DNA of 64,000 bases from Candidatus Parvarchaeum sp. (GTDB lineage: Archaea; Nanobdellota; Nanobdellia; Pacearchaeales; GW2011-AR1). Positions 1-64,000 of the stretch are shown one piece after another. Location of the stretch: positions 23,463-87,462 of the forward strand of contig DYFY01000003.1 of NCBI GenBank assembly GCA_020724955.1, in the 5' to 3' direction. The stretch's first letter is position 1. Every line of letters starts with the position of its first letter. The notes below the pieces were generated by a model that was given only the letters and a program-made list of their open reading frames with translations, did not search any database and was not told the origin of the DNA. The position numbers and the translations under genes were made by a program.

Positions 1-621
1 GAATAGAATAATCTCATAGTTAGCTGATTTTGCTTTTCTAATGAATTCTTTTATTTTATCTCTTGACCATGCCTTAGATGGCCAGCGGGGAGAAGATCCC
101 ATATGAAGCCCTATTATTTTTTTTCCTAGAAGATTATTTTTTTTCACAAATTCATTTCCATATCTCAAATCATTTTCATCTAGATAAATTTTAGCCTGCT
201 GTTTCTTGAAAGGCAGATCGGCAAGTTCAAACATCATTTCTTGATATGTTTTTTTGTTCGTTTTTTTGAGCACATCATCATAAAGTGTGTTAAGATAATA
301 TTCTGCTCCTAGGTTAAATGAAGCGATATGTTGTCCTTCAGAATTAAATCCATACTTTTTTTCCGCCCGAATACTTTGCGCTAAATAAGTCGCCTCTTTT
401 TCGATGTCGAAATTATAGAGGATATCAAACTTTTTGTTTATTTCGCAAGGAATAGTCAGAATTTCATTAATAAAGGGGTTTTTTACCAACAGATCAGATA
501 TATTTTTTTTTGTTATCCAAGTAATTCTAGCCCTTGGGTATCTTTCTTTAATTGCTGGAAGTACTGAAAGAGTTCTTACTACATCTCCTTTCGCTCCAAG
601 TTTGATTATTAGAACTTCCAT
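1..621 (-). CDS. Glycosyltransferase family 9 (heptosyltransferase-like), 3' end cut by the window edge
   Basis: My own minus-strand translation from the ATG at 621 gives MEVLIIKLGAKGDVVRTLSVLPAIKERYPRARITWITKKNISDLL...GLHMGSSPRWPSKAWSRDKIKEF. The frame is open to position 1. This ORF is absent from the supplied track. The N-terminus looks like GT9 and the protein is paralogous to 11091..12284. Confidence 0.7.
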   Translation of the reverse strand, partial: MEVLIIKLGAKGDVVRTLSVLPAIKERYPRARITWITKKNISDLLVKNPFINEILTIPCEINKKFDILYNFDIEKEATYLAQSIRAEKKYGFNSEGQHIASFNLGAEYYLNTLYDDVLKKTNKKTYQEMMFELADLPFKKQQAKIYLDENDLRYGNEFVKKNNLLGKKIIGLHMGSSPRWPSKAWSRDKIKEFIRKAKSANYEIILF

Positions 622-676
622 GGATTTCAATAATAGAAGGGTTTTTTAAAGATAACTAAGAGGCATCACCTTGGAT

Positions 677-1165
677 TTATGTAGCTGGTAAAACTTTCAT
701 TTCTGCCCAGAATTTTCCTATCGTTGCGTTTCCGTATGGTGGAAGAATAAACTCTATTTTATTAGTCCCGTCAATTAAATTTTGAATGCAAGAGTTTTCA
801 AGCCTGTAAAGAATAAACCTATTTTTTTCTCCCGGAAAGTCTGTGCAATTAACATCATTCACTGCCAGAGTACAGCCTAATACTCCACATTTGAATAAAA
901 TATCGGCCTTTACAATCTTAGCACTCTTATAAATCAATTCTGATGGCAATTGTACAACATATGTCAAATCATTCCCTTCAGGGTTCCAGCTCGGGCTAGA
1001 AAAATATTCTTCTTTTTCTTGATTTAACTTTGCCCAGCCAGATATGTCGTCTTCTTCATCTGGGCTTTGACTGACTCCATTAGGGAAATAGAAGATGGTT
1101 ATCATAAAAATAAAAAATACAAAAACCAAGGGGATCATTAGAAATTTGATGCTTTTCTTGGCCAT
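677..1165 (-). CDS. Hypothetical N-terminally membrane-anchored protein
   Basis: 162-aa ORF with an N-terminal hydrophobic helix (FLMIPLVFVFFIFMITIFYF). I recognise no family. Confidence 0.5.
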   Translation of the reverse strand: MAKKSIKFLMIPLVFVFFIFMITIFYFPNGVSQSPDEEDDISGWAKLNQEKEEYFSSPSWNPEGNDLTYVVQLPSELIYKSAKIVKADILFKCGVLGCTLAVNDVNCTDFPGEKNRFILYRLENSCIQNLIDGTNKIEFILPPYGNATIGKFWAEMKVLPAT

Positions 1166-1235
1166 TTTTATTTGGGGAAGCCTTTGTTTATATAATTTGC
1201 GTAAGATTTAAAACTTCTTATTTGCCATTGAATTT

Positions 1236-1649
1236 ATGAATTTTAAAGTTTACATAGCTGGAAAAATTGGCTCGGAACATGAGCTTGAAATGCTGGAAAA
1301 AATAGATGAATTATGCAAGAAAATCGGGCTTGATACCTTCCTTCCGCATAGAGATGTAGGGATTGCCAAAGGGATAAAAGATGCCGAAAAAATCTTCCGG
1401 GGAGACATAAATGAGGGATTTAAAGATATAAACTTAGTGATTGCTTTGCTTGATGGGTTCCATATTGGAGCAGGCACTGCTTGGGAGCTTGGATATGCAT
1501 ACGCGAAGGGAATTCCTTCGATTGGACTTAAAACAGACGAACCTGTTGAAGATGGATTTGAGTATTTGAGCTCTATTCTCGTAGCATCAATGCCAATAGT
1601 AAGCTCTTTTGAAGAGTTAGAAAAAGAGATAAAAAAATATTTAATCTAA
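1236..1649 (+). CDS. Nucleoside 2-deoxyribosyltransferase-like protein
   Basis: 137 aa. The motifs VYIAGKI...LPHRD...GTAWELGYAYAKGIP resemble the Rossmann-like nucleoside deoxyribosyltransferase family. Confidence 0.6.
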   Translation: MNFKVYIAGKIGSEHELEMLEKIDELCKKIGLDTFLPHRDVGIAKGIKDAEKIFRGDINEGFKDINLVIALLDGFHIGAGTAWELGYAYAKGIPSIGLKTDEPVEDGFEYLSSILVASMPIVSSFEELEKEIKKYLI

Positions 1650-2543
1650 TGGTTTAGTAGATTTAATCTCTGTCTCACGCCATCCATCTTTATAATTTTC
1701 TTTTCTTCTTAACTCATGAAATGCTTTGAAGTAAAGGTACAGCCTTGCAATGTAGATCTGTTTTGTCCAAAATAGTTCTTTGGGATTTTTTGGGAACCAA
1801 AATAAGAAGGACCATCCTTCCCTAATTTCGTTAAAGAAGCTTTTTGTGCGAGGCATTTCAGGAGCGATTTTCTTGAGATTCTCATGGGCCTTAACGTTCC
1901 TAATTTTTTGATTTAACCAATCCTTTAAATTGGAGGGATTTTTTACATAAACCTCTGCATTTTCAGCGTAGCTGATTCTATAGCCTTTTTTCCAAAATAA
2001 GTAGGGAATTATGCTGTCTTCCGAGGTTTCCAATGGAAAATCAAAAATAACGTTTTTCCTGATAGCAAAAAGATATCCAGAGCATTCAAAAAACTTATTT
2101 TGAGCAGATAATTTTTTCCTTACTCTATCGATTCCGGCGAATAAAAAATGACTCCAGTAACCATACTTACTATCTCTTGAATCCAAACTAACTGGTTTGC
2201 CTGTTACACAACCTATTTTCTTGTCTTTAAATTTATTTAGAATTTCTCTAACTGCGTTATTTGACACGTAGACATCACCATCAGTAAAAATGAAAATATC
2301 GTTCTCAGTACCGGGCATCTCTTGGAGAAGAAAATTTAATGCATACGCTTTTCCTTCTCCAGGATCTAAGAAAAAATTAAATCTTTTATCTTTAATTTTT
2401 TTCTCCAGAAATTTTTTAACTTCTGGAAAAGGATCAACAACTGTCACTCTCATATCATCCCCAAGGTACTGATTTAAAAAAGTATTTACTGCACGTAAAG
2501 TAGAATTTGGTTCTTTATAGGAGGTTATTATAACATCTATCAT
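1641..2543 (-). CDS. Glycosyltransferase family 2
   Basis: 300 aa. IDVIITSYKEPNSTLRAVNTFLNQ and FTDGDVYV (a DxD-type motif) are typical of GT2. Confidence 0.75.
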   Translation of the reverse strand: MIDVIITSYKEPNSTLRAVNTFLNQYLGDDMRVTVVDPFPEVKKFLEKKIKDKRFNFFLDPGEGKAYALNFLLQEMPGTENDIFIFTDGDVYVSNNAVREILNKFKDKKIGCVTGKPVSLDSRDSKYGYWSHFLFAGIDRVRKKLSAQNKFFECSGYLFAIRKNVIFDFPLETSEDSIIPYLFWKKGYRISYAENAEVYVKNPSNLKDWLNQKIRNVKAHENLKKIAPEMPRTKSFFNEIREGWSFLFWFPKNPKELFWTKQIYIARLYLYFKAFHELRRKENYKDGWRETEIKSTKPLD

Positions 2544-2544
2544 T

Positions 2545-2751
2545 TTATCTTAAATCTATCGGATAGTCTGCAGGCCTTATAAGAATTATTTTTTCACCGG
2601 TTTTTCTTTTTGCAACAAATCTAACCTTCTTGGTGCCTTGTTTACTTATATCAGATACTTCTGTTTCCTCTATAAAAAGTTCTTCTCCGCCAATGATTAT
2701 TGTGCTTCCTTTTTTTATCTCTATCGCTTTTTTTTTCATATTAGAACTCAT
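2545..2751 (-). CDS. Stand-alone aIF5A N-domain-like small protein lacking the hypusine loop
   Basis: 68 aa. The sequence IKKGSTIIIGGEELFIEETEVSDISKQGTKKVRFVAK aligns by eye with the N-terminal SH3/KOW-like domain of the aIF5A at 19033..19425 (AKSGANIIIEGESYSVKSNDISKSGKHGASKCRIEA). The GKHG loop and the C-terminal OB domain are absent. Confidence 0.5.
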   Translation of the reverse strand: MSSNMKKKAIEIKKGSTIIIGGEELFIEETEVSDISKQGTKKVRFVAKRKTGEKIILIRPADYPIDLR

Positions 2752-2789
2752 AAAAACAGACTTATAAACCTTATTAAGTTTAAATTTTC

Positions 2790-3473
2790 ATGAAAAATGC
2801 AATAGTGTCCTGCTCCGGAGGAATAGACAGCGTCGTCACGGCCAACTATGTAAAAAAGAAACTGAACTACAAAAATCTAACTATCCTTTTTTTTAATTAT
2901 GGACAAAGAAATTTAACCAAAGAAAGATATTGTTCAAAAAAATGTTCTAGGGCGTTGAAAGCTAAATTTGTTGAAATTAATCTCCCAGAATTAAAAAATT
3001 TATCTGGTTCTTTGATTAACAATAACAAAAAATTCAAAGAAATAGGAAGAAATGAGTTGAAAGACGTTTCCAGTGAAATAAAAAAATGGTACGTTCCAAA
3101 CAGAAATGCTATCTTTTTGAGTTATGCACTGGGGTTGGCTGAATCTTTATTCATTACTAGTAAGAAAGCCCACGATATTTTTGTTGGATTTAAATATGAA
3201 GGTAAAGATGGATACCCTGATACGAGTAAAAAATTTATTCGTGCCTTCAATAATTTAAGTAATATTTCAACTAAAGGGCATTATAAAATTTTTGCTCCAT
3301 TAATTAACTTAGATAAAGAGAGTATAATCCTCTTAGGGAAAAAATTAGGAGTTGATTTTAAAAATACTTTCAGCTGTTACACTGGAAAAAGCAGACACTG
3401 TAAAAAATGTCTCGCCTGCGCTTTAAGAAAAGAAGGATTTTATTGGGCAAATTTGCAAGATCCAGCCCCATAG
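2790..3473 (+). CDS. queC: 7-cyano-7-deazaguanine synthase
   Basis: 227 aa. It has the PP-loop SCSGGIDS near the N-terminus and a C-terminal Zn-Cys cluster, CYTGKSRHCKKCLAC. Confidence 0.8.
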   Translation: MKNAIVSCSGGIDSVVTANYVKKKLNYKNLTILFFNYGQRNLTKERYCSKKCSRALKAKFVEINLPELKNLSGSLINNNKKFKEIGRNELKDVSSEIKKWYVPNRNAIFLSYALGLAESLFITSKKAHDIFVGFKYEGKDGYPDTSKKFIRAFNNLSNISTKGHYKIFAPLINLDKESIILLGKKLGVDFKNTFSCYTGKSRHCKKCLACALRKEGFYWANLQDPAP

Positions 3474-3484
3474 ATTAAAAAAAT

Positions 3485-4633
3485 TTAAGATTTAATTATA
3501 TTTTTGTAAAGCTCTTCAGTTTTTCTGGCTATGGAATCCCATTTATACTTTTGAGATTTTTTGATATTGTTCTTCCTTATTTTTACCCTTAACTTTTTAT
3601 TTTCCAAAAATTTTATTATTTTGTCTGCAAATTTCTCATTATCACCATAGGGGACTAGAAACCCATTTTCTGGTTCTTTCATTTCATAAGGAATGCCGTT
3701 AACAGGAGTTGCAATTATTGGTAACCCGGACGCCATCGCCTCAAAAAGTGTGAGGGGAAGTCCTTCTCTATAAGAAGGCATGACAAAAACGTCCGCAGAT
3801 TGATACATTTTAGCTATTTCTTGTCTGTCTCTTGTCGGTTCAAGATAAACAATTTTTTTTTCTCCAGAAATCATTTTTTTAACATCTTTTAAGATTCCCT
3901 CATCTGGACCGCGAATCACAAAAGTGGCTATATCAGGATACTTTTTCAAAACTGACTTTGAAATTTCAACGAATTTGTCAGCCCCCTTAGTAAAGCTAAT
4001 TCTTCCAAAGAACAGCACGATTGGCTTTTTTATTTTATGCTTCTTTTTAAAGTCATTATCTTTTATCCTTTTAAAAAAGAGATTATCCACTCCGTTTGGG
4101 AGATTAACTATTTTTTTGTCTTCTCCGCCGTATTTTTTGATGAATTTTTTTTCCCAAGGAGTTATTGCTATTATCTTGTCTGTTATTTTTAAAGCGATTC
4201 TTGAAAAAGTATTGTAGCTAACTAAAACCCCAATATTTCCAAGAGACGACCTTGGAGCATCACTCCAGGGACAATGGGTAGTGTGAACATGTTTAGCTCC
4301 TGACAGCTTGGCTGCCAAAGCGGAGAGAATAAAATGGATATGCCCAAAAACGTGACTGTGGATCACATCAAATTTTCCTTTTAGTAGCCCAGGAAAGACT
4401 CCCGGAAAAACTGTTGCGAAATTGGCTATTCTAGCTATGTGAAAACATCTATGGACATGAACTCCATCGGAAAACTCATATCTCTTCTCTATTCTTTTAT
4501 ATTTGTCCCAATCTGGAGCAAAAACATGTACTTCATGTCCTTTCTTAGCCTGTCTTCTAGCGAGTTCCTCTACAACCTGTCCAACACCGCTTACTGCCGG
4601 AGCATATTCCGAACAAACATGCGCTATTTTCAT
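3485..4633 (-). CDS. Glycosyltransferase family 4 (GT-B fold)
   Basis: 382 aa. The N-terminus is MKIAHVCSEYAPAVSGVGQVVEELARR and the C-terminal part (SYREGLPLTLFEAMASGLPIIAT) carries the EX7E-type motif. Confidence 0.8.
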   Translation of the reverse strand: MKIAHVCSEYAPAVSGVGQVVEELARRQAKKGHEVHVFAPDWDKYKRIEKRYEFSDGVHVHRCFHIARIANFATVFPGVFPGLLKGKFDVIHSHVFGHIHFILSALAAKLSGAKHVHTTHCPWSDAPRSSLGNIGVLVSYNTFSRIALKITDKIIAITPWEKKFIKKYGGEDKKIVNLPNGVDNLFFKRIKDNDFKKKHKIKKPIVLFFGRISFTKGADKFVEISKSVLKKYPDIATFVIRGPDEGILKDVKKMISGEKKIVYLEPTRDRQEIAKMYQSADVFVMPSYREGLPLTLFEAMASGLPIIATPVNGIPYEMKEPENGFLVPYGDNEKFADKIIKFLENKKLRVKIRKNNIKKSQKYKWDSIARKTEELYKNIIKS

Positions 4634-5047
4634 TTAATTTCCTGATAAGGATTGTTTATAAGTTTTGGCAGGAGCCCTCAAGAAGATAATAAAAGAGTAA
4701 ACTATTAATGCAGAAATTATTCCAATTGTGTTAAGGATTAAATCTCCGAAAGACATATTTCTTCCAGGAACAAAATACTGATGAATTTCATCAAAAACTG
4801 CATAAAGAAATGCTGTGAAAAAAACCGGAAGAAACATAGTTTTTCTGTTTCCTCTTATTAGAGAAACACTCAGAAAAAAACTTAAAGCAAAAAAAGCAGT
4901 CAGATGGTAAAGAATTGCCTTAAAACTGCTTCCATCTGAAAAACCTCCCGAGTCAAACTGTATAGATGATACGGAAAAGATCGCAATCATGATGGCAAAA
5001 GTTATTGAAAAACTAAATTTATAATTTCTTTCTAGCCAAAAAATCAT
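4634..5047 (-). CDS. VanZ-like membrane protein
   Basis: 137 aa with four hydrophobic segments and a VanZ-like DEIHQYFVPGR motif. Confidence 0.6.
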   Translation of the reverse strand: MIFWLERNYKFSFSITFAIMIAIFSVSSIQFDSGGFSDGSSFKAILYHLTAFFALSFFLSVSLIRGNRKTMFLPVFFTAFLYAVFDEIHQYFVPGRNMSFGDLILNTIGIISALIVYSFIIFLRAPAKTYKQSLSGN

Positions 5048-5751
5048 TTTTTTCTGTAAATAGAAGGAAGTTTTAAATTTAATTCAGGACTTTTCTTCTT
5101 CAAAGAGGTATTAATCTTTTTCATTTTTTCTCTAAGTTTATTTAGATCGTTATTTTCCAAAATGTATTCATTAAGAATTGATTTTTTGACGAGTTCAAAA
5201 TTATGCTCCATTGATTCCATCCAGATTTTCCCATATTCTCTTGAGATATGGCTTCCTGGGAGTAAGGTTCCTCTTCTGGAAGGGTGCTTGATGTTATATG
5301 CTTTTTCCCTCAAAGTTTTATTTCCCTCAAACAAAACAAGAAAGTCTGATTTTGGAATAAGTTTGAGCACGTTGTTTATCTCTTCTTTAGAAGCTTTTTT
5401 TTGGAGAATCATAAATAAACTCTGAAAAAAATACTCATCTGTATAGATATTTTGCTGAAAATTTTTGATATATTCTTCTTTTGCAAGAACGGAGGCCATG
5501 TAGGAATTTCTCAGCAGGAACGAGGATATTTTTGTACTAAGCGACATATTGATGTTTAAATGATTTGAGTTTAATTTTGTGAAGAAAAGGAGATTTCTGA
5601 TAGGATGGAAAAAAAAGCTTTTCAAAAGAAGCATAATTTTAGTTAAAAAAGTTATTTTTTCAAATTTTAAAACAGGATACCCCTCTTTAACAAGTTCTTT
5701 CTTTAAAACCGATTTTCCTGAATTAGAGAGCCCGAAAAATTCAATTATCAT
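5044..5751 (-). CDS. P-loop NTPase or sulfotransferase-like protein, function unknown
   Basis: 235 aa with a Walker A-like GLSNSGKS at residues 7-14. It lies inside the glycan cluster. Confidence 0.45.
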   Translation of the reverse strand: MIIEFFGLSNSGKSVLKKELVKEGYPVLKFEKITFLTKIMLLLKSFFFHPIRNLLFFTKLNSNHLNINMSLSTKISSFLLRNSYMASVLAKEEYIKNFQQNIYTDEYFFQSLFMILQKKASKEEINNVLKLIPKSDFLVLFEGNKTLREKAYNIKHPSRRGTLLPGSHISREYGKIWMESMEHNFELVKKSILNEYILENNDLNKLREKMKKINTSLKKKSPELNLKLPSIYRKK

Positions 5752-5836
5752 TTTAAAGCTGTTTTCATTTTTTCAAGAGACTTTATTTTTCTAATGCATA
5801 TTTTTTTCTCTTTCTTAGTCAATTGGTTGTTTTTTA

Positions 5837-6844
5837 ATGCATCTTTGTAAGTGCGAATCGTGTTCTCTACCTGCTCAAGAGTGTAATCTACCATATTTGG
5901 TAAAGAAAAGGGAGTTTTTTAAAGATATCTCCCTTGATAAATTTATAAGGGCTCCAATCATTTTAAAACACATGGAAAAAAACATAATCCCAGGTCTTTT
6001 AAGAGAAATGGAAAAAGAGAAAATAAATTTTGTCCTGGCAAGACCAGTAAAAAATTTAACCAAGGAATTAACTTTGCCAAAGCTTACAAATGAGTTAGGT
6101 TATTTTAAGAAAGTTGAATGCCCCAAACCCTTTTTTAATAGTCTTGAAATAAATGTTGATGATAAGAATCTTGAAAAAGTACTTAGATTAATAAAGGAAA
6201 AAGGCTTTTTGAAAGTCTTTTCCCTAGAAAACAGCTCAATCCATTATCTCTACAACAGGAAAGAAGGACTTCTTGAGATAAATATTAACTTGTCCAAGAA
6301 AATCACGAGAAAGAAAAAATTAAGAAAAATAGGAAAGAAAGGTTTCTTCATATGTTTTGTGGCTCCAGAGGGAGGAGGGAAGACTAGCTCCCTGAGCGGA
6401 GCCTATATGATTTTTGAAAACTTTCCAGTCAAAAAAGAATACCTCACATTTAGCTCATTCAAAGAATCCAGGCTTCATAGAATAGCAGATATAAAGAAAA
6501 AACTGCTGAGGATCTTATATAGCAGGATAAAGGGTAAACTTATTTTCACAGACAGGTATCTTTATCTTACGTTTAGGAATAGACCATTTCTTAGGAAGCT
6601 TTTGTGGAAGATTATCCCCGAACCAGATATTGTTTTTATCATGAAGGCTCCTTACAAAGTCCTAAAAAAAAGAAGAGGCCCTCTCTGCAAGCCTGAAAGA
6701 GAGGTAAGAGAGATTTACTCATTATTTGAGAGGGCACAAAATAAGATAAAAATAAATTCACAAAAAAAGCTTGAGAAAAATCTAGAGATAATTATCAATT
6801 CAATACTACGGCTTTACTCTAATGAACATGACAAGGCAAAATAG
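5837..6844 (+). CDS. Two-domain protein with a C-terminal thymidylate-kinase-like P-loop domain
   Basis: 335 aa with the P-loop FVAPEGGGKTS. It is a tandem paralog of 6822..7739 and shares TDRYLYLTFRNRPFLRKLLWKIIPEP. The true start may be internal (MEKNII...). Confidence 0.55.
   Translation: MHLCKCESCSLPAQECNLPYLVKKREFFKDISLDKFIRAPIILKHMEKNIIPGLLREMEKEKINFVLARPVKNLTKELTLPKLTNELGYFKKVECPKPFFNSLEINVDDKNLEKVLRLIKEKGFLKVFSLENSSIHYLYNRKEGLLEININLSKKITRKKKLRKIGKKGFFICFVAPEGGGKTSSLSGAYMIFENFPVKKEYLTFSSFKESRLHRIADIKKKLLRILYSRIKGKLIFTDRYLYLTFRNRPFLRKLLWKIIPEPDIVFIMKAPYKVLKKRRGPLCKPEREVREIYSLFERAQNKIKINSQKKLEKNLEIIINSILRLYSNEHDKAK
6546..6624. repeat. 79-nt segment identical to 7438..7516
   Basis: Exact nucleotide identity read directly from the sequence, at an offset of 892 nt. 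The flanking sequence of the two paralogous genes is diverged. Confidence 0.9.
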
Positions 6845-7739
6845 TTTGAAAAAAATTTTCCACGATTTTAAGAAGATTGATTACTGTATAAGAAGCAGAT
6901 ACAGACATCTCCCCAATACTCTTGATAATGGGGATGTCGATATTCTTGTTAATAGTAAAGATATCGGCACCACCAAGAAAATCTTAAAAGAAAATGGATT
7001 CTTTTTCTACCCTCACACGGAGCCGAATAAATTCTATTTTAAGTACGATAAAGAACTTGGATTAATTCTTTTAGACATTCTTCCAACCAGTAACGAGATT
7101 AAAAAAAAGAACTATAATGGAATATATGTACCGAAAGATGAAATCAAGATTCCAAATAAAAAAAGTTTGTTACAAAAAATTTATACAGGAATAAGAAGGA
7201 GGCTTTTTTTTATGCTTTCGGGTCCGCTGATCGTATTCGAGGGACCCGATGGAAGTGGGAAAACAACAAATGCTGAAGCTCTTTATGTGGCTTTGGAGAA
7301 ATTTCCAATGAAAAAACAATTCATCCACTTTGCAACCAAATTCAAGAACAAAAAACCTTCAACTCTCAAGAGATTTTTTAGCAGGATGATCGCATTACTC
7401 AGAGTGTATTTCAATATTTTTCTTGGAAGAATGACTATCACAGACAGGTATCTTTATCTTACGTTTAGGAATAGACCATTTCTTAGGAAGCTTTTGTGGA
7501 AGATTATCCCCGAACCTAATATGCTTTTTATAGCAAAAGCTCCTGTAGAAGTTATAAGAAAGAGAAAGAAAGGACAGAAAGATTTGCTTTCCAAGGAGAT
7601 TATAAAAGAGCTTTATTCTATATATTCAAATGGAAAGGCTAAGAACAAGATATTTTTAGATACTACAAAGTCAATACGAAATAACACTGAATTAATTGTT
7701 AATAAGACCTTGGAATCATTTCTTAATTATTTTCTATAA
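6822..7739 (+). CDS. Two-domain protein: nucleotidyltransferase-like N-domain plus thymidylate-kinase-like P-loop domain
   Basis: 305 aa. The N-terminus has DNGDVDILVNSKD (NTase-like) and the C-terminal half has the P-loop FEGPDGSGKTT. Confidence 0.55.
   Translation: MNMTRQNSLKKIFHDFKKIDYCIRSRYRHLPNTLDNGDVDILVNSKDIGTTKKILKENGFFFYPHTEPNKFYFKYDKELGLILLDILPTSNEIKKKNYNGIYVPKDEIKIPNKKSLLQKIYTGIRRRLFFMLSGPLIVFEGPDGSGKTTNAEALYVALEKFPMKKQFIHFATKFKNKKPSTLKRFFSRMIALLRVYFNIFLGRMTITDRYLYLTFRNRPFLRKLLWKIIPEPNMLFIAKAPVEVIRKRKKGQKDLLSKEIIKELYSIYSNGKAKNKIFLDTTKSIRNNTELIVNKTLESFLNYFL
7438..7516. repeat. 79-nt segment identical to 6546..6624
   Basis: See the partner repeat at 6546..6624. Confidence 0.9.
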
Positions 7740-8416
7740 GCCCAAAACTTAATAATGACAAGTATCATTGATACTATGAAAAAAACCCATAGGAAGATGA
7801 CTGTTTGGAACAACAATGCTAGAGCTATGACATGCTTTTGTATGTCTCCTGTGAAACCAACTACCCCCCTTACACCAAACCTAGATTTTAACTTACCTAT
7901 AAACCCGCTTTTTTGTATCTGCTTGCTCTTATTCTCTTTATCCTCAAAATACCAACCAGCATTAGCTGTGGAGAGATTAAGAAGACAGAATGAAAGCATC
8001 GTCAAAAGTCCCAAAAGCAAGTCTCCCATAAAATAACCTGCTGAGAAGATTACAAGAGGAAATATTATGACTCCAGCCATTGAGTCCATATATTTTCCGA
8101 ATTGATTCTGCTTGTCTGTTCTTTTCACCAATGTGGCTCTAAACCTTGCGAGTTCTCCATCGGCGCTGTCCATTATCAATGATAATTCCACAAAAACTGC
8201 AGCCCATATCCAGTACCCGTTATAGATTAGGGCAATAGTCAGAATATCAATAATAGGAGTCAGAAGAGCCACACATTCAGCGCATAAGGTGAAATGGGCA
8301 AAGAACCATGAAAAAAACTTCGATATCGGGCGATTTGTATAGGGTGCTAGAAAATCTCCATCATCCCTTGACTTTGAGAAGTTGAAATCCCTAAGAGGGG
8401 GAACATTGTATTTCAT
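7727..8416 (-). CDS. CDP-alcohol phosphatidyltransferase-like membrane protein
   Basis: 229 aa and multi-pass. It has DSADGELAR...GKYMD, matching the D-G-x2-A-R part of the CDP-OH_P_transf motif. The last Asp of the motif is not obvious. Confidence 0.6.
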   Translation of the reverse strand: MKYNVPPLRDFNFSKSRDDGDFLAPYTNRPISKFFSWFFAHFTLCAECVALLTPIIDILTIALIYNGYWIWAAVFVELSLIMDSADGELARFRATLVKRTDKQNQFGKYMDSMAGVIIFPLVIFSAGYFMGDLLLGLLTMLSFCLLNLSTANAGWYFEDKENKSKQIQKSGFIGKLKSRFGVRGVVGFTGDIQKHVIALALLFQTVIFLWVFFIVSMILVIIKFWAYRK

Positions 8417-8446
8417 TAATAAAAAAATTCTTTGGATTATTAAAAT

Positions 8447-9136
8447 CTATCTAAAAAAGAACAGGTCGCATCTTGCAGGGCTTTCATTTTCATAAACTAC
8501 ATTTTCCTGGAGAAATCCTGTGAATCCCGCCCTTTCCGAGATTTTCAAAATTTCAACGAAAGTGGCCTGTCCCTTGAAATTATCCTGAAAATTAATCTCT
8601 ACCTGTAAAATATCAATTTCTTTTAACTTTTTACCAAAACCCTCCAGAACCTTGTCTTCTGCTCCTTCAACATCTATTTTTAAATAACAAGGTCTGTCTA
8701 CATGGATACCTAAAGAATCAAATCTCTTCTGTGGGATTTTTATCTTTTCTATATCCTCTTTTCTGTAAACATTTTTTCGACCATAATTTAAGAACGAGCT
8801 TTTTCTGTCTGCCATTTTATTGAAGAAGAAATCAGATTCCTGATTTTTGTTCCATAGTCCAACTGGGAAAAAAGAGAGATTCATTGAACCGAGAGTTTTA
8901 GCGTACTTGGGCAGAGGCTCAAAAGCATAAACTTTAGCGTTAGGAAAAACATAAAAACAAGCCCTGGAAAAATCGCCTCTGTTCGCTCCGACGTCAATAA
9001 TCGTCTTGGCTTCGCTCTTAAGAAGTTTTTTTGCCGTCAAACAATGACTTGCATAAATCGGCTTAAGCCCCTTAAGTCTGGCCAATACAATTATTGGATT
9101 TTCTATAATCAGTTTTATTTTCCCAGACAGCGTCAT
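8447..9136 (-). CDS. FkbM-family SAM-dependent methyltransferase
   Basis: 229 aa with IIDVGANRGDFS, YAFEP and LKIDVEGAE motifs. Confidence 0.75.
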   Translation of the reverse strand: MTLSGKIKLIIENPIIVLARLKGLKPIYASHCLTAKKLLKSEAKTIIDVGANRGDFSRACFYVFPNAKVYAFEPLPKYAKTLGSMNLSFFPVGLWNKNQESDFFFNKMADRKSSFLNYGRKNVYRKEDIEKIKIPQKRFDSLGIHVDRPCYLKIDVEGAEDKVLEGFGKKLKEIDILQVEINFQDNFKGQATFVEILKISERAGFTGFLQENVVYENESPARCDLFFFR

Positions 9137-9188
9137 CCATATTCAAGAGGCTATAGTTTTATTAACTTATCTACACAAAAGGGAGTTA

Positions 9189-10109
9189 ATGGTTACAAGA
9201 GCAACTAAAAAAAGGCAAAAAGAATTGATAAGCATCATCATTCCAGCATATAATGTTGAAAAAAAAATCGGAAGATGTTTAAACTCTTTGTTAAATCAAA
9301 CATACAAAAAAACTGAGATAATTGTTGTAGATGATGGATCTAAAGATAAAACTGCATCTATAGTAGAAGAATTTGTGGAGAAAAATAAAAAAGTTTTTTT
9401 GCTGCGGCAGGAAAGGAAAGGACCGGGAGCAGCAAAAAATTTTGCTGCTTCAAAAGCAAAAGGAAAAATCTTGGTTTTTGTTGATTCAGATGAATATCCA
9501 AGAAAAGATTACATAGAAAAACTGACTAGGCCAATAAGGGATGGAAAAGCAAAAACTTCTATAGGGGCCTGGTATGTCGCCAATCCTGAAAGCCCATGGG
9601 CAAGGTGCAGATTTACTAACTCACATGCATTAAGACAACATGCATTAAAATCCGGAGTTTTTAGAGCAATCGAAAAAAATTTTTTTGACAAGTTAGGAGG
9701 GTTTGACATAACAAAAGGCTATTCTGATGACAGAATACCTAATAACGAAAAGAGAGCCAGAGTAAAAGCAATATTTGACCATGACGTTGATTCTTCATTA
9801 AAAGAGATATACCAAAAAAGGAAATGGATCGGCTCTTCTGTGATGAAGAATCCGAAGAGCCTTAAATTCAAGCTAAAGGTTCTGGCTGGACTGGTTGGAG
9901 TAGCTTTGCTTATTTTATTCTTAATTTATTCAATTACTGCTTTTTGGATTCTAATAATCATCCTGCTAACTCCTTTAATTTACAAAACACTTGCCAAAGT
10001 TTTATTCTATAGGGATTTGAGACTATTGTTTTATTACCCAATATATTCTGTTATATGTTGGTGGGCCATGTTGCTCGGCTTTCTTAAGCCTGTTTACAGA
10101 AATAAGTAG
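9189..10109 (+). CDS. Glycosyltransferase family 2 with a C-terminal membrane segment
   Basis: 306 aa with ISIIIPAYNVEKKIGRCLNSLLNQTY, VDDGSKD and VDSDE motifs. The C-terminus has TM helices. Confidence 0.8.
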   Translation: MVTRATKKRQKELISIIIPAYNVEKKIGRCLNSLLNQTYKKTEIIVVDDGSKDKTASIVEEFVEKNKKVFLLRQERKGPGAAKNFAASKAKGKILVFVDSDEYPRKDYIEKLTRPIRDGKAKTSIGAWYVANPESPWARCRFTNSHALRQHALKSGVFRAIEKNFFDKLGGFDITKGYSDDRIPNNEKRARVKAIFDHDVDSSLKEIYQKRKWIGSSVMKNPKSLKFKLKVLAGLVGVALLILFLIYSITAFWILIIILLTPLIYKTLAKVLFYRDLRLLFYYPIYSVICWWAMLLGFLKPVYRNK

Positions 10110-10142
10110 AACCTTTAAAAAGGGCTTTTTGTTTAAAAAAAT

Positions 10143-11120
10143 ATGAAAACTTATCTTGTGACAGGAGGAGCAGGATTTATAGGGAGCCATCTCTGCGAAG
10201 CTCTTCTTGAAAAAGGGAATAAAGTTTATTCTATAGATGATTTAAGCACGGGAAGAATTGAAAATGTTAATATTTTGAAGGAAAAATATCCTGATAGTTT
10301 TATTCATCATACATCTTCAATAGAGGATGCTGGGGAGCTGATTGCAGATATTCTAGAAAAGTGCGATGTTATTTATCATTTGGCTGCTGCTGTTGGTGTA
10401 AAGAATGTGGTTGATAATCCAATCCGTACATTAAAAACAAATCTAAGAGGAACAGAAATTGTTCTTGATGAAGCGGCAAAAAAAGATAAAAGGACCATAA
10501 TCGCGTCAACTTCAGAGGTTTATGGAAAGGCAGGAGAAAATGGTGCCTTAAAGGAAACAGACGATCTTCTTCTAGGGTCCTCGTATCACACAAGATGGGG
10601 TTATGCTGTATCAAAGCTTGCAGATGAGCATCTTGCTCTTGCTTACCACAAAGAAAAAAGCCTGCCCGTTACAGTTATAAGGTTCTTTAATACAATAGGG
10701 CCAAGGCAAATAGGAACTTATGGAATGGTTGTGCCAAGGTTTGTCGGGTGGGCATTAAGAAATGAGCCAATACAGGTTTATGGAGATGGAAAACAAACAA
10801 GATGCTTTTGTTTTGTTGGAGATACAATAAATGCTTTGACTGGCTTAGAGGATAGAAAAGAGGCAGTGGGAGAAATATTCAACATAGGAAATCCCAAAGA
10901 AATAAGCATGGATAGTCTGGCGAATATGATAAAGGAAAAACTAAAAAGCTCTTCTGAAATAGTTCATGTTCCTTACGATAAGGCATATAGCAAGGGGTTT
11001 GAGGACATGAAAAGAAGAGTGCCAGACATCAGCAAAATAAAAGAGTTGATTGGGTGGGAGCCAAAAACAAGTCTGGATGAAACAATAAATTTAATTTCCA
11101 GCTGGATGTCTTCTGATTAG
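10143..11120 (+). CDS. NAD-dependent sugar-nucleotide epimerase/dehydratase (extended SDR)
   Basis: 325 aa with TGGAGFIGSHL and a catalytic YAVSK (YxxxK). Confidence 0.8.
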   Translation: MKTYLVTGGAGFIGSHLCEALLEKGNKVYSIDDLSTGRIENVNILKEKYPDSFIHHTSSIEDAGELIADILEKCDVIYHLAAAVGVKNVVDNPIRTLKTNLRGTEIVLDEAAKKDKRTIIASTSEVYGKAGENGALKETDDLLLGSSYHTRWGYAVSKLADEHLALAYHKEKSLPVTVIRFFNTIGPRQIGTYGMVVPRFVGWALRNEPIQVYGDGKQTRCFCFVGDTINALTGLEDRKEAVGEIFNIGNPKEISMDSLANMIKEKLKSSSEIVHVPYDKAYSKGFEDMKRRVPDISKIKELIGWEPKTSLDETINLISSWMSSD

Positions 11121-12284
11121 TTCTTCTGCCGCTTTTATTACTTGACTAGATTTTATATTTTTCAGGCAATTAAAATTATCTTTGAGTGGAAGCTTCCTCA
11201 TGCTTTTATAGGCCGGTCCCCTGTCAACTAAGATTATATTTCTGTCAGAATTTAGTGGCCAAGCTCCTGCAATTTCAGGTATTGAAGGTCCCATTAACTC
11301 AACAATTTTTGCATTTATTGGATCTTGGTAGGCAAGATGAATTATGCTTGTGTCTGTTGCTATAAGAAGAACGCTTTTTTTCAATAAACATCCAACTTCT
11401 TTTATTGATAACCTTCCGCAAGCACTTATTATTTGCTCTTTATATTTTGAATGCTTTCTTATTTCATCGAAAAGAATTTGTTCATCTCTTGTTCCCGTAA
11501 TTATAATCTTGTAGCCCCTTTCTATAAAATAGTCTGCAACTTCCGCATACCTTTCTAGATTCCAGAGGTGAGGCGCCCGCTTTCCTTTTTTATAGAATTC
11601 AGCAACATATTTTCCCCCAGGATGTAATATTATGAATTCATCTAGCTTGTTTTTTTTGATGAAGGATTCTGCACCTTCACTCTCCTCTTTTGTAAACTCT
11701 AAAAAAGGCTTTTTCTCTCTAAATTTAAAACCAAGAGCTTCAAACATTCTGAATCTCATATCAACCATATGCTCTGAAATTCTGTTATGGATTTTCCTTG
11801 TATATCCTAAGATTTTCTGCCTTGTAAAAAAGCCTTTTAATGAAAGATTTGTAAATCCTATTCTATAAGGTATAAAATAAAAGTCATCAATCATAAATCT
11901 ACCAGGGTTGAGAAAAAGTAGTGCGTCAAAGGATTCTTTTTTCAGAGAATCAGGATTAAAACCTTCTTTGAATTTTATTACCTTAATATCTCTCAATCTT
12001 CCAAAATTTTTTAACGTAGACTCGTCACTCAAAAGCCATAATTTTGATCCGGGATTATCTTTCTTGAAAGCATTTAATACTCCCAAAGTTATAAAGTCCC
12101 CTCCAACATTCCCCTTTTCTTGATTAATCAACAGAACAAGGATTTTTTTTATCTTCTCAGTCTTTATTTTTTTTCCAGATTCTGAGTCAAAAAAAGACCA
12201 TAACAAATAATCAAAAAAAGATAATAGCCTTCTTAAAATGTTGTGGGTGAAAACAGCAAATCTCATCCCAATTTTCAGAGCCAT
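11091..12284 (-). CDS. Glycosyltransferase family 9 (heptosyltransferase-like)
   Basis: 397 aa with HPGGKY...W..ERYAEVADYFIERGYKIIITG and LLIATDTSIIHLA motifs. Confidence 0.7.
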   Translation of the reverse strand: MALKIGMRFAVFTHNILRRLLSFFDYLLWSFFDSESGKKIKTEKIKKILVLLINQEKGNVGGDFITLGVLNAFKKDNPGSKLWLLSDESTLKNFGRLRDIKVIKFKEGFNPDSLKKESFDALLFLNPGRFMIDDFYFIPYRIGFTNLSLKGFFTRQKILGYTRKIHNRISEHMVDMRFRMFEALGFKFREKKPFLEFTKEESEGAESFIKKNKLDEFIILHPGGKYVAEFYKKGKRAPHLWNLERYAEVADYFIERGYKIIITGTRDEQILFDEIRKHSKYKEQIISACGRLSIKEVGCLLKKSVLLIATDTSIIHLAYQDPINAKIVELMGPSIPEIAGAWPLNSDRNIILVDRGPAYKSMRKLPLKDNFNCLKNIKSSQVIKAAEELIRRHPAGN

Positions 12285-12286
12285 TC

Positions 12287-14074
12287 ATGGGCAAAAGGAG
12301 GAATATTTATAAAGCTTATCAAGATTTCTTTTTCATGTACATACTTGGAATAAATGCAGGACATACTGCGACAGCATGTTTGTTAAAGGACGGGGAAGTG
12401 ATAGGGTGCATAAGCGAAGAGAGGTTTTCTAGAATAAAGAATCACTCGGGCTTTCCGAGACAAGCAGTTAAATATCTTTTAGAATTAGAAAAAATAGGCT
12501 CGTGTGATTTAGACATGATAGTCATGGACAATAATTTTAAAAAAGATCCTTTTTTCGAGAAAAAATTTTTGCAAGCATATACAAAAAAATCCAGAAAAGA
12601 CAAAATCCTCTCCAAAGTAGGATATAAATTTCCTTATCTTTTTTCAAGATATCTTAAAATAAAGCGCCCATTTTTTATATCCAGAAAGAAAAAAAACGCA
12701 GACAAAATTAAAAAGAAAGTTTCTCATATCATGGGTGTTCCAGAGAGTAAAATAGAAATAGCTGACCATCATACCCTTCACGCTATGTCTTGCTGTTTTA
12801 ATCTGCCTCCAAATAAGAAAAATCTTATTTTTACTCTAGATGGTGAGGGAGACGGTTTGTGCGCCTCAGTAAATCTTTTTGATGGAAAAAAATTTGAGAC
12901 TATATCCAGAACAAATAAGTCTGCCTCATTGGGTTATCTTTATTCAATAGCAACGATTTTTTTAGGAATGAAACCGCTTCAGCACGAATTCAAGGTAATG
13001 GGATTGGCGCCTTATGCCAAATCTCACAACGTTGACAAAATCTATCCTTTATTTGAAAAACTAATATCGGTGAATAGCAACTTGGAATTTGTATCAAAAT
13101 TTAATATGCCTTTTGCAGATCATTTTTTTAGAGAAGAAATGGAGTTTGTAAGGTTTGATGTAATTGCAGGAGCAGTCCAGAAGCTGGTTGAAGAAAAAAC
13201 GGTTGAATGGGTCTTAAAATCCATTAGAAAAACAGGGATAAAAAATGTCTCTTTATCCGGAGGAGTTTTTATGAACGTCAAGGCAAATCAGAAAATTTCC
13301 AAGCTTAAAGAAGTGAAAGATTTTTTTGTGATGCCAAGTTGTGGGGACGAATCCAACGCAATCGGAGCTTGTTTCTACGGGTATTTAGCTCACTGTCAAA
13401 AAAATAATCTCAAATTTTCTGTAAAACCAATAAAACATCTTTACTTGGGCCCGAAATATGATGATATGTATATAGAGAGACTAATATCTGAGAACAATTT
13501 GTTTAAAAAATATGATATTTCTAGGCCAAAAGAAATTAATAAGGAAATTGCTAGGTTGTTAGCCAGCGGAGAAATAGTCGCTCGCTGTTCAGGAAGAAGC
13601 GAATGGGGAGCCAGAGCCCTAGGAAACAGATCTATTTTAGCTAATCCAAGAAACAGAGACACTGTGAGAATATTGAACGAAACTATAAAGGATAGGGATT
13701 TTTGGATGCCATTTACTCCAAGCATCCTAGATCGCTTTGAAAAAATCTACATAAAGAATCCAAAAAAAATCGACGCTTACTACATGATTGTAACTTTTGA
13801 CTCTACAGAGAAAGCCAAAGAAGATCTTCCTGCTGCAATGCATCCTTATGATTTTACCTTGCGACCTCAAATTGTAAGAAAAGAGCATAACAAAGATTAT
13901 TACCAAATTTTAACTTACTTTGAAAAATTTACAGGTTGTGGAGGTATTCTGAATACCTCTTTTAATCTTCACGGAGAGCCAAACGTTTTAACCCCAGAAG
14001 ACGCCCTACATACTGTTGAAAATTCAGATATCAAATATTTGGCTATGGAAAATTATCTCTTCAAAAAAAAGTAA
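12287..14074 (+). CDS. Carbamoyltransferase (NodU/CmcH family)
   Basis: 595 aa. ILGINAGHTATACLLKDGEVIGCISEERFSRIKNHSGFP is a typical family N-terminus. The C-terminal part has NTSFNLHGEP. Confidence 0.85.
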   Translation: MGKRRNIYKAYQDFFFMYILGINAGHTATACLLKDGEVIGCISEERFSRIKNHSGFPRQAVKYLLELEKIGSCDLDMIVMDNNFKKDPFFEKKFLQAYTKKSRKDKILSKVGYKFPYLFSRYLKIKRPFFISRKKKNADKIKKKVSHIMGVPESKIEIADHHTLHAMSCCFNLPPNKKNLIFTLDGEGDGLCASVNLFDGKKFETISRTNKSASLGYLYSIATIFLGMKPLQHEFKVMGLAPYAKSHNVDKIYPLFEKLISVNSNLEFVSKFNMPFADHFFREEMEFVRFDVIAGAVQKLVEEKTVEWVLKSIRKTGIKNVSLSGGVFMNVKANQKISKLKEVKDFFVMPSCGDESNAIGACFYGYLAHCQKNNLKFSVKPIKHLYLGPKYDDMYIERLISENNLFKKYDISRPKEINKEIARLLASGEIVARCSGRSEWGARALGNRSILANPRNRDTVRILNETIKDRDFWMPFTPSILDRFEKIYIKNPKKIDAYYMIVTFDSTEKAKEDLPAAMHPYDFTLRPQIVRKEHNKDYYQILTYFEKFTGCGGILNTSFNLHGEPNVLTPEDALHTVENSDIKYLAMENYLFKKK

Positions 14075-14839
14075 TTATTCATCCAGCTTGGCATAAATTG
14101 TTCCAAATATTTTACCTCTCTTTATCCAAACATTGAAATTGTTGTCTTTTAAAAATCTAGCTATCTCCTCACCATTCCTTAGAGCATAATTATGATATTC
14201 CATAGATATCTTCTTTATTTTTTTCATTTCGTTTTTTGACAAAGAAAATAAAATATCATATTCAGCGCCCTCACAATCCATTTTGAGAAAGTCAACTCTT
14301 GGAAGAGTCTTTATTATTTTTTTGAAATTCATTTTGTCGACTATTCTAGTTTCATAATTGTCTGCTAATTTTATGAAAGAGTTCTGGCCTCTATTTCTCT
14401 CCTTTGAGACGTAGAGATTAACATTTCCTTCAGAATTGGAAACTGCCCTGTTGAACGCAAAAACGTTTTTTTTTCTATTGAGACTCAAATTTTTCTTCAT
14501 CAATTGAAAATTCTCTTTCACTGGCTCAAAAGCGTAAATTTTGCCATTTTTCGCACAGTGAGCTGCAAAAATAGTGAAGATTCCTATATGGGCTCCAACA
14601 TCAATAACGATATCATTTTCTTTTATCTCAAATCCGTAGGGAGTGTAAGTTTTATGAAGCCAAATTTCATTTATTATAAATCTATCAGTAGTGCCTCCTC
14701 TTACTTGATATCTTAAACCATTATAGAGCTTGTAAGTAATAACTTTTCCATTTTTAAAACCCAGAAAATCTAATATATAGATAGGATAATTTTTCACCGT
14801 TTTAATCAATTTGAACAAAGTCTTTATTTTTTTTGTCAT
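14075..14839 (-). CDS. FkbM-family methyltransferase
   Basis: 254 aa with VIDVGAHIGIFT, YAFEP and LKMDCEGAE motifs. Confidence 0.75.
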   Translation of the reverse strand: MTKKIKTLFKLIKTVKNYPIYILDFLGFKNGKVITYKLYNGLRYQVRGGTTDRFIINEIWLHKTYTPYGFEIKENDIVIDVGAHIGIFTIFAAHCAKNGKIYAFEPVKENFQLMKKNLSLNRKKNVFAFNRAVSNSEGNVNLYVSKERNRGQNSFIKLADNYETRIVDKMNFKKIIKTLPRVDFLKMDCEGAEYDILFSLSKNEMKKIKKISMEYHNYALRNGEEIARFLKDNNFNVWIKRGKIFGTIYAKLDE

Positions 14840-14893
14840 GCTCTATCTGTTAAAATAAATGTTATAAATCTTTTGTCAGTACATTATATAGCG

Positions 14894-16435
14894 CTAATTA
14901 ACCTTTCCTTTAAATTTAAGGACTTTCCTTTTAAAAGAATTCAATATTAACTTGTCATTTTCATCTAAACACTTTGTGATTAATATCCCTGCTAAATAAA
15001 GAGAAAAATAGAGTAACAAAAGAATTATTGTTGTCGCATACCCTCCTTGTAAAAATTCTTTTATAAGAAAAAGAGCTGCACCTGAGAGAACAGAAATTGC
15101 AGCTATTTTTAACATTTGGGTTTTCACTGGAAATATGCCTAATTCTTTTTTCGCTTGAAAAGCAAAAATTAATCCCAAGGCCATCAAGGATAACATTGTT
15201 GAAAAGGCAGCCCCATTTATCCCATATTTTGGAACAAGAGCGATGTTAAGTAGCAAATTAAAAAAAGTTATAACTCCTATATCCACCAAAATTAATTTTG
15301 TTTTTCCTTTCATTGATAAAAGTTCTTTTGAAATCTCAAAAAGCGAGGTAAACATAGCTCCAACAGCCAAAAATCTTAAAGCTTCCTTTGCAACCAAATA
15401 TTCATTGCCGAAAAAAAGACTAATAAAGCTTCCAGGAAATAACATTATTAGTACAAAAAAAGGAAAACTCAGCATGAACACCCACTTTCCGACTTGTTTG
15501 CTTAATTGGCTCACAACAAAGTAGTTTTTCTTCGAGTACTCTTTGGTGACCAATGGAAAAAATAAATGTCTGAACAAATCTATAGAAATTGTCAAAGCCA
15601 ATGCTATTGGAATCGCAGCATTATAAAATCCGACATCCTTTACCGTTTTAAACAGTCCTATGATAAATGTATCCGTCCAATGTAGAAGAGTTATGGCGAA
15701 GCCAAAAAAAATTAAGGGCCAAGAATAAGAAAACATTTCTCCGAGGCCAGACTCTTTGCTTTTTCTCTCATCTTGGCTAGTAAATACAAAGGGAACTTTG
15801 AGTTTTAAATAAAGCAAAGACGCTAAAAATGTAATAATTGCTCCACCGAGATAAGAAAGAGAAATCGCTATTTGGCTTAACCCATAAAGAGCTAGGAAAA
15901 CCACTAAGATTAATTTAGTTCCACTATCTAAGATTTTTGAGATTAACGAATGGCTGTTAACCAGTTCAAAAGCCCGCATAACTGCCAGCATAGAACTGGA
16001 TAAAACAACAAATGGAATAACCAGGCTAAAAATTTTTAAAAAAATCACCAGGTCGGAATTATTGAAGATGTTTCCAGCTATGAATTCGCTAAGGAAGAAA
16101 AGAAGAATAGATGCAACCAAGCTAAAAAACGCTAGTAAATAAAAAGACTTTCTAAAAATCATGGAGATTTTATCATATTGTTTTTTGCCTCTAAAAAATG
16201 AAACAAATCTCGTCAGGCCATTCGGCAAGCCCATTCCAGCAACAATTGTGAACCATCCTATAATCATGAGAGAGAGAGAAAGTAGCCCATAGGCTTCAGG
16301 GCCATAAAATCTGGCTGTAACTATTCTATACATATAGGTAAAAGCTTTTGAAAGAATAACTGCTATAAAAATTACAAATGAGCTCTTAGCCAATAGCTTG
16401 AGGGACAAATCAAATTCTTCCTTTTCAGTTTTCAT
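14894..16435 (-). CDS. Polysaccharide flippase (MOP/Wzx-type)
   Basis: 513 aa with about 12-14 hydrophobic helices. It lies at the edge of the glycan cluster. Confidence 0.7.
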   Translation of the reverse strand: MKTEKEEFDLSLKLLAKSSFVIFIAVILSKAFTYMYRIVTARFYGPEAYGLLSLSLMIIGWFTIVAGMGLPNGLTRFVSFFRGKKQYDKISMIFRKSFYLLAFFSLVASILLFFLSEFIAGNIFNNSDLVIFLKIFSLVIPFVVLSSSMLAVMRAFELVNSHSLISKILDSGTKLILVVFLALYGLSQIAISLSYLGGAIITFLASLLYLKLKVPFVFTSQDERKSKESGLGEMFSYSWPLIFFGFAITLLHWTDTFIIGLFKTVKDVGFYNAAIPIALALTISIDLFRHLFFPLVTKEYSKKNYFVVSQLSKQVGKWVFMLSFPFFVLIMLFPGSFISLFFGNEYLVAKEALRFLAVGAMFTSLFEISKELLSMKGKTKLILVDIGVITFFNLLLNIALVPKYGINGAAFSTMLSLMALGLIFAFQAKKELGIFPVKTQMLKIAAISVLSGAALFLIKEFLQGGYATTIILLLLYFSLYLAGILITKCLDENDKLILNSFKRKVLKFKGKVN

Positions 16436-16501
16436 TAGTCTACTGAAAAATTAAACTAAATAAACCTTGTCAATGAAGCTCATTTTTTTCTGAGTTTAAA
16501 T

Positions 16502-16951
16502 CTATTCTTTTTCAAACAAAGCCAGGTATTCTTTCACTCTGCCGACTGTCTGCGGAATCAAGAAATTTTCAATTTTATTTGCAAAAATTTCAGAAAGAGG
16601 CTCAAATTCTGAAAGTCTGTAAAGATTATTTTTCTTGTCGACAAGCATCAAGTCCCTTAGTCTTTTTAATTGCCTCCTGATGTTGCTCTCTGCCAAGCCT
16701 TTTTCCTCAAGCGAGTGCTGTTTTCTTATTTCCTTAATCCTCTCAATTATCTCAAAAGAGCTTATCTCTTTTCTTTCTTTTCTTGCATTTTCAAGCGCCA
16801 AAAGTATGTCCACAATTACGTCTCTTGAATCTCCCGGCTGTAATAATCCAAGAGAAAGGCAAATTTTTCTCACAAGCTCTCTTTTTGATGCGCTGTAAGG
16901 TCTTTCATACCTGCGCAATATTATTTCGTTTAACGGAATGTCTCTTGCCAT
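16502..16951 (-). CDS. Hypothetical protein, possible winged-helix DNA-binding protein
   Basis: 149 aa, basic and helical. I recognise no clear motif. Confidence 0.35.
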   Translation of the reverse strand: MARDIPLNEIILRRYERPYSASKRELVRKICLSLGLLQPGDSRDVIVDILLALENARKERKEISSFEIIERIKEIRKQHSLEEKGLAESNIRRQLKRLRDLMLVDKKNNLYRLSEFEPLSEIFANKIENFLIPQTVGRVKEYLALFEKE

Positions 16952-17002
16952 GGTTCTTTTTAGTATAACAATAATTATAAATCTACTTGTTAAAACTCTC
17001 AG

Positions 17003-17356
17003 ATGGAACTAGTGGCTTTTCTTGGAGAAGACTCTGAAAATTGGGGGCAGATTACAGGTTTGATAAACCGGGGAAACTGGGACAAAATAATACTTGTTAA
17101 AAACACCCAGACCAAGTCTTTTCCAATTAACGAAAAAACAGAATTGATAACCGTAGAAAGTTCAAAGAAGCTTCTTGAGCTGAAAAAAGAGCTGATGCAA
17201 AAATTAAAAGGCAAGTTTTCAGAATTCGAAGCGTGTGTTTCAATAGCTTCAGGCACAGGAAAAGAGCACATGGCTTTGCTTTCTGCCCTTCTCTCGCTTC
17301 CAGTCGGAATAAGGCTCGTTGCTTTTACAAAAAACGGAGTTGAATTTGTTAATTAA
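17003..17356 (+). CDS. Hypothetical protein
   Basis: 117-aa ORF with good coding appearance. It is divergent from 16502..16951. Confidence 0.4.
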   Translation: MELVAFLGEDSENWGQITGLINRGNWDKIILVKNTQTKSFPINEKTELITVESSKKLLELKKELMQKLKGKFSEFEACVSIASGTGKEHMALLSALLSLPVGIRLVAFTKNGVEFVN

Positions 17357-17412
17357 ATGCCTCAAAAATTTGTTCTTTCAGCAAAAATTGCTTTTCTGCA
17401 AGATTAGGCCAG

Positions 17413-18843
17413 TCAAAAGAAAATAAAAACCCACTTAACCATCATAGCCAGCAATAAGAAGACTATAAACCAGGTTGCAAATGCAAATGCTTTTTTCCCT
17501 AATTTTTCGCTTCCTGTAATCCCCCAAATTGTGAGGTAGAAAAATCTTCCGCCGTCAAGAATGGAAAGAGGAAGCATATTGAAAAGAGCCACTAAAATAT
17601 TTATTACAGTTATCCACCACAACAGATAGTAAATAAACCAAGCGATGTCTCCATCCCAGTTAGGCTCGTAGTGTATAAATGGATTTTTCACTTTTTCAAC
17701 CTGGGACATAAAAAATCCGGTTATTGCTCCCCTATTTGATTCTACGAATCCTATCCCAAGATAAGCATTTCCGTCTCTGTTTCCCAAATTGATTTTATAT
17801 GTTTTTACAGCCCCATCATCAGAAGCAGTTACAATAACTTCATCTCCCGGAGAATACTTTCTGAGCTCCTCTCTCAAAGATTCAGGATTTTCGATTTTAA
17901 CCCCATTGATTTCTCTAATTGCCCCTTTTATTCCAGCTCTAACCGCCGGAGCATCATCGTAAACAATAATGCTTTGTATATCTTTTTCAAGAGCATTAAT
18001 CAGGCTTTTCGACTGCACCAAAAAAGTTTTTTCCCCAATGCTGACATTGACTATTTCGCTTTCCAAATACCCCGGGACATACGGATCGTCTAAATATATT
18101 AACGACTTAGGGTCTTCAATTGGAATTCCAGAAACTTCTGTTATTTCAAAAGGATTTATCGCAGTCGTCGCATAAGAATTGAATTGCACTCCGGCCGGGC
18201 TAAAGCTTAGAGCAAAAAATCCAAGAAGTATTGCTCCGAAAATTACAGCCATAATGACATTAGCAAATGTCCCTGCGGCAAGAATTGCTAGCTGGGGAAA
18301 TTTTTTGGCTTTTTGCATTTGCTTTTCGTCAGGCTCTACAAATGCCCCAAGTATTGGCCCAAGAAATGCAAATCCTGTTGTTTTGACTTTTATTTTATTT
18401 AGTCTGGCAAATATTCCGTGGGCAAATTCATGGCTGACAGCAACGATAATCAGTGCGACTAGGAAATAAGTAAAATAAAGAGGAGGGAAAAAAGATTCTA
18501 GCTTAAATATGGCTGGAAAATAAGGAATCAGCGGAGCTATCGGCGGCGCTTTAATTAACTGCGCAATTATCGGAGAAGTGATGTATATGTAAGCAGTTCT
18601 TATGAGGAGCCAAACCATACTTATCAAAAGAATATATCCGGAAGCAACAACCACAATCTGCATGGGCTTCAATATTCGTGAAAATTTTGAAACCGTCCAG
18701 TCCATCAGTCTTATTCCAAGCTTAGTCCTGTACAGATACAATATTCCCTGCCGCTTAAGGTTCTCCCTCTTCCTGTAAAGAAAAGTTATCACTGCAAGTG
18801 TAAAAATCACTAGAAATGCGATGTCATACATAATGAAACTCAT
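17413..18843 (-). CDS. Site-2 protease (M50 metalloprotease) with a PDZ domain
   Basis: 476 aa. It has HEFAHG (HExxH) in a TM helix and a distal NMLPLSILDGG motif, with a soluble PDZ-like insert between them. Confidence 0.85.
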   Translation of the reverse strand: MSFIMYDIAFLVIFTLAVITFLYRKRENLKRQGILYLYRTKLGIRLMDWTVSKFSRILKPMQIVVVASGYILLISMVWLLIRTAYIYITSPIIAQLIKAPPIAPLIPYFPAIFKLESFFPPLYFTYFLVALIIVAVSHEFAHGIFARLNKIKVKTTGFAFLGPILGAFVEPDEKQMQKAKKFPQLAILAAGTFANVIMAVIFGAILLGFFALSFSPAGVQFNSYATTAINPFEITEVSGIPIEDPKSLIYLDDPYVPGYLESEIVNVSIGEKTFLVQSKSLINALEKDIQSIIVYDDAPAVRAGIKGAIREINGVKIENPESLREELRKYSPGDEVIVTASDDGAVKTYKINLGNRDGNAYLGIGFVESNRGAITGFFMSQVEKVKNPFIHYEPNWDGDIAWFIYYLLWWITVINILVALFNMLPLSILDGGRFFYLTIWGITGSEKLGKKAFAFATWFIVFLLLAMMVKWVFIFF

Positions 18844-18851
18844 TTATTCAC

Positions 18852-19022
18852 CTATTTTTTCTTGGACTTTGCGGCCCTGAAGCTCTTCTTGCCGCATCTT
18901 CTGCATCTGACAGTTTTTTCTATGACTCTTATAGAGTCTGTTCTCATTTTTTGCCCGCAACTTTTGCAGATAAAAATATTCTTAAAAAGCCTGTTCTTCG
19001 CCGCCGGTATTGATGTCGCCAT
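18852..19022 (-). CDS. rpl40e: Ribosomal protein L40e
   Basis: Hand-translated 56-aa ORF below the track cutoff: MATSIPAAKNRLFKNIFICKSCGQKMRTDSIRVIEKTVRCRRCGKKSFRAAKSKKK. It has the C-x2-C...C-x2-C zinc ribbon and basic tail typical of archaeal L40e. Confidence 0.75.
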   Translation of the reverse strand: MATSIPAAKNRLFKNIFICKSCGQKMRTDSIRVIEKTVRCRRCGKKSFRAAKSKKK

Positions 19023-19032
19023 TTTAATTTAT

Positions 19033-19425
19033 TTAAAGAACCCTCTTTATTCCTTTCTGCCCTTCAACATCCCAGTACTCAACCTGTTTTTCCGCTTCTA
19101 TTTCCCCCTCCAGCTCCTCAGGAAGAGGAAGATCCATTGTTTCAAAGCTTTCCAGATCCATTACACTGACGTTTTTTCCTGAAACGCTCAACACCTGCGC
19201 TTTTCTTTTATCTATGTTTGGAACTTCAAATCTCTCATGACCCGGAACAGCAAGGACTTTTTTCTTCCCTGAAAATATTCCGATAGCTTCGATTCTGCAT
19301 TTGCTTGCCCCGTGCTTTCCAGACTTGCTGATATCATTGCTTTTTACGCTATAAGACTCACCCTCAATAATGATGTTAGCCCCGCTTTTTGCCTGTGTAG
19401 CATCAATTAGTTTCAAAACCATCAA
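19033..19425 (-). CDS. eif5a: Translation initiation factor 5A
   Basis: 130 aa with the hypusine-loop motif SKSGKHGASK and a C-terminal OB domain. Confidence 0.9.
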   Translation of the reverse strand: MMVLKLIDATQAKSGANIIIEGESYSVKSNDISKSGKHGASKCRIEAIGIFSGKKKVLAVPGHERFEVPNIDKRKAQVLSVSGKNVSVMDLESFETMDLPLPEELEGEIEAEKQVEYWDVEGQKGIKRVL

Positions 19426-19472
19426 TACCTTTCACAAGAAACGTTTATAAAACTTATTATTTCATCATACAG

Positions 19473-20135
19473 ATGGCTGATTTGGTTCAAAAGAAAGATT
19501 TTGTGGAAATAAAATATACAGGTAAAGAGGGCTCAAGAGTTTTTGATTCAAATATTGAGGAAGACTTAAAGCAAATATCAGAAAATGAAAAGCCAAAGAA
19601 GACAATTGTCGCCGTCGGCGAAAAAATGCTTGTTTATGGGCTTGATAAAGCCTTGGAAGGGAAGGAAATTGGGAAAGAATACGAAATAAAGCTGGCTCCG
19701 GAAGAAGCTTTCGGAATAAGAGACAGAAATTTGGTAAAGACTATTCCATTAAGAGTTTTCACAGAGCAGAAAATAAACCCATTTCCAGGCCAGACTCTTG
19801 TTCTTGACAATGCAGTTGCAAAAGTTATTGCGATTTCAGGAGCAAGAGTCCTGACAGATTTTAACCACCCGCTTTCCGGGAAGGAGATATATTACAGGTT
19901 TAAAATAATCAGGAAAGTTGAAGACGACAAAGAGAAGGCGGAATCTTTTTTTGGTTTTTTCTTCGGTGTTGTTCCAAATTTTGAAATCAATGGAAAAGTA
20001 GTGGTTTCTAGTCCCGGAGAAATCAAGGGACTTGTAGAAATTTTTGCAGAAAAATTCAAGGAGCTGATAGGAAAAGAACTTGAATTCAGAGAAACATCCG
20101 GCGCAGAAGAATCAGAAAAGAAAACAGCACAATAA
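19473..20135 (+). CDS. FKBP-type peptidyl-prolyl cis-trans isomerase (SlyD-like or archaeal long form)
   Basis: 220 aa with DFVEIKYTGKEG..VFDSN and NHPLSGKEIYYRFKI motifs. Confidence 0.8.
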   Translation: MADLVQKKDFVEIKYTGKEGSRVFDSNIEEDLKQISENEKPKKTIVAVGEKMLVYGLDKALEGKEIGKEYEIKLAPEEAFGIRDRNLVKTIPLRVFTEQKINPFPGQTLVLDNAVAKVIAISGARVLTDFNHPLSGKEIYYRFKIIRKVEDDKEKAESFFGFFFGVVPNFEINGKVVVSSPGEIKGLVEIFAEKFKELIGKELEFRETSGAEESEKKTAQ

Positions 20136-20167
20136 TCCTTATAAACAATATACTGTTTCTTCCGAAT

Positions 20168-21262
20168 ATGGATGATATCAGTATAGAAAAGAGGTCAGAC
20201 ACTTCTGTTCAGTCTATTGATCAAGAGCTTGAGTCGCTTCTTAAAAAGCAAAGTGCAAGAATAAAAGTAGTTGGGTGCGGGGGCGGAGGAGGAAATTCTG
20301 TTTCAAGAATGAAAGAAATAGGCGTTAAAGGTTGCGAAGTTGTTGCCTTGAATACAGACGCACAAGACCTCTTATATTGCAGTGCAGACCATAAAATTCT
20401 CATAGGCCGTGAACTCACTCACGGGCTTGGTGCCGGAAGTAATCCCAAAATCGGAGAGGAAGCTGCGAGAGAATCAGAGCAGGAAATTAAGAAAAAACTC
20501 TCTAATTCAGACATGGTGTTTATCACATGCGGTCTTGGCGGAGGCACTGGCACCGGAGCAGCTCCTGTTGTCGCAGAGATAGCCAAAAAACAGGGGGCGC
20601 TGACAATTGGAATAGTCACTCTTCCTTTTACAGTTGAAGGGCAGAAAAGGATAGAAAATGCACAATACGGGCTTGAAAGAATGCAGGCAATTACAGACAC
20701 TCTGATTGTGGTTCCAAACGACAAACTACTCGAGTTAGCTCCAGAACTTCCATTGCATACCGCTTTCAAGGTCGCTGATGAAATTCTCACGAACTCAGTA
20801 AAAGGCATCGCCGAGCTGATAACAACTTCAGGGCTTGTAAATTTGGACTTCGCCGATGTAAAAGCAGTAATGTCAAACGGAGGAGTTTCTCTCATAGGAA
20901 TAGGGGAGTCGGATTCTTCTTCAAAGTCAAGAGCCTTGGAGGCTGTTGATAGAGCGATAAACAATCCCCTTCTGGATGTTAATATCTCTAAAGCCAAGGG
21001 AGCGCTTGTAAATATAATCGGAGGTCCTGATATGTCTCTGGAGGAATACAAATTGGTTATGCAGGAGCTGGGAAAAAGAGTTGCTCCGGATGCAAAAATA
21101 ATTTCCGGAGCTCAAATTTCTGCGGACATGGAGAAATCAATAAAAGTGATGCTGATAGTTACAGGAGTTCAGAGCTCCCAAATTCTTGGCTCAAGCATAA
21201 ACGAGTTTTCCGGAGACAATCAGCTTGAATCAGAGCTCGGAATAAGGTTCGTGGATAATTAG
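20168..21262 (+). CDS. ftsZ: Cell division GTPase FtsZ
   Basis: 364 aa with GCGGGGGNSVSRM, the tubulin signature GLGGGTGTGAAPVVAEIAK, and NLDFADV. Confidence 0.95.
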   Translation: MDDISIEKRSDTSVQSIDQELESLLKKQSARIKVVGCGGGGGNSVSRMKEIGVKGCEVVALNTDAQDLLYCSADHKILIGRELTHGLGAGSNPKIGEEAARESEQEIKKKLSNSDMVFITCGLGGGTGTGAAPVVAEIAKKQGALTIGIVTLPFTVEGQKRIENAQYGLERMQAITDTLIVVPNDKLLELAPELPLHTAFKVADEILTNSVKGIAELITTSGLVNLDFADVKAVMSNGGVSLIGIGESDSSSKSRALEAVDRAINNPLLDVNISKAKGALVNIIGGPDMSLEEYKLVMQELGKRVAPDAKIISGAQISADMEKSIKVMLIVTGVQSSQILGSSINEFSGDNQLESELGIRFVDN

Positions 21263-21292
21263 TTTTTTAAACCCTTGATTTCTTCTATTTAA

Positions 21293-21463
21293 ATGCAGAG
21301 AAAAATCAAGTCGTTTTTTTTTCAAAGCCTGAGAGTATGGCGCGTTTTGAAAAGACCGACTAAAAAAGAATATTTCACAATCAGTAAAGTGTCTGCAATT
21401 GGAATTCTTGTTCTCGGGCTTATAGGCTTCATCTTTTCAATTTTGATAAAGTCATTCGTCTGA
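21293..21463 (+). CDS. secE: Protein translocase subunit SecE (Sec61 gamma)
   Basis: Hand-translated 56-aa ORF: MQRKIKSFFFQSLRVWRVLKRPTKKEYFTISKVSAIGILVLGLIGFIFSILIKSFV. It has one C-terminal TM helix and sits in the conserved position immediately upstream of spt5 and rpl11. Confidence 0.7.
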   Translation: MQRKIKSFFFQSLRVWRVLKRPTKKEYFTISKVSAIGILVLGLIGFIFSILIKSFV

Positions 21464-21592
21464 TTTTGCTTTTAATCTTTCTGTCGCCGCATTTTTTAAA
21501 AAGAGAAATCAGGAGGAAAGTTTATAAACCTCCCAAATACTTTTATACCACTACTTCTTGATTCATTAAGACTCGCGAGGTAGTGGAGCCGA

Positions 21593-22084
21593 ATGATTTT
21601 CATCATAAAAGTCACGACAAACAAGGAAGAGAGAGCAGTTGAGATGATTACCCAGAGGGCTGTAAGAAAACAGCTGCCTGTTTTTTCAGTAATCAGGCCA
21701 CATGGGCTGAGAGGATACATAATCCTTGAGGCTGAGGACAGGGAATCTGCAGAAGAAGCTATTTTTAATCAGCAGTATGTGAAGGGGATTCTTGGAAAAG
21801 AAGTTCCGTATGAGGAGATTAAAAATATGCTGGAGCCGGAAGTTGAGGACTTTAATATTGAAGTTGGAGATATTGTTGAAATGATTGCAGATCTTTTCAA
21901 GAAAGAAAAGGGTAAAGTAATGAGAGTTGATAAGCAAAAAGGGGAAGTTGTTGTTTCCCTTTTGGGAGCAGCCGTTCCTATCCCTGTAACGGTAAAAATG
22001 GATAACGTAAAGGTTATAAGGCGCGAGAAGGAGAAAGGTTCTGAGTCAGAAGACTCAGAGGAAAGCGAAAATGCCGATTATTAA
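21593..22084 (+). CDS. spt5: Transcription elongation factor Spt5 (NusG)
   Basis: 163 aa with an NGN domain (IFIIKVTTNKEERAVEMI...GYIILEAED), a KOW motif (GDIVEMI....KGKVMRVD) and an acidic C-terminal tail. Confidence 0.85.
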   Translation: MIFIIKVTTNKEERAVEMITQRAVRKQLPVFSVIRPHGLRGYIILEAEDRESAEEAIFNQQYVKGILGKEVPYEEIKNMLEPEVEDFNIEVGDIVEMIADLFKKEKGKVMRVDKQKGEVVVSLLGAAVPIPVTVKMDNVKVIRREKEKGSESEDSEESENADY

Positions 22085-22748
22085 ACTAATAGTTGACGGA
22101 GGGAGCATGAAGCCTGGTCCAGCAGTAGCCCAACAGCTTGGCCCAATGGGAATAAATCTGGGCAAGGTAATAGAAGAAGTTAATGAAGCCACATCCGGTT
22201 TCAAGGGAATGAAAGTTCCAGTGCAATTAGACGTTGATTCAAAGACAAAAAAGTTTACCATCTCTGTTTCGTCTCCTCCGGTAGCTGAATTGATAAAGAA
22301 AGAAATTGGAGTTGAAAAAGCTTCAGGGCTTTCCGGCAGGAACATGGTTGGAAACATAGCTATTGAACAGGCAATTGGCATAGCAAAAACAAAAATGCCA
22401 AACATGCTTGCCAAAGATTTGAAATCAGCCGTTAAGCTGGTAATCGGAAGCTGTGTTTCTCTTGGAGTTCTTGTAGAGAGCAAAAGCGCTAAAGAAGTCC
22501 AGTCTGAAATAGACTTGGGAGTATATGACAAAGAAATTCAGGCGGAGAAAACAGAGCTTTCCCCTGAGAAACAGAAACAGCTTGCCAGCTATTTTGCAGA
22601 AGTTAAATCCAGACAAGAAGCAGCCGCAAAAGCCGCCGAGGCAGCCAAAGCTGCTGAAGAAGCTGCAAAAACAGAAACCGCAACCGCTCCGGCGGCCGCA
22701 ACAGCAGAGAAAAAAGAGCCGGCCAAAGCAGAAGCCAAAAAGAAATAA
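22071..22748 (+). CDS. rpl11: Ribosomal protein L11 with a roughly 65-aa Ala/Lys/Glu-rich C-terminal extension
   Basis: 225 aa. MPIIKLIVDGGSMKPGPAVAQQLGPMGINLGKV matches the L11 N-domain. The body is followed by ...EAAAKAAEAAKAAEEAAKTETATAPAAATAEKKEPAKAEAKKK. Confidence 0.85.
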   Translation: MPIIKLIVDGGSMKPGPAVAQQLGPMGINLGKVIEEVNEATSGFKGMKVPVQLDVDSKTKKFTISVSSPPVAELIKKEIGVEKASGLSGRNMVGNIAIEQAIGIAKTKMPNMLAKDLKSAVKLVIGSCVSLGVLVESKSAKEVQSEIDLGVYDKEIQAEKTELSPEKQKQLASYFAEVKSRQEAAAKAAEAAKAAEEAAKTETATAPAAATAEKKEPAKAEAKKK

Positions 22749-22831
22749 CTTCTAATCTAAACTTCGTATGATATTGCCGATTTTATTCAAATGTAAAGTT
22801 AAACCCTTTAACTGCACTTCTTTAAGCTTAT

Positions 22832-22905
22832 AGCAGACGGCATGCAAAATTCCTCAATTTGTCGTCCGTTATTTAAGAAAAGACATAAGTCTCTCACTAT
22901 AAATT
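22832..22905 (+). repeat. Intergenic repeat family, copy A
   Basis: GCAGACGGCATGCAAAATTCCTCAATTTGTCGTCCGTTATTTAAGAAAAGACATAAGTCTCTCACTATAAAT aligns with the copies at 29372 and 55105. It lies downstream of rpl11. Confidence 0.7.
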
Positions 22906-22996
22906 ATCTCTAAAATCTGCCATTGATTGCTACTAAACGAGCATATCTGCTCATTAGACGTAATTCTCATGGAAATATTATTAATGAAATTTATGT

Positions 22997-23063
22997 ACAA
23001 TTTGGAAGTTGACTTAACATCAAAGAACAATTTGGAAGTTGACTTAACATCAAAGAACAATTT
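22997..23063. repeat. 30-nt tandem direct repeat, about 2.2 copies
   Basis: The unit CAATTTGGAAGTTGACTTAACATCAAAGAA is repeated exactly at 22998-23027 and 23028-23057, with a partial third copy. It ends 30 nt upstream of tRNA-Pro. Confidence 0.9.
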
Positions 23064-23092
23064 AAAAAGGAAGGGAATGAATTAATATAACA

Positions 23093-23166
23093 GGGGTCGT
23101 AGTATAGCTTGGTTAGTATTCCAGGTTTGGGACCTGGCGACGGGGGTTCAAATCCTCCCGACCCCA
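23093..23166 (+). tRNA. tRNA-Pro (anticodon TGG)
   Basis: I folded the cloverleaf manually. The acceptor stem is GGGGTCG/CGACCCC. The anticodon stem is CCAGG/CCTGG with loop TTTGGGA, which has G37. The T arm is GGGGG-TTCAAAT-CCTCC. The gene is 74 nt and CCA is not encoded. Confidence 0.85.
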
Positions 23167-23276
23167 TCCGGATTTTCCTGGATAAATTTAGCAGAATACA
23201 GATGTGGTATTATTGCCTTACAAGTTGGCTTGGCAAAGCAGAATAATTTAAAAACCTCAGATTCAAGATAATTCAA

Positions 23277-23504
23277 ATGGCGACAAAAACAAAGAAGATT
23301 AAAGCGTCAGGGCGTTTTAAGTCAGGTTACGGAACTAATGTAAGAGGAAGACTAAATAAAGTTGAGGCTCTTCAAAGAAAAAAGCAGATTTGTCCTTATT
23401 GCTCAAAGCCCGGTGTTGAAAGGCAATCGGCAGGAATATGGAACTGCAGAAAATGCGGAAAAAAGTTTGCTTCTCACTCCTATTACCTGGAAAAACAGGC
23501 ATAA
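23277..23504 (+). CDS. rpl37ae: Ribosomal protein L37ae (eL43)
   Basis: 75 aa with GRFKSGYGTNVRGRLNKVE and the zinc ribbon CPYC...CRKCG. Confidence 0.9.
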   Translation: MATKTKKIKASGRFKSGYGTNVRGRLNKVEALQRKKQICPYCSKPGVERQSAGIWNCRKCGKKFASHSYYLEKQA

Positions 23505-23768
23505 GTTAAAGTAAACGTCTGGAATTCCAAACAAAAAATTAGGTTTTCTTCACAACCAGTTTATTTTATGAACATCAAAGATAGAGTAATAGGCTTTAGA
23601 GAATTGAAAGCTTTGTGGTTTGCTCCTATCTCAATGACTGCTATCATCATACAACATAACTCCATAGAGACTCATACAACGATTAATGAAATACCTTGTG
23701 AAACTGCTGGAGTTAAATTAGGAATAGGAAAGAATAGGTGGTTAGATTTAATTAAATTATCAGCAGTT

Positions 23769-24503
23769 TCATAATTTCGCTGCTTTCCCTTGTTTCCAAT
23801 ATACATTAAAGATTATTTTCATAGCTTCAGAAAACTCTTTGTTCTTAATGATTACCCCCACCAGTTCCCCATCCACTGTATACATGGCAACTTTATTGCC
23901 ATAAATAAAAATCATACATGGAAAATCTTTTAGAGACTCAGAAAATCTCATTTCTGTAATTTTTTTATAAGACGATTTATGAAATGTGTCTTCATCATAA
24001 GGATCAATAACTATTTTTGCAGGAATTTTTTTAGTTATCCTTAATACCCTAAAATGTTCTGGTAAATGTTTTAAAATTTCAACTGATTTTGAATAAGAAC
24101 CAAAATAGTAAGTTTGTTGTTTCTCTTTGAATATATCTGCTAAAATTGTAGAAATTCCTTTAAATCCTTCATAAATTTCAACACCTGATGATTCTTTTAT
24201 TTCTTTTTTAAGACCTTCAAGTTCTGGAAGTACAGAAAGAATTATTTCCTTTTTTTGATTTAAAGTATCTACTAATTTCTCAGGATTGACAGCTTCAAAA
24301 TAAGTTATATGGCCCTTAACTATCTTTGATATTAACCCCTTCGTGTAAAGATAGTTTAAAGTATTGTAGACGGTAGTTCTTGGTAAATCAACTCTCTTAG
24401 CTAATTCTTGTAAATTTACGCTTCCCAAAGGCAAGAGAGTAAGATACACTTCACTTTCTTTTTCTGTTAAACCAAACTCTCTTAATGCTTGTTCTTTATT
24501 CAT
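23769..24503 (-). CDS. TrmB-family transcriptional regulator
   Basis: 244 aa. Its N-terminal wHTH (FGLTEKESEVYLTLLPLGSVNLQELAKRVDLPRTTVYNTLNYLYTKGLI) is typical of TrmB. Confidence 0.8.
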   Translation of the reverse strand: MNKEQALREFGLTEKESEVYLTLLPLGSVNLQELAKRVDLPRTTVYNTLNYLYTKGLISKIVKGHITYFEAVNPEKLVDTLNQKKEIILSVLPELEGLKKEIKESSGVEIYEGFKGISTILADIFKEKQQTYYFGSYSKSVEILKHLPEHFRVLRITKKIPAKIVIDPYDEDTFHKSSYKKITEMRFSESLKDFPCMIFIYGNKVAMYTVDGELVGVIIKNKEFSEAMKIIFNVYWKQGKAAKL

Positions 24504-24607
24504 ACTAATAAAACTAATAAAGTTGATATATAAATTTTTCTATTGTTGTCCATTTTGGTGGACTATTATTAATCTAGATATTTTCTCAATACATTTTAGG
24601 AGAAAAA

Positions 24608-25108
24608 ATGAGCTTAGAAAATAAGTTAGAACAAAAGATTGAAAGAGAAGAAAAGCCTGAACAGCTTTCACTTAGAGATAGAATAAAGTATGGAGCTGTA
24701 AACTGGGCTATAGATACAAGTGCTAAGGCTGGAGCTTACGCCCCTTTAATGGGAGCAATGGAAGCATATAATGGACTTGATATTGAGCAAATTTTGCAGT
24801 CTAGAGCTACTGCCGCTTTAGTTGATGTAGGCTTGGCTAGAATTTACACCAAAACTGCTGACTATTTAGGAAATAAATTTGATGTAGATATAAAAGATGG
24901 AAGTCCAAAAGCTTGGGGATTGGATGCTTTAGCGATGATAGGAACTCATGCTCCAGTTTATGCGGGAATACTAGCGGCAGCAGGAGCAGATGCCAAACAA
25001 ATAGGGTACGCTTCATTAATGGGTGCCGTTATTGGTCTTTCAACTTCAAAACCATTTAGAAAATTTGTTCTTGCACCTTGGAGAAAATTTTGGGGTTATA
25101 AAAAATAA
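24608..25108 (+). CDS. AlaE-like (L-alanine exporter family) membrane protein
   Basis: 166 aa. APVYAGILAAAGADAKQIGYASLMGAVIG resembles E. coli AlaE (SPVYVAILLVVGADWHQI...), recalled from memory. An AGGAG SD lies upstream. Confidence 0.45.
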   Translation: MSLENKLEQKIEREEKPEQLSLRDRIKYGAVNWAIDTSAKAGAYAPLMGAMEAYNGLDIEQILQSRATAALVDVGLARIYTKTADYLGNKFDVDIKDGSPKAWGLDALAMIGTHAPVYAGILAAAGADAKQIGYASLMGAVIGLSTSKPFRKFVLAPWRKFWGYKK

Positions 25109-25186
25109 ATCCAAAAAGGAAAGTGACTCTAACTTAACAGCCCACACATAAGTTAAATTTAAAAACCTCATGCTGATATAGTTATC

Positions 25187-25324
25187 ATGGCCCAATATAA
25201 ATGTTTTAAGTGTGAGAAGACGACTCAGCACAAACAGCTGGAAAAAAGGTTTGTCTGCCAGGCGTGTAACTCCAAGATATTTTACAAGCCAAGAAAGCAC
25301 ATAGTAAAAGTCAAGGCGGTTTAA
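25187..25324 (+). CDS. rpoP: DNA-directed RNA polymerase subunit P (Rpo12)
   Basis: Hand-translated 45-aa ORF: MAQYKCFKCEKTTQHKQLEKRFVCQACNSKIFYKPRKHIVKVKAV. It has the C-x2-C...C-x2-C ribbon and a family-typical ...KVKAV end. Its stop abuts the prefoldin start codon. Confidence 0.75.
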   Translation: MAQYKCFKCEKTTQHKQLEKRFVCQACNSKIFYKPRKHIVKVKAV

Positions 25325-25648
25325 ATGGGCGAAGACTCCGAACTTAAGGAATTGCACGTTCTTGAACACAATCTTCAGAATCTTTTAATGCAGAAGCAGG
25401 CGATTTCTATGGAGCTGAATGAAGTTGCGAACGCACTTTCAGAAGTTGAATCCTCTCAAGACGAAATATACAAAATTACAGGGCAGATAATGCTGAAGTC
25501 TGACAAAGAGTCTGTCCTGAAAGAATTAAAAGAAAAAAAACACATTCTTGAACTTAGAAATCAGTCTGTTGAAAAACAAGAGGCGATTTTCAAAGCAAAG
25601 GCTGATGAAATTAAAAAAAGTTTTCAGAAGCGCCAAAAAGCCGGCTGA
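25325..25648 (+). CDS. pfdB: Prefoldin beta subunit
   Basis: 107 aa with a coiled-coil / beta-hairpin / coiled-coil layout and a family-like LQNLLMQKQAISMELNEVANALSEV. Confidence 0.8.
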   Translation: MGEDSELKELHVLEHNLQNLLMQKQAISMELNEVANALSEVESSQDEIYKITGQIMLKSDKESVLKELKEKKHILELRNQSVEKQEAIFKAKADEIKKSFQKRQKAG

Positions 25649-25702
25649 GCTCCTGATATTATAACACGCCACGACAATATTTAAATAGTATTTCAAGTAA
25701 AA

Positions 25703-26089
25703 ATGCCCATGGGATTTAGCCTAAGAGATGTGTTCAAAAAAGAGTCTTCCGATGATGATTATGTCGAAATAGACCTTGAGCATGGAAAAGAGAGCAAGGA
25801 GAAAATAAGGGTGCGCCCGTTTACCCTAAGAAAATTTGATGATGTAAATGAAATCCTTAATTCTCTCAGAGAAGGGTACACGATAGCTGTTATAGACATC
25901 AAGCCTCTAAAATCTAAAGATATAATAGAATTAAAGCGCGCAATATCAAAGATAAAAAAGACGACCGAGGCTTTGGAAGGCTCAATAGCAGGCTTCGGAG
26001 AACACACGATTCTGGCAACTCCTTCTTTCGCAGAAGTTTATAAGGCTCCTGTAAAGCCGGAAAAGAAAGACCCAGTCAGCTTTTACTAA
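25703..26089 (+). CDS. sepF: Cell division protein SepF
   Basis: 128 aa with IRVRPFTLRKFDDVNEILNSLREGYTIAVIDIKPL...AISKIKKTTEALEGSIAGFGEHTILATP, typical of the SepF/DUF552 core. Confidence 0.75.
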   Translation: MPMGFSLRDVFKKESSDDDYVEIDLEHGKESKEKIRVRPFTLRKFDDVNEILNSLREGYTIAVIDIKPLKSKDIIELKRAISKIKKTTEALEGSIAGFGEHTILATPSFAEVYKAPVKPEKKDPVSFY

Positions 26090-26091
26090 AA

Positions 26092-27066
26092 ATGCCGTTT
26101 TCTCTCCCCCCCAATCTTCTAAGATATTTTGATTCAAGAATTTGGCTTTCAGATTCTGGAATAAGAAAAGCAATGCAACAAGGATTGCTTTCAGGAATCG
26201 AAGAGTCTGATATTCAGCCGATGACTGTCGACCTTAACTCTTCAGAAGATGTGTTGATATATGGAAAAGTATGGTGTCAAGCTCAGACTAAATCCCTTTG
26301 TTTCGGAAAATTTGACCCATTTTTTGAGGCTAGAAGCACATTGAGAAAGCATGGCTTGAGAGTTTCTTGTCCCTCTCCTTATTCTACATCCAGAGATTTT
26401 ATGCTGATTAATCCATCCATGCAGAAATTTCAAATTCCTGAGGGAGGAAGGCTTGCGCAGACATACATAGGAGGCCTTCGTAGCAGTTGTGCTTCCGATT
26501 TTTCACACGGAGTTGTTCTTAGAAAGGATGAGGAAATAAGAAGGATTTTGAAAGAAGGGTATCTTGAAATAAAAGGTTTAGAAGGTCAACCGATAATAGA
26601 AGACGGATTTATAAAACTGAAGCCTTCTGGATTATGTTCAATTTCGACAAACCCAACAGAAGTCATTAATATCTTCCAAAAAAGAGATTCTGTTTTTTTT
26701 AAAAAACAAACATTTTCTCCCGAAAACGGCTCCATTCACATAGCTCCTTATATGCCTGCAAATATAACTTACAGAGGAAGATTAAAACTATCTCCTAATG
26801 TGGGAATACAAGCTTTTTATCAGGATGAAGACAAAACTCTTCAGCTGAATGGAGTGATAGATCCAGGATATCATGGAGAAATAGCCGCACAGCCATTTGT
26901 GACTGAAGAAACCCGCATTGACCTGCAACATCCTTCTTTATTGCTTAGAATAATTTTTTTCAAAGATCCAGTACAAACTCCATATGGGCCAGAAAGAAAT
27001 TCCACATACCAAGGAATGCTTTGGAGTCCTTCTTCTCCCGATAAAGTTGAAGCTAATTCTGGCTGA
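26092..27066 (+). CDS. dCTP deaminase/dUTPase-superfamily protein, long form
   Basis: 324 aa. The N-terminus has LSDSGIRKAMQQG...IQPMTVDLN, then ARSTLRKHGLRV. The C-terminal part has VIDPGYHGEIAAQ and a distal Y.G motif. Confidence 0.5.
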   Translation: MPFSLPPNLLRYFDSRIWLSDSGIRKAMQQGLLSGIEESDIQPMTVDLNSSEDVLIYGKVWCQAQTKSLCFGKFDPFFEARSTLRKHGLRVSCPSPYSTSRDFMLINPSMQKFQIPEGGRLAQTYIGGLRSSCASDFSHGVVLRKDEEIRRILKEGYLEIKGLEGQPIIEDGFIKLKPSGLCSISTNPTEVINIFQKRDSVFFKKQTFSPENGSIHIAPYMPANITYRGRLKLSPNVGIQAFYQDEDKTLQLNGVIDPGYHGEIAAQPFVTEETRIDLQHPSLLLRIIFFKDPVQTPYGPERNSTYQGMLWSPSSPDKVEANSG

Positions 27067-27457
27067 TTGAGAACAGGCTTTTTATAGCTACGACGATAGT
27101 TGCAGGCACTAACATAACAAGCAGCGCCCCCAAAGTAGAAGACACAATGTTTCCTATCGCGATGTTCAGAAACTCAATCCCTTTAATTCCTGAAGCTCCT
27201 GCAAAACTGACTATCACTAAAGAAACAGCTGCAAGCAAAAATTTATTTACATCTCCAGGAGAAACATTTACAAACCCAACAACAAGTCCGAGAATAACCA
27301 GAACAGCCAGAATAACAGCGCTAAGCTGGCCAAGGCTTGCGCTGAGCACACCAACCGCAAGAGCAAGAACAACGCCTATCAAAAAAGCCCACGCGCCAAA
27401 CAAATTATCTTTGGATCTTATCGCCATATTTCTGTATACAATAAATAGGACTCTCAA
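27053..27457 (-). CDS. Small multi-pass membrane protein
   Basis: 134-aa ORF with four hydrophobic helices. The likely true start is MAIRSKDNLFGAW at 27427. Confidence 0.5.
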   Translation of the reverse strand: MRVLFIVYRNMAIRSKDNLFGAWAFLIGVVLALAVGVLSASLGQLSAVILAVLVILGLVVGFVNVSPGDVNKFLLAAVSLVIVSFAGASGIKGIEFLNIAIGNIVSSTLGALLVMLVPATIVVAIKSLFSISQN

Positions 27458-27568
27458 TTTATATAAACCTTGTTGTCAACCCAACTTCCACGTTAAATCA
27501 GCAGTCAGTTGCCGTCGAGAACCGAAAACTTTATATAGGGGCTTGTAATCAGAAAGTTACAACACAAA

Positions 27569-29248
27569 ATGGCAAGTAAAAAATTGTTCGGAATTTTCGC
27601 AGGAATTTTCATTGCTTTGATGCTGGCAGGACTCGGGAGTGCTAAGGTAACTTTTGAAGATGTCATTGGAGCAGCGCAAACTGCAGAACCTGGAGAACAA
27701 ATAGCTATTTCCTTCAATGTGACTGCCTCAGGACATATAGGGCAGTTCAATAACGCCACTCTGATACTTCCAAATCTATTCGGTTCAGGAATAGGCATCT
27801 GGACAGGCGACACAGGAACATTTACGTTATTGCCTGAAAGCAAGGTTTTCAGAAGTTTAACTTTGACAATTCCTACAAACCAAGCTCCTGGAACATATAA
27901 CGGATTTGTTAACTTTACAGGGAATTATAATTTAACAACTTCTCCTCCAAACATAGAAGCACTTCCAGTCTCGATAATTATTAAGGAAGAACCTCAAACC
28001 CCTCTGAATTTCTGCAGAAGCGGTGTGACTGCCTCAGGCACAAATAATCTGTCTATCGATAGAATAAGTGTTGATAATTTGGGAGAGGGAAGCGATGAAG
28101 AGTGGAGGCTTCTGGACAATGTAGATATAGAAGTAAGAGTGGACAATATAGGAGATGATGATTTAGATGATGTAATAGTAGAGATGGGATTGTTTGATGG
28201 CTCTGGAAACAACGTAGTTAACGATTTGGATTTCGAAGATAGCGATGAAGAGAAGCAGGACTTGGGAAGAATAAGAGATGGAGATGATGCAACAGCCAAC
28301 TTTAAGTTTAAAATTCCAGCCGATTTTGAGGATAGATCTTATACATTGATTTTCAAGGCTTATCAGGATGGAGATGAAGACGAAATCTGTGTAGAAGAAG
28401 AGCATGACGAAAAGATAAGCGTAGAAAGAGAAACCGATGAAGACAAGTCTGTTATTGTGGACGAGATATCTATGCTTTTCGAAGTAGTTTGTGGTGAAGT
28501 AGTGAGTGGAAGTGCAACTGTTTTCAACATTGGAGAAGATGATTATAACGATCAGATATTAATTAGAATTTTTAATACAGAGCTAGGTATAGATGAAAAA
28601 ATAACTTTAAGAGGAGATTTAGATGTGGGAGATGATAAGGATTTTGACTTTAGTTTCGCGCTACCAGCAACAGCAGAAAGCAAGACCTACCCTATCAACT
28701 TTGAGACTAGGTATGACTGGGATGAAGATACAGAAGCGTATGATTTGGTTTCAGATGACCCTTCTCAGTTTTTAATGAGAGTGATAGGATGCTCAACTCC
28801 AACAGGCTCTGGGCCATTGCCTGACGTTGTCGTTACAGCAAACCAGCAGTCAGAAGCTAAAGCCGGAGAAGAATTCACAGTAAAAGTTGATCTCGCCAAT
28901 CTTGGAACACAATCTAAAAACTTAATCCTGAGCGTTTCAGGATTTGAATCTTGGGCTGAATTCGGGACACTATCCAATAGAATATTCAGCGTGGACTCGG
29001 CAAGTTCCGCCAGCTCGACAATAACTTTCAAGGTAAAACCTGGAGTTACAGGAAGGCAAATTTTCACTCTTGAAATAGCAGAAGGCACAACAACAAAGCT
29101 TCAGGAGATAGAAGTTACAGTTCTTGAAGAGTCAGGAGGATTCAACTTTGACTTCGGAAACAGCGGACTGCTTTGGGTAATCGGAGCAGTAAATTTGATT
29201 CTGATAATTCTTATAATAATTGTGGCAGTCAGGCTTTCAAGAAGATAG
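27569..29248 (+). CDS. Acidic cell-surface protein with CARDB-like beta-sandwich domains and a C-terminal TM anchor
   Basis: 559 aa. It has an N-terminal signal (LFGIFAGIFIALMLAGLGSA), repeated ...V.N.G..D.. modules and a very Asp/Glu-rich sequence. The C-terminus has a TM helix followed by RLSRR. Confidence 0.6.
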   Translation: MASKKLFGIFAGIFIALMLAGLGSAKVTFEDVIGAAQTAEPGEQIAISFNVTASGHIGQFNNATLILPNLFGSGIGIWTGDTGTFTLLPESKVFRSLTLTIPTNQAPGTYNGFVNFTGNYNLTTSPPNIEALPVSIIIKEEPQTPLNFCRSGVTASGTNNLSIDRISVDNLGEGSDEEWRLLDNVDIEVRVDNIGDDDLDDVIVEMGLFDGSGNNVVNDLDFEDSDEEKQDLGRIRDGDDATANFKFKIPADFEDRSYTLIFKAYQDGDEDEICVEEEHDEKISVERETDEDKSVIVDEISMLFEVVCGEVVSGSATVFNIGEDDYNDQILIRIFNTELGIDEKITLRGDLDVGDDKDFDFSFALPATAESKTYPINFETRYDWDEDTEAYDLVSDDPSQFLMRVIGCSTPTGSGPLPDVVVTANQQSEAKAGEEFTVKVDLANLGTQSKNLILSVSGFESWAEFGTLSNRIFSVDSASSASSTITFKVKPGVTGRQIFTLEIAEGTTTKLQEIEVTVLEESGGFNFDFGNSGLLWVIGAVNLILIILIIIVAVRLSRR

Positions 29249-29371
29249 TTAATTAGTGAACTCGCAAGAAATCTATCGTTTAGCCTGCAGCTGAATTACA
29301 GTAACTTTCTTTATTTTTTGAAAGTAAAAGTGTTGAAAGTAAAATCAGTCGGCCTGCTTTTGTTTAACTAT

Positions 29372-29445
29372 ATCAGACGACATGCAAAATCCCCAATTTG
29401 TCGTCTGCTATTTAGGGAAAGACTTATGCCTTTCACTAAACATAT
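29372..29445 (+). repeat. Intergenic repeat family, copy B
   Basis: ATCAGACGACATGCAAAATCCCCAATTTGTCGTCTGCTATTTAGGGAAAGACTTATGCCTTTCACTAAACAT. It contains a perfect 8-bp stem, CAGACGAC (29374-29381) with GTCGTCTG (29400-29407). Confidence 0.7.
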
Positions 29446-29573
29446 AAAAATCTGAAACTTATAGAAGAGGCAACTATAATATAGATATTTGCCAATTCCA
29501 AGTTTTTTGATTGAAATTTTTAGCACATTACTGCCATGGCAACGCTTTAATAGTTTACAGATTTGCTTTCAAA

Positions 29574-30218
29574 ATGACTTTTGAAATCCTTGCGGAATTT
29601 ACTAACGCGCTTCTGGAAATAGCCTCTGCTTTAGGTTATTTTGGAGTTTTTTTCTTGATGGTTATTGAAAGCTCATTTATACCCTTTCCAAGCGAGGTAG
29701 TGCTTATTCCAGCAGGAGCCTTAGTAGCTAGGGGAGAAATGTCCTTCAGTCTTGTTCTTTTTTTCTCTATACTTGGAAGCATAATAGGAGCTTTGCTGAA
29801 CTATTTTCTAGCAATGTTCTTGGGAAGAAACCTTATAGATAAACTTATTAAAAAATACGGAAAAGTATTTCTTATTGATAGCTCTAAGCTTAAAAAAGTA
29901 GACTCTTTTTTTGTCAGACACGGAGAGATAACCACTTTCACAGGAAGACTTATTCCTGTAGTAAGGCAGTTAATATCCCTTCCAGCCGGTTTCGCAAAAA
30001 TGGACTTGCCTAAATTCATAGCATTTACAGCCATAGGTGCAGGAATATGGAGTGCAATCTTAATTTATCTAGGCTACGCATTAGGAAGTAATTTAACTCT
30101 GATCAAAGGCAATTTATCAAGTTTGACGTTCATTGTTTTTATTTTGGTCCTTTTAATTCTAATCATTTATCTTTTGAAAGGCTCTAGGAATTTGCTTTCG
30201 CGTCAAGTATCATCTTGA
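29574..30218 (+). CDS. DedA-family (SNARE-associated) membrane protein
   Basis: IESSFIPFPSEVVLIPAG and GRLIPVVRQLISLPAG motifs. I placed the start at the internal ATG at 29574; the track ORF begins at 29511. Confidence 0.75.
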   Translation: MTFEILAEFTNALLEIASALGYFGVFFLMVIESSFIPFPSEVVLIPAGALVARGEMSFSLVLFFSILGSIIGALLNYFLAMFLGRNLIDKLIKKYGKVFLIDSSKLKKVDSFFVRHGEITTFTGRLIPVVRQLISLPAGFAKMDLPKFIAFTAIGAGIWSAILIYLGYALGSNLTLIKGNLSSLTFIVFILVLLILIIYLLKGSRNLLSRQVSS

Positions 30219-30849
30219 TCTGAAGTTTCTCGACGGCATCTTGTATTCTGCAGTCATCTCCAACAAGAATGGTGTAGCACTTATCTTCCAGTATTATCTT
30301 AGTTTGAGTTTCATTAGACTTCATTATTTGGAACACATTAACATTACTGGCTTTTTTGTTTTCACAAGTCACATAATTATGTCCATGAATTAGAGACTCA
30401 ACATAATCCATATTTCCAGATCTGACTTCAATATTGTTCGTAGATAAAAATTGGGACAAAGTTCCGATAGCCAAAAGACTGTCCTCACATTGTTTTAAGT
30501 GTGCTGTTTTGATTGTTATATAAGCTATCGGAGAATAAAGAAATGATTTGAATTTTATTGTGTTGTTTCCCTCTAGGGCAATGTTATTCTCTTTAGGATT
30601 TTTTCTTAAAAATAAATCATATTGAACTATTTGTTTATCTTTGTTGGGAAAATTATATGAGTATTTATAGAATTCAAGCTTTCCTATTCTTTCTTTAGTG
30701 AAGGTCAGTCCTTCATATTCAACTTGTCCAATTTTTTTAAAAATAGCACTAGAAACAAAGAAGACAATAACTAAAAAAACAAAAAAACCAACTATATATA
30801 ATATCTCTTTTTCGATTTTTCTGTCTTTTTTTTGCTTTTTTTCAGCCAT
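30184..30849 (-). CDS. N-terminally anchored Cys-containing protein, paralog of 30890..31432
   Basis: 221 aa with one N-terminal TM helix. Its C-terminal part KSNETQTKIILEDKCYTILVGDDCRIQDA resembles KSNYQRVYQEKNCIFIYGNSESVDA in the neighbouring gene. Confidence 0.5.
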   Translation of the reverse strand: MAEKKQKKDRKIEKEILYIVGFFVFLVIVFFVSSAIFKKIGQVEYEGLTFTKERIGKLEFYKYSYNFPNKDKQIVQYDLFLRKNPKENNIALEGNNTIKFKSFLYSPIAYITIKTAHLKQCEDSLLAIGTLSQFLSTNNIEVRSGNMDYVESLIHGHNYVTCENKKASNVNVFQIMKSNETQTKIILEDKCYTILVGDDCRIQDAVEKLQIKMILDAKANS

Positions 30850-30889
30850 AAACTATCATATCCCCTTTTGTTTTAAATCTTTCTGCCGC

Positions 30890-31432
30890 CTAATACAACC
30901 TAAGGAGCCTATAAAAAAAAGCATCAACCGATTCAGAATTTCCGTAGATAAATATGCAATTTTTTTCCTGATAAACTCTTTGATAATTAGATTTTTCAAA
31001 GATAATTAAGTTGTCCTCACAGGTTTTTTCCGGAAGATTTTTTTCACATTTTCCGTAGCAAGCGTCTTGTATTCTTGTTACTACCTGGTTGAAATTAGCT
31101 CTTATGTAAAAAGCTATATCTTCCTCTTTACTATCCAGAAACAGCTCAGACTCATAATAATCCTCAAGACTCTTGTTCGTGCTGACTTCAATGTTTTTTA
31201 CTTTTTCATAACTATTTAAAAAATTGAATTCCAACCCATTTAATTCATATCTAAAATAGTCATTTTTGTTCTCATAATTTTCTTTTTCTTGGTTTCCTGC
31301 AAAAAGATCTGAATTGATAAGAGAATAGCCGAGTGTGCTAAAAAACATAAGGAAGATTAGTAGCCCTCCAACAAGCCATTTCTTTCTGACTTCAGCTTTT
31401 TCAAGCTTTTCTTTAGAAGTTATTTTTTTCAT
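30890..31432 (-). CDS. N-terminally anchored Cys-containing protein, downstream of the S-layer gene
   Basis: 180 aa with one N-terminal TM helix and four Cys in the C-terminal half. Confidence 0.5.
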   Translation of the reverse strand: MKKITSKEKLEKAEVRKKWLVGGLLIFLMFFSTLGYSLINSDLFAGNQEKENYENKNDYFRYELNGLEFNFLNSYEKVKNIEVSTNKSLEDYYESELFLDSKEEDIAFYIRANFNQVVTRIQDACYGKCEKNLPEKTCEDNLIIFEKSNYQRVYQEKNCIFIYGNSESVDAFFYRLLRLY

Positions 31433-31468
31433 AAGAAAGATAGTAAAAACCAGTTTAAAAAATTAACC

Positions 31469-31498
31469 AAAAAAAGAAAAAAAAGAAAAAAAACAAAA
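31469..31498 (-). terminator. Oligo-T tract, candidate archaeal intrinsic terminator after the S-layer gene
   Basis: The minus strand reads CTTTTGTTTTTTTTCTTTTTTTTCTTTTTTTGG, starting a few nt after the stop codon at 31503. Confidence 0.5.
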
Positions 31499-31502
31499 GT
31501 GT

Positions 31503-34019
31503 TTAGACTAACTGAGCACTAGTGGCTGAGGTTCCAACATATTTCTTGCCCACAGTAGTGTCCACAGGCTGAGTTCTCAGATAAGTAGCCGCATTGGTGG
31601 TATCAACAGCATTATAGCCTGCTACTAATGTAGCAACCTTAGTGCTAGAACCAGGAGCGTTAAATGTCTGAATCAAAAATTCTCCAGACCCAACTCCAGT
31701 TGCAGCTTCCCAATCAGATTCACACAAAGGCACATCAGAGCCTAATAAACTAGCAGCCATAGTGTTAATACAAGCACCTCCAACAACAATAAAGTTCACT
31801 CCTGAAACAGAAGAAACTTCACTATCTTTGATAGGAATTATGCTTGTTTTGCTAGTGGTTGCAGCTTTACTAGACGCAAGATACACCATTGCATATGTCT
31901 GAGACTCTCCAGTAGGATAATACACCTCTGCCCAGTCCTGATCAGGATCTGTATAGTGCACTACTTTAGGAGCCACGTCATCATACACATAAGCCTCGTA
32001 TGTATTGGTATTTGCGATTTCTTTCCCATGCACACCGCCTGTTCCTGAAAATGTACCTGTTGTGTTTACTTGGTCAACATACAATTCAGTAGCAGTAGCA
32101 GAAGAAAGCCTTTCCGTAATTCTAACCTCAAATGCACTTCCTGAAGCGATGTTGTCGTCCTTGTCCTCGCCATCCATAGTCAGATGCCAAGTTGTGTTGG
32201 AGTGACCACCAGGAACGGTATCCGTAACATTGTTTTTTAGAGACAAGTTAATCGCTCCAATTGCTGTCTCACTTTGCTGAGGATATAAACCATGTAATTC
32301 ATAGTTATCTTGTTCAGTTACGCCGACAGCGTGTCCAGTATAGTTAGCCACATTATAAGGCAGATAAACCCTCAGGCCTCCAACCGAATAGATTGTGTTG
32401 AAGTTGGTGTTAGTTCCGGCAGTTATGTTGACGTATTCATCAGTAGCGTTCACAAAGATAGTTTCAATTGTAAATGAAACATCTCCGATAGTGATTTGGT
32501 CATTTGCTACCTTATCTGTAGCCTCAAACTGGCCAGTTACAACATTGTAAACATCAGTTTCATTTCTGTTGTTTCCAGTATCTTCCCTAGGTCGAAGCTC
32601 CAAAAGATAGGATTCACCACTATCGCTGTCATTATATGTTGCAACGAAATACTGATGGTAATCCAAATTGTTTTTCTTCTCCCAGAAGGTCAATCTTCCA
32701 ATAGGGGAACTAGCAAATCTTTTGTCAGTTGCTTCACCGAGTCCGATTATACCATCTGTCGCGTTGGAAAATACCAAATTTATTGAGGCAGTACCGTCTT
32801 TGACAGGAACCCTCAACTCTACACTGTCATCTCCATCATTTTGAATAACTATCTTATCTTCTTCTCCCCTCACAAACTCAGTCATACTAAACTTCAATCC
32901 ACCTAATCCAGGCAGAGAAATTTCTGATTCGGGAGTGACGAATAATTCTTCATCAGCCTTCCATTCAATAGCTATCTTATCGATTTTGGCAGCTCCTCCA
33001 GAAGGTGTTCCTTTGTAGAGATATGCTCTAACGTCAGAGACAGTGTCGTCATTCAACTGTATTTCGGCCTTGTGTTCAAGTTCCAATTTTCCTCTACCTA
33101 AACTGAACTCAACAGTTCCAAGTTCTCCTGAAACTTCAAGCTTTCTTACGTCAGTTATCCCAACATAAGTTCCATCAGATAGCTTTTCAGTTTGTCCTTC
33201 AGATAAGTCATCTGTTATTTCTCCGTTAACCGAAAGCGCAGCACTATCAGAATCGATATAATCGATTTTGACATCATAGCTGACACCGTCAACAATAAGA
33301 TTTACAGTTTCACCTTCTCTTACTAAACCCTTTCCTGCAGCGTCAAGCAGAGTGATTTTACCTGTCTCTCCTTGAACAGTTCCATTTTTCCAGTCAGAAA
33401 TGTAAAATTCCTTCCCAAACATTGGCAAGAAACTACCTTCCAAGTCGTCTAAATCTCCGCCAACCACATCAGACTCTGCATCATCAAGAAAGTCAATAGT
33501 GTAGTTCAGAAGAAACTGTCCATTAGATATGTTTATTCCTATAACTGGAGTGCTTTCGCTAAGCCCAACCAAAGATTCGTAGTCAGAGTCTCTAAAATGA
33601 GCCAGTTCAGGACTTCCCAAAGTTACCTTTTGTTCAAAGTCAAAGGTATCAGAATCGTCTGCAGTATAGACTCCATCAGCAAGCAATTCCAAGTCTTCAT
33701 CGTCAACTGTAGTTCCAAAAGGTCCATTCAAGGCATCCCCAAGATTCAAGTTGTCACTGGATTTAGCAAGCAATACGCTATCCCCTTCTATTGTTCCTGT
33801 TCCAGTAGTTGTCACAAAGCTTTGCAGGCTTGTTCCAATAGATGTCGCAGCAACCAAGTCAGTTTGGGCAGCATTAGCTCCATGAACCACAGCTACATCT
33901 GCCTTACCTTCTGTCACGAAAGGAGCAGGGTAATTAGCAGCAGCAGCCAAGGCCACGGTAGAGCCTAGCATCAGCGTTGATGCAGCAGCAGAAGCAATTT
34001 TTCTGAAATTAAATTTCAT
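31503..34019 (-). CDS. S-layer (major surface) protein
   Basis: 838 aa. It has a signal peptide (MKFNFRKIASAAASTLMLGSTVALAAAA) and an N-terminal part (YPAPFVTEGKADVAVVHGANAAQTDLVAATSIG). The C-terminal part (NFIVVGGACINTMAASLL...VATLVAGYNAVDTTNAATYL) resembles methanogen-type S_layer_N/S_layer_C architecture. There are many N-x-S/T sequons. The gene also has a strong SD, a long leader and a T-tract terminator. Confidence 0.7.
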   Translation of the reverse strand: MKFNFRKIASAAASTLMLGSTVALAAAANYPAPFVTEGKADVAVVHGANAAQTDLVAATSIGTSLQSFVTTTGTGTIEGDSVLLAKSSDNLNLGDALNGPFGTTVDDEDLELLADGVYTADDSDTFDFEQKVTLGSPELAHFRDSDYESLVGLSESTPVIGINISNGQFLLNYTIDFLDDAESDVVGGDLDDLEGSFLPMFGKEFYISDWKNGTVQGETGKITLLDAAGKGLVREGETVNLIVDGVSYDVKIDYIDSDSAALSVNGEITDDLSEGQTEKLSDGTYVGITDVRKLEVSGELGTVEFSLGRGKLELEHKAEIQLNDDTVSDVRAYLYKGTPSGGAAKIDKIAIEWKADEELFVTPESEISLPGLGGLKFSMTEFVRGEEDKIVIQNDGDDSVELRVPVKDGTASINLVFSNATDGIIGLGEATDKRFASSPIGRLTFWEKKNNLDYHQYFVATYNDSDSGESYLLELRPREDTGNNRNETDVYNVVTGQFEATDKVANDQITIGDVSFTIETIFVNATDEYVNITAGTNTNFNTIYSVGGLRVYLPYNVANYTGHAVGVTEQDNYELHGLYPQQSETAIGAINLSLKNNVTDTVPGGHSNTTWHLTMDGEDKDDNIASGSAFEVRITERLSSATATELYVDQVNTTGTFSGTGGVHGKEIANTNTYEAYVYDDVAPKVVHYTDPDQDWAEVYYPTGESQTYAMVYLASSKAATTSKTSIIPIKDSEVSSVSGVNFIVVGGACINTMAASLLGSDVPLCESDWEAATGVGSGEFLIQTFNAPGSSTKVATLVAGYNAVDTTNAATYLRTQPVDTTVGKKYVGTSATSAQLV

Positions 34020-34190
34020 CTTTTTTATTAACCCCCTTTCAGCTCTTGTACCTTAGCCGCTCTTTCGAGCTCCCCTCAGGGAGGCCTTAAAGCCCGCTAC
34101 GTCAATAGCATGAAAAGCTACTGACAGGACACACTTTCATGTATCCGTCGGTACTCCGCTTTGGAGTATTACCTCTAATCATAATTCCTT
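34020..34190 (-). promoter_or_regulatory. Structured, GC-enriched 5' leader of the S-layer mRNA with an SD and an upstream TATA-like box
   Basis: The minus strand has AAGGGGGTTAATAAAAAAGATG (an SD about 12 nt before the ATG). Local hairpins lie at 34059-34070, 34070-34083, 34101-34125 and 34152-34168. A TTTAAA box lies near 34190. Confidence 0.4.
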
Positions 34191-34421
34191 TAAAAAGCTT
34201 TGCCTATTTTTTTTATCTTATAGGTGTAGTTACTCGGAAAGTCTTTAATTGATTTATAAATCTTTTGCTATCACTCTATTATTAAACACATATCAAAAGG
34301 TCCGCCTTTGACACTTACATTAATTTATATGTTTTTATTTAACATATATAAGATATAGAAACATATAAATACTTAATATATTATTGAGATATAGTAAATA
34401 AAATACCACCTATCTTCCAAA

Positions 34422-34781
34422 ATGGCGCAGAGAACAAAAACAAAGCAGATAACAATCGTCGATGAAAAGGGCACTTTCGGAGTTTTTCTTAAAATGCTTC
34501 AGGGTCCAAAGAGTGATTACGACTTCCAGAGCCTTTCTGCACTTAGAAGTCTGCTTTCAAACGAGAAAGCAAGGCTTATCCACACAATAAAAACAAAAAA
34601 TCCAAAATCTGTTTATTCTCTGGCCAAAATTCTTCAGAGGGATTTTAAATCAGTAAGCGAAGACATCAAGCTTTTGGAGAAATTCGGGTTTATAGACCTT
34701 ATAGCTGAAAAAACAGGAAAAAGAAACAGGCTCAAGCCAGTAGTTGTTTTGGACTCTCTTGTTATTGAGCTTAAAATTTAA
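34422..34781 (+). CDS. Predicted wHTH transcriptional regulator (COG4190-like)
   Basis: 119 aa. LSALRSLLSNEKARLIHTIKTKNPKSVYSLAKILQRDFKSVSEDIKLLEKFGFIDL...GKRNRLKPVV matches my recollection of the COG4190/HVO_A0114-type layout. Confidence 0.6.
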   Translation: MAQRTKTKQITIVDEKGTFGVFLKMLQGPKSDYDFQSLSALRSLLSNEKARLIHTIKTKNPKSVYSLAKILQRDFKSVSEDIKLLEKFGFIDLIAEKTGKRNRLKPVVVLDSLVIELKI

Positions 34782-35275
34782 CCGCAGAACTCGAGCCGTG
34801 TTATTATGCTTCCCGAATCTGATGGTATTGGATACTCAGCTCCTGAAACAGCTCCCAAGCATATCCCTGAGCTTAAAGAAATCACTTCATCGGAATTTTC
34901 ACCCAGCTCATATTTTGCCTCAAATTTATATCCTTTTACAGGCCTGTCTTCCCCAAAGGCAATGCTTTTTCCAAGCATTTCTTTTAGGCTCTGATTCAGG
35001 GCTTCACAAATTATTCTGCCGTCAACGCATTTGCTTGCCGAATTTTCATTGCACTCTCTTATAAGCTCGGATATCCTTCCGTAAGCAGGAATATAACCAA
35101 CAGCGCAGTCTGTTGTAAACTCAAGCATGCTTTCTAGCAGACTTCTGGCCTGAAAGCTGTCTCCAACAGCTTCATCAGAGCTTCTGAGGGCAAACCCTAG
35201 AAAAACCAAAGCAACAACACTCATAATTATGATTATTATTATAAAACCCACTATTTCTTCCTGTCCTTTTTTCAT
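34778..35275 (-). CDS. Class-III signal peptide (type IV pilin-like) protein P4
   Basis: I placed the start at MKKGQ|EEIVGFIIIIIIMSVVALVFLGF. This ATG overlaps the upstream stop codon as ATGA at 35272-35275. The mature part contains 6 Cys. The track ORF extends to 35317. Confidence 0.55.
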   Translation of the reverse strand: MKKGQEEIVGFIIIIIIMSVVALVFLGFALRSSDEAVGDSFQARSLLESMLEFTTDCAVGYIPAYGRISELIRECNENSASKCVDGRIICEALNQSLKEMLGKSIAFGEDRPVKGYKFEAKYELGENSDEVISLSSGICLGAVSGAEYPIPSDSGSIITRLEFCG

Positions 35276-35784
35276 TGTAATCCCTCTCCAGCTATAAGGA
35301 TTTTTCCAAGCTCGCATTTATAATATTTTTCAGAACTTTCATATCTGCACAAGGAGACAAACGAACTTTTTGCATTAAATATGTCCTCTTTTTCAACAAT
35401 AGTTATCTTCCCGCACTCGGGATAGTTTGTTTTAGTGCATTCCCCTTCTCCCTCCGGATAAATTTTTTCAATTCTCAAAAGAGACAGCTCCCAAAAATCT
35501 TTGTATCCTTGTCTTTCTTTTAGGAGAAAAGCCTTGTCAAGATCTATACAGCTTCTGCATTCGTCTATTTCCCACGAAAATTCAGGGGTTGTTGCTATCT
35601 CCCTGGCAGCCTGAAGAGCCCTCTCGTCTCTGAGGTTTTCAGCAGTATTCTTTAAGGACGAAGTCTGGAGGCTTAAGAGAAGTATTCCTGCCAGAGCAAA
35701 AAATAATACAATCGCAATCAGCACAAAAGCCATCTGCTGGACTTTCATCTGCCCTCTAGAAGAATTTACAGCTAAGTCTTTCAT
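35272..35784 (-). CDS. Class-III signal peptide (type IV pilin-like) protein P3
   Basis: 170 aa. The N-terminus is MKDLAVNSSRGQ|MKVQQMAFVLIAIVLFFALAGILLL and the globular part is Cys-rich. Confidence 0.55.
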   Translation of the reverse strand: MKDLAVNSSRGQMKVQQMAFVLIAIVLFFALAGILLLSLQTSSLKNTAENLRDERALQAAREIATTPEFSWEIDECRSCIDLDKAFLLKERQGYKDFWELSLLRIEKIYPEGEGECTKTNYPECGKITIVEKEDIFNAKSSFVSLCRYESSEKYYKCELGKILIAGEGLQ

Positions 35785-36682
35785 TTGTCCTCCTTAAATC
35801 TTCGGATTTTAAAGCTATTTGTTCAATCTCTCCTGAATTTTCAAGTTGAATTTCAGCTGCATAAATTCTTAACTCCTCTGCAAACTCTGCCCCGCAAGAA
35901 CCTCCGAATATTTCTGATTTGGCTGCGTACAGCTGAGCCAGCTCTCCGGCTCTTTTCATTAGTCTCTGAACTTGACATTCATATATCTCAGGCTCTGCAA
36001 AAATAGCCCCATAAAGCAGGGCATCCCCATAGTAGCTTACGGTTTTTCCCTTTAGGTTGTGAGTTACTCTCTCCGAGCTGGTATCCACGTTTATGTCGCA
36101 CCCGGAATCAAAGACATTTCCCGAGAAACATACTTTAATGCTTTCTCTGTTGCATTCGCTCATCTGTGAGGCAACAACCACTCTTTCCGCACGGCTTTCT
36201 TCCACGCTCTGCGGCGGATTGACAAAACAATATTCTTCTGTATAAGCATAAATCAGGCTTCCCACTTCGAATGGCATTTCAAAAGATTTTACAAATAAAT
36301 GCAATCTCTCGCCCTGCTCAACAGAATCCGAGAATAAATATTTGTCATAAGATATTTTTTCAATTTCCGGCTCTCTAAATCCCCCAGAGATGCCTGCCGA
36401 ATTAGCGCTTATTCTTTGTTCTCCGAAATTTCCTTCCGTCCTGCATGAATTAAAAATCCTGGTTTCTGTCGGAAAAGAAACATTCAGCGAGCTCTCATCT
36501 TCAATTCCTGCTCCCATTGGGTCAAGCAAAATGGCTATTTCGCTGGTGAGTTCGGCTTCAGCCCTTCTTTCTCCGCTGTTTATCACTCCAACAACAGCAT
36601 AGATTGATATAAACAAAATTGCTGCGCCCGCAATCATTGCAAAAAGCCACGCGAAACTAAACTCAATCGCTCTTTTGTTCAT
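35756..36682 (-). CDS. Class-III signal peptide (type IV pilin-like) protein P2
   Basis: 308 aa. The N-terminus is MNKRA|IEFSFAWLFAMIAGAAILFISIYAV and the protein has multiple Cys. Confidence 0.55.
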   Translation of the reverse strand: MNKRAIEFSFAWLFAMIAGAAILFISIYAVVGVINSGERRAEAELTSEIAILLDPMGAGIEDESSLNVSFPTETRIFNSCRTEGNFGEQRISANSAGISGGFREPEIEKISYDKYLFSDSVEQGERLHLFVKSFEMPFEVGSLIYAYTEEYCFVNPPQSVEESRAERVVVASQMSECNRESIKVCFSGNVFDSGCDINVDTSSERVTHNLKGKTVSYYGDALLYGAIFAEPEIYECQVQRLMKRAGELAQLYAAKSEIFGGSCGAEFAEELRIYAAEIQLENSGEIEQIALKSEDLRRTNERLSCKFF

Positions 36683-36683
36683 C

Positions 36684-37160
36684 TTATTCCAATACCCTCA
36701 CTAAGCCGTCGGTGCTTTCTTTTTCTATTTTTATTTCTATTCTCCCGCTTGCTGTTTCAAAACATTTGACTCCAGAAAAATCAAATCCAACATGCTCTAT
36801 TTTCCTGTTCCCGAGCTCAGCGCACGATTTTCTATACGGGTAAAAGAAAATATTTGAGTCAAGTTCGCCGTATGTTCTTAAATCAGAGTATTCAGGAATA
36901 TTGCTCGGCGCAGATATGTCCCCAAAACAAACTTTTTCCACGCCGGAAGGCACAGAAAGCCTAAGAGTATTTTTTGTTATTTCAGAATTCCATGCTCTGT
37001 CTATCGCCTCTTGAAGGTCGTTGTAAAAAATCCCTGCTTCTGCACATTTTCTGACATCCAGAAATTTTCCGATGGCGTAAAAGCCTGTAAAAATGATAGC
37101 CCCTATAAGAATTACGGAAAATATAAACCCAAATGAAATCTCAAACCCTCTTTTGTTCAT
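36684..37160 (-). CDS. Class-III signal peptide (type IV pilin-like) protein P1
   Basis: 158 aa. The N-terminus is MNKRG|FEISFGFIFSVILIGAIIFTGFYAI. Its stop lies 1 nt from the P2 start. Confidence 0.55.
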   Translation of the reverse strand: MNKRGFEISFGFIFSVILIGAIIFTGFYAIGKFLDVRKCAEAGIFYNDLQEAIDRAWNSEITKNTLRLSVPSGVEKVCFGDISAPSNIPEYSDLRTYGELDSNIFFYPYRKSCAELGNRKIEHVGFDFSGVKCFETASGRIEIKIEKESTDGLVRVLE

Positions 37161-37421
37161 AATCTAAAAAGCAAAATTCAATAATTAAATGTTTCTAAAT
37201 TGTTGAGTTTGGGCAGAGTGGGAAGGTTAGGTCAGATTCATAAAATAGCGGTCAAAAGAGCTGAAAATTTTCTTGCGAAGCAAAAATCCGAATAGTTATT
37301 TGGAAGCCTTAAATGGTATGACATAGCCAAATTTTATTAGAGAGATATATTATATTTTTTCTAGACTTGAAGAGATATACATAATCCAAAATTTTTTATA
37401 GGAAAGAATAGATTTATAATT

Positions 37422-39452
37422 ATGCAATTTAAATATCCAAAAACAAAAAAAATAGAAAAGATTGATAATTACCATGGAACAAAAGTTTCTGATTCCTATC
37501 AATGGCTGGAAAATTATTCTAATAAAGATGTTAAGGAATGGATAAAAAAACAAGAGAAACTGGCACATTCCTTCATAGATAAGCTTTCCCAGAAAAAGAA
37601 AATTCAAAAGAGATTAAATGAATTATGGAGATATGACGAAAGAACTATTCCTTGGGAAGTATTAAAAGGGAAAAGAATTTTTTTTCATGAGAGAAAAAAA
37701 GATGATGAAAAATGGGTTTATTTCACTCAGGAAAATCAAAGTTCAGAGAAAGTAGAATTGATTAACCCAAATAAATGGGGAGAAAAAGATTCTTTAAGTT
37801 TTGTGGTTCCTTCTGTAGATGGAAAATATGTGGCATTTGGAAAAGACAAGGGAGGCGATGAAAATCCCAAGATTAAAATAATGCACGTCGAGTCAAAAAA
37901 AATATTGAATGATTCAGTAACCGGATGGAAACAAGGCAGGGTTTCTTGGTTACACGACAATTCTGGGTTTTATTATTCCAGAAAGCCATTAAAAGGTGAT
38001 GTCAAAGAAGGGGAAGAATATTACTGGGACGAAGTTTATTTTCATAAACTTGGAACTTCTTCATCTGAAGATAAAAGAATATTTTTTTGTAAGGAAAAGA
38101 AAGAATATTATCATACCGCGAGTGTTACGGAAGACGGAAAATATGTTATTTTCTATAGAAGTACTTTTGGTAAATGCGAAGTTTATTTTAAGAAAATCAA
38201 TTCAGATAAAATTATCCCTATAGCCGAAGGATTTGATGCAGATTATCAAATAAACATAGTGAAAGATAAAATAATAATAAAAACTAATTTAGAAGCATCA
38301 AAAGGAAAGATTTTTGTTAGCGATATAGATAAACCGGAAAAAAACAATTGGCAAGAGTTAATCCCGGAATCGGAAGATAGCCTTCAGGATGTAAGCGCAA
38401 TTTCAGGCAATCTTTATATAGAATATCTTCACAAGGCTCATTCAAAGATCAAGATTTATTCTTTAGAAGGAAGATACCTTAAAGATGTGAAGCTTCCAGA
38501 TATTGGCAGTGCGGAAGTTTATGGTTATTTTTCAAAAAAGAACGTCTGGATCAGATTTTCTTCGTTTTTGTTTCCCTTTACAACTTACAAATACGATTTT
38601 GGTAAAAACGAGCTAAGTTTATTCTTTAAGCCACCAATAAATCTTAAAGTAGACAATTTTAGTACAAGGCAAGTAGAATATAAGTCCAAAGACGGAACTA
38701 AAGTAACAATGTTTCTTTTGAGCAGAAAAAATGTCAAAAAAGACGGAGAAAATCCAGCATTGTTAACTGGTTATGGAGGTTTTAACATTTCTATGACCCC
38801 ATATTTTTCTGCAACCTATGTTTCTTGGCTTGAAGCAGGAGGTATAGTCGCAATACCAAATTTAAGGGGGGGCGGAGAATATGGGAAAGAATGGCATGAA
38901 GCAGGAAAACTTGAAAAAAAGCAAAATGTTTTTGATGATTTTATCTCAGCTGCGAAATTTCTAATAAAAGAGAAATATACTAATCCTAAGAAGTTGGCAA
39001 TTTATGGAGTGAGTAATGGTGGTTTGTTAGTTGGAGCAGTTGCTATGCAAAGACCAGAACTCTTCAGAGCCGTTGTTTGCAGCGTTCCTTTATTAGACAT
39101 GTTGAGATATCATAGGTTAAGCATAGCAAATACTTGGGCTGTAGAATACGGAAGTTCAGAAAATCCGGGACAATTTGAATATATCTATAAGTATTCGCCT
39201 TATCATAATGTCAGAAAAAATGTAAAATATCCTGCAATGTTGATAACTACAAGTGAAAATGATGCAAGAGTAGACCCAATGCATGCTCTAAAGATGGTAG
39301 CTAAACTCCAAGAATTCAATCCAAATGGAGAACCAATTTTTCTTTTAGTAAGAAAAAATTCCGGACATGCCGGCGGAACGACTATCTCTAAAATAATAGA
39401 GCAAGTATCCGAAGAAATAGCTTTTCTAATGGAAAAAGTAGACACAAATTAG
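37422..39452 (+). CDS. Prolyl oligopeptidase (S9A serine peptidase)
   Basis: 676 aa. It has the N-terminus YPKTKKIEKIDNYHGTKVSDSYQWLEN, the catalytic GVSNGGLL (GxSxGG), and distal D and H regions (ENDARV, SGHAGG). Confidence 0.9.
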   Translation: MQFKYPKTKKIEKIDNYHGTKVSDSYQWLENYSNKDVKEWIKKQEKLAHSFIDKLSQKKKIQKRLNELWRYDERTIPWEVLKGKRIFFHERKKDDEKWVYFTQENQSSEKVELINPNKWGEKDSLSFVVPSVDGKYVAFGKDKGGDENPKIKIMHVESKKILNDSVTGWKQGRVSWLHDNSGFYYSRKPLKGDVKEGEEYYWDEVYFHKLGTSSSEDKRIFFCKEKKEYYHTASVTEDGKYVIFYRSTFGKCEVYFKKINSDKIIPIAEGFDADYQINIVKDKIIIKTNLEASKGKIFVSDIDKPEKNNWQELIPESEDSLQDVSAISGNLYIEYLHKAHSKIKIYSLEGRYLKDVKLPDIGSAEVYGYFSKKNVWIRFSSFLFPFTTYKYDFGKNELSLFFKPPINLKVDNFSTRQVEYKSKDGTKVTMFLLSRKNVKKDGENPALLTGYGGFNISMTPYFSATYVSWLEAGGIVAIPNLRGGGEYGKEWHEAGKLEKKQNVFDDFISAAKFLIKEKYTNPKKLAIYGVSNGGLLVGAVAMQRPELFRAVVCSVPLLDMLRYHRLSIANTWAVEYGSSENPGQFEYIYKYSPYHNVRKNVKYPAMLITTSENDARVDPMHALKMVAKLQEFNPNGEPIFLLVRKNSGHAGGTTISKIIEQVSEEIAFLMEKVDTN

Positions 39453-39731
39453 ATCTTCAATTCTTAGAAAAATTTGCGTGAGTGGTAAAAACCATTTCAA
39501 CTTTTGTTAGAAAAAGTGCGAAGCATTTTTTGAGTTTTGTTCTGTCAGTTAAGAAATTTTTTTGTATTTAATGATACATTCTCCATTTTAGGGACGGATA
39601 GTCATGGTTTTAAGGTTCTTGAGATTTTTTGCAAGAAAATTCAGGGATACTCGCTGTTAAACGAGATTGAGTTAAGCGGAAGGATACAACCCTGTCTGCA
39701 AGGATTTACGGCTTTTTCTTTAGCTATCTGC

Positions 39732-42071
39732 CTAAACAAAATTGCTTGCTCCTGCAACAAGACTGCATTGGTTTGTTCCGGGCTGATTTCCGAAATCATC
39801 AACGCATTTTATATGATATGTTTTTCCAGGCTGCCACTGGGCAAAATGCACTGTTTTTTTATCAACGTCCAGTATCTTCATCATTATTCCCGTGTTTGCC
39901 TCAAAATTGCAGTCGTTTAAAGAATAAGAACACTCAGCTTTCTCGCTTGTGATTATTTTTAAAGAGTCAACCCCTTCTTTATAAGCCCTTGTTATCAAAG
40001 GAGCTGTGTTGTCAGTTTCAACACTAAAGCTGACATTGGCAAAATCAGCATTTCCGCCAAGATCGACACACCTGAAATGATAATTGTAATTCCCGGAAGC
40101 GAGCTGTAAACTTTGTCTGTGTTTGAAGCTGTTTGTTTCAAACATTGCAATAAAGCTGTTTTCATCTCCCGTAGGACTAAAGTAACAGATGGCTTTTCCC
40201 TCTTCAGCTCCGTTGCTGGTTTCCAACTCAAGATCAACCTTCACAATTTCAGTGCTGTCAAAAATTTTCTCTCCTTCTTCTGGTTTGATGTCTATTATAT
40301 TAATCTCCTGGCTTCCCAACAGGCTGAATTCGTAGCTCTCTGTATTGACATTCCTGTCTTCCTCAGCTTTGCCGGGCTGGTCTTTGCATCTGAAATAAAA
40401 TTTGTTTTCCTGCCTGTCTTTTATTCCTGTTAAACTGGTTTTGCATTCATAAAGCTGTCTTGCATTCTGCTCATAAACCTCTGTAGAGCAGTTCATGGAA
40501 TTCTCCATGCTTTCATAAGCCTTGTCGTCTATGCTCCATTTGCATTCTGCAGGCTCATTAACAAAAGCAGTTATATCAATATTCTGGCTTCCAAATGCAA
40601 CAGGGCTTCCCCGCACTATTGATGTGTCTTCAATAATTGGAGGAGTTGTGTCTGGCGAAGGATCAACGCAGAAGCTAAACACAAACGCGTCCTCGTTTAC
40701 ATTTCCGTTGGCATCTCTGCACCTTACAAAAAAATCATATTTTCCGTCAGCGCCAATAATCAAATCCCCCTCTGCAGCTTCTGCCAAGGCATTAGGAGAA
40801 GGCAGTCTTAATGCCTGGGTGTGATTCTGCCTGAATAAGTTATTTTCTCCGAAGAAGAACCTCATGTCGTCAAATCTCATCTGGCTGTCTGTATCTATCT
40901 TGCATTGCGAAGGTTCATTTGTGGTCAGCCCAAATTCCAAAGCTGTAAACGCGGCAATGCATCCATTGGAGCTGTCTGTTCTAATTATTTTGGTTCCCAA
41001 AGCTGGTGGTCTTGTATCATGGCTTGTATATGTGTGCTTATCTGTCAAAGCGTCCTGCCAAGGAGTTATCGTCGGACTTGTGACATCACTTCTGCTTACC
41101 CAGACGCATTTTTCCTCGTCAGTGCCTGGATTCACGAGCTCGCATGCCTGCCCCAAACTCTTGCATCTGTATTCAGAGCAGGGCAATCCCCCGGAATTGC
41201 ACTGCTCGCAGTTGCTTCCCCCAAGAGGAGCCTCCCAAGGAAGGCATTGAAACTCAGCTATTTTCTGACTTTCCTCTTTGTACAACAAAACAAAAGTAAC
41301 AGCTGCCACTCCAATTCCTATTGCAGGAGCATAATTCAAAAAGAAACTACCTTTATCTAACAAGCCAAAACCACTTGGACCTAAAGAAGCTAAGCCCTTA
41401 TAAGACATTATTCCCGCAAAAGCTGCAATGCTTAACGCGTTAGTTGTTTCTTGCTCAACACCAGCAATTCCTCCTATCAATTGAATTGCTCCGACAACAG
41501 CCAAACTCCAAGCCAATCCTTCAAATAAATGAGCATACCCCCCTGTAATCTCAAGCCCTAAAAAGTCAATTTTCTTTCTGGAGGTTAAGGAAACCCCCTT
41601 ATCTGCCAAACCGCTTTTAAAAACATCAACCTGTTCATTAGGAACCGTATCTATTATTGTATCTCCCTCACCAAGCAGTCGCAAGTCTCCGTTAGAAGCT
41701 ACAGAAGTATCTTTAATATCTAAGAGATTTATTTTCTTTCCGCTAGGCGAAGTAAAAAAACTATCTTTGGAAATTGCAGAAGTTCCTGTAAGCCTTGCTC
41801 TTGATACACTGTCTACTTCTATTAAAGCAGCAGTTCCTTTACTTCCTGGTTTTGGCTGAATTCCTTCAAAATTCCATCCCATATATTGTTGTTGAGCACT
41901 TGTTCCTGGAGCGGGAGGACCAAGAATTTGAGAATTGGGAACTGGCTGCTCTTGCCCGCTAACAGCATTTGCCTCTCCGAGAATGAATCCAAATGCGGCA
42001 ATTGAAACCAGCATCAAAAATATCTCACCTAAACTAATGTTAACAATAAAGCTACTTCCTCTTTTCTGCAT
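39732..42071 (-). CDS. Large surface protein, the C-half homolog of the 1386-aa giant
   Basis: 779 aa. The order is a pilin-like N-terminus, a Gly/Ala-rich hydrophobic block, a Cys knot and four Ig-like modules. The N-terminus is MQKRG|SSFIVNISLGEIFLMLVSIAAFGFIL. The hydrophobic block is ...GLAWSLAVVGAIQLIGGIAGV...APAIGIGVAAVTFVLLY. It is followed by FQCLPWEAPLGGSNCEQCNSGGLPCSEYRCKSLGQACE. The four modules are about 110 aa each with the signature NEPxxCK...F[FY][FV]RC.D..GN. Confidence 0.6.
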   Translation of the reverse strand: MQKRGSSFIVNISLGEIFLMLVSIAAFGFILGEANAVSGQEQPVPNSQILGPPAPGTSAQQQYMGWNFEGIQPKPGSKGTAALIEVDSVSRARLTGTSAISKDSFFTSPSGKKINLLDIKDTSVASNGDLRLLGEGDTIIDTVPNEQVDVFKSGLADKGVSLTSRKKIDFLGLEITGGYAHLFEGLAWSLAVVGAIQLIGGIAGVEQETTNALSIAAFAGIMSYKGLASLGPSGFGLLDKGSFFLNYAPAIGIGVAAVTFVLLYKEESQKIAEFQCLPWEAPLGGSNCEQCNSGGLPCSEYRCKSLGQACELVNPGTDEEKCVWVSRSDVTSPTITPWQDALTDKHTYTSHDTRPPALGTKIIRTDSSNGCIAAFTALEFGLTTNEPSQCKIDTDSQMRFDDMRFFFGENNLFRQNHTQALRLPSPNALAEAAEGDLIIGADGKYDFFVRCRDANGNVNEDAFVFSFCVDPSPDTTPPIIEDTSIVRGSPVAFGSQNIDITAFVNEPAECKWSIDDKAYESMENSMNCSTEVYEQNARQLYECKTSLTGIKDRQENKFYFRCKDQPGKAEEDRNVNTESYEFSLLGSQEINIIDIKPEEGEKIFDSTEIVKVDLELETSNGAEEGKAICYFSPTGDENSFIAMFETNSFKHRQSLQLASGNYNYHFRCVDLGGNADFANVSFSVETDNTAPLITRAYKEGVDSLKIITSEKAECSYSLNDCNFEANTGIMMKILDVDKKTVHFAQWQPGKTYHIKCVDDFGNQPGTNQCSLVAGASNFV

Positions 42072-42115
42072 GCATTTAATAGAAAAGCGTTATTTATAAA
42101 GAATTCTCTTAAGAA

Positions 42116-42805
42116 TTACCTCTTTCTTTTCACGCCGCTGAAATCCCAATAGCCAATTTCAAATTTTATTCTTCCCCAAGCCTCATCGTCCACAAAAAGT
42201 CGCATCTCATATTTTCCGTTAGCAGAGTCTGTAGTCATCCCTCCAATTCTGTGAAGCTTTTTGTCATCAATTTCAAAGTTAAATTCACCTTTATCAGCAA
42301 ATTCCCCATTATACCAGCGTTCCAATAAGATGCCTACAGATTTTTTCCCTTCTGGCAACTCAGTAAAAAAATGTATATTATCGCCATGTCCAAAAGGTCC
42401 GCCAATTTTTTTATACTCATCAGGATAACTTATCCTACCATCTTCATTCAAATCTTCTGTTCCTGCGCAGGCAAACATCAATCTATGAGGAACTGGCGCA
42501 GAATCCACATTTCTAGTATTTCCAGATTCATAATTGTAAACATTAACATTTTGCTTGTTTTCGCTCTTTCCTGCTAAGGAATTAGCATAGCTTGTTGTTG
42601 CTCTTCCAGCAGCAATTGCTTCTGGCTTTCCTTGAGCTATTCCATATTGTTCCGCTCCTATCCCAGCCATAGTTGTAACAAATTGCGTGGCATCATCATT
42701 TTTGAACCTTATGCTTTCACATCCCGTTCCTCCAGCTAAAACTCCAGCAAGCCCAAGTGCCCCAATAGAATTTTTTATTCTTCTGTTCATTTTATCTATC
42801 TTCAT
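42116..42805 (-). CDS. Putative lipoprotein with an EF-hand-like calcium-binding loop
   Basis: 229 aa. It has a signal with a lipobox-like LAGGTGC and a loop DLNEDGRISYPD that fits the D-x-N-x-D-G-x-I-x3-[DE] pattern. Confidence 0.5.
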   Translation of the reverse strand: MKIDKMNRRIKNSIGALGLAGVLAGGTGCESIRFKNDDATQFVTTMAGIGAEQYGIAQGKPEAIAAGRATTSYANSLAGKSENKQNVNVYNYESGNTRNVDSAPVPHRLMFACAGTEDLNEDGRISYPDEYKKIGGPFGHGDNIHFFTELPEGKKSVGILLERWYNGEFADKGEFNFEIDDKKLHRIGGMTTDSANGKYEMRLFVDDEAWGRIKFEIGYWDFSGVKRKR

Positions 42806-42911
42806 CTTTAACTAATCTTCCAACATATTCGTCGATTCCTGCGCCAGTTACAGCTAAAAGAATTCTTTTCAGTCCATTCCTCACATCACCTCTGCCGCGA
42901 TGTTCAGACAT
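42792..42911 (-). CDS. Possible 39-aa small ORF with a strong SD
   Basis: The minus strand has GAGGAGATAGAATG, followed by MSEHRGRGDVRNGLKRILLAVTGAGIDEYVGRLVKDEDR. It overlaps the start of 42116..42805 by 14 nt. Confidence 0.2.
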   Translation of the reverse strand: MSEHRGRGDVRNGLKRILLAVTGAGIDEYVGRLVKDEDR

Positions 42912-43050
42912 TCTATCTCCTCAAGCAAAACAGAATATTTAAATCTTTCGATTTGTTGTAACTATAAAGAAATTACTACTTTAGCTTCTCACACTCACTT
43001 TCCAACCCTTGTGTTTCCTCATAACATGTGTTTGTTGGAAGCACGCCTCT

Positions 43051-44583
43051 TCAACTTCTCACAACTTCATATCCTTCTTTGTAACCTTTCTGATTCACCC
43101 AATTCAGCTTCGGCCCGCAGTCCCCTAAAGCCGAGCAGACATCAGCTCTTTGCTTTTCCCATTCTTCTGTCAAACATTCGCAGTTTTCAACACACTCTTC
43201 TCCTCCAAAAAGCCCTTTTTCGAATTTTACAACGCACTGCACATTTGCCTGGCTGCATAAGGCCAATGCTTCCTCGCTGTTCCAAAACTCCAGCCCAGGA
43301 GGGTTTTTAGGAAGGCAGCTCCCATCAGCGCTATCATTAAGCCCTATAGTAACCCCTTCTTTCCAAAAACAATCCCTTCTGTCAGTATTTTCGCAGTCAT
43401 CCTGATTTGCCTGAGCCAAACAATCCTGCCATCTATTAACTCTGCATGCTGCCTGAGAAAACTCTCTCCCTGAGAATTCTATTGAATCTTCAAGACATTC
43501 CTCATTTCTGAAATCAGCGCAGGACTCTGTGATTATTTCTCCATTAACGCAAATCTGCCTGAAAAATCTGCTTCCTACTTTGTTGACTCCGTCTTTTGTT
43601 GTTTTGCCATCCCCGACGCACCAGCTCTCTCCGTGCAGCCTGTCTTTACCTTCAGAGTCTTTGCAGTTCAAATCAGCGCATATATAATCTCCGTAAATTG
43701 CATTCCCCCCTGATTTGTCTTCGGCCCTGCAGAAACTTCCAAGAAGATAATTGCAGTTCCCGCAGCTTCTGCTGTTTCCGTTTCCGCTGTTCGGACTGCA
43801 GCTCTCAGCTTTGTTTTTTACATTGGTCCAATAATCCTGGTCTTCTCTTTTGGACGAATCGTAAATGTTGGCGGGATTTCCGCAGGTGTCCACGTAATAA
43901 ACCTCATCTTTTCCAGGAAGGCATGTTGTTTTGTCTGAAGGTCCGCAGTTTGTGCCAAGCTCATCCGCCGAGCATAATTTATCTTCGAAGAAGATTCCTG
44001 TAATAGTTCCGTTATTGATTCCTGAATCACATTCAGCCCTGGTTGTAAATTTGCATGTCCTCTCAAACTCAAAATCATAAACGCATGCTCCCTTGTCCTG
44101 ATTAGAAACGCTCTGAACACACGCAAGCTCATTGCTTATTGATTTGTCATAATTTGTCTCAAGCCCTAATGAAGCAGAAAGTTTTTTGCATCTCACTAAA
44201 GTCACAAAAGCAGCCTGGTCGCCGAGCTTGCAGCATCCAAGCTCGCACTGCGGAGGATTTTCTTCGTTCCATATTCCTCCATTTTGGTTGCAGGTTATCT
44301 GTGGAGTGTTGTCAAGGCATGTTCCCTCTGTACTGCTGTAACAAACACCTGGCTTGCAGAAGCTTGTAGACTCGCACGAGGTAGGAACGTTTCTTGCCCC
44401 TTCTGCGCACTCGCTTGGCAGAACATCCTGGCAAAAGGCCCCGGAATTAGTTCTCTCACAGCACACTGTGTTAGTAGCCTGAGCCTGCACAGAAAACACA
44501 TGAATAAAAAACAAAAACACAGCTCCTATAATTAGGGCTGTCGCTGGTTTCCTGCCAATCAATTTTATTGTTTTTGGTTTCAT
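43051..44583 (-). CDS. Secreted cysteine-rich protein, the N-half homolog of the 1386-aa giant
   Basis: 510 aa with a Sec-type signal (ALIIGAVFLFFIHVFSVQAQA). It has roughly 60 Cys by eye. It is collinear with residues about 70-745 of the giant, for example GKDEVYYVDTCGNPANIYD with GKDGVYWIDSCGNRENIYE, and SCGNCNYLLGSFC with SCGNCNRFAGSVC. Its ATG overlaps the upstream stop as ATGA. Confidence 0.6.
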   Translation of the reverse strand: MKPKTIKLIGRKPATALIIGAVFLFFIHVFSVQAQATNTVCCERTNSGAFCQDVLPSECAEGARNVPTSCESTSFCKPGVCYSSTEGTCLDNTPQITCNQNGGIWNEENPPQCELGCCKLGDQAAFVTLVRCKKLSASLGLETNYDKSISNELACVQSVSNQDKGACVYDFEFERTCKFTTRAECDSGINNGTITGIFFEDKLCSADELGTNCGPSDKTTCLPGKDEVYYVDTCGNPANIYDSSKREDQDYWTNVKNKAESCSPNSGNGNSRSCGNCNYLLGSFCRAEDKSGGNAIYGDYICADLNCKDSEGKDRLHGESWCVGDGKTTKDGVNKVGSRFFRQICVNGEIITESCADFRNEECLEDSIEFSGREFSQAACRVNRWQDCLAQANQDDCENTDRRDCFWKEGVTIGLNDSADGSCLPKNPPGLEFWNSEEALALCSQANVQCVVKFEKGLFGGEECVENCECLTEEWEKQRADVCSALGDCGPKLNWVNQKGYKEGYEVVRS

Positions 44584-45386
44584 GCGCTCTCTCCCAATCC
44601 ATACCCTGCAGGCCAGACAAGGCTTCTGACTGCAAAGTTGAACTCATCACCAGAAACAACATTTTTCAGCTTATATACTTTATAGTCTTCCTTCCTTATT
44701 TTCTCTATTTTCAAATCAGGGTAATATTGCATGTAAAGCAAAGTTTCAGAATCTCCTAAACTTGATTCAAACTGGATTATGCTCGTCGCTATGCTAAGCA
44801 GATTGTAAATCTCGCTGTCAATCGCAATGGAAAACCTGTTAAATTTCTGGCTTCCTTCCTTAGTTATTGTTACAGGAGATAAAAAGTCAACTATTATTTT
44901 TCCAGGGAGCAAGTCAACGTTAATCTCTCCCGCATCCGCCTGCACGCTGTAACCTCTTTCTTCATAATACTCTTTAAGCTCGCTGACACAGCTCTTAGCT
45001 CTTGGTTCAACTCTGCTTTTTATCTCTTTTTTGACATGGTCTACCAGCAGAGGCTGTTGAACAACACAAGGTTTGTAATTTTCCGAAGTGTAACAAAGGT
45101 ATTGTATCTTTTGGTTTTCATAACTGACAAAACTATCCGGCTCTATATATCCCCCTTGGATTGAAATTGCCTGCACGCTGTCTCTGACTTCAGGCTCTAT
45201 ACAATCTCTCAGAAATCCGGAAGGGCTTGCCTCTGTCCTCTGTCCGATATCCAGATTAAAATTTTGAGCTAGAAAAAAAATTCCGATTATAGCAAGAATC
45301 AAAACAGCAACTATGACAAAAACAGCTATTTGCCCCTTTTTTTCCATGAGGAAAAAAGCACAATTTTGTTTATAATCTTTCCGCAT
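44580..45386 (-). CDS. Class-III signal peptide (pilin-like) protein, module B (paralog of 49546..50367)
   Basis: 268-aa ORF containing ...MEKKGQ|IAVFVIVAVLILAIIGIFFLA. An alternative start is at 45348. The ATG at 45386 overlaps the stop of the giant gene as TAATG. Confidence 0.55.
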   Translation of the reverse strand: MRKDYKQNCAFFLMEKKGQIAVFVIVAVLILAIIGIFFLAQNFNLDIGQRTEASPSGFLRDCIEPEVRDSVQAISIQGGYIEPDSFVSYENQKIQYLCYTSENYKPCVVQQPLLVDHVKKEIKSRVEPRAKSCVSELKEYYEERGYSVQADAGEINVDLLPGKIIVDFLSPVTITKEGSQKFNRFSIAIDSEIYNLLSIATSIIQFESSLGDSETLLYMQYYPDLKIEKIRKEDYKVYKLKNVVSGDEFNFAVRSLVWPAGYGLGESA

Positions 45387-48300
45387 TAATAAACCCCTCC
45401 CCCAACCTGCAAACAGCTCCCGCGGTTTCCAAAATTATCTTCACATCTGATTGTGTAAATCAAATCTTTTTTGAAGCTTTGCAGGGCGTGCTTCAATTCT
45501 GTTCCCCCGATTTCCGTGGCATTGTCAAAAGTTTCTCCAATAAGATTGGTGCAGCTTTCTTCTGTAACATATTTGCAAACAGCGTTCTCGTCCGTGATAA
45601 CATTCAACACGCCATTTGTATCATAAACTCTTGTTATTAAAGGCCCGTCGTTGTCAAAATCCAGCGTGAATTCTGCTTTCCCCTCTGCGACATTTCCAGC
45701 AACATCCTCGCATCTTATTGGAATTGAATAATTGCCTTCAATAAAAACATTAAATTCAGGTTGTTTGTGTAAACTCTCTCCTGTCTCAAGAAATGCAGAG
45801 AAGCTGTTGCCATAGCCAAACGAGCAGATAGCTTTTCCATTTTCAGCACCTCCTGAAGTTTTAACTTCTAAAGTTATTCGTGTTGGACCTTCAGCTAATA
45901 TTTTTCCTGAAGGTTTAATTTCTGTAATTGTCAAAGCACTCTGGCTCTTCTTTAAATTATAAATCACGCTCTGGCTGTTTGCATTTCTCTCCTTGTTGTC
46001 TGGATTGCTTATTTCAAGCCATGGCTGGTCTTTGCATCTAAAGTAATAATTATTTTCATCCCCTAAAATAGTTAAATTTGCTTCACATGGAAATCCAAAC
46101 AAAGTTTGGTCTCCAATTTCGTTTTTGCAGAAAGCTTCATTACTCATTAACTCATAAGTTTCATCTTTTATGCTCCATTTGCACTCGGCAGGTTCGTTGG
46201 TATAGAAACTTATTTTTTTATCAGTAGCATCCAGCCTCACAAAACTTCCGCTTTCCGGGCTGAATTCTGAAATTATAGGAGGGGTTTTATCATCTTCAGG
46301 AGAAAGGCAGAAATTTATAACATATTGAGGAACATTGGCATTTCCATTTTTATCTTGGCATCTTACATACAAGTTAAAATCTGCCCTCTCGTTTTGATTT
46401 ATTCCAGCAGAAGACAAACTTGCCAGGCTTGGGAGAGCAAAGCTCATTGAATGATTTGTTTTGTATAGATTGCTTCCTCCGAAAAAGCCGGACATTTCCT
46501 CAAAGCTGTTGGTATTCACCACATCTGTTTTGCACTGTGCAGCTTCATCAGTTTTAATTCCAATCTGAACCTGTGTATAAACAGGAAGGCATCCGTCGGA
46601 GGTGTTTCCTCTTGCTTTAAATCCAGAGTCAGATATCTCAATATATTCAACATTATCAGATTTAACCTCAGCATTTTCGCTTATTTTCGGGGGAACAGAG
46701 TCGCTCGGAGAAATATTGACGCAAGCTTCTTCTTCAGTGCCTTCGTTGATGAACTCACATGTCTGCCCGAGGCTTTCACATTTGTATTTGTTGCATGGCA
46801 ATCCGTCTTCAGTATTTCCGCACAATTTGCAGTTCTTCCCGCCGGCAGGGGCCTGCCAAGGCATACATCTAAACTCTACTCTTTTTTCTTCACCCTGTCC
46901 AAGGTAATAAGCCAATCCCGTAGTAATCCCCGCGACAAGTCCGACAGGTCCCAGAAAGCTGAAGCTCAAGGCCAAGCCGGTTCCGGATAATGCAAGAATC
47001 CCTCCTGTAATGCCACTGGCAGCCCCGACAAACAAAGCCTGATTTCCTTTGAGCCCCGCCGCTTTCGCAACAAGCAAGCCGATTCCAGCACCAGCAGCAG
47101 CAGAGACCAGTGCATTTCCTACAACCATTGCGTTTGCAGAAAGGCTGTCTGCTCCAAGAAAATAAGGTATATTGGCAATTCCTGCACCTGCACCTTCTAC
47201 TCCTGCGAGATAAGCCAAAGCATAATCCAAAGCATAAACTCCTGCTCCTGCCAATCCCACAAGCTCAGCAAGCTTTTCATCGGCGTTGGGGTCTTGAGGA
47301 TTTATGTTGTAAATTGCATATATCTCCTCTTTTGTCAAAGGCTGAGCGCTTTGTCCTGGGACTGCTTTCACCAATTCTTTAAGGGATGAAACATACCTCT
47401 CTCCAAGCGGTGGAGAATCTTCTATAAAAACTCCGTCATCTGTAAACTCTCCCGCCACATTAATATGCGCCCCACAATCTCCGAGACTTATACAAGCGTT
47501 GTTCATAGTTTCGCCAAAAATAGCTTCCCTGCATTTAGTATTTGTACTGCTTTCAAAAAGTCCGCCTCTGTAGGTATCGCAGTTAACGCTCAAAATACTG
47601 CACAACTTTTCTGATATTTCACTATCTGCCTCAAAATGAGCAGGGTTTTTTGGAACGCATATTGAAAACTTAAAATCGTCATCTATGTCAACATTTTTTA
47701 AATAACAATCGGTGTTGGCTTCGCACTCTTCTTTGAGCCTTTCAGGATTTTCCTGATGCTCATTAGCGGCGAGACATGCCTGCCAGTTGTTTGCCCTGCA
47801 CTCTGCTCTGGAGTTTCCTATTTGAGTTGTTTGCTGAAAACAAACTTCTTTTCTTCCAGGGGCGCATGGCTCAAGTATGACTTCTCCCTCACGACATACT
47901 TCTTTATAATGGCTGCTTCCCGGAATGTCAACGCTCCTTGCTGAATTCCCTGATAAGTCTATTATTTTTTTGTTCAGTTTATTTTGATTGCATATCTCTC
48001 CTGTAGATGCTTTAAACCCAAAAGAATATATTCCTGACTGGAAATTGTCAGGAATTCTAAATCTGTATTGAATTCCGGCGTTTCTGTTTTTTCTAATAAG
48101 CTCTATTTTTTCCAATGGTCCAGATGCAACGCTATTTTCTCGTGAAGGAAAGTAGTTTTGAAATTCAAGAGAATCGGCAACATTATTTCCTTGAGAGTCC
48201 AGCACGATAAGCTCAACAGAGATGTCTCTTAAAACAACATCATCAAGGCTCGCAAAAAATACATCGGCAGTGGCATAAACAAAATCTCCCGGCTTCAAAT

Positions 48301-49546
48301 CACCACTATCTAAAAAAATGGCTCGAACATTTATAGAATTTCTCCACTCTAAGTTTCCTATACTGGTTTCTCCAAAGCCACTTGGAGTTTCTCCGCATAA
48401 ATTGACATCAGGAGGTTCAATAAAATTTTGTTCAGGGCTTATCTCTCCATCAACCCCAATTTGTCCCTCTGTCACGCACCAGCTTTCCCCATTTTGTCTT
48501 GCATTTCCCCACCTGTCTGTACAGCCAAGATTTCTGCAGACAAAGTTTCCGTCAATAGGTTTGGTTGTTTTAGAGCTTGCAGGGCTGCAAACGCTTCCAG
48601 CAAATCTGTTGCAGTTCCCGCAGCTGGCAGCGCTTCCTAATGGGTCTCCTTGAGCCCCGAGCTCGCAAACATTTTCATCATTCAAATCCATGACCTTTCC
48701 ATTATTCCAGCTTCTGTCTTTTGCAGCCTGGCTTCCCGATTCGTAAATGTTTTCTCTGTTTCCGCACGAATCAATCCAATAAACTCCGTCTTTTCCTTCA
48801 ACACAGCTGGTTGTTTTTTGTCTTTCACACTCTGTATTTAAATCAGGATTCGAGCATAAATATCCGGAATAAAATTGCCCTTGTCTGTTTGCACACTCCT
48901 TTTTTGTTGTAAACTTGCATTTATTCTTTTCCCTTTCTGGATTGGCGGAAACACACGCTCCCTCGAAATCAGGGTCAATCATCGCGATACACTGAATTTC
49001 ATTGTTAACATCAGCATGGAAATTAAAGGTATTGCCTTCTGAAATTATTGCGCATTGCTGCTCGGTTGCAAGCTGTGCATTGCTTCCGAACAAACAGCAT
49101 CCCTGTCTGCATTCAGGGATTTCATTTATTCCATTTTCATTCCATTCAGCTCCGCCCTCTTCGCAAAAAAACTTTGGGCTGTTCGGAGTGCAAGTTCCAG
49201 AAATTTTATCTATACAAGTCCCTGTTTTGCACTGGCTTACAGCTACAGAAGAAACCGGGATACACGCTTCAGAACATTTAGAATCGCATTCACTACTCAA
49301 GTATTCCTGGCATTTTTTGCCTTGAATATCAACAAGGCATGTAGAAATAGAGATTTGAGTTTGCGCGCTGACTATTCCTTTAGAAAGCCATCCTAAAACA
49401 AGCTCTCTGATTTTAACAATCAGCCTGCTTTCTTCGGCATCTCCGCTGACAGCCATATAACTTGATTCGTGAAATATATACGCAAATGCAAAAATAGCGC
49501 ACACAATAATCATTATCTCAGATATGGCTGCCACTTCTTTTTTCAT
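45386..49546 (-). CDS. Giant (about 1386 aa) cysteine-rich membrane/surface protein equivalent to the 510-aa and 779-aa proteins fused
   Basis: I placed the start at MKKEVAAISEIMIIVCAIFAFAYIF (ATG at 49546, overlapping the upstream stop as TAATG); the track ORF starts at 49570. The domain order is an N-terminal TM helix, then a Cys-rich region with a CARDB-like insert. A Gly/Ala-rich hydrophobic block follows, then FRCMPWQAPAGGKNCKLCGNTEDGLPCNKYKCESLGQTCE and Ig-like modules. Confidence 0.65.
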   Translation of the reverse strand: MKKEVAAISEIMIIVCAIFAFAYIFHESSYMAVSGDAEESRLIVKIRELVLGWLSKGIVSAQTQISISTCLVDIQGKKCQEYLSSECDSKCSEACIPVSSVAVSQCKTGTCIDKISGTCTPNSPKFFCEEGGAEWNENGINEIPECRQGCCLFGSNAQLATEQQCAIISEGNTFNFHADVNNEIQCIAMIDPDFEGACVSANPEREKNKCKFTTKKECANRQGQFYSGYLCSNPDLNTECERQKTTSCVEGKDGVYWIDSCGNRENIYESGSQAAKDRSWNNGKVMDLNDENVCELGAQGDPLGSAASCGNCNRFAGSVCSPASSKTTKPIDGNFVCRNLGCTDRWGNARQNGESWCVTEGQIGVDGEISPEQNFIEPPDVNLCGETPSGFGETSIGNLEWRNSINVRAIFLDSGDLKPGDFVYATADVFFASLDDVVLRDISVELIVLDSQGNNVADSLEFQNYFPSRENSVASGPLEKIELIRKNRNAGIQYRFRIPDNFQSGIYSFGFKASTGEICNQNKLNKKIIDLSGNSARSVDIPGSSHYKEVCREGEVILEPCAPGRKEVCFQQTTQIGNSRAECRANNWQACLAANEHQENPERLKEECEANTDCYLKNVDIDDDFKFSICVPKNPAHFEADSEISEKLCSILSVNCDTYRGGLFESSTNTKCREAIFGETMNNACISLGDCGAHINVAGEFTDDGVFIEDSPPLGERYVSSLKELVKAVPGQSAQPLTKEEIYAIYNINPQDPNADEKLAELVGLAGAGVYALDYALAYLAGVEGAGAGIANIPYFLGADSLSANAMVVGNALVSAAAGAGIGLLVAKAAGLKGNQALFVGAASGITGGILALSGTGLALSFSFLGPVGLVAGITTGLAYYLGQGEEKRVEFRCMPWQAPAGGKNCKLCGNTEDGLPCNKYKCESLGQTCEFINEGTEEEACVNISPSDSVPPKISENAEVKSDNVEYIEISDSGFKARGNTSDGCLPVYTQVQIGIKTDEAAQCKTDVVNTNSFEEMSGFFGGSNLYKTNHSMSFALPSLASLSSAGINQNERADFNLYVRCQDKNGNANVPQYVINFCLSPEDDKTPPIISEFSPESGSFVRLDATDKKISFYTNEPAECKWSIKDETYELMSNEAFCKNEIGDQTLFGFPCEANLTILGDENNYYFRCKDQPWLEISNPDNKERNANSQSVIYNLKKSQSALTITEIKPSGKILAEGPTRITLEVKTSGGAENGKAICSFGYGNSFSAFLETGESLHKQPEFNVFIEGNYSIPIRCEDVAGNVAEGKAEFTLDFDNDGPLITRVYDTNGVLNVITDENAVCKYVTEESCTNLIGETFDNATEIGGTELKHALQSFKKDLIYTIRCEDNFGNRGSCLQVGGGVY

Positions 49547-50367
49547 TAAAATCCTGCGGGAATGGCGCACCCCCTTATAGCTATATGCATTTTCTTTCCT
49601 GTATTTTTATGCTCTATAGTATAAATCTCTGTCGAATCAGACATGACATTTTTGCGGACATCAAAATCCCTATAAAGCAGGCTGTATCCTTCAGCAGAAA
49701 AATGGCAGAATTGCGCTTCCTGCCTGACAATTTCAGAAGCAACATAACCAAGCTCGCCCAGCGGAGTCGGTAAAGTTGTCTTTATTTCCTCAAAAACCTG
49801 GCTGCTTCCAGAGCCAGAGACAACTATGTTTCCTGTCATTAAGATTTCGGCAGTCTCAGGATTCAGCATGACCTTTACACTTTCTATTTCTCCGGAAACA
49901 GCAAAATTTCTTCTTTCTGCTTCCTCTCTAAAAGAATTGAGGCATTCAGCAGCACCGGAGCTGATTTCTCTCTCAATTTCTCTCTCAATTTCACTCAAAA
50001 GAGCCGGATGCTGGTTTATGCAAGGTTTGTAATAATTTATGTTCTCGCACAAATATGTAGCTTTAATGTCATTAAAAGTCTTATAGTTTTGAGGATTGAC
50101 AAATCCTCCCTGCTCAATTGCGCTGTCTATCTTCTTTCTGGCTTCCTGCCTTATGCATTGGTCCAGGTAAGTTTCAGGATTGAACTCAGCACTTCCGGAA
50201 ATACCAGGAGAAATTCTAAAAGCAAAAAACAAAGAGACAACAGCTATAATAATAATAGCAACAATGATGAAGATAGCCACCTGCCCTCTTTTTTGCAAAT
50301 CAAATTCATTTCTTATGTTTACCAAATTTAACCTCACAGAAAAATTTAATTGCTTCCTCAACAACAT
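49546..50367 (-). CDS. Class-III signal peptide (pilin-like) protein, module A
   Basis: 273-aa ORF containing ...DLQKRGQ|VAIFIIVAIIIIAVVSLFFAF. The ATG at 50367 would overlap the RHH gene by 62 nt. A TTG at 50298 would give (M)QKRGQ..., parallel to MEKKGQ in its paralog, and is an equally plausible start. Confidence 0.5.
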   Translation of the reverse strand: MLLRKQLNFSVRLNLVNIRNEFDLQKRGQVAIFIIVAIIIIAVVSLFFAFRISPGISGSAEFNPETYLDQCIRQEARKKIDSAIEQGGFVNPQNYKTFNDIKATYLCENINYYKPCINQHPALLSEIEREIEREISSGAAECLNSFREEAERRNFAVSGEIESVKVMLNPETAEILMTGNIVVSGSGSSQVFEEIKTTLPTPLGELGYVASEIVRQEAQFCHFSAEGYSLLYRDFDVRKNVMSDSTEIYTIEHKNTGKKMHIAIRGCAIPAGF

Positions 50368-50470
50368 GAGAAATATTTCTATATGGGCCTTCTTTTATGA
50401 CTCCCTCAATTTTTCTTTTTGTTTCAGGATCAACTGTAGCCGATATTCTGGTCTTGTTCTCTTTCCTCAT
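50306..50470 (-). CDS. Ribbon-helix-helix (CopG/Arc/MetJ-type) DNA-binding protein
   Basis: Hand-translated 54-aa ORF below the track cutoff: MRKENKTRISATVDPETKRKIEGVIKEGPYRNISHVVEEAIKFFCEVKFGKHKK. It shows the beta-strand, helix, helix pattern of RHH proteins. It is the first gene of the minus-strand array. Confidence 0.6.
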   Translation of the reverse strand: MRKENKTRISATVDPETKRKIEGVIKEGPYRNISHVVEEAIKFFCEVKFGKHKK

Positions 50471-50473
50471 GGT

Positions 50474-50525
50474 TAAGTAATACTTTATCCTATTTTTTGT
50501 TATAAAATATATTAGATATTACTTA
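50474..50525. promoter_or_regulatory. 9-bp perfect inverted repeat bracketing the presumed promoter of the RHH-led array
   Basis: TAAGTAATA (50474-50482) and TATTACTTA (50517-50525) are separated by a 34-nt spacer containing TATA-like AT tracts. The first arm begins 4 nt upstream of the RHH ATG. Confidence 0.35.
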
Positions 50526-50565
50526 GATTTTAGTGTATTTAAAGGCTTCTAAGAATCTGGGAAAG

Positions 50566-51297
50566 TTAGTCTTCCTGCTCGACTCTCGGAGCGAGCACAA
50601 AAGAAAGCATGACTTTTCCGGTTGGAAAGTTAAGTCTCATCGGATGATTATCGGAGAAATTGATTTCAGCTCTGTTTGACAGCTTAGCTCCCTTTATGAA
50701 TTTGCTGAGATATTCCAAAGAAAATCTGGCAGAACTGCTGTCGGAGTATATTTCTGCCTCGTCGCTGGAAAACTCTATTCTGGAAGAATGAAGCCCCTTT
50801 GCTTCAATAATGAATTTATTCGGCTGTGCGATAAAACTGCAAGCATCTGAAACAACAAGGCAGTCTTCAATGGCGTCCACAAAAGCCTGCGAATCCATTT
50901 TTATAACACTCTTAAATTCCCATTCAGGCATTGTCTTGTCCTCTCCTTCAATATCAATCAATGCGAGTGTAAAGTCTCTTTTTATTTTGCTTCTTATTCC
51001 TATTCTAAGGAGGTTTTCATCTTCTTTTTCTATAACCAAGCTTCCTCCTATCCCGCTTCTCCTGAGAATATTCTTTAAGTCACCGAGATTAACCCCAAGT
51101 ACTTCTTCCTTTTCCACCTGAAATTCAGAAAAAAGCTCTGGAGGAATATTAAAATAAACCATCGCGACAGTCGCCGGATCCACTGCCGTAAGGCTCATGC
51201 CATCTTTATTTACTCTTATTTTGACTTCTGTAACCAATTCAGAGATTACTCCAACAAGATTAGCAAAAAATCTCGGGTCTTCCAGCTTTAATAACAT
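50566..51297 (-). CDS. pcn: DNA polymerase sliding clamp PCNA
   Basis: 243 aa. It has a typical archaeal PCNA N-terminus (LEDPRFFANLVGVISELVTEVKIRVNKDGMSLTAVDPATVAMV), length and an acidic C-terminus. Confidence 0.9.
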   Translation of the reverse strand: MLLKLEDPRFFANLVGVISELVTEVKIRVNKDGMSLTAVDPATVAMVYFNIPPELFSEFQVEKEEVLGVNLGDLKNILRRSGIGGSLVIEKEDENLLRIGIRSKIKRDFTLALIDIEGEDKTMPEWEFKSVIKMDSQAFVDAIEDCLVVSDACSFIAQPNKFIIEAKGLHSSRIEFSSDEAEIYSDSSSARFSLEYLSKFIKGAKLSNRAEINFSDNHPMRLNFPTGKVMLSFVLAPRVEQED

Positions 51298-51665
51298 AGA
51301 TTACACCATCCGCCCTGACTTTTAAGGATTGTTGTAGTGGAAAGATAGAAAAAGCCTATTCCTCCCCAATCGTAGGAACTGCGTCTCCACAAATTAAGGT
51401 CGCTGAGCCCACAGCGTAACAATCAACATGCAGTGTACAACGTGCTTCAGAAGTAATTATTTCTGTACTCCAAAAACAATTATCTATAATAATCTCACCT
51501 TGCTTTGGAGGAGCTCCGGCAGCCAAAGGATCAACAATTTCGCAGAACTCTAAGACTATTTGTCCATCGCATCTCCCCGAGAAAAAAACATAGTTAAAGA
51601 AGTTTATTCTGTATGTTTTTCCTCGCTACAATAAACAATATAAAACAGCTTCTTTTCTGACTTTA

Positions 51666-53246
51666 ATGTCTGAGAATCCAGAAACTCCGAAGGTTAAGAG
51701 CATAGCCAGACTTTATTATTCAAATCCTGCCGTGAAAGAGGCTATTTTTGAATTCGCTAAAAAAAGGGAAGTTGTTCCGAGGTATTATGAGGGGTTTGGA
51801 AAAAGGCCGGATACTCTGCAATACCCTGATGACATTCAAGGTTTGGTTAACAAAGGAGCAACCTCTTTCCACGCGTCAGAAGAAATCTGGACAGACCCTC
51901 TTGAAATAAATTCCGAAATGTCGCAGGAAGAGCTTTCCTCGCTAAGAGATTCATGGGACTTGCTCATAGACATAGACTCTCCCTATTTGGATTATTCAAA
52001 AATAGCTGCAAGGCTTATAATCAGCGAGCTTGAAAATTATGGAATCAAATCCTACGGCCTGAAGTTCTCCGGTTCAAAAGGGTTTCACATAATTGTGCCA
52101 GCGAAGGCCTTCCCAGAAAATTTTAACGGAGTAAAAACAAAGTTAATGTTCCCCGAATGGCCGAGAGCCATATCCGAATATTTAATGAATAAGATAAAGC
52201 CTTTTTATAACAAAGAAGTCGGAGCGCTCGGAATAAACTTTCAGGCTCTGAAAGAGAGGACAAACCTCTCCAAAGAAGACGTGGTTGAAATGTTATGTCC
52301 TAACTGCAATTCATCTGCCAAAAAAACCAACCTTGTTTTTCTTGAATGTAATCGTTGTGGCAACAAGCAGATAAAACCGAATTATAAAATCACAAAACGC
52401 GCTTTAAAGTGCATCGAAATCACTTGCCCAGGAGCTTACGAGATTAAGGAAGAAAAAGAGCTTTTTTCATGTGAAAACTGCAGTTATTCAAGTTTGAACA
52501 AGCTTGACTTCAAAACAAAGCATATGGTAGTTCACACTCCCGAAGCGAAAAAGCTAAAATTTTCTGAGGAATTCAAAGAAGAGGTTTCAGCTTCAAAGCT
52601 CGGCTCTCTGGATTTGGTTTTGGTTTCTTCCAGGCACTTATTCAGAATGCCCTACTCTCTTCATGAGAAGACCTCGCTGGCAAGCATAGTCTTGGACAAG
52701 TCAGAGCTTCAGGCTTTTTCTCCAAAAGATGCAGGCCCCTTGAAAGTTAAAATAAAAGATTTTTACAAAACTCCAAATCATGCAGAGGCTCTCTCTCTTT
52801 TGTCAGAAGCGTTAAAATGGAAATCTCTTCAGGAAGCCGGACACGAGAAAGAGTCATACAAAAAATACGAGGGCTTCCAGGAAACAGATTTTTCAAACAT
52901 AACTGAAGAGATGTTTCCAAAGCCGATAAAAAAACTTCTTAAAGGCCTGACAGACGGCAGAAAACGCGGGCTTTTTGTGCTCATCACGTTTCTGCGCTCT
53001 TCAGGGTTTTCAGCAGATTACATAAATAAATCTGTGCGCGATTGGAATAAGAAAAATTCTCCTCCGCTCAAAGAAGGATATATTAAATCACAGATAGAAT
53101 GGCATTTGAAACAGAAGAAAAAAATTCTTCCTCCAAACTATTCAAATCAGAGTTTTTACAGAGACTTAAAGCTTTTAGATTCAGAGCCGAAATTTAAAAA
53201 TCCTTTGGCAGAGCTTTCAAGCATTGCAAAAAGGCAGAAAGACTAA
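51666..53246 (+). CDS. priS: Archaeo-eukaryotic DNA primase: PriS catalytic domain fused to a PriL-CTD-like module
   Basis: 526 aa. It has AEP motifs DLLIDIDS, FSGSKGFHIIVP and LFRMPYSLHEKT, plus a Zn ribbon (CPNCNS...CNRCGN). The C-terminal segment MFPKPIKKLLKGLTDGRKRGLFVLITFLRSSGFSADYI...ILPPNY resembles the PriL C-terminal domain but has no Cys. Confidence 0.8.
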   Translation: MSENPETPKVKSIARLYYSNPAVKEAIFEFAKKREVVPRYYEGFGKRPDTLQYPDDIQGLVNKGATSFHASEEIWTDPLEINSEMSQEELSSLRDSWDLLIDIDSPYLDYSKIAARLIISELENYGIKSYGLKFSGSKGFHIIVPAKAFPENFNGVKTKLMFPEWPRAISEYLMNKIKPFYNKEVGALGINFQALKERTNLSKEDVVEMLCPNCNSSAKKTNLVFLECNRCGNKQIKPNYKITKRALKCIEITCPGAYEIKEEKELFSCENCSYSSLNKLDFKTKHMVVHTPEAKKLKFSEEFKEEVSASKLGSLDLVLVSSRHLFRMPYSLHEKTSLASIVLDKSELQAFSPKDAGPLKVKIKDFYKTPNHAEALSLLSEALKWKSLQEAGHEKESYKKYEGFQETDFSNITEEMFPKPIKKLLKGLTDGRKRGLFVLITFLRSSGFSADYINKSVRDWNKKNSPPLKEGYIKSQIEWHLKQKKKILPPNYSNQSFYRDLKLLDSEPKFKNPLAELSSIAKRQKD

Positions 53247-53281
53247 GCAAGCTTTTTAAACATCTTCTCCTTACTAAAAAT

Positions 53282-55099
53282 ATGAAAAAAACAGGTGTTT
53301 TATTTTTGGCCTTGCTTATTTTAGCAGCCCCTGTTTTTGCGCAATCCAATGAATCAGAAGCAGCCAAGATAGACAAAGCGTATCAATGTCTTGAATCAGG
53401 CTTTGAAGAAAAGACAAACGCCAACATAGCTTTGGAAGAAGCTGTCTTTGGAATTCTCGCTTTAGGCTCAAATCAGAAGCTTGAAAGTGTGTTAAGCGAC
53501 AGGAAAACAGAAAACTGCTGGCCGAAACCATCATGCAACTTAAAGAACACTGCCCAGGGGCTTCTTGCGTATGATTTTTTAGGAAAGGACACGGCTTCCA
53601 TTGAAGAATATCTATTAAAGAGAAACGGAACTTCAACAGACTTGGATTGGTTTCTTCTTATAGACATAACAAACCATGTTCCATCTGCCTGCACAATAAC
53701 TTATGACGGGAGCAAGAAAAACATAAACATTAAAGAGGACATGACTCTGGAGGGAAATCCCGGAAGCTGTCTTTCAATCACTCAATCGGGATTTTGGCTT
53801 CAGATTAGCAAAACCTGTCTTGGGAAAGAATATGTGATATCGTGTGACAAAGACTTCATCACAACATTGCTTTATCAAAAGCCTAATTCAGGGACTATTT
53901 TTGTTTCATCAACAACCCATTCAGCTCCGTCTTCAGGAACAACCTCTGAAAAAGTTAATTCCTTGTGCTTTAAATCAGGAAACAACTGCGACTACGAAGG
54001 AAGTCTGTGGTCTGCAATGGCTCTTAAAAAGCTTGGACATGACACAAACGCTTTTGTACCTTACCTTGCTGCAACAGCAGAAGACAACGCAAAATATTTT
54101 CCGTCAAGTTTTCTCTTTATCTTGACAGGTTCAGACTTGTATTTTGACAGCCTTGTGGATTCCCAAGTCTCCTCGCAATTTTGGCAGGCGGTTGGAACTC
54201 CCTATAATAAGTTTTATGATACTGCTCTCGGAATCCTGGCTTTGCAGGGGAAGTCTGCTGCAGAGTCTCAGAATGCCAAGGACTATTTGTTGCAGGTGCA
54301 GACTCCTCAGGGATGTTGGAACAACAACAATTTAAGAGACACAGCTTTTATACTTTATTCAGCTTGGCCAGAGGCAGTCCCTTTTTCGGGAACAAGTTCA
54401 AACTTTTCAGGAACAAACTCAAAACCCTCATGCACCCTAAATAGCGGATATTGCGGTTCAAGTTTTGCATGTCTCGAAAACGACGGGCTTGTTCTCAGCC
54501 AGTATTCGTGTCCTGCATTTGGAGACGTCTGCTGTTCAGTGTCAGTAGGGGAGCAGCCATGTTCTGAAAAGGGAGGAATAATCTGCACAAGCTCCCAATC
54601 TTGTTCAGGCACAACAGTTTTGTCTTCTGACTCGGGAGTTTGCTGTATCGGAGTTTGCCAGGCTTTGACAGCTTCTCAAAATGCGTGCGAGTTAAACGGA
54701 GGCTCATGTTACTCATCTTGTAACTCACTTGAGGACCAGACTTCAGACTCATGCGACAGCCCATCTCAGGTTTGTTGTGTTCCAAAATCTGATTCAAAAT
54801 CAGACTCAGGAAGTTCGATATGGTTGTGGATTGTTCTGCTTGTAATTTTGATTGCCTTGGTGGTGCTCGGGATTGTATTCAGGCACAAGTTGAGTCTTTT
54901 CTTCTTTAAATTCAGAAACCGCGGAAAGGGCGGCCCAGCAGCCTCAGGACCTAAATTTACTCCTCCAACATCTCCTCGTTATTACCCCAGGCCTTCTGTG
55001 AGAGCCCCATCTCAGCACGGCAGAGCTCCAAGAACCCAGTCAAGAGTTGATAAAGAAATGGAAGAAACTCTCAAAAAATTGAGAGAAATAAGTTCATAG
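53282..55099 (+). CDS. Surface-anchored alpha/alpha-toroid (prenyltransferase/terpene-cyclase-like repeat) protein
   Basis: 605 aa with a signal peptide and repeated helical-hairpin motifs (FGILALG, AQGLLAY, LWSAMALKKLG, ALGILALQG, QTPQGCWNNN..RDTAFILYS). Three Cys-rich stalk modules of the C..GG.C...CC..C type follow, then a TM helix (IWLWIVLLVILIALVVLGIVF) and a Pro/Arg-rich cytoplasmic tail. Confidence 0.55.
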   Translation: MKKTGVLFLALLILAAPVFAQSNESEAAKIDKAYQCLESGFEEKTNANIALEEAVFGILALGSNQKLESVLSDRKTENCWPKPSCNLKNTAQGLLAYDFLGKDTASIEEYLLKRNGTSTDLDWFLLIDITNHVPSACTITYDGSKKNINIKEDMTLEGNPGSCLSITQSGFWLQISKTCLGKEYVISCDKDFITTLLYQKPNSGTIFVSSTTHSAPSSGTTSEKVNSLCFKSGNNCDYEGSLWSAMALKKLGHDTNAFVPYLAATAEDNAKYFPSSFLFILTGSDLYFDSLVDSQVSSQFWQAVGTPYNKFYDTALGILALQGKSAAESQNAKDYLLQVQTPQGCWNNNNLRDTAFILYSAWPEAVPFSGTSSNFSGTNSKPSCTLNSGYCGSSFACLENDGLVLSQYSCPAFGDVCCSVSVGEQPCSEKGGIICTSSQSCSGTTVLSSDSGVCCIGVCQALTASQNACELNGGSCYSSCNSLEDQTSDSCDSPSQVCCVPKSDSKSDSGSSIWLWIVLLVILIALVVLGIVFRHKLSLFFFKFRNRGKGGPAASGPKFTPPTSPRYYPRPSVRAPSQHGRAPRTQSRVDKEMEETLKKLREISS

Positions 55100-55104
55100 T
55101 CTCA

Positions 55105-55175
55105 TAGCAAACAAAATCTGAAATTCCTAAATTTGTCGCTCACCATTTAGGGAAAACTTATGCCCTTACTATAAA
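55105..55175 (+). repeat. Intergenic repeat family, copy C (most diverged)
   Basis: ATAGCAAACAAAATCTGAAATTCCTAAATTTGTCGCTCACCATTTAGGGAAAACTTATGCCCTTACTATAAAC aligns with copies A and B. Confidence 0.6.
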
Positions 55176-55219
55176 CAGGATTTAGCAATCTTTATATAAT
55201 TATTTCTGCTGTTTTCAAC

Positions 55220-56455
55220 ATGAAAAAAATTCCTGTGATTATTTTGATGATTCTGCTCGCTCCTTTGGCAAGTTCTCTCTCGATAGATATCAAACCAGTT
55301 TACCAGCCAGGAGAGACCTTAATAGCAGAACTTTCAGGAAATATCTTGGAGCCGATAGAATTTGAAGACGTAGTTTTCAAAACAGGCTCTCTCGGAAATG
55401 TAAATGTTCCTCTGGAATACGACGTGAAAAAACTCGGAGATTCCTATTTTATTTACGCGGTTCTTCCTTCATCTGTTCAGGAAAATCCAAAAAATTATTC
55501 AATAAACGTTCTGGATGTTTTAACAACGCTCAACGGCGTTCAGCAGAAACTGGATATTCAGCAGAATTTCACCATATCAGGAGAGCTGATTCCATACTCA
55601 ATCAAGCCAGGATTTGTATCTGCTTCTTCGGATTTCGATATAACTTTGATTTCAAACAAAGATTCAAATATAGATATAGAGACCTCTCTTCCCGAGTTTC
55701 CTGTTTTGACGCTGAAGCCGGGAGATAATCTTTTTAGAATAAAAATACAATCTCTGGCAGAAGGAATGAATTCCGTCTCTTTCGGCCAGTATACAATTCC
55801 TGTTTATATAAATAAAATTTCAGCCCCTCCAGACCCCTCGGTTTTGGAGATAAACAAATTTAAAATTTTTCCATCAAGAATAGACAGCATAATTGTTTTT
55901 GGGCACGCCCCGGTTTATCCAATAAGAATAACCAACCCTGGAAATTCAACCATCTCCAATATTGAGCTTATATACAACGAAAATCTTTTTTCTATAACCG
56001 GATTTTCGGGAAATCTGTCGTCAGAGCAGTCTGTAGAGCTTAATATATCTTTGAAGGACAGAGAGGTTTCAAAAAACATATCTGAAGTTTTGATTGTCCG
56101 CTCTCAAGATTTTGAACAGGAAATACCTATAGAAATATTTTTCACATCAGAAGCAGAAAAAGCCACAACTCCTTACCTCACTGATTTTTCAGAATCCAGT
56201 CTTGGAAAGCTTTGCAAGGAGCTGAATGGAAAATTTTGCTCCGCATCGCAGACATGCTCAAAAGATACAATAAACACAATAGACGGAAATAATTGTTGTA
56301 CAGGAGTTTGCGAGTCGCCGGAAGAAACCGATTATTCGTGGATAGGTTGGCTTATAGGAGCTGTAGTGCTTATAGTTTTAGTGATAATCGCAGGGCGTTA
56401 CGTCAAATCAAGGAAATCAATAAACCCTCTGGATAAAAAACTAGGCAAGGCCTAG
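55220..56455 (+). CDS. Surface protein with CARDB-like domains, a Cys-rich stalk module and a C-terminal TM anchor
   Basis: 411 aa with a signal peptide and IRITNPGNSTISNIELIYN. The stalk module is CKELNGKFCSASQTCSKDTINTIDGNNCCTGVCE, followed by a TM helix. Confidence 0.55.
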   Translation: MKKIPVIILMILLAPLASSLSIDIKPVYQPGETLIAELSGNILEPIEFEDVVFKTGSLGNVNVPLEYDVKKLGDSYFIYAVLPSSVQENPKNYSINVLDVLTTLNGVQQKLDIQQNFTISGELIPYSIKPGFVSASSDFDITLISNKDSNIDIETSLPEFPVLTLKPGDNLFRIKIQSLAEGMNSVSFGQYTIPVYINKISAPPDPSVLEINKFKIFPSRIDSIIVFGHAPVYPIRITNPGNSTISNIELIYNENLFSITGFSGNLSSEQSVELNISLKDREVSKNISEVLIVRSQDFEQEIPIEIFFTSEAEKATTPYLTDFSESSLGKLCKELNGKFCSASQTCSKDTINTIDGNNCCTGVCESPEETDYSWIGWLIGAVVLIVLVIIAGRYVKSRKSINPLDKKLGKA

Positions 56456-56964
56456 GGCTTCTTTTTCTGGGTTTTTTTATTTTTTTCCAGGCTTGCAGAA
56501 ACACTATTTTTCTGCTCTTCTGCTATTTCATTCATCAACGACTTAATATCAACCCCTTTTTCCTCCAGCTTCTTAAATACAATTTCTCTTTCAGTGAGCA
56601 CCTTTTTGGCTATTGAATCATACCCATGAAGCCTCCCTGCAAGAATATTCATCAGGTCATTAAGGTCCTCGTTTCTTAATTTGATATTCCTCGGGGAAAC
56701 TATCTCTATGTTGGATGGAAAGTAAGCGAAGATTATTCCAAACAAAGCTCCCAGTGAATCTATTTCGGTTTCAACTTCAGCAAAAGTGGTGAACAGGTCT
56801 TTTGTTTTTTCAACTTTCTTAGGTTTGTGCGCCAGGTGGCTTGTCACTTTCACGCTTTTTTCAGAGTCCAACCTCTGAACTATGGATTTCAGGCTCTCTT
56901 CCACATACTCCTTTGGGCGGCCAAGAATTTCAAAAATAAACCTGGCATTTATCTCTTCTCCCAT
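56452..56964 (-). CDS. Hypothetical protein
   Basis: 170-aa ORF with a Lys-rich C-terminus. I recognise no motif. Confidence 0.4.
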   Translation of the reverse strand: MGEEINARFIFEILGRPKEYVEESLKSIVQRLDSEKSVKVTSHLAHKPKKVEKTKDLFTTFAEVETEIDSLGALFGIIFAYFPSNIEIVSPRNIKLRNEDLNDLMNILAGRLHGYDSIAKKVLTEREIVFKKLEEKGVDIKSLMNEIAEEQKNSVSASLEKNKKTQKKKP

Positions 56965-57000
56965 AACTCTGCTTGGAAAACAAGGGTTTTAAAGATTTGG

Positions 57001-57423
57001 TTAACCTTCGTGTGGGTATAATATATTTTCTTCAGGTATGTCTCCATAATTAACAAGGTCAGCTATAGGTTCATCCGAATCTAAAGGATTTCTATGGTCA
57101 GTTATACCAACAGGAAGACAATAATCGCCTCCCAGCCCATAAACAAGTTCTCCAGTTAATTGCACTTCTGGTAATTGAGAAATGGGAATTTGTCTTCCAG
57201 TTTTTTTTGGTTTAGTCTCCTCTAAAACGATATTAACCAACGTTCTATGAGCAGTAGGGTCCACTATAGCCACATTCCACAACGAGGCTCTGGTTCTTTT
57301 TCTCGGTGCCATGTAAGGAGCAATTTCCCAATAACTAAATCCGCTTCCAATAGGTTGTGTCGGAGCAACAGGAGAGTATTCCAGTTCTAAACCTCTCATT
57401 TCTCTCGGATTTATCGGCTTCAT
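57001..57423 (-). CDS. Hypothetical protein
   Basis: 140-aa ORF. I recognise no motif. Confidence 0.4.
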   Translation of the reverse strand: MKPINPREMRGLELEYSPVAPTQPIGSGFSYWEIAPYMAPRKRTRASLWNVAIVDPTAHRTLVNIVLEETKPKKTGRQIPISQLPEVQLTGELVYGLGGDYCLPVGITDHRNPLDSDEPIADLVNYGDIPEENILYPHEG

Positions 57424-57479
57424 CTGCCAATAAAATAAATCTTTGTTTTTAAACTTTATTGTCGTGTAATTGTTCCGTT

Positions 57480-58157
57480 TTATAATTTCTTCAAAGCGAG
57501 AAGAATAATAATCAAAACAGCCACACCGGCAAAACTATACAGGACTCCGAGCCTGACTTTTTCCTGCTTAGTCATAAAGTCCTCTTTTTCGTTTTCTCCC
57601 TCGTCATATTCTAAGACTATTTTGTCTTTTTCAGGAGCCTTGTTTAAGTTGTCTTGAACCTGCTCAATTTGGTTTTCTCCCTCGGCCTGATTTTTCGGTT
57701 CATTGCTTCTCACCTGCATACTTTGATTATTTTGCGTTTGCTGATTATTGTTTTGTGCGGAGTTCCCTGGGTTGTCTTCGACGATTATGTTGTTGCAGAC
57801 TTCCCCTGCAGGGGCTTTGGAAGAGGATTTGCGTAGTTTAACGCACACTTTAGTTTCCAGGGCTTTATGCGCTATAAGCTTAAACGTTTTCTGCCCCGGA
57901 AAAACCCCCTTTAAATAAAAATAAGGATTTTCCCAACTCCCCTCGCTGAATATCTCAGAATATTCCCTGTTATCGTCGTGGACAAAAGCTTTTACATCAT
58001 AAGTTTCTTTATCATCAAGATTGATGGTTATTTCAAACTCCTCATCAACTTTGATTTTTTCAGGAGAATTAAAAGAAAACTCAATAGCGCTCGTGTTTGC
58101 CGAGAATAACAGGCTAATAGCCATAGCTGTTAAAATAAACAAGCTTTTCTTCGTCAT
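57480..58157 (-). CDS. Secreted, C-terminally anchored protein with a Gln/Asn-rich linker
   Basis: I placed the start at MTKKSLFILTAMAISLLFSANTSA (a signal peptide). The longer track ORF (to 58301) would overlap the nuclease gene by 188 nt. The protein has a QNNNQQTQNNQ linker and a C-terminal TM helix. Confidence 0.45.
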   Translation of the reverse strand: MTKKSLFILTAMAISLLFSANTSAIEFSFNSPEKIKVDEEFEITINLDDKETYDVKAFVHDDNREYSEIFSEGSWENPYFYLKGVFPGQKTFKLIAHKALETKVCVKLRKSSSKAPAGEVCNNIIVEDNPGNSAQNNNQQTQNNQSMQVRSNEPKNQAEGENQIEQVQDNLNKAPEKDKIVLEYDEGENEKEDFMTKQEKVRLGVLYSFAGVAVLIIILLALKKL

Positions 58158-58842
58158 CCCTGATGAAGATGCTGTCTTTGTCATCATTCCAGACATTTCC
58201 TCTGCCCCAGAAAACTTCATCATTGCTGTCCTGCCCACTACCAGAATTAAGCCTGACCTTTTCATAGTGTTTTTTGAAAACATATTTTCTGGTGCTTTCA
58301 TCTTTTATGCTCCACTTTGTAATGTCTGCTCCGCACAAATTCTCTATAATTACATACTCCTCTTTTTTATTGATTTCTACACCCAAGCACCCATAATATT
58401 CTGATTTTTCCCACAATCCAAGCCCTTTATCCCTGGCTTCACTTTCAGCTTTCTTAAAATTTTTTATCTCTTCTTCCTGAACCAAAAAAGCGCGAGCGAG
58501 CCCAAGCTCAACAAGCTCTAAATTAACGTATGAGGGAGAGAACATCCTCCCAAGAATTCTTCCATATCTGTCTGTTCCTGATACTTCAAGTTCTATAGTT
58601 TTATTCTCAAAATTTTTCAGGAATCCAACAGCCTCATCAGACATAAATTCTCCGCTTTCAGGAGTATCTACGTTAAGCATTCTTATCTTTCTCCCATCAT
58701 CAAGCTCAATAGTGTCTCCGTCTATGACTCTTGCAACCACAACACTCTCTCTTTTAATATCAAACTCATAAAAGAAAAGATAATTGCCGGCAATTATTCC
58801 TGTAATGAGAAGAGCAACAATTATTGCATATCTTTTTTCCAT
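58114..58842 (-). CDS. Membrane-anchored thermonuclease (SNase) fused to a lamin-tail (LTD) domain
   Basis: 242 aa with an N-terminal TM helix. SNase motifs are VIDGDTIELDDGRKIRMLNVDTPE, YGRILG and GLW. The C-terminal part (EYVIIENLCGADITKWSIKDES...VWNDDKDSIFIRD) is LTD-like. Confidence 0.75.
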   Translation of the reverse strand: MEKRYAIIVALLITGIIAGNYLFFYEFDIKRESVVVARVIDGDTIELDDGRKIRMLNVDTPESGEFMSDEAVGFLKNFENKTIELEVSGTDRYGRILGRMFSPSYVNLELVELGLARAFLVQEEEIKNFKKAESEARDKGLGLWEKSEYYGCLGVEINKKEEYVIIENLCGADITKWSIKDESTRKYVFKKHYEKVRLNSGSGQDSNDEVFWGRGNVWNDDKDSIFIRDDEEKLVYFNSYGY

Positions 58843-59297
58843 TTCAGCATGTCTCCTTCTTCCAATCCTAATTCTCGCGCTTTCCCAGCATTAATCTCAA
58901 GCACGTATTTCGCTTCCTTGTCTGGCTTAAAAATCTCGCACTCTCTATCGGAAAAACAGGGAGTTGCATTTTCTTTGATGGATACAATCTGCAATTCTTC
59001 GTCAAGCCAGATGATGTCAAGAGGGATAAAAGTGTCCTTCATCCAGAATGTATGCTTTCCCGGGCTGTCGAAAACAAAAAACATTCCGGAATCTTCAGCT
59101 AGGCTTTCCCGAAACATAAGCCCAAGCGCTCTTTTCTCTTCCGTATCAACAACCTCAAGACTAAAGCAATTAACTCCAGAACAAATTTCCTCTTTGCGAT
59201 TCCCTCCTTTCTCAAAGATAATTATTCCAATTAACAATAAGGCAATTACAACCAAACTAAATGTCTGCAATTTCTTTTTCATTTTCCAAGCATTCAT
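58821..59297 (-). CDS. DUF192-family protein
   Basis: 158 aa with an N-terminal TM helix. The motifs GLMFRESL...GMFFVF....HTFWMKDTFIPLDIIWLD...YVLEINAG are typical of DUF192. Confidence 0.7.
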   Translation of the reverse strand: MNAWKMKKKLQTFSLVVIALLLIGIIIFEKGGNRKEEICSGVNCFSLEVVDTEEKRALGLMFRESLAEDSGMFFVFDSPGKHTFWMKDTFIPLDIIWLDEELQIVSIKENATPCFSDRECEIFKPDKEAKYVLEINAGKARELGLEEGDMLKWKKDMQ

Positions 59298-59736
59298 AAA
59301 ATTTTTTCAGGTTAGAGTGCGTAAGAACAATAGTTGAGGTGTTTATGTTGGGGTGAAATCCGGTTTTTTCCGCATTCCACACATCCTCAGTTAAAATAAG
59401 CTTAACTTCAGGATTGTTTATCGCTCCGAATATACTGACGCTTCCGGGAATAAGAGCGATTTTTTCCCTTAGCTCTTCGGCGGTTCCAAAATGCAGTTTT
59501 CTAACTCTCAAATAAGCTCTTAGTTTTTTAGTGTCGAGCATTTTATCAGCTTTCATGCCAACAAGATAAAATTTTTTATTGTTGTCTCTTAGAAAAAGAG
59601 TTTTGCAGTGCAGTCCGGGAATTTCTTTTTTCAGTTTTCTGGAGTCAGAAACCCTAAAAACAGGCTTATGTCTGAACTCTTCATATTCGACGCCGATTTT
59701 TTCCAGATATTTTTTTAACTTCGAGTCCATTTTCAT
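59257..59736 (-). CDS. YbaK/ProX-type aminoacyl-tRNA editing (deacylase) domain protein
   Basis: 159 aa with HCKTLFLRD...FYLVGMKADKMLDTKKL...GSVSIFG motifs. Confidence 0.7.
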   Translation of the reverse strand: MKMDSKLKKYLEKIGVEYEEFRHKPVFRVSDSRKLKKEIPGLHCKTLFLRDNNKKFYLVGMKADKMLDTKKLRAYLRVRKLHFGTAEELREKIALIPGSVSIFGAINNPEVKLILTEDVWNAEKTGFHPNINTSTIVLTHSNLKKFYECLENEKEIADI

Positions 59737-59799
59737 ACAACTTTCAGGAGATATAAAAACCTTTATAATATTTTGATCCTCCTTTCTTATAGGAGAAAA

Positions 59800-60033
59800 A
59801 TGCCTGTAACAGTTTACTCAACCAAAACATGCCCTTGGTGCAAAAAAACAAAGGAATTTCTTAGAGAGCATAAAGTCAAATTTAAGAGCATTGATGTAGG
59901 TTCAAACGAAAAAGCAGCCCGGACAATGATAAAAAAATCAGGGCAGACAGGAGTTCCAGTCACAGACGTAAACGGCACAATTATAGTAGGTTTTGATGAG
60001 GCAAAGCTGAAAAAAGCTCTCAGAGGTTTATAA
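59800..60033 (+). CDS. Glutaredoxin-like protein
   Basis: MPVTVYSTKTCPWCKKTKEFL has a CPWC active site, and AGGAG lies 5 nt upstream of the ATG at 59800. The track ORF starts at 59773. Confidence 0.8.
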   Translation: MPVTVYSTKTCPWCKKTKEFLREHKVKFKSIDVGSNEKAARTMIKKSGQTGVPVTDVNGTIIVGFDEAKLKKALRGL

Positions 60034-60263
60034 TTTTTTAATGTGTTAAACTTCTGGGAGGGACTGCCCTGATTAATGTAACGAAAAAAAGAGATTAAAA
60101 ATATGCAAAAAAGAGTAAAATGGAATAAGGAGTTGATAATCTTCTTTATCGTCAGTGATTTTAATTGATTCAAGCTTTTTAATTGCCCTGAACGCCGAGA
60201 AGCCAGACTCATGGCCAGGCTGTCAAAACACAATAACCAACAATTTATAAACTAAATTATTTT

Positions 60264-61232
60264 TTGATTAAAATGCTTAAAAAGAATTACGATTTTATAA
60301 TCATCGGAGCAGGCGGAACTGGATTGGCTGCTGCGATGTATGCCGCACGTTTGGGTCTGAAAACTCTTTGTCTTGGAGCGTCTCATGGTTCAGAGATCCC
60401 GATAGGAGGGGTTATAACAACAACAAATATAGTTGAAAACTACCCCGGATTCAAAAAAATTTCAGGTCCTGAAATAGCCGATAAAATAAAAGAGCATGCC
60501 GAGTCTTACGACTTAGTTACAATCAAAGAAGAAAAGGCAACTGAAATATCAAAGCATAAGAATTATTTCAGCGTTAAAACCTCTGCCGAAACTTACCACG
60601 GGAAGACAATACTTTTTGCGACAGGCACAAAATGGAGAAAACTTCCGGAAGAAATAAAAGGCTCAAGAGAATTTGAACACAAAGGAATAAATTATTGCGC
60701 TTTGTGCGACGGGCCTCTTTACAAAAATAAAATAGTCGCTGTCATCGGAGGCTCGGATTCAGCAGCAAAAGACGCACTTTTGCTGGCAGAGCATGCAAAA
60801 AAAGTTTACATAATATACCGCGGAGAAAAAATTAGGCCGGAACCCATCAACGCCGAAAGAGTGAAAAAAAACAGCAAAATAGAAGTAATAACCAATACTA
60901 ACTTGAAGGAAATTCGTGGAAAAGAATTTGTTGAGGCTGTTGTTCTTGATAAGCCATACAAGGGCTCAACCGAGCTGAATCTTGACGGAGTTTTTGTCGC
61001 AATAGGGCATATCGTCCTGACAGAGCTGGCAAAAAAGCTTGGAGTCAAAACAAACAAAAAAGAGGAAATCGTAATAGACCATAAAGATTCTTCAACAAAT
61101 ATTCCTGGAGTTTTCGCAGCAGGAGACTGCGCAGACAAGCCATTTAAGCAGTTGATTACAGGAGTTGCAGAAGGTTGCACAGCAGCGTATTCTGCTTATA
61201 CTTTCATCACAGAAAACGGAATAGAAGGCTGA
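60264..61232 (+). CDS. trxB: Thioredoxin-disulfide reductase
   Basis: 322 aa with FAD-binding DFIIIGAGGTGLAAAMYAAR, the redox CALCDG, and the second Rossmann motif VIGGSDSAAKDA. Confidence 0.85.
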   Translation: MIKMLKKNYDFIIIGAGGTGLAAAMYAARLGLKTLCLGASHGSEIPIGGVITTTNIVENYPGFKKISGPEIADKIKEHAESYDLVTIKEEKATEISKHKNYFSVKTSAETYHGKTILFATGTKWRKLPEEIKGSREFEHKGINYCALCDGPLYKNKIVAVIGGSDSAAKDALLLAEHAKKVYIIYRGEKIRPEPINAERVKKNSKIEVITNTNLKEIRGKEFVEAVVLDKPYKGSTELNLDGVFVAIGHIVLTELAKKLGVKTNKKEEIVIDHKDSSTNIPGVFAAGDCADKPFKQLITGVAEGCTAAYSAYTFITENGIEG

Positions 61233-61239
61233 AATTCAT

Positions 61240-61587
61240 TTAGTTTCCGGTAATCTCGCTACAATAATCTTCTCCTTCTTTAACTTTCTTCTTTTTGCAT
61301 ATTTTACCATCAGGACAGAAATATCTATTCCAAAATTCTCCGTTGCAGTAACATACAGAGCTGGCATCTTTTTCAGGGCACACTACCCATCCCTCCCATG
61401 CTTTAGGGCATCTATATTTAGGGTCATTTTTAGACGGGCAGTCACGATAAATTTCCGAATTTAATATGGTTTCTTTTAGGGCTTCTTCAGGCGTTACGGG
61501 ACTAAATCTAATCTCTGTCAGCAGAAAAATTCCTGCTAACAAAACAAGAACAAAAACTGCAACAAGCACTTTATCTTCCTTGCCCAT
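61240..61587 (-). CDS. Small N-terminally anchored Cys-rich protein
   Basis: I placed the start at MGKEDKVLVAVFVLVLLAGIFLL; the track ORF starts at 61674. The ectodomain has about 9 Cys by eye. Confidence 0.45.
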   Translation of the reverse strand: MGKEDKVLVAVFVLVLLAGIFLLTEIRFSPVTPEEALKETILNSEIYRDCPSKNDPKYRCPKAWEGWVVCPEKDASSVCYCNGEFWNRYFCPDGKICKKKKVKEGEDYCSEITGN

Positions 61588-64000
61588 AATACGGATTCGG
61601 CGGTTGCCTTGGAAACACAGGGTTATTCCTCGGAGGAGGCATAGGAGGCCTTCCGTAAAACCTGTTCGCCCCAATTCCAGAGTTTCTTTTTCTGAGCTTC
61701 AGGAACACAATCACACCGACTATAGCAATTGCAAGTACAAGTATTCCTATTATCCAATATATCGCTGTTTTGCTTATTGAGGTCTGCGTATTTCCAGGAA
61801 GATTGCCTGTATTGCCTGTATTTGTGTTAGTTGTTGTAGTTGTTACAGTGCATTGTTTTATCTCTCCGGCATTTGTAGGTTTCTTATCTTCTGTTCCACA
61901 ACTGTTTAGGTCAATGCAGTCATAAGTCTGCTGTCCTCCGGAGCACTGAGTCCAGATGCAGTCCCAGACTTCTGTGCAACTACCGCTTCCTCCGCCATTG
62001 CCCCCACCTGTGCCTGTTCCGTTGCTTCCTGAAGAGCCAGGGTTGTCATCTTCAAACAGCATTTCTATTTCATTAGGAGTGAGTGCTTTTGTGTAAATCC
62101 TAAGCTCATCCATCGTTCCTTTGAATGGGAACTGCAAATCAGGCTCAAATCTTGCCCCAATATACAAGTCCTCGTTTGTTGACAAATCCTCACATGAGTT
62201 ATCAATGCTTTGCCCTTCTGATTCTCCATCAACATAAACCTTGAGGCTCTTTGTAGCTAGGTCTCTCACTGCAACAACATGGTGCCAGTTTCCGTCATCA
62301 ACTCTAGTGTCTGAAGAAACTTCCTGCACAGTGCCGCACTTGAAGAAGAAATTAAACGTTCCCGGCTCGCTTAATGAGTGATTGTTATTAACCCATATTC
62401 CATAATCCTTAAAAGGCTGTCCTGTCCCGGCAGCATCATTTTTCTCCAAAATTATCTGCAATGCCTCATCACTTCCAGAGGTTTTTATCCATGTACTTAT
62501 TGTAAATGAGGTCCCAGACAAATCAAGCTTATGGGAGTCATAAACCCTGATAAAATCATTTTTCCCGTCAAACTCAAGCGCATTTCCTGAGACTCCGTCA
62601 ACTTCTTTAAGGTTTCCTTCTACCAGCCCGACATGCGCATGTGAGGATTCATCTTTAAACTGGGAATCATCGCTGAATTTGTAATACAGGACAAAAGTTT
62701 CATCATCGTACTTTTTCTGAATTTCACTTGCAGACAAAACTTTTTTGCTTATAACTAAGTCATCTATACTTCCGTTAAGGAAATACTTCGGCCCCTGGAC
62801 GCTTCTGCCTCCGCCGATAGTGAGCAGATAAGAGTTCCAATAAGGCCTGTTGCTTCCAAAGTTTTCGCTTTTTGCAAGCCTGCCGTCCAGATATATCTCC
62901 GCATTGCCGTTGTTAAAGTTGATTGTAAAGAAGTTCCATGCGTCTTCTCTGATTGATTGCGGAGACGCCAATCTCTTTGTCTTTGCGACGCTGTTTTCAG
63001 GATTTATCTCAAAAACAAGTTTGTTGTTGGAATCAACAAAAACGCTGTAAGAGTATTCACTTTCCCCCTCTCTTCCTTTGGATAATATCATCTGCTTGTT
63101 GTTTGTACGGGTTAGTTCATTCAGCTTAAACCATCCGCTGATGCTAAACTCATCCCTTAAGTTCAGCAAGTTTCCAGCATCAACAATATTATCTCCGTTA
63201 AAGTTTAATGCATTGTCATTAATTCCATCGACAAGCTTCACAGCTTTTTTTTCAGGGATTCCGTTATAATGGTTATCTGAAAAGTCTGTGAATTTGTTAT
63301 CAACAAGAGAGTCAAACCTGTATTCAAGCTGTTTTTCATTTCTCACAAGATTATGCCAGCTTTCTATTTCCCAAGCAGCCAAAACCCGTTTGTCTATTCT
63401 GACATTGTCAATTTGTCCTTTAAACAAACTGCCAGGTGCATTAACGTTCTTATTGAACCCTGCTCCTACTCTTACCGGCTGTGCAGTGTTAGCCACAGAC
63501 CCGGAAGCGCTAACTTCTTTGTCCAGTTTTCCGTCAATATACAGCTTTAATTTGCTCCCGCCGTATGTGGCTGTTAGCTGAGTCCACTTATTCGGAGTTA
63601 TTTTGTTTGTGGAAGCCACGGATTTAGCCGTTCCTGTCGGCTGATCAAAGAAGCTGAATCCTGCATGGCCGTCGGGTTTTATATCAAGATTATAGCTGAA
63701 TTCGTCGGGAAACGCAGACTTTCCGACTATTCTGTAATATTGATTCGCTCCTGTCGGCAAAGCAGAAGGCTTTATCCAGGCGCTAACGCTAAAAGTATTG
63801 GTTAAATCAATGTCAGCTCCTGAACTTACATAATCATCAGTTCCGTCTAAGTTTAGAGCCTTTCCCTCTATCCCGTCAACCAGATTCGCCCCAACAACAC
63901 TCCCATCTCTTTTCTTGATGGAAGAATCAGGGGTTTTTCCATTGGCTATTGACTCAAATTCGTAAAAAAGTTCTGTGTTGCCTTCAGAAGGAGACAGCAA
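61571..64000 (-). CDS. Multi-LamG (concanavalin-A-like lectin) surface protein, 5' end cut by the window edge
   Basis: More than 809 aa. It has at least four repeats of the Laminin_G_3-type pattern (ALNLDGTDDYVSSG...FSVSAWIKP; ALNFNGDN...FSISGWFKL; ALEFDGKNDFIRV...FTISTWIKT; MDELRIY). A Gly/Ser linker follows, then a Cys-rich module, a Thr/Asn linker, a TM helix and a Pro-rich tail (RPPMPPPRNNPVFPRQPPNPYYGQGR). Confidence 0.7.
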   Translation of the reverse strand: MLSPSEGNTELFYEFESIANGKTPDSSIKKRDGSVVGANLVDGIEGKALNLDGTDDYVSSGADIDLTNTFSVSAWIKPSALPTGANQYYRIVGKSAFPDEFSYNLDIKPDGHAGFSFFDQPTGTAKSVASTNKITPNKWTQLTATYGGSKLKLYIDGKLDKEVSASGSVANTAQPVRVGAGFNKNVNAPGSLFKGQIDNVRIDKRVLAAWEIESWHNLVRNEKQLEYRFDSLVDNKFTDFSDNHYNGIPEKKAVKLVDGINDNALNFNGDNIVDAGNLLNLRDEFSISGWFKLNELTRTNNKQMILSKGREGESEYSYSVFVDSNNKLVFEINPENSVAKTKRLASPQSIREDAWNFFTINFNNGNAEIYLDGRLAKSENFGSNRPYWNSYLLTIGGGRSVQGPKYFLNGSIDDLVISKKVLSASEIQKKYDDETFVLYYKFSDDSQFKDESSHAHVGLVEGNLKEVDGVSGNALEFDGKNDFIRVYDSHKLDLSGTSFTISTWIKTSGSDEALQIILEKNDAAGTGQPFKDYGIWVNNNHSLSEPGTFNFFFKCGTVQEVSSDTRVDDGNWHHVVAVRDLATKSLKVYVDGESEGQSIDNSCEDLSTNEDLYIGARFEPDLQFPFKGTMDELRIYTKALTPNEIEMLFEDDNPGSSGSNGTGTGGGNGGGSGSCTEVWDCIWTQCSGGQQTYDCIDLNSCGTEDKKPTNAGEIKQCTVTTTTTNTNTGNTGNLPGNTQTSISKTAIYWIIGILVLAIAIVGVIVFLKLRKRNSGIGANRFYGRPPMPPPRNNPVFPRQPPNPYYGQGR

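Follow-up and report, generated by a model that had tools for sequence, protein, structure and literature searches.

A conserved archaeal cluster of pilin-like and Cys-rich membrane protein genes that may encode a surface contact complex

In the bacterial FimU-PilVWX-PilY1 and T2SS GspH-I-J-K systems, four small, co-directional and coupled prepilin-type genes lie beside genes for very large surface proteins. The archaeal TFF 'system 1' and the Methanococcus Epd pili use pilins with Gln at position +1 that are processed by EppA (10.64898/2026.04.22.720090; PMC3875500; PMC4390842), and both TFF system 1 and pilins of this +1-Gln type are known from methanogens and from some DPANN (10.64898/2026.04.22.720090). 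T4P loci often contain Cys-rich adhesins and S-layer-like proteins, and archaeal pilin genes are often distant from their ATPase (PMC4858521); those of the Thermoproteales hold pilin-like proteins, large secreted or membrane proteins with many Cys residues and S-layer-like proteins, along with an ATPase and TadC, in defined arCOGs (PMC4858521). The Sulfolobus bindosome (sugar-binding proteins with class-III signals, plus the small pilin-like BasABC) is not a filament; the prepilin-type N-termini of its proteins serve for anchoring or as a handle in assembly (PMC4858521). FlaI/J/K have been reported for most Woesearchaeota MAGs (PMC11606122, PMC8407392). One preprint describes T4P components as missing from DPANN genomes, and Pacearchaeota as apparently strongly host-attached (10.1101/2020.05.14.094862).

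We analysed a stretch of 64,000 nucleotides from Candidatus Parvarchaeum sp. (the window), in which a preliminary description had pointed to a locus of pilin-like and very large Cys-rich proteins and had proposed a surface filament or contact apparatus. The locus is a real gene cluster. It most likely encodes a complex for attachment at the cell surface and is not a standard pilus operon.

Gene order and domain architecture of the duplicated module

The ORFs of the locus (34778-50470) were confirmed at the coordinates and on the strands previously assigned to them i.e. all on the minus strand, with a peptidase gene alone on the plus strand. The four coupled junctions that had been proposed are exact in the sequence (ATGA overlaps at 35272-35275 and 44580-44583; TAATG overlaps at 45384-45388 and 49544-49548). 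By sequence comparison the locus is a duplicated module, each copy of which opens with a paralogous pilin-like protein of ∼270 aa. Module 1 consists of pilin-like A (49546-50367, minus strand; 273 aa as the longest ORF, N-terminus ...KRG/QVAIFIIVAIIII, the slash marking the proposed cleavage site) and its partner, a giant fusion protein (45386-49546, minus strand). Module 2, also on the minus strand, consists of pilin-like B (44580-45386; 268 aa, N-terminus ...MEKKG/QIAVFVIVAV), which is coupled to both of its neighbours, a 510-aa secreted Cys-rich protein (43051-44583), a 229-aa lipoprotein-like protein (42116-42805) and a 779-aa protein (39732-42071). The two pilin-like proteins are 26% identical (E 1e-39). 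The giant has the claimed length of 1386 aa when read from the ATG at 49546, and is identical to database protein P0001. Residues 66-704 of the giant (GTG numbering) correspond to the 510-aa protein (35% identity, E 2e-47) and residues 804-1394 to the 779-aa protein (36% identity, E 3e-99). The head and rod of module 2 are likewise fused in some genomes (1216 aa in L042, 1368 aa in L064).

At the head of the operon is a 54-aa gene (50306-50470, minus strand) that overlaps pilin-like A when the ORF of the latter is read at its greatest length; the true start of pilin-like A probably lies downstream. The gene had been described as encoding a ribbon-helix-helix protein. A small gene is indeed kept at that position, with a BLAST-detectable homologue in about 25 loci, but its putative ribbon-helix-helix identity is weak, the match to Pfam RHH_1 (E 0.029, model positions 1-35 of 39) being below the cut-off.

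The extreme Cys richness ascribed to the large proteins was borne out: Cys makes up 3.9% of the locus compared with 1.06% of the rest of the window, with 65 Cys in the giant, 43 (8.4%) in the 510-aa protein and 21 in the 779-aa protein. In the giant, 43 Cys lie in the head ectodomain (47459-49375, minus strand; the region homologous to the 510-aa protein), and about 50 Cys are invariant in the alignment of its homologues. The AF2 model of one homologue, P0087, places in order a TM helix, a β-rich Cys-rich head (pLDDT ∼80-90), a long disordered linker, membrane helices and an Ig array. Insertions in the head vary among the giant's relatives; an Ig-like insertion at residues 376-541 (47948-48445) is specific to the window and absent from L001. 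The 510-aa protein has a Sec signal peptide (..FSVQA/QATNTVCCE, a pattern kept in 64 loci) and no further TM segment. In the head of the giant 64 N-glycosylation sequons are observed where 251 are expected, a 4-fold depletion (280 for the motif in reverse), and sequons are likewise depleted in the 510-aa head (111 forward, 239 reverse). N-X-S/T sequons are also ∼3-fold depleted in pilin-like B, with the reverse motif at expectation, and are not depleted in the Ig rod. The Sec signal, the invariant Cys residues and the sequon depletion in head and pilin-like B support an extracytoplasmic location.

Beyond the head, the giant contains a charge-free, hydrophobic Gly/Ala block (46901-47263, minus strand; residues ∼770-890), with 3-4 membrane helices predicted from the hydropathy of the window protein and of the alignment columns. 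A block of this kind, ∼120 residues long, is common to the giant and its 779-aa paralogue, in which such blocks had been noticed before. Following it are a membrane-proximal 7-Cys knot (F.C.PW..P.GG..C..C...) and a tandem array of about 4-5 Ig-like domains, in which pairs of Cys are invariant (45389-46885, minus strand), a region modelled with a pLDDT of ∼90. The 779-aa protein has the corresponding layout of a Sec-type signal or anchor, a ∼130-aa segment, the Gly/Ala block (∼170-265), the Cys knot and the Ig rod. In the P0087 model the membrane block has three helices (623-649, 655-676 and 682-700); an odd number would leave the rod facing the cytoplasm, which counts against a surface complex.

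The unusual composition of this block in both paralogues, and the long linker predicted between it and the head, would be in keeping with a device that engages the membrane of a host. In such a device the Gly/Ala helices would not, or not solely, be anchors in the membrane of the producing cell, but would enter that of the partner, as translocator or fusion segments do, and create a channel or cytoplasmic bridge; the Cys-rich head would bind the receptor, and the pilin-like proteins would form the base. Cytoplasmic connections between DPANN and host have been documented in other lineages (10.1101/2024.05.20.594898), and the lone PDB sequence match of the block is the T3SS translocator AopB, at an insignificant E of 0.71. 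However, no significant similarity to a translocator, fusogen or pore former was found, and the last helix of the block is a conventional, strongly hydrophobic TM segment. We consider such a device very improbable.

The 229-aa protein was rightly called lipoprotein-like. It has the lipobox LAGGTG/C and no family match, and in most loci its position is held by one to three fast-evolving genes, all with L[AS]GC-type lipoboxes. As previously noted, the large proteins belong to no described family: searches of Pfam, NCBIfam, PHROG and PDB gave no match beyond generic Ig arrays, and none of the large proteins matched an unrelated, well-characterised family. All 413 homologues of the giant are unnamed DPANN proteins.

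N-termini of the pilin-like proteins

After the two modules come four small pilin-like genes (P1-P4), a winged-helix regulator and an S-layer gene. P1 (36684-37160, minus strand; 158 aa, MNKRG/FEISFGFIFSVILI) keeps the motif K[KR]G..(I)SFGMIFSI in 28 loci, and P2 (35756-36682, minus strand; MNKRA/IEFSFAWLFAMIAG), the largest of the four at 308 aa, keeps G[FLY][ED]FSFAWLFA in 29; hhalign found the N-terminal segment alone to be common to these two. P2 has 193 homologues, all of them unnamed DPANN proteins, and no PDB match. In P3 (35272-35784, minus strand; 170 aa, ..SSRG/QMKVQQMAFVLIAIV) the residues Q12, Q16 and M18, within the motif [KR][GAS]Q.K[IV]QQMAF, are invariant across 27 loci, and the N-terminus gives weak, sub-threshold ComGE/TadE-like matches. 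The most likely start of P4 (34778-35275, minus strand) is the ATG within the ATGA overlap (35275), from which it has 165 aa and the N-terminus MKKG/QEEIVGFIIII; the P4 motif [KR][GAS]QEE[IM][VI]GF is kept in 23 loci.

Seven class-III N-termini had been claimed. Six of them (pilin-like A and B and P1-P4) are conserved in relatives. The seventh, KRG/SSF of the 779-aa protein, was rejected: it is not kept in relatives, ∼10 residues separate it from the hydrophobic stretch that follows, and the relatives in 42 loci have a charged n-region, an h-region and a VSA/Q-type Sec cleavage site. Of the 168 six-frame ORFs of at least 60 aa, four have the strict pattern, in which [KR][GAS]Q precedes 14 or more hydrophobic residues; all four are in the locus, which exceeds what chance would give. 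Pilin-like A keeps [KR][GAS]Q and the hydrophobic helix in 70 loci, and in the [KR]G/Q motif of pilin-like A/B there is G at -1 in 115 and Q at +1 in all of 117 homologues, these two residues being near-invariant in 120 homologues of pilin-like B. Pilin HMMs matched none of the six proteins, nor any family members of P3 and P4; the pilin and class-III-signal models of Pfam and NCBIfam gave no match, and pilin-like A has no match in either database. Pilin-like B has 503 homologues, none of them named (4896 clusters at 50% identity for E<=1e-3). In its AF2 model (pLDDT 84.8) a TM helix of 27 residues is joined by a disordered linker to an α/β domain that finds no PDB match by fold or sequence, pilins included. 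Filament-forming pilins have a long α1 helix that packs against a β-sheet; the model shows no such helix, and the α/β ectodomain, as modelled, is a new fold.

Conservation, neighbouring genes and the pilus motor

Among the DPANN, 358 species-level genomes contain relatives of the giant. The locus occurs as a single, syntenic copy, and in the 80 loci fetched the order of the core block is the same in every locus that is long enough, which shows the strong conservation of gene order among relatives that the preliminary description had asked about. P1-P4 and the S-layer gene adjoin the core in part of the clade only; this adjacency has been lost in a second clade that keeps the core block, and in a divergent lineage module 2 alone is followed by P1-P4, HTH and S-layer genes. 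The adjacency of P1-P4 to the core counts for little as evidence, because an unrelated PCNA gene is equally syntenic in the window's clade. Divergence is fast (35-45% identity where PCNA has 71%), and faster in module 1 (median identity 38-39%) than in module 2 (48-61%), of which the 510-aa protein is the best conserved of the locus (median 61%).

The plus-strand gene (37422-39452) encodes a prolyl oligopeptidase of family S9 (Pfam Peptidase_S9_N 1.6e-82, Peptidase_S9 1.8e-58). As had been claimed it is AT-rich, with a GC content below that of the locus. Judging from the related loci, it is a window-specific insertion and outside the system: no fetched related locus has a BLAST homologue, and in L001, L002, L086 and L087 P1 directly follows the 779-aa homologue (gap of 38 nt in L001). 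The regulator, a winged-helix protein of the HVO_A0114 family (34422-34781, plus strand; 119 aa, Pfam PF25212 E 2.4e-17), is convergent with P4 and keeps its position and orientation in relatives. The S-layer protein (31503-34019, minus strand; 838 aa) scores 37.8 bits with Pfam S_layer_C against a cut-off of 23.9; a homologue occupies the same place in L004, L006, L011, L013, L014, L042, L046 and L087, making it a conserved neighbour in the window's subclade that is also found in the divergent lineage (L087).

This neighbourhood bears on the possibility that the N-termini are uncleaved signal anchors, and that the locus encodes a housekeeping scaffold of the envelope (stalks that anchor or space the S-layer, in a role like that of SlaB) and has nothing to do with host contact. 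A single-copy, syntenic locus of such breadth resembles a core envelope function, the S-layer gene and conserved regulator adjoin it in the window's clade and in L087, pilin-like B is modelled as a typical bitopic anchor, and the length of the Ig rod suits a spacer spanning the pseudo-periplasm; the absence of a peptidase and motor from the window, and from ±10 kb in 83 loci, is also as such a scaffold would have it. However, the six N-terminal motifs, including the near-invariant G-1 and Q+1 and the +1 to +8 motifs of P3 and P4, are too strongly conserved to be expected of a plain signal anchor, the second clade has lost the S-layer adjacency, and the fast divergence and variable head insertions are more typical of interaction surfaces. 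A scaffold of this kind is possible, and we regard it as rather unlikely.

The search of the window covered all ORFs of at least 400 aa and the multi-TM candidates, each of which was otherwise assigned or had no match. As had been claimed, it revealed neither an ATPase of the T2SSE/FlaI type nor a FlaJ/TadC platform nor an A24 peptidase; an additional 10 kb of the contig held no ATPase, platform or class III peptidase, nor did ±10 kb around the 83 related loci. If the locus were instead accessory to a genuine type IV pilus, as in the earlier analogy, an unlinked FlaI/FlaJ-type motor would assemble the pilus, on which the Cys-rich/Ig proteins would be carried out as PilY1-like tip adhesins; P1-P4 would be priming minor pilins, and pilin-like A and B additional pilins, minor or major. 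Archaeal precedent exists for pilin genes apart from their ATPase and for Cys-rich adhesins in T4P loci (PMC4858521), and a PilY-like adhesin has been reported for archaeal subsystem 4A/B (10.64898/2026.04.22.720090). The conserved class-III-like motifs and the coupled P1-P4, with sizes reminiscent of GspH-K or FimU-PilVWX, fit as well. However, the giant and the 779-aa protein have N-terminal and internal membrane segments of their own, and would have to leave the membrane to reach a tip; they lack a PilY1-type β-propeller or vWA domain, the modelled fold of pilin-like B is not pilin-like, no candidate major pilin was found, no motor is nearby in any of the 83 loci, and in one clade the core block is present but P1-P4 do not adjoin it. 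We consider a pilus accessory locus unlikely.

A possible contact complex and its comparison with known systems

Of the proposed 'surface filament or contact apparatus', the contact apparatus remains the best reading, because the gene order is conserved, no unrelated family is matched, the Ig rod resembles cell-adhesion ectodomains and six N-termini are conserved; the filament is unsupported, because there is no nearby motor, the fold of pilin-like B is not that of a pilin, the large proteins are self-anchored and the adjacency of P1-P4 is partial. Our tentative preference is for a self-anchored adhesion or contact complex with pilin-type anchoring, processed by machinery encoded elsewhere. 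It would be a lineage-specific surface complex of Pacearchaeota/Woesearchaeota-type DPANN, anchored in the membrane of their own cells, each unit of which would comprise (i) a ∼260-aa protein that has both a class-III N-terminus and the new α/β ectodomain, (ii) a 'head' ectodomain rich in disulfides and free of glycans, (iii) at least one lipoprotein and (iv) a protein in which a Gly/Ala membrane helical bundle is combined with a small Cys knot and an Ig rod of four or five domains. Module 2 would be the ancestral, slower-evolving copy, the head and rod having been fused into the 1386-aa protein in module 1. This fusion suggests, by the Rosetta-stone argument, that head and rod work together as a single physical unit, and the 1:1 pairing, translational coupling and shared sequon avoidance suggest that the pilin-like partner binds the head. 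The six N-termini ([KR]G/Q or G/F-E) may be cut by a FlaK/EppA/PibD-type peptidase encoded elsewhere, after which the hydrophobic helices and P1-P4 could form a short membrane-proximal bundle, pseudopilus- or bindosome-like, and not a long pilus. The Ig rods would span the pseudo-periplasm and bring the complex up to the S-layer, or through it, where the Cys-rich heads may bind the host cell or a surface.

Structural similarity of the large proteins to known ones is confined to the Ig rod: in Foldseek the last ∼500 aa of the giant and of the 779-aa protein match the tandem Ig/cadherin/FN3 arrays of cell-adhesion ectodomains, with PTPδ (Ig1-Fn2, E 4e-11), MAG, desmogleins and protocadherins and the grappling hook GhpA of Aureispira among the matches (E 4e-11 to 1e-8), a likeness generic to β-sandwich arrays (TM-score on target <=0.34, ∼10% identity); the Cys-rich head, Cys knot and Gly/Ala block have no counterpart in these ectodomains. 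The arrangement of P1-P4 resembles FimU-PilVWX and GspH-I-J-K, with similar sizes and one larger member (P2, like GspK/PilX), and no sequence or fold homology was detected. Unlike FimU-PilVWX-PilY1, the locus has self-anchored large proteins with no β-propeller/vWA, lacks a nearby ATPase, platform or peptidase, and in part of the clade has P1-P4 unlinked from the core. In contrast to the Thermoproteales T4P loci, which it resembles in protein types, it has neither ATPase nor TadC and no family match. With TFF system 1 and the Epd pili it shares a short basic leader ending in [KR]G, the +1 Gln, the hydrophobic helix and many diverse pilin-like proteins per system, but it differs in having no pilin-model match, ATPase, double platform or EppA, and in the modelled new fold of pilin-like B. 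The locus also differs from the bindosome, having no substrate-binding-protein domains and neither the ATPase nor the membrane protein of BasE/BasF; the likeness is by description and homology is not claimed, and what the two have in common is a few small pilin-like proteins with an S-layer nearby.

Duplicated module and its genomic setting

The internal matches of the locus and the paralogy of its pilin-like proteins indicate two copies of one module. The 1386-aa giant protein (45386-49546/49570, minus strand; the database copy is also 1386 aa, in agreement with the ATG start) matches the 510-aa Cys-rich head protein (43051-44583, minus) over residues 66-704 (35% identity, E 2e-47), and over residues 804-1394 it matches residues 170-763 of the 779-aa protein (39732-42071, minus; 36% identity, E 3e-99). 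Pilin-like A (49546-50367, minus) and pilin-like B (44580-45386, minus) are paralogous (E 1e-39). Module 1 therefore consists of pilin-like A and a fused head-rod protein, and module 2 of pilin-like B, a separate 510-aa head, a lipoprotein-like protein of 229 aa (42116-42805, minus) and the 779-aa rod protein. Module 2 is likewise fused in some genomes (1216 and 1368 aa). In the divergent related locus L087, in which PCNA is 51% identical, a single module (4285-12129) orthologous to module 2 is followed by P1-P4, a regulator and an S-layer gene, from which we conclude that module 2 is ancestral. Median identity of related loci to the window is 38-39% for module 1 vs 48-61% for module 2, and by this measure module 1 is the faster-evolving.

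The ORF map agrees with the gene list and strands of the preliminary description. The four small pilin-like proteins P1 (36684-37160), P2 (35756-36682), P3 (35272-35784) and P4 (ORF 34778-35317) and a 54-aa ORF (50306-50470) are also on the minus strand, and the only plus-strand gene of the locus encodes a prolyl oligopeptidase (S9, 676 aa; 37422-39452). All four of the coupled junctions described are exact overlaps, and the Cys-richness is genuine, at 3.9% Cys in the locus proteins vs 1.06% in the remaining proteins of the window.

None of the related loci fetched has a homologue of the peptidase gene, and P1 comes straight after the rod gene in the four loci whose gene calls we read (L001, L002, L086 and L087; the gap in L001 is 38 nt). 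We therefore regard the peptidase as an insertion in the window, and rejected it as a component of the system. The gene sits between the 779-aa gene and P1 and has a GC content below that of the locus. It is bracketed by a weak 14-nt inverted repeat (37266-37279 / 39628-39641, in the flanks 37161-37421 and 39453-39731), which may be due to chance. A mobile or viral origin of the locus as a whole was also rejected, given its chromosomal synteny across species and the absence of PHROG matches and of flanking repeats or tRNA.

When one genome per GTDB species was scanned by pattern, at least 358 species-level genomes proved to contain relatives of the giant. The 80 best loci lie in MAGs labelled Pacearchaeota, Woesearchaeota or Nanoarchaeota, bar one 3-kb contig that is probably mis-binned. 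Database matches number 413 for the giant, 503 for pilin-like B and 193 for P2, none of them named, and a pilin-like A/B profile retrieved 4896 clusters (50% identity) at E<=1e-3 and 540 at <=1e-30. Conservation of gene order, on which the preliminary description had made its hypothesis depend, was found in every locus long enough to show order, i.e. (RHH)-pilin-like A-giant-pilin-like B-head-lipoprotein(s)-rod. This core block occurs in three arrangements: (i) that of the window, PCNA-module 1-module 2-P1-P4-regulator-S-layer; (ii) that of L087, which is the same with module 2 only; and (iii) modules 1 and 2 amid unrelated housekeeping genes, the surrounding ±10 kb being free of P1-P4 motifs. 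The three arrangements together identify the module as the core unit. Linkage of P1-P4 and the S-layer gene to the module is supported in arrangements (i) and (ii) and is not universal; adjacency alone is weak evidence here because PCNA is equally syntenic in both. Two loci have further genes within the block: in L086 a PemK toxin and a 59-aa gene occupy the usual lipoprotein position (6710-7211), and in L008 an S-layer-like 685-aa gene is inserted between the giant and pilin-like B.

In the window the locus is flanked on one side by PCNA and a fused primase, and on the other by a wHTH gene of HVO_A0114 type and an S-layer protein whose score exceeds the Pfam S_layer_C cut-off. The primase gene (51666-53246, plus) matches the Pfam models of both PriS (small subunit) and PriL (large subunit), which suggests a PriS-PriL fusion. 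Beyond it lie two orphan surface proteins (53282-55099, plus, 605 aa, 28 Cys; 55220-56455, plus, 411 aa), each combining a Sec signal with a Cys-rich C-terminal stretch, a TM helix and a basic tail; Pfam matched neither. In L001 and L002, genes of the same size adjoin primase and PCNA; the replication genes thus lie within a region rich in surface proteins. The window also encodes a large CARDB/DUF4352 surface protein with a C-terminal TM helix (27569-29248, plus) and a large surface protein with three LamG/ConA-like domains and a C-terminal TM helix (61571-64000, minus), which is cut by the window end. Positions 1-16500 and a further 10 kb upstream on the contig (L084) contain a large glycosylation/polysaccharide cluster (GT2, GT4 and GT9 glycosyltransferases, epimerases, a carbamoyltransferase and a Wzx-type flippase), which may supply envelope glycans.

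Prepilin-type N-termini and the predicted non-pilin fold of pilin-like B

We compared N-terminal motifs across 23-79 orthologues per family. The preliminary description had assigned class-III N-termini to seven proteins. Six of these (pilin-like A and B and P1-P4) retain across their relatives a short basic leader ending in [KR][GAS] directly before a hydrophobic helix of ~20 residues, and the strict class-III-like pattern is confined to this locus in the window. Orthologue alignments gave the motifs [KR]G|Q[VIM][AT][IV][FW][VI]I for pilin-like A and B, [KR][GAS]|Q.K[IV]QQMAF for P3, [KR][GAS]|QEE[IM][VI]GF for P4, G|[FLY][ED]FSFAWLFA for P2 and K[KR]G...SFGMIFSI for P1. Among 120 database homologues of pilin-like B, Gly is found at -1 in 115/117 and Gln at +1 in 117/117. 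Invariance at these two positions favours a processing site over a simple anchor, and pilins with Gln at +1, which the pilin-like B N-terminus resembles, are handled by EppA in Methanococcus (PMC3875500, PMC4390842). It also counts against reading the locus as an uncleaved housekeeping envelope or S-layer scaffold, as does the fast-evolving, insertion-prone character of the heads; we consider such a scaffold unlikely, although it deserves weight.

The seventh assignment, to the 779-aa protein, was rejected, as its 'KRG' is not conserved and its relatives have a Sec-like n/h/c arrangement with VSA|Q. Neither this protein nor the giant (a TM helix with a near-invariant VSA|Q after it) nor the 510-aa head (an ordinary Sec signal peptide) has a class-III leader; their signals or anchors are of Sec type. 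In the giant (residues ~15-70, window ~49360-49530) and the 779-aa protein (residues 1-40, ~41950-42071) conserved Glu/Gln residues flank the TM helices, in the pattern [FS][EQ]-IFLLI...-[EQ] followed by the near-invariant, signal-peptidase-like VSA|Q. It would be odd for the N-terminal helix of these proteins to be conserved if cleavage were to remove it.

By their N-terminal motif the six proteins would be classed as pilins, but every other test applied, in sequence or in models, points the other way. Pilin, archaellin and class-III-signal profile HMMs (Pfam, NCBIfam) gave nothing above cut-off for any of the six, and a Pfam scan extended to all P3 and P4 family members gave scattered TM-helix noise with no consistent match. 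The only resemblances, of P3 to ComGE/TadE-like families (E ~0.01) and of P1 to PilE1 (E 0.17), were sub-threshold. Likewise, none of the ten locus proteins reached threshold against Pfam, NCBIfam or PHROGs, and profiles of the pilin-like B, giant, P1, P2, P3 and P4 families returned nothing significant from the PDB. The P1-P4 families have only their N-terminal segments in common (hhalign). No obvious filament-forming major pilin, in the sense of a small and abundant protein encoded in tandem copies, emerges among the six; pilin-like A and B are ~260 aa long, with a linker between helix and head.

The model of pilin-like B (pLDDT 84.8) predicted a 27-residue helix (17-43), a low-confidence linker (42-51) separating helix and head, and an α/β domain made of three α + β-meander units. 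In this protein, the one of the six assessed for fold, the long N-terminal α-helix packed on a β-sheet or Ig-like head that defines a pilin is not seen, and Foldseek against the PDB found no neighbour (best E 0.014, TM<=0.15). Its predicted architecture, by analogy with the Sulfolobus bindosome, looks more like that of a protein tethered by a prepilin-type helix than that of a filament subunit. A true pilus that carries the large proteins on its tip would account for the N-terminal motifs; however, the non-pilin fold of pilin-like B and the membrane anchors of the large proteins make it improbable.

Head, block and rod of the large proteins

We modeled a 1199-aa homologue of the giant with AlphaFold (54-sequence alignment, pLDDT 77.7). 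From the N-terminus, the model predicted a TM helix, a β-rich, Cys-rich head (54-530), a disordered linker of ~90 residues, three helices inside a charge-free Gly/Ala block of ~120 residues, and a confident β-rich C-terminal region (705-1199, pLDDT ~90). Column hydropathy of the block suggested a fourth, weaker helix beside the three modeled, i.e. one N-terminal and 3-4 internal hydrophobic helices in total. About 50 Cys are invariant across the giants.

Foldseek related the C-terminal region to tandem Ig/FN3/cadherin ectodomains, including PTPδ, MAG, desmogleins, protocadherins and the GhpA grappling hook (E 4e-11 to 1e-8 over ~500 aligned columns), and the rod as modeled has the tandem β-sandwich array of Ig-like and cadherin-like proteins; Big_13 and DUF4625 Pfam matches were sub-threshold. 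From the fold and the paired invariant Cys we infer that the rod is outside the cell, a placement that an odd number of block helices, such as the three modeled, would contradict. The same model searched against PDB and BFVD returned generic Ig arrays only, those in BFVD being phage Ig arrays, and no likeness to class II fusogens or viral glycoproteins appeared in this search, in which the Ig matches masked the Cys-rich head. No relative could be recognised for the head, for the Gly/Ala block or for a 7-Cys knot that follows the last helix. Sequence and fold searches thus bear out the statement that the large proteins fit no described family, beyond the generic Ig array that they did recover.

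The Gly/Ala helices raise the possibility of a device that inserts into the host membrane. Nothing positive speaks for it beyond the oddity of the block, and we give it the faintest chance of the readings considered here. Scarcely more probable is an undescribed organelle with prepilin-type N-termini and no dedicated motor, in which the charge-free Gly/Ala helices, joined to a disulfide-rich receptor-binding head, would enter the membrane of the partner cell and open a channel or cytoplasmic bridge; if true, Pacearchaeota-type DPANN would have in it their long-sought device for host contact and uptake.

The 229-aa protein has a signal peptide ending in a lipobox Cys (LAGGTG|C) and is predicted to be lipidated. 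Across more than 20 loci the gene or genes between head and rod evolve fast and have an L[AS]GC lipobox alone in common.

The Sec signal of the separate head protein, the invariant Cys and a sequon analysis, in which forward N-X-S/T motifs were compared family-wide with reverse [ST]-X-N motifs, all point to an extracytoplasmic location of the head. In the 54 giants the head (window 47459-49375) has 64 sequons vs 251 expected, an approximately 4-fold depletion, whereas its reverse motifs (280) and the sequons of the Ig rod (298 vs 303 expected) are at expectation. The 510-aa family (111 forward vs 239 reverse) and the pilin-like B family (39 vs 111) are depleted 2-3-fold. Sequon density in single proteins was uninformative as a simple marker of exposure; it is the family-wide comparison that is informative. 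Avoidance of sequons would imply both exposure to oligosaccharyltransferase and a need for glycan-free surfaces, so selective depletion may mark glycan-free interfaces. That the head and its pilin-like partner share the depletion is consistent with an interface between them.

A candidate contact complex and its relation to known systems

The absence of a pilus motor from the 64 kb was upheld when every ORF of at least 400 aa and every polytopic candidate was checked: there is no pilus ATPase, platform or class III (A24) peptidase in the window, and these ORFs are otherwise assigned or without match. Among 7496 ORFs of 83 loci no ORF above 350 aa has the Walker-A G..GSGKT of a T2SSE/FlaI/PilB ATPase. 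No FlaJ/TadC/PilC platform is present in the window or in the gene tables of L001, L002, L086 and L087; the sole large polytopic protein of the window is a Wzx/MATE-type flippase. An A24-like peptidase gene (FlaK/PibD/EppA) is lacking from the window, 10 kb more of the contig and the 83 loci, and the contig upstream of the window (JGI Ga0246236_1000144, 87.7 kb) carries glycosylation genes only. The literature supports the reading given below indirectly: in archaea, pilin genes and the gene of their ATPase often lie apart, and T4P loci often include Cys-rich adhesins and S-layer-like proteins (PMC4858521). FlaI/J/K have been reported in most Woesearchaeota MAGs (PMC11606122, PMC8407392), with FlaK among them (PMC11606122), and TFF system 1 is present in some DPANN (10.64898/2026.04.22.720090); in contrast, T4P components have also been stated to be missing from DPANN genomes (10.1101/2020.05.14.094862).

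Our tentative reading, to which we give a little less than an even chance, is a self-anchored surface complex. Head and rod would work as one unit, as their Rosetta-stone fusion suggests, with the pilin-like partner binding the head. The six prepilin-type helices would be cut by an enzyme of FlaK/EppA/PibD type encoded elsewhere and, those of P1-P4 included, would build a short membrane-proximal bundle, while the Ig rods would cross the pseudo-periplasm up to the S-layer and the heads would bind a host or surface. Of the surface filament or contact apparatus first proposed, the contact complex is the best reading; the filament is disfavoured by the non-pilin fold of pilin-like B and the membrane-anchored large proteins.

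Within DPANN, Pacearchaeota and Woesearchaeota rank among the most abundant and most reduced archaea and are thought to live attached to hosts; to our knowledge, no member is in culture and nothing has been identified as their attachment machinery. The locus is a concrete candidate for such machinery, with ~10 envelope genes, all of unannotated families, and a modular logic (pilin-type partner, Cys-rich head, membrane block, Ig rod) that is duplicated and fused. As defined targets, its proteins lend themselves to AF-Multimer, antibodies, cryo-ET and metaproteomics, and the locus is a clean test case for prepilin-type signals outside classical filaments in DPANN. Even as a scaffold only, it would assign a role and an architecture to a large body of DPANN 'dark matter'. 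We found no description of the locus in the literature; nearest to it is a Pacearchaeota lineage-specific module of unannotated membrane and extracellular families (PMC8204110), and Pacearchaeota appear strongly host-attached (10.1101/2020.05.14.094862).

Functionally, the closest known systems are the minor-pilin/adhesin sets FimU-PilVWX-PilY1 and GspHIJK, Epd-type +1-Gln pilins, the Sulfolobus bindosome and the T4P loci of Thermoproteales that bear Cys-rich adhesins. Membership in these families fails wherever tested, bar the N-terminal motif and the generic Ig array. The locus would thus be an archaeal surface system that uses pilin signals and is made of orphan families, with a small chance of being a categorically new thing. 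The likeness to fimU-pilVWXY1 drawn in the preliminary description stands at the level of function but not of composition: PilY1-type tip adhesins have a C-terminal β-propeller and/or vWA domain and no anchor of their own, whereas the giant, which has no such Pfam domain, is predicted to combine a Cys-rich β head, its own TM helices and an Ig array.

What the first reader, a model, noticed from the sequence alone, without database searches (positions are those of the whole stretch)
34778..37160. Four-gene operon of small Cys-containing pilin-like proteins (P1-P4), analogous to a minor-pilin set
Four consecutive, tightly packed or overlapping ORFs of 158, 308, 170 and 165 aa each begin with a short basic n-region. 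This is followed by [KR][GA] or [KR]GQ and then a 20-25 residue hydrophobic helix. Each has a globular part with several Cys (for example ECRSCIDLD and ECTKTNYPECG in P3, and 6 Cys in P4). The four are mutually dissimilar. That pattern fits a set of distinct minor or tip subunits better than duplicated major pilins. The operon ends convergently, with a 4-nt overlap, against a COG4190-type regulator gene.
Basis: partly seen in the sequence, partly recalled or inferred. Interest (0 to 1): 0.6.

Follow-up and report, generated by a model that had tools for sequence, protein, structure and literature searches.

The report
Conserved four-gene pilin-like operon
A tiny symbiont-type (DPANN) archaeon carries four tightly coupled genes for pilin-like surface proteins; the set is single-copy, kept in the same order across its whole class, sits next to the S-layer gene, matches no described protein family, and so is a good candidate for an unstudied cell-envelope or attachment module.

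Summary
Four minus-strand ORFs (158, 308, 170 and 165 aa) lie 1 nt apart or overlap, and Shine-Dalgarno boxes precede P3 and P4. Each starts with a short basic region, then [KR][GA], then a hydrophobic helix.

In 80 related genomes the -1 residue is always G, A or S, and +1 is Q in all P3 and P4 orthologues. Upstream residues vary; +1 to +7 are nearly invariant. That is the pattern of a class III (prepilin) cleavage site.

The 735-kb genome has one A24 prepilin peptidase with both catalytic Asp motifs. It also has a T2SSE ATPase with two T2SSF platform genes, on other contigs.

AlphaFold models of P2 and P3 (pLDDT 90 and 88) show a 43-56-residue N-terminal helix followed by beta-sheet. Neither Foldseek, PDB sequence profiles, Pfam nor NCBIfam matches any known pilin. 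Cysteine numbers are always even, and one Cys pair is gained and lost together.

The operon is single-copy and near-universal in the order (377 of 401 genomes). It recurs in other orders of the class, always beside the S-layer gene and often beside giant Cys-rich proteins.

Verdict: four new pilin-like families. A minor-pilin-type or pseudopilus role is plausible but unproven. The scan had already noted the larger locus on this same window.

The parts
36684..37160 (-). P1, 158 aa: pilin-like protein. Signal MNKRG|FEISFGFIFSVILI; 4 Cys.
   Evidence: ORF. Orthologues in 78 of 80 loci. [KR][GAS] precedes the helix in 63 of 71, and +1 is mostly Q. Alignment A4 has invariant C78 and C133. The N-terminal 41 residues are homologous to P2.
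35756..36682 (-). P2, 308 aa: the largest pilin-like subunit. Signal MNKRA|IEFSFAWLF; 8 invariant Cys; extra C-terminal helical domain.
   Evidence: Found in 377 of 401 genomes of the order, almost always as a single match per genome. AF2 pLDDT 90: helix 10-52, strands 65-216, helices 219-302. No PDB match.
35272..35784 (-). P3, 170 aa: pilin-like protein. Signal ..SSRG|QMKVQQMAFVLIAIVLFF; 6 Cys.
   Evidence: -1 is G or A in 76 of 76 and +1 is Q in 76 of 76. Q+1, K+3, Q+5, M+7 and F+9 are 96-100% conserved. AF2 pLDDT 88: helix 9-64 plus four strands. An AGGAGG box lies upstream of the ATG.
34778..35275 (-). P4, 165 aa: pilin-like protein. Signal MKKG|QEEIVGF; 6 Cys.
   Evidence: -1 is G, A or S in 71 of 71 and +1 is Q in 71 of 71. 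Q+1, E+3, G+6 and F+7 are 100% and E+2 is 98% conserved in the 69 sequences profiled. The Cys139/Cys164 pair is present together in 39 sequences, absent together in 21, and never single. The profile finds 1845 clusters at 50% identity in public data.
37161..37421 (-). AT-rich upstream region of the operon, the presumed promoter (an A/T-rich TTTAATTA box lies ~25 nt before the P1 ATG).
   Evidence: Sequence read. No transcript data were available.
34422..34781 (+). Convergent HVO_A0114-family winged-helix regulator; its stop overlaps the P4 stop by 4 nt.
   Evidence: Pfam PF25212, E 2.4e-17. Convergent in 56 of 59 loci of the order. Missing at this position in other orders.
31503..34019 (-). 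S-layer protein (838 aa, Sec-type signal): the most constant neighbour of P1-P4.
   Evidence: PF05124 S_layer_C, E 1.9e-9. Downstream on the same strand in 44 of 46 loci. Directly after the P4-like gene in other orders.
30184..31432 (-). Two small N-anchored Cys proteins (180 and 221 aa) that follow the S-layer gene.
   Evidence: No Pfam hit. A D180 homologue is present in 43 of 46 loci and was detected by tblastn in two of the six other-order loci (L134, L135).
37422..39452 (+). 676-aa ORF (earlier scan note e1-2887535 reads it as an S9A prolyl oligopeptidase; I ran no family search on it). A lineage-specific insertion that splits P1-P4 from the upstream array; not part of the system.
   Evidence: None of the 80 related loci has a homologue here (POP hits 0). 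In relatives the 702-937-aa protein abuts P1.
39732..50367 (-). Upstream array: two further pilin-like proteins (44580-45386, MEKKG|QIAVFVIV; 49546-50367, LQKRG|QVAIFIIV) and giant Cys-rich proteins (1394, 510 and 779 aa, plus a 229-aa protein with a lipoprotein-like N-terminus (read by eye)).
   Evidence: Upstream of P1 in 26 of 41 loci with room. In locus L133 a giant gene lies between the P2-like and P3-like genes.

Best explanation
P1-P4 are four different type IV pilin-like proteins, that is, class III signal-peptide proteins, made in fixed proportion from one translationally coupled operon.

Proposed mechanism:
1. Each precursor inserts into the membrane with its short basic N-terminus in the cytoplasm.
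2. The genome's single A24 aspartyl prepilin peptidase cuts after the conserved G/A. This leaves a mature N-terminus of Q (P3, P4, most P1 orthologues) or F/I (P2, P1 here), followed by about 22 hydrophobic residues.
3. The mature subunits associate through these N-terminal helices into a small hetero-oligomer of the minor-pilin or pseudopilus type. The disulfide-bonded globular domains face outward. P2, with its extra helical domain, is the odd large subunit.
4. The complex is loaded by one of the T2SSE/T2SSF machines encoded elsewhere. It acts at the cell envelope together with the neighbouring S-layer protein and, in many lineages, the giant Cys-rich membrane proteins. It may prime or cap a filament, or form a short stalk through or under the S-layer.

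What is shown by computation: the operon geometry, the cleavage-site conservation, the presence of peptidase and ATPase/platform genes, the helix-plus-sheet models, the Cys covariation, and the phyletic and syntenic conservation.

What is inferred: the cleavage itself, hetero-oligomer formation, filament or stalk assembly, and the partners.

My sub-probabilities: about 0.8 that they are class III-signal pilin-like proteins processed by the A24 peptidase, and about 0.45 that they act as a minor-pilin or pseudopilus-type assembly. The confidence given (0.45) is for the whole statement including the assembly step.
For: Cleavage site, from 80 loci of Pacearchaeota-, Woesearchaeota- and Nanoarchaeota-labelled MAGs:
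- P3 has -1 = G44/A32 of 76, +1 = Q in 76 of 76, and -2 = K/R in 66 of 76.
- P4 has -1 = G43/A25/S3 of 71 and +1 = Q in 71 of 71.
- P1 and P2 have [KR][GAS] in 63 of 71 and [KR][GA] in 52 of 58.
- Conservation jumps from 60% or less at positions -8 to -2 (G alone is ~60% at -1, where G/A/S together make 100%) to 96-100% at +1, +3, +5, +7 (P3) and +1, +2, +3, +6, +7 (P4). Signal length varies from 4 to 39 residues.

Processing and assembly genes:
- One PF01478 peptidase in the genome, with D23 and the GGD85 motif.
- The peptidase family is found in 197 of 201 genomes of the phylum sample, and in 91 of 92 genomes that have P3.
- A T2SSE ATPase with two T2SSF genes on contig C12, and a second T2SSE next to eight pilin-like ORFs and the peptidase on C10.

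Structure:
- P3 model: pLDDT 87.9, helix 9-64, then a short helix and four strands.
- P2 model: pLDDT 90, helix 10-52, then beta-sheet.
- Cys counts are always even, and the P4 third pair is both-present in 39 and both-absent in 21 sequences, never single.

Operon coupling.

Conservation:
- 377 of 401 genomes of the order, and 84 of 86 high-quality ones.
- The same four-gene set, all with [KR][GA]Q, occurs in other orders.
- P1-P2-P3-P4 order holds in 62 of 65 loci.

Literature: in DPANN, pilins are scattered away from the ATPase/platform, and many genomes carry Epd-like system 1 with two platform genes (PMC13705601).
Against: - Foldseek against the PDB gives no hit better than E 0.2 for P2 or P3.
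- PDB sequence profiles of all four families find nothing significant.
- No Pfam or NCBIfam pilin, archaellin or Class_IIIsignal model is matched. The only hints are sub-threshold: ComGE at E 0.009 and 16 bits against a cut-off of 49.
- No ATPase, platform or peptidase lies within 10 kb in this genome or in six distant loci.
- The most constant neighbours are the S-layer gene and small membrane-anchored proteins. This fits an anchoring role as well as a filament role.
- P1 and P4 were not modelled.
- The packing of helix on sheet could not be inspected, because only secondary structure is returned.
Confidence: 0.45

Rival explanations
1. P1-P4 are processed class III-signal proteins that never polymerise. 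After cleavage they stay anchored in the membrane by the hydrophobic N-terminal helix. There they form a fixed sub-S-layer complex that anchors, spaces or helps assemble the S-layer and the giant surface proteins. The analogy is the Sulfolobus bindosome (small Bas pilin-like proteins) or the archaellum stator ArlF/ArlG, which binds the S-layer.
For: The S-layer gene follows the operon in 44 of 46 loci of the order. It directly follows the P4-like gene on the same strand in other orders. The S-layer protein has a Sec signal and no C-terminal anchor, so it needs a partner to hold it. There is no motor in the locus. The operon is a single-copy core gene set, as expected for envelope architecture and less so for an accessory pilus.
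Against: Nothing distinguishes it from the filament model at sequence level. Gene order can persist in small genomes without a functional link. A separate 200-320-nt spacer, and in this order a convergent regulator, separates the S-layer gene from P4. No Pfam hit to archaellin/ArlF/ArlG-type families.
Confidence: 0.27
2. The N-termini are ordinary uncleaved signal anchors. P1-P4 would then be type II single-pass membrane proteins of unknown envelope function, and the [KR][GA] motif merely reflects the positive-inside rule.
For: No fold or family match to pilins. No linked assembly genes. A permissive N-terminal pattern search ([KR][GA] followed within 8 residues by an 18-residue hydrophobic stretch) hits 63 ORFs in this genome, many surely false.
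Against: A signal anchor does not need an invariant small residue at -1 followed by an invariant Q at +1 (147 of 147 for P3 plus P4). Nor does it need near-invariant polar residues at +2 to +6 next to a freely varying n-region. The A24 peptidase is retained as a core gene in these minimal genomes.
Confidence: 0.08
3. P1-P4 are the specific priming and tip complex for the giant Cys-rich proteins of the upstream array. In this fimU-pilVWXY1-like arrangement, the four minor pilins present a large adhesin for host contact. (This is a special case of the best explanation, so its probability overlaps with it.)
For: Giant homologues lie upstream in 26 of 41 loci. A giant gene is interleaved between the P2-like and P3-like genes in L133. 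The array carries two more pilin-like genes. The earlier scan follow-up e1-2887514 reached the same analogy.
Against: No giant homologue is detected within 10 kb in 15 of 41 loci, although divergence may hide some. The giants carry their own Gly-rich hydrophobic stretch that looks multi-membrane-spanning, as read by eye from the sequence. That is hard to reconcile with display at a pilus tip.
Confidence: 0.2

Closest known systems
Bacterial minor-pilin sets of type IV filaments: GspH-I-J-K of type II secretion, and FimU-PilV-W-X (with PilY1) of type IVa pili
   Same: Four different pilin-like genes in one tightly coupled operon. Each has a prepilin-type signal and hydrophobic N-terminal helix. 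One subunit is much larger and has an added domain (P2 against GspK or PilW). The set is often encoded next to a very large non-pilin surface protein.
   Different: No sequence or detectable fold similarity. Archaeal-type signal without the G|F-x-x-x-E motif. No motor, platform or major pilin in the locus. Linked to an S-layer gene. A single-copy core set across a whole archaeal class.
Methanococcus maripaludis Epd pilus minor pilins (EpdA-C) and other EppA substrates (archaeal T4F 'system 1')
   Same: Archaeal class III signals with K/R at -2, G at -1 and Q at +1 (my knowledge of Szabo et al. 2007 and Ng et al. 2011). The genome has the system-1 hallmark of one ATPase plus two platform genes (PMC13705601). 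PMC13705601 reports system-1-type pilins scattered in about 1990 DPANN genomes.
   Different: The DUF361/Class_IIIsignal Q-x-S-x-E-x-x-x-L motif and its Pfam model are not matched. The genes are not in the ATPase locus. arCOG membership could not be tested with these tools.
Sulfolobales bindosome assembly system (BasABC small pilin-like proteins with BasEF)
   Same: Small class III-signal proteins thought to form a non-filamentous, envelope-embedded scaffold that positions other surface proteins near the S-layer.
   Different: The Bas pilin genes lie beside their ATPase and platform. There is no homology, and no substrate-binding proteins or ABC transporter are linked here.
Archaellum stator proteins ArlF/ArlG (FlaF/FlaG)
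   Same: About 150-170-aa proteins with an N-terminal pilin-like hydrophobic helix and a beta-rich domain. ArlF binds the S-layer protein (my knowledge of Banerjee et al. 2015), which parallels the S-layer synteny seen here.
   Different: No match to archaellin-type families. I ran no search for archaellum genes in this genome. There are four distinct Cys-rich proteins rather than two.

Membership tests
Type IV pilin-like proteins (class III signal-peptide substrates of A24 prepilin peptidases) | N-terminal class III signal: a short basic n-region, a small residue (G/A/S) at -1 usually with K/R at -2, followed at once by ~20 hydrophobic residues | tested here: met
   All four proteins have it. 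In orthologues, -1 is G/A/S in every P3 (76) and P4 (71). K/R at -2 occurs in 66 of 76 and 65 of 71. P1 has the motif in 63 of 71 and P2 in 52 of 58. The n-region varies while +1 to +7 are near-invariant.
Type IV pilin-like proteins (class III signal-peptide substrates of A24 prepilin peptidases) | A cognate A24 aspartyl prepilin peptidase encoded in the genome | tested here: met
   One PF01478 gene at contig C10:62018-62851, with D23 and the AGGD85 motif. The family is present in 197 of 201 genomes of the phylum sample.
Type IV pilin-like proteins (class III signal-peptide substrates of A24 prepilin peptidases) | Actual cleavage of the signal by the peptidase | not testable with these tools
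   Needs proteomics or an in vitro or heterologous cleavage assay.
Type IV pilin-like proteins (class III signal-peptide substrates of A24 prepilin peptidases) | Extended N-terminal alpha-helix (~50 residues) followed by a beta-sheet globular domain | tested here: met
   AF2 P3: helix 9-64, then four strands, pLDDT 87.9. AF2 P2: helix 10-52, then strands 65-216 plus C-terminal helices, pLDDT 90. Only secondary structure could be read. P1 and P4 were not modelled.
Type IV pilin-like proteins (class III signal-peptide substrates of A24 prepilin peptidases) | Detectable structural similarity to a solved pilin, pseudopilin or archaellin (supportive, not defining, because globular domains vary widely) | tested here: inconclusive
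   Foldseek against the PDB gives a best E of 0.23 for P2 and 0.51 for P3, and no pilin is among the hits.
Type IV pilin-like proteins (class III signal-peptide substrates of A24 prepilin peptidases) | Assembly ATPase (T2SSE) and platform (T2SSF) available, and incorporation into a filament | tested here: inconclusive
   The ATPase and two platform genes are present on C12, and a second ATPase on C10. They are unlinked to P1-P4. Incorporation into a filament is not testable.
Curated archaeal pilin/archaellin sequence families (Pfam Pilin_N PF07790, Class_IIIsignal/DUF361 PF04021, Arch_flagellin PF01917; NCBIfam pilin models) | Score above the family's curated cut-off | tested here: not met
   No hit at E <= 1 for any of the four in Pfam. 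None among the families listed for the 62 P3 orthologues (25 of 29 shown). NCBIfam gives only sub-threshold ComGE (16 bits against 49) and TadE-like hits for P3.
EppA-type (Epd, system 1) archaeal pilins | Gln at +1 and the Q-x-S-x-E-x-x-x-L mature N-terminus | tested here: inconclusive
   Q at +1 is invariant in P3 and P4, frequent in P1, and present in P2-like proteins of other orders. The rest of the motif is not present: P3 reads QLKIQQMAF and P4 reads QEEIVGF.
Bacterial minor-pilin tip complexes (GspHIJK, FimU-PilVWX) | Homology to those families | tested here: not met
   No sequence or fold match. The resemblance is organisational only.

The most novel reading that the evidence does not exclude
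P1-P4, the two further pilin-like proteins, the giant Cys-rich membrane proteins, the S-layer protein and its two small companions together encode one class-wide DPANN envelope organelle. In it, a short pilin-based stalk, processed by the single prepilin peptidase, anchors or pierces the S-layer and carries the giant proteins as the host-contact device of these obligate symbionts.
Probability: 0.2. Interest if true: 0.8.

Novelty: new variant of a known kind. Interest (0 to 1): 0.55.

Why it matters
Pacearchaeota- and Woesearchaeota-type DPANN archaea are abundant, uncultured and thought to live attached to hosts. Nothing is known about how their envelope is built or how they attach.

A 2026 census of archaeal type IV filaments (PMC13705601) found their pilin genes scattered and could not say whether they make surface structures. 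Makarova et al. 2016 (PMC4858521) could not identify the cognate pilins for one clade of nanoarchaeal ATPases.

This operon supplies four concrete, near-universal, single-copy candidates with clean cleavage motifs and confident models. It also ties them genomically to the S-layer gene. That gives direct targets for proteomics, cryo-tomography and heterologous cleavage assays. It also adds four new families, of which the P4 family alone has about 1,800 clusters at 50% identity, to the pilin-like protein universe.

Tried and rejected
- Pfam and NCBIfam scans of P1-P4, and of 62 P3 orthologues, found no pilin family.
- PDB sequence-profile searches with all four alignments found nothing significant.
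- hhalign between the four families showed that only the N-terminal segments are related. The idea that the four arose by recent duplication is therefore rejected.
- A search for paralogues in the genome, including the eight pilin-like ORFs beside the peptidase on C10 and the RGISPV-type pilins on C12, found none.
- A search for ATPase, platform or peptidase genes within 10 kb of the operon in six loci from other orders found none.
- Chance or a non-coding artefact is rejected by the conservation.
It is absent from all 80 related loci.
Full report
THE OBJECT

The window comes from a 735-kb, about 87% complete genome. Its relatives in public data are labelled Pacearchaeota, Woesearchaeota or Nanoarchaeota, that is, DPANN archaea.

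On the minus strand lie four ORFs: P1 36684-37160 (158 aa), P2 35756-36682 (308 aa), P3 35272-35784 (170 aa) and P4 34778-35275 (165 aa). The junctions are tight:
- P1 stop and P2 start are separated by one base.
- The P3 ATG lies 29 nt inside P2, behind an AGGAGG box.
- P3 stop and P4 start overlap as ATGA, behind GGAGAGGG.
- The P4 stop overlaps by 4 nt the stop of a convergent HVO_A0114-family winged-helix gene (PF25212, E 2.4e-17).

This geometry argues for one transcript and coupled translation, and hence fixed stoichiometry. That step is inferred, not measured. The one qualification is that P1 and P2 share their first ~41 residues (hhalign 96.8%).

THE GENES ARE REAL AND ANCIENT

- P2 has 193 full-length relatives at E <= 0.001, all unnamed and without Pfam domains.
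- It is found in 377 of 401 genomes of the order and in 84 of 86 high-quality ones, almost always as a single match per genome.
- In 80 loci fetched with 10-kb flanks, the order P1-P2-P3-P4 on one strand holds in 62 of 65 loci with room.
- A P3 profile finds single matches in 92 of 201 genomes sampled across the phylum, all in the same class.
- In those other orders the same set recurs: a ~160-aa, a ~300-340-aa, a ~170-aa and a ~145-aa gene, each with [KR][GA]Q.
- The P4 profile alone recovers 1845 clusters at 50% identity from public data.
- None of the four has a paralogue in its own genome.

THE N-TERMINI BEHAVE LIKE PREPILIN SIGNALS, NOT PLAIN ANCHORS

- In orthologues, P3 has G (44) or A (32) at -1 and Q at +1 in 76 of 76 sequences.
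- P4 has G, A or S at -1 and Q at +1 in 71 of 71.
- K/R occupies -2 in about 87-92% of sequences.
- P1 and P2 keep [KR][GA] in 63 of 71 and 52 of 58.
- The segment before the site varies in length (4-39 residues) and sequence. Positions +1, +3, +5, +7 and +9 of P3, and +1, +2, +3, +6 and +7 of P4, are 96-100% conserved.

A positive-inside signal anchor gives no reason for an invariant small residue followed by an invariant Gln and conserved polar residues at the start of the helix. A peptidase recognition site and a helix-packing mature N-terminus do.

PROCESSING AND ASSEMBLY GENES EXIST BUT ARE UNLINKED

- The genome has one A24 peptidase with D23 and an AGGD85 motif.
- The peptidase family is present in 197 of 201 genomes of the phylum sample, and in 91 of the 92 genomes with P3.
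- Contig C12 carries a T2SSE ATPase with two T2SSF platform genes, surrounded by RGISPV-type pilins.
- Contig C10 carries a divergent 756-aa T2SSE, eight consecutive pilin-like ORFs and the peptidase.
- One ATPase with two platform genes is the layout of archaeal 'system 1' (Epd-like). PMC13705601 reports this system in many DPANN genomes, with pilins scattered away from the motor.

STRUCTURE

- AlphaFold2 with a 62-sequence alignment gives P3 a pLDDT of 87.9. The model has a 56-residue N-terminal helix (9-64), a short helix, and four strands. This is the classical pilin 'lollipop' order of elements.
- P2 (37 sequences, pLDDT 90, pTM 0.84) has a helix at 10-52, a long beta region and a C-terminal four-helix part.
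- Foldseek against the PDB finds nothing better than E 0.2 for either model, and no pilin.
- Sequence profiles of all four families find no solved relative.
- Pfam and NCBIfam pilin models are not matched.

The proteins are therefore pilin-like by signal and architecture, but belong to no described family. I could not inspect the coordinates, and P1 and P4 were not modelled.

THE GLOBULAR PARTS ARE PROBABLY EXTRACYTOPLASMIC

- Cysteine counts are even in nearly every orthologue: P2 has 8 (one of 37 has 9), P3 has 6 or 8, P4 has 6 or 4 (two of 60 differ), and P1 has 4, 2 or 6.
- The third Cys pair of P4 is present together in 39 sequences, absent together in 21, and never single.
- A conserved N-x-S/T sequon occurs in 38 of 60 P4 sequences.

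CONTEXT

Within the order, the operon is followed by:
- the convergent regulator, in 56 of 59 loci;
- the S-layer gene (PF05124), in 44 of 46 loci;
- a small N-anchored Cys protein (D180 homologue, 43 of 46), normally followed by a second one (D221).

Giant Cys-rich proteins and two further pilin-like genes lie upstream in 26 of 41 loci. In this genome a 676-aa ORF (noted earlier in the scan as a prolyl oligopeptidase) found in none of the 80 relatives has been inserted between them.

In other orders the regulator is missing, and the S-layer gene follows the P4-like gene directly on the same strand. In one genome a giant gene sits between the P2-like and P3-like genes. So P1-P4 belong to an old envelope supercluster whose most constant member besides themselves is the S-layer gene.

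INTERPRETATION

I put about 0.8 on these being class III-signal, peptidase-processed pilin-like proteins. I put about 0.45 on a minor-pilin or pseudopilus-type hetero-oligomer that primes, caps or replaces a filament. I put about 0.27 on a processed but non-polymerising sub-S-layer anchor, comparable to the bindosome or to ArlF/ArlG. I put about 0.08 on plain uncleaved anchors.

The closest known systems are the bacterial GspHIJK and FimU-PilVWX(Y1) sets, which are similar only in organisation, and the Epd minor pilins of Methanococcus, which share the archaeal signal with Q at +1. Membership in their sequence families was tested and not met.

LITERATURE AND EARLIER NOTES

Neither Makarova et al. 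2016 (PMC4858521) nor the 2026 census (PMC13705601) describes this operon. Both note that S-layer-like and Cys-rich components accompany archaeal type IV filament loci, and that DPANN pilins are poorly resolved.

Earlier notes of this scan on the same window had already flagged the larger locus and proposed a host-contact structure. I reached the pilin-like reading independently and add three things: the cleavage-site statistics, the models, and the S-layer linkage.

LIMITS

There is no multimer modelling and no arCOG comparison.

Noticed in passing
window 37422-39452 (+): A 676-aa ORF (earlier scan note e1-2887535 reads it as an S9A prolyl oligopeptidase; I ran no family search on it) sits between the giant-protein array and P1. 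None of 80 related loci has a homologue there, so it is a lineage-specific insertion that split a formerly contiguous locus.
   Followed up: partly
own genome contig C10:50549-62851 (locus L118:3550-15852): A second pilus-like locus. It holds a divergent 756-aa T2SSE ATPase, a 719-aa protein with no Pfam hit on the opposite strand, eight consecutive small pilin-like ORFs (139-359 aa, all M-x-K-[KR]-[GA]) and the genome's only A24 prepilin peptidase.
   Followed up: partly
own genome contig C12:10733-22906 (locus L119): An Epd/system-1-like locus: a T2SSE ATPase and two T2SSF platform genes, flanked by pilins with the canonical archaeal RG|ISPV N-terminus. One is a 677-aa pilin with DUF4215 repeats.
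   Followed up: partly
window 30184-31432 (-) and homologues in L038-L135: Two small N-anchored Cys proteins (180 and 221 aa) follow the S-layer gene in almost every relative (43 of 46 for the first), and D180-like matches were also found in two loci of other orders (L134, L135). They have no Pfam hit and are candidate S-layer accessory or anchor proteins.
   Followed up: partly
L133:4386-10887 (genome G509, another order): The four-gene set is interrupted. A 1019-aa giant Cys-rich gene and two small genes lie between the P2-like and P3-like genes. This shows that the giants and the pilin-like genes are shuffled within one cluster.
   Followed up: no
L010 1088-1498 (= L039), between the P1 and P2 orthologues: A 136-aa gene is inserted inside the operon in one relative. 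Its N-terminus reads MKNKILFVCRYNRFRS, which looks like a low-molecular-weight phosphatase or ArsC.
   Followed up: no
L006/L007 3643-4277: A nucleotidyltransferase/HepT-like toxin-antitoxin pair (PF01909 and PF01934) is inserted within the giant-protein array of a relative.
   Followed up: no
window 39732-42071 (-): The 779-aa giant protein also begins MQKRG|SSFIVNISLGEIFLMLVSIAAFGF. This is a possible class III-type N-terminus on a very large protein, and I did not examine it further.
   Followed up: no

Follow-up and report, generated by a model that had tools for sequence, protein, structure and literature searches.

The region described here lies in a window of 64,000 nucleotides (the whole stretch of DNA analysed, from a small DPANN archaeon of symbiotic type; contig DYFY01000003.1 of assembly GCA_020724955.1), and all coordinates are positions in that window. 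At its core are six open reading frames, all on the minus strand and all confirmed by an ORF check (Table 1): two prepilin-like genes, a giant 'fused' gene, separate 'head' and 'stalk' genes (N510 and C779), and a small gene, lipo229. The fused frame opens with an ATG at 49546 to give 1386 residues, or with an upstream GTG at 49570 to give 1394; homologues agree with the shorter form, whose residue numbering is used throughout. The gene pil268 shares one base with the fused gene, at the stop codon of the latter (45386), and overlaps the start of N510 by four nucleotides (44580-44583); such overlaps of one to four nucleotides, here and in a related locus (L063), suggest co-translation.

These genes belong to a cell-envelope gene cluster that is conserved across Pacearchaeota-type DPANN archaea, in the order RHH-like ORF, pil273, fused gene, pil268, N510, zero to three lipobox genes, C779, pil158, pil308, pil170, pil179, winged-helix regulator and S-layer gene. 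The RHH-like ORF (Pfam RHH_1, E 0.029, below threshold) has an equally placed counterpart in 24 other loci, and a TATA-like element, TTTAAATA, lies about 70 nt upstream of it. All six small families have kept their prepilin-type signal peptides. That of pil273, a protein with no relatives in Pfam or PDB, is of class III type (..QKRG/QVAIFIIVAIIIIA..), with a KGQ-hydrophobic motif kept in 65 orthologues; that of pil268, which has 74 orthologues, reads ..EKKG/QIAVFVIVAVLILA.., and pil158 directly follows the stalk gene in relatives. The regulator is conserved in 21 other loci, the S-layer protein has a signal peptide and no C-terminal membrane anchor, and glycosylation genes also lie near the locus. 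A type IV filament ATPase, a platform protein or a prepilin peptidase was found neither in the 64-kb window nor, for two relatives, within 10 kb, which makes the link to a pilus indirect.

Table 1. Genes and features of the cluster, in window coordinates
Feature	Position	Strand	Remarks
RHH-like small ORF	50306..50470	-	54 aa; first in cluster; overlaps annotated 5' end of pil273
pil273	49546..50367	-	273 aa; prepilin-like; module 1
Fused head and stalk protein	45386..49546	-	1386 aa; module 1
TM1, N-terminal hydrophobic helix of fused protein	49460..49540	-	Homologous to C779 N-terminal helix
Fused head, first part (residues 58-367)	48446..49375	-	Aligns with N510 29-332
Fused head insertion, ~170 aa (residues 368-538)	47933..48445	-	Ig-like; lineage-specific
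Fused head, second part (residues 539-696)	47459..47932	-	Aligns with N510 333-494
Fused-specific linker and weakly hydrophobic helix TMa	47162..47458	-	No C779 counterpart
TMb-d, Gly/Ala-rich membrane helices of fused protein	46895..47161	-	
Fused stalk: 7-Cys membrane-proximal knot, then about four Ig-like domains	45386..46894	-	36% identity to C779; domains by homology
pil268	44580..45386	-	268 aa; prepilin-like; module 2
N510, free head protein	43051..44583	-	510 aa; module 2
Gap between N510 and lipo229	42806..43050	-	TATA-like TTTAAATA at about 42935
lipo229	42116..42805	-	229 aa; signal peptide and lipobox-like site
C779, stalk protein	39732..42071	-	779 aa; module 2
pil158	36684..37160	-	Prepilin-like; MNKRG/FEISFGFIFS..
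pil308	35756..36682	-	Prepilin-like; MNKRA/IEFSFAWLFA..
pil170	35272..35784	-	Prepilin-like; ..SSRG/QMKVQQMAFVL..
pil179	34778..35317	-	Prepilin-like; ..MKKG/QEEIVGFIII..
Winged-helix regulator, HVO_A0114 family	34422..34781	+	E 2.4e-17; divergent, between pil179 and S-layer gene
S-layer protein	31503..34019	-	838 aa; Pfam S_layer_C E 1.9e-9, above cut-off; closes cluster

Two paralogous modules

The first-pass annotation had proposed, from motifs that are indeed found in the sequences, that the giant protein is collinear with the 510-aa and 779-aa proteins, and pairwise BLASTP finds significant similarity for both halves: fused residues 58-367 match N510 29-332 (35% identity, E 2e-47), residues 539-696 match N510 333-494 (35%, E 7e-18) and residues 796-1375 match C779 170-763 (36%, E 3e-99), far above chance level. 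The gene of about 270 codons ahead of each version is likewise paralogous (pil273 against pil268, 26% identity, E 1e-39), and the BLASTP paralogy thus confirms two copies of one module, one fused and the other split. Each module combines a prepilin-like protein with a disulfide-rich head of about 450 aa and with a stalk that is embedded in the membrane, the stalk being made up in both cases of Gly/Ala-rich helices, a 7-Cys knot and about four Ig-like domains. The module proteins have no relatives in Pfam, NCBIfam or PDB, and the head domain has no detectable sequence relative.

The free head, N510, carries a Sec-type signal peptide (ending ..VQA/Q) and a disulfide-rich domain with 43 cysteines; its 120 best homologues, of 1566, are all stand-alone, 491-565 aa long and 59-82% identical. 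Its AF2 model (pLDDT 88.1) has no fold match at E<0.3 in PDB or BFVD, the two collections searched. The fused protein has 413 homologues, of which the best 120 all measure 1107-1386 aa; the insertion of about 170 aa in its head is missing from N510 and from all homologues compared. This insertion falls within a surface loop of the head that is modelled with low confidence (the pLDDT of the N510 model dips at 321-340), matches Pfam DUF4625 below threshold (E 2e-4) and resembles window positions 28172-28417 (27% identity, E 4e-7).

C779 begins with an N-terminal helix or signal (residues 6-37) and a variable, disordered linker (38-169), followed by three Gly/Ala-rich helices (180-264), the 7-Cys knot (276-322) and the Ig-like domains, each of which opens with a D-x-T-P-P-x-I-type motif; its best 120 homologues, of 514, are stand-alone. 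Its AF2 model (pLDDT 83.2), which places the three helices between linker and stalk, gave 463 Foldseek matches to tandem Ig/FN3/cadherin ectodomains (E down to 1e-13), and in that model the stalk appears as a rod of Ig-like domains. By simple topology logic the rod would be cytoplasmic, given the three helices and the concentration of K/R residues behind the final one; this conflicts with an extracellular stalk.

The way in which the two forms differ is not the simple end-to-end fusion or fission first envisaged. A profile of the fused N-terminus matches 60 of 71 stalk orthologues, and none of 58 head orthologues or 252 pilin-like proteins. Because C779 shares this N-terminal helix, the fused form looks like a stalk into which a head has been placed behind the helix, and the relation between the two forms is insertion- or excision-like. 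In module 1 the stalk polypeptide contains the head, immediately after the N-terminal helix, and a linker and extra hydrophobic helix of the fused protein have no counterpart in C779; in module 2 the head is separate, with its own signal peptide, and the stalk retains its N-terminal helix, followed by the variable linker.

Age of the arrangement and the gene between the halves

Pacearchaeota-type genomes repeatedly show the arrangement [prepilin-like]-[fused]-[prepilin-like]-[head]-[stalk]: a free head gene lies downstream of the fused gene in all 65 loci with room for it, and a stalk gene follows the free head gene in 33 of the 38 that are informative. A relative is encoded in at least 581 species-level genome stretches, and almost the whole clade carries the family. 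In neighbour-joining trees of both domains, fused and split copies separate in 30 of 30 bootstraps. Orthologues of each copy are far more alike across species than are the two copies within a genome, and the duplication and structural change are older than the divergence of all species sampled. The split module is the slower-evolving of the two (conservation of 52% versus 38%, and 42% versus 36%).

Between head and stalk genes lies a fast-diverging family to which lipo229 belongs (signal peptide, then ..LAGGTG/C; 11 representatives among 1.84 billion proteins). This very divergent lipobox family occupies the gap in 25 of 46 loci and is missing in more distant genomes and where head and stalk genes abut; in loci L054 and L063 those genes abut or overlap. 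The gap at 42806-43050 probably serves as promoter for lipo229, and a 39-aa ORF in or at it (42792-42911) is seen only in this genome.

The history first proposed was that the module had been duplicated within this genome, that end-to-end fusion or fission had come next, and that the split copy had then gained a lipoprotein gene; it captures collinearity and paralogy that are real, and a gene does separate the halves, but we regard it as very improbable, since the fused-plus-split layout is conserved in at least 65 species-level genomes, the copies stand cleanly apart in trees, C779 has the N-terminal helix of the fused protein and the lipobox family is present in the gap in 25 of 46 loci. Synteny, trees and the N-terminus profile refute both its timing and its geometry. 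An artefact, through chimeric assembly of the fused gene or through decay of a second fused gene into a pseudogene that now passes for the split copy, is an a priori possibility alone and scarcely credible: chimerism is ruled out by more than 120 full-length fused homologues and by the same contig arrangement recorded in five assemblies, and decay by split genes that are intact, more conserved than the fused copy and accompanied by the many head and stalk homologues counted above.

A predicted head-stalk disulfide and a proposed surface role

Cysteine counts are odd in heads (55 of 57 and 58 of 58 sequences) and in stalks (38/40 and 70/71), even in fused proteins (77/82 and 47/49), and shift in steps of two. 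Odd heads and odd stalks, with an even fused form, predict a single disulfide between the two; this argument is an indirect one, and each half might instead have a cysteine that stays unpaired. The proposal that the halves act together, made earlier on Rosetta-stone grounds, is strengthened by synteny, by the abutting or overlapping genes of L054 and L063 and by this parity. Fused-versus-split gene pairs were reportedly used by Marcotte and Enright in 1999 to infer protein-protein interaction. As in those pairs, two domains that share a polypeptide in one case are encoded by neighbouring genes in the other; unlike them, both forms coexist here as ancient paralogues in one genome and operon, one domain is inserted into its partner rather than joined end-to-end, and cysteine parity independently predicts a specific covalent link.

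Taken as a whole, the evidence is best explained by ancient paralogous modules of a conserved envelope cluster that form surface spikes or adhesin-like complexes, a reading we consider rather probable. Head and stalk would both be extracellular and fully disulfide-bonded; the free head would dock on its own stalk, held by one intermolecular disulfide that would become intramolecular in the fused paralogue. The two complexes might join the S-layer and the six prepilin-like proteins in building spikes or adhesin-like structures that serve envelope organisation and contact with other cells, labour being divided between a fast-evolving fused version and a conserved split one. We infer a role in surface adhesion or in the envelope, and the module pair is a candidate host-contact structure because its layout recurs in dozens of related species. 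Pacearchaeota are described as strongly host-attached, with minimal metabolism, and pili-like appendages have been seen on ultrasmall cells of unassigned lineage (PMC7906910).

The large proteins could instead be S-layer anchors or envelope scaffolds like the SlaB stalk, tethering the anchorless S-layer protein to the membrane, rather than pilus-associated adhesins, with the prepilin-like proteins as a short pseudopilus or further anchors. The SlaA/SlaB system of Sulfolobales is a two-component S-layer, in which a membrane stalk rod of beta-sandwich domains, anchored by a single C-terminal helix, accompanies an anchorless S-layer protein. The S-layer gene ends the cluster in many genomes, its product resembles SlaA in lacking an anchor, the stalks are membrane-embedded Ig-like rods encoded beside it, filament machinery was not found nearby, and the cluster, itself near-universal in the clade, lies among core genes. 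However, two paralogues with unequal rates and lineage-specific head insertions look more like interaction surfaces than like a uniform scaffold; here several helices ahead of the rod make up the anchor; an additional disulfide-rich head and two paralogous versions are present; and resemblance to SlaB-type proteins, in sequence or in fold, stops at generic beta-sandwiches, so that we rate the scaffold role as unlikely, albeit the strongest competitor. Improbable in our judgement is a membrane channel, in which Gly/Ala-rich helix bundles would oligomerise while the heads held on to a partner cell, giving a conduit through which metabolites, lipids or DNA of the host could be taken up: conserved glycines in the membrane helices, near-universality in the clade and the host-attached, metabolically minimal lifestyle (PMC7906910) favour it, but those helices are only weakly conserved, the proteins show no similarity to any transporter, secretin or translocon, and the cluster encodes neither an ATPase nor a nuclease as a partner.

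For surface spikes or adhesin-like complexes, the nearest parallel is offered by type IV filament operons that combine minor pilins with a large adhesin, such as the bacterial fimU-pilVWXY1E with PilY1 (PMC4858521; 10.64898/2026.04.22.720090); archaeal T4P loci include "large signal-peptide proteins, possibly adhesins" (Makarova et al. 2016, PMC4858521). In both settings small class III/prepilin-type proteins are encoded beside one or two very large secreted or surface proteins with conserved cysteines, and pilin genes can lie far from those for the ATPase and platform protein. The large proteins here differ in their polytopic Gly/Ala-rich helices and in a head whose fold has no match in PDB or BFVD, a DUF2341/PilY-like domain was looked for in them and not found, and ATPase, platform protein and peptidase are absent from the window. 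The Ig-like string modelled for the stalk also recalls tandem Ig-like rod adhesins (Big_13/DUF4625-type; cadherin, PTP-delta, GhpA-like), a generic resemblance with TM-scores of 0.1-0.3 and Pfam matches of the window proteins below threshold; the 7-Cys knot and membrane bundle of the stalk have no counterpart in those proteins.

Two versions of one module and their age

Six consecutive open reading frames, all read from the minus strand in the same direction (39732-50367; see the table), represent two versions of a single 'head-and-stalk' module. In one version a prepilin-like protein (pil273) is followed by a fused protein, the 'giant', which contains both head and stalk; in the other, the prepilin-like pil268 is followed by a free head (N510), a lipobox gene (lipo229) and a free stalk (C779). 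Adjacent genes have one to four bases in common at the pil273/giant, giant/pil268 and pil268/N510 junctions. The similarities claimed in the first-pass annotation were each confirmed by BLASTP: residues 58-367 and 539-696 of the giant (numbered for the 1386-aa form) align with residues 29-332 and 333-494 of N510 (35% identity in both cases, E 2e-47 and 7e-18), residues 796-1375 align with residues 170-763 of C779 (36%, E 3e-99), and pil273 aligns with pil268 (26%, E 1e-39). The free head and stalk thus match distinct, non-overlapping parts of the giant, as a 'Rosetta-stone' pair should, with the caveat that the stalk also matches the giant's N-terminal helix.

Features of the locus and its surroundings (window positions)
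Feature	Coordinates	Strand	Remarks
Glycan-synthesis island	1641-16435		
Surface protein, CARDB/DUF4352-like	27569-29248		559 aa
Part matched by the giant's head insertion	28172-28417		
Winged-helix regulator, HVO_A0114 family	34422-34781	+	
Prolyl oligopeptidase gene	37422-39452	+	
C779 (stalk)	39732-42071	-	779 aa
Stalk region used for topology	41247-41564		residues 170-275
lipo229	42116-42805	-	229 aa
Small ORF	42792-42911	-	39 aa
N510 (head)	43051-44583	-	510 aa
Head domain of N510	43051-44481		used for sequon count
pil268	44580-45386	-	268 aa
giant (fused)	45386-49546	-	1386 aa from ATG; 1394 aa with upstream GTG
Head domain of giant	47459-49375		used for sequon count
Head insertion of giant	47933-48445		residues 368-538
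pil273	49546-50367	-	273 aa
RHH-like ORF	50306-50470	-	54 aa
Primase-like ORF	51666-53246	+	526 aa
u605	53282-55099	+	605 aa, 28 Cys
u411	55220-56455	+	411 aa
Laminin_G_3 protein	61571-64000	-	runs off window

The possibility that the fused gene is an assembly chimera could be ruled out, because an identical protein with the same neighbours is present in five assemblies and because every one of the 120 best among its 413 homologues is a fused protein of full length. The giant does carry approximately 170 extra residues in the middle of its head, which form an Ig-like segment found in no homologue and which resemble part of another surface protein encoded in the same genome (27% identity, E 4e-7). 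Other long homologues (1317-1383 aa) are matched at low coverage, and may harbor different inserts at the same head loop.

The source is an archaeon, since PCNA, a single-ORF primase, FtsZ/SepF, aIF5A and Spt5 are all encoded in the window, and every relative of the locus comes from a metagenome-assembled genome labelled Pacearchaeota, Nanoarchaeota or 'Woesearchaeota' (DPANN). A 3,066-bp contig labelled 'uncultured Methanosarcinales' gave tblastn coordinates and query ranges (identities 33-39%) essentially those of the corresponding part of a 'Woesearchaeota' locus that the same study had binned; mis-binning is the probable cause, and the contig does not show that the family extends beyond DPANN.

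The first-pass annotation, which described a duplicated module with one copy fused and the other split by a lipoprotein gene, was correct as an observation and only partly so as an interpretation: the event is not private to this genome. A scan of one genome per species returned at least 581 stretches with a relative, and synteny was examined by tblastn of the window's proteins against the best 80 of these loci. Wherever more than 3 kb lies downstream of the fused gene, pil268 and a free head gene follow it (65 of 65 loci), and, among the 38 loci that extend more than 8 kb past the head gene, 33 have a stalk gene. The order that is kept runs from two conserved proteins of 411 and 605 aa (u411 and u605) through the primase (opposite strand) and PCNA to pil273, the fused gene, pil268 and the head gene, and then, beyond a variable gap, through the stalk gene and four further prepilin-like genes (pil158, pil308, pil170 and pil179) to a regulator and an S-layer gene. 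The best 120 of 1566 matches to the stand-alone head are 491-565 aa long and 59-82% identical, and the best 120 of 514 matches to the stand-alone stalk are 559-992 aa long. Orthologues in different species are much closer to one another than are the paralogues inside this genome, and neighbor-joining trees of both domains separate the fused from the split copies in 30 of 30 bootstraps. The combined fused-and-split arrangement is clade-wide and old.

The two modules have evolved at different rates. When identities to the window's proteins were paired over approximately 78 loci and compared by Wilcoxon tests, the split module was the slower in each of its parts: 52% for the free head versus 38% for the fused head (p 1e-13), 42% versus 36% for the corresponding stalks (p 2e-7), and 42% for pil268 versus 35% for pil273 (p 5e-12). 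Some relatives possess a third module: locus L063 (9641-22565) has two fused genes in tandem followed by the split pair, and locus L077 (7390-17853) has two pilin-plus-fused modules ahead of it.

Nesting of the head and the gene in the gap

A simple end-to-end fusion or fission does not describe the relationship between the two forms, because the stalk also shares the N-terminal helix of the fused protein (consensus kk.ia.FEI.LLi...fAFsYi..E in the fused family and kr...(Q/E)IFLLi.s.fAFaFii.E...VSA in the stalks). A profile built from the N-terminal 40 residues of the fused proteins matched the N-terminus in 60 of 71 stalk orthologues (best E 3e-11) and recognized neither the 58 head proteins nor any internal helix of the fused proteins themselves. 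The idea that this helix is pilin-like was rejected, in that the profile matched 0 of 252 prepilin-like proteins. The free head begins instead with a signal peptide of the ordinary Sec type, which ends in VSA, and a nearly invariant VSA is found immediately ahead of the head domain in the fused family. Judged from these sequence features, the fused form resembles a stalk that has a head nested behind the first helix or, equivalently, the split pair looks like the product of lifting that head out. Searches of the stalk revealed neither an equivalent of the region that only the fused proteins have beyond the head (residues 697-795, with a weak hydrophobic helix) nor any remnant of a head in the variable linker. 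The locus offers a natural example of a domain nested into, or lifted from, its partner, with both forms kept for a very long time.

The lipobox gene between the free head and stalk had been regarded as an acquisition of the split copy. Its relatives are few (11 representatives among 1.84 billion proteins), and tblastn alone would leave it unique to this genome. That reading was rejected once clustering and profile searches of the ORFs in the head-stalk gaps of other loci placed lipo229 in a very divergent family (120-290 aa; a signal peptide, then [ST]-G-C), members of which fill the same gap in 25 of the 46 loci having both genes, at times in two or three copies. In the product of lipo229, as in those of its 25 positional homologues, [ST]-G-C comes after a hydrophobic N-terminus; position -3 in lipo229 is G rather than L, V or I, and its status as a lipoprotein is putative. 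The family is absent from the more distant genomes, where head and stalk genes lie 11 bp apart (locus L054) or overlap by 1 nt (L063). Because the family is present in 25 of 46 loci and missing from distant genomes, it is a later, sub-clade-wide and fast-evolving occupant of the gap and not something gained by this genome alone. In this window lipo229 has its own TATA-like element. A 39-aa ORF overlaps the start of the gene, with a TATA-like TTTAAATA approximately 25 nt upstream, and has no homologue in any other locus examined.

Cysteine parity and membrane topology

The number of cysteines in these proteins varies by steps of two, as is the behaviour of disulfide-bonded proteins, and its parity differs between forms. 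Counts are odd in free heads (55 of 57 species-level loci and all 58 sequences of a database set; typically 41, 43, 45 or 47), odd in free stalks (38 of 40 and 70 of 71; typically 21, 23 or 25) and even in fused proteins (77 of 82 and 47 of 49; typically 60-72). The conserved cysteines total 62, with 41 belonging to the head part and 21 to the stalk part. The additional fused copies in L063 and L077 are also all even (64-66). That two odd halves correspond to an even whole would fit one disulfide between the halves, intramolecular in the fused protein and intermolecular between free head and stalk; the alternative is one free cysteine in each half. The parity is evidence, independent of the fused/split pairing, for the proposal that the two halves act together, and it argues that both would lie outside the cell. 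It also yields a concrete prediction: a single disulfide joining the free head to its stalk, for which the stalk would contribute a cysteine of its 7-Cys knot (residues 276-322). The finding is larger than the duplication first described: an ancient, clade-wide and unannotated surface cluster whose head matches no fold in the PDB or BFVD, and with a predicted covalent head-stalk link. Heme (CxxCH) or Fe-S motifs as the reason for the cysteines were rejected upon inspection by eye.

Topology was examined by hydrophobicity and the positive-inside rule. In the region considered (residues 170-275 of the stalk, 752-888 of the fused protein), three helices lie between the linker and the stalk's rod, with a cluster of K and R after the last of them, an arrangement that by the usual rules would place the rod in the cytoplasm. 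The evidence from disulfides contradicts this prediction: like the rod's Ig-like fold and the even cysteine counts in its individual domains (4, 4, 2 and 4), it argues for an extracellular location. The middle helix is the least hydrophobic of the three and may not span the membrane. N-x-S/T sequons are strongly depleted in the head domains of both families and their homologues (0.30 and 0.41 of expectation, in 48 of 49 and 57 of 58 sequences), the giant's head containing none against an expected seven or so. The stalk rods show no such depletion, and the S-layer protein is enriched in sequons (1.65).

Predicted folds, gene neighbourhood and possible roles

Profile searches of Pfam, NCBIfam, PHROGs, PADLOC and PDB sequences returned no match above threshold for the fused, head, stalk, lipobox or prepilin-like proteins, and a literature search found no paper describing the head-stalk family or its cluster. 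The sole family matches are sub-threshold and Ig-like (Big_13, PF19077, and DUF4625, PF15418; 15-23 bits for the window's proteins against a Pfam cut-off of 27), and precomputed matches to the same two families exist on many stalk orthologues. In an AF2 model of the stalk (120-sequence alignment, pLDDT 83.2), a variable and disordered linker (39-170) connects the N-terminal helix to three helices rich in Gly and Ala (180-264), and a 7-Cys knot and about four beta-sandwich domains follow. The predicted fold is clearly Ig-like. Its rod resembles tandem Ig/FN3/cadherin ectodomains (463 matches, best E 1.6e-13), a likeness that is generic because the TM-scores are low. The head model (107-sequence alignment, pLDDT 88.1, pTM 0.74) is beta-rich with about 41 conserved cysteines, and Foldseek found no match for it in the PDB (best E 1.2) or BFVD (best E 0.32). 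A head without a detectable relative in sequence or among solved structures is a target for structure determination.

All six small proteins display a class III, prepilin-type motif (a short charged N-region, a [KR]-[GAS] cleavage site and then some 20 hydrophobic residues), an assignment made at the level of the motif and seen across 24-74 orthologues; the Pfam Class III signal and Pilin_N models do not match them. A Pfam scan of every named gene and of almost every remaining ORF of 120 aa or longer (the few unscanned being opposite-strand overlaps of named genes) detected no secretion ATPase of the PilB/ArlI/VirB11 family in the 64-kb window, and no T2SSF or Peptidase_A24 match that would indicate a platform protein (PilC/TadC/ArlJ) or class III signal peptidase (PibD/FlaK/EppA); none of the three was found within 10 kb in two relatives (L002 and L003). 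Classification of the locus as a complete type IV filament system is therefore not justified. Its layout is reminiscent of minor-pilin plus adhesin operons, and of archaeal pilin loci sited apart from their machinery (PMC4858521; preprint 10.64898/2026.04.22.720090).

The best reading is that the two head-stalk complexes act together with the prepilin-like proteins as spikes or adhesin-like structures on the cell surface. Its main rival, in which the head-stalk proteins anchor the S-layer, draws on the adjacent 838-aa gene of the S_layer_C family (PF05124, 37.8 bits against a cut-off of 23.9, E 1.9e-9); a role as a channel is a long shot. Pacearchaeota and their relatives are abundant, uncultured and metabolically minimal archaea that are thought to live attached to hosts, and we know of no molecules identified as making that contact. 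A near-universal, unannotated surface gene cluster has now been identified in this group, and two of the cluster's largest proteins represent a single head-stalk design in ancient fused and split forms. Strong host attachment of Pacearchaeota has been described, as have pili-like appendages on ultrasmall cells of unassigned lineage (PMC7906910). A bolder extension of the spike reading, which we consider rather unlikely, is that the two complexes and their six dedicated prepilin-like proteins constitute a lineage-specific apparatus with which Pacearchaeota-type DPANN recognize and hold (and possibly tap) a host, in which the disulfide-stapled head would be a new fold, the fast-evolving fused version would set host specificity, and the conserved split version, disulfide-linked to its stalk, would act as the core attachment or conduit.

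Several neighbouring genes deserve mention. In this window the stalk gene and pil158 are separated by a prolyl oligopeptidase gene (Peptidase_S9_N and S9, E 1e-82) on the opposite strand; since pil158 comes immediately after the stalk gene in the relatives examined, the peptidase is a lineage-specific insertion into the cluster. The RHH-like ORF is conserved ahead of pil273 in 24 other loci. Here it shares about 60 nt with the beginning of pil273 as annotated, and pil273 orthologues have much shorter N-regions (median 257 aa), so the true start is probably downstream of the ATG at 50367. The winged-helix regulator is divergent, lies between pil179 and the S-layer gene, and occupies the same place in at least 21 other loci. 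The u605 and u411 proteins, each with a signal peptide, a C-terminal membrane anchor and no family assignment, are syntenic with the cluster in most relatives, beyond primase and PCNA, and are possibly further envelope components. The 526-aa ORF, also found next to PCNA in relatives, matches the primase small subunit at its N-terminus (E 1.8e-7) and, weakly, the large subunit at its C-terminus (E 0.0016), which suggests a fused PriS-PriL primase. The large protein at the end of the window carries three lectin domains of the Laminin_G_3/concanavalin-like type (E 1e-77) as well as a clostridial-neurotoxin receptor-binding-like domain, and is a probable further surface adhesin. Finally, the glycan-synthesis island, which encodes several glycosyltransferases, FkbM methyltransferases, a GDP-mannose dehydratase-like epimerase, a carbamoyltransferase and a Wzx/MurJ-like flippase, is consistent with surface glycosylation.
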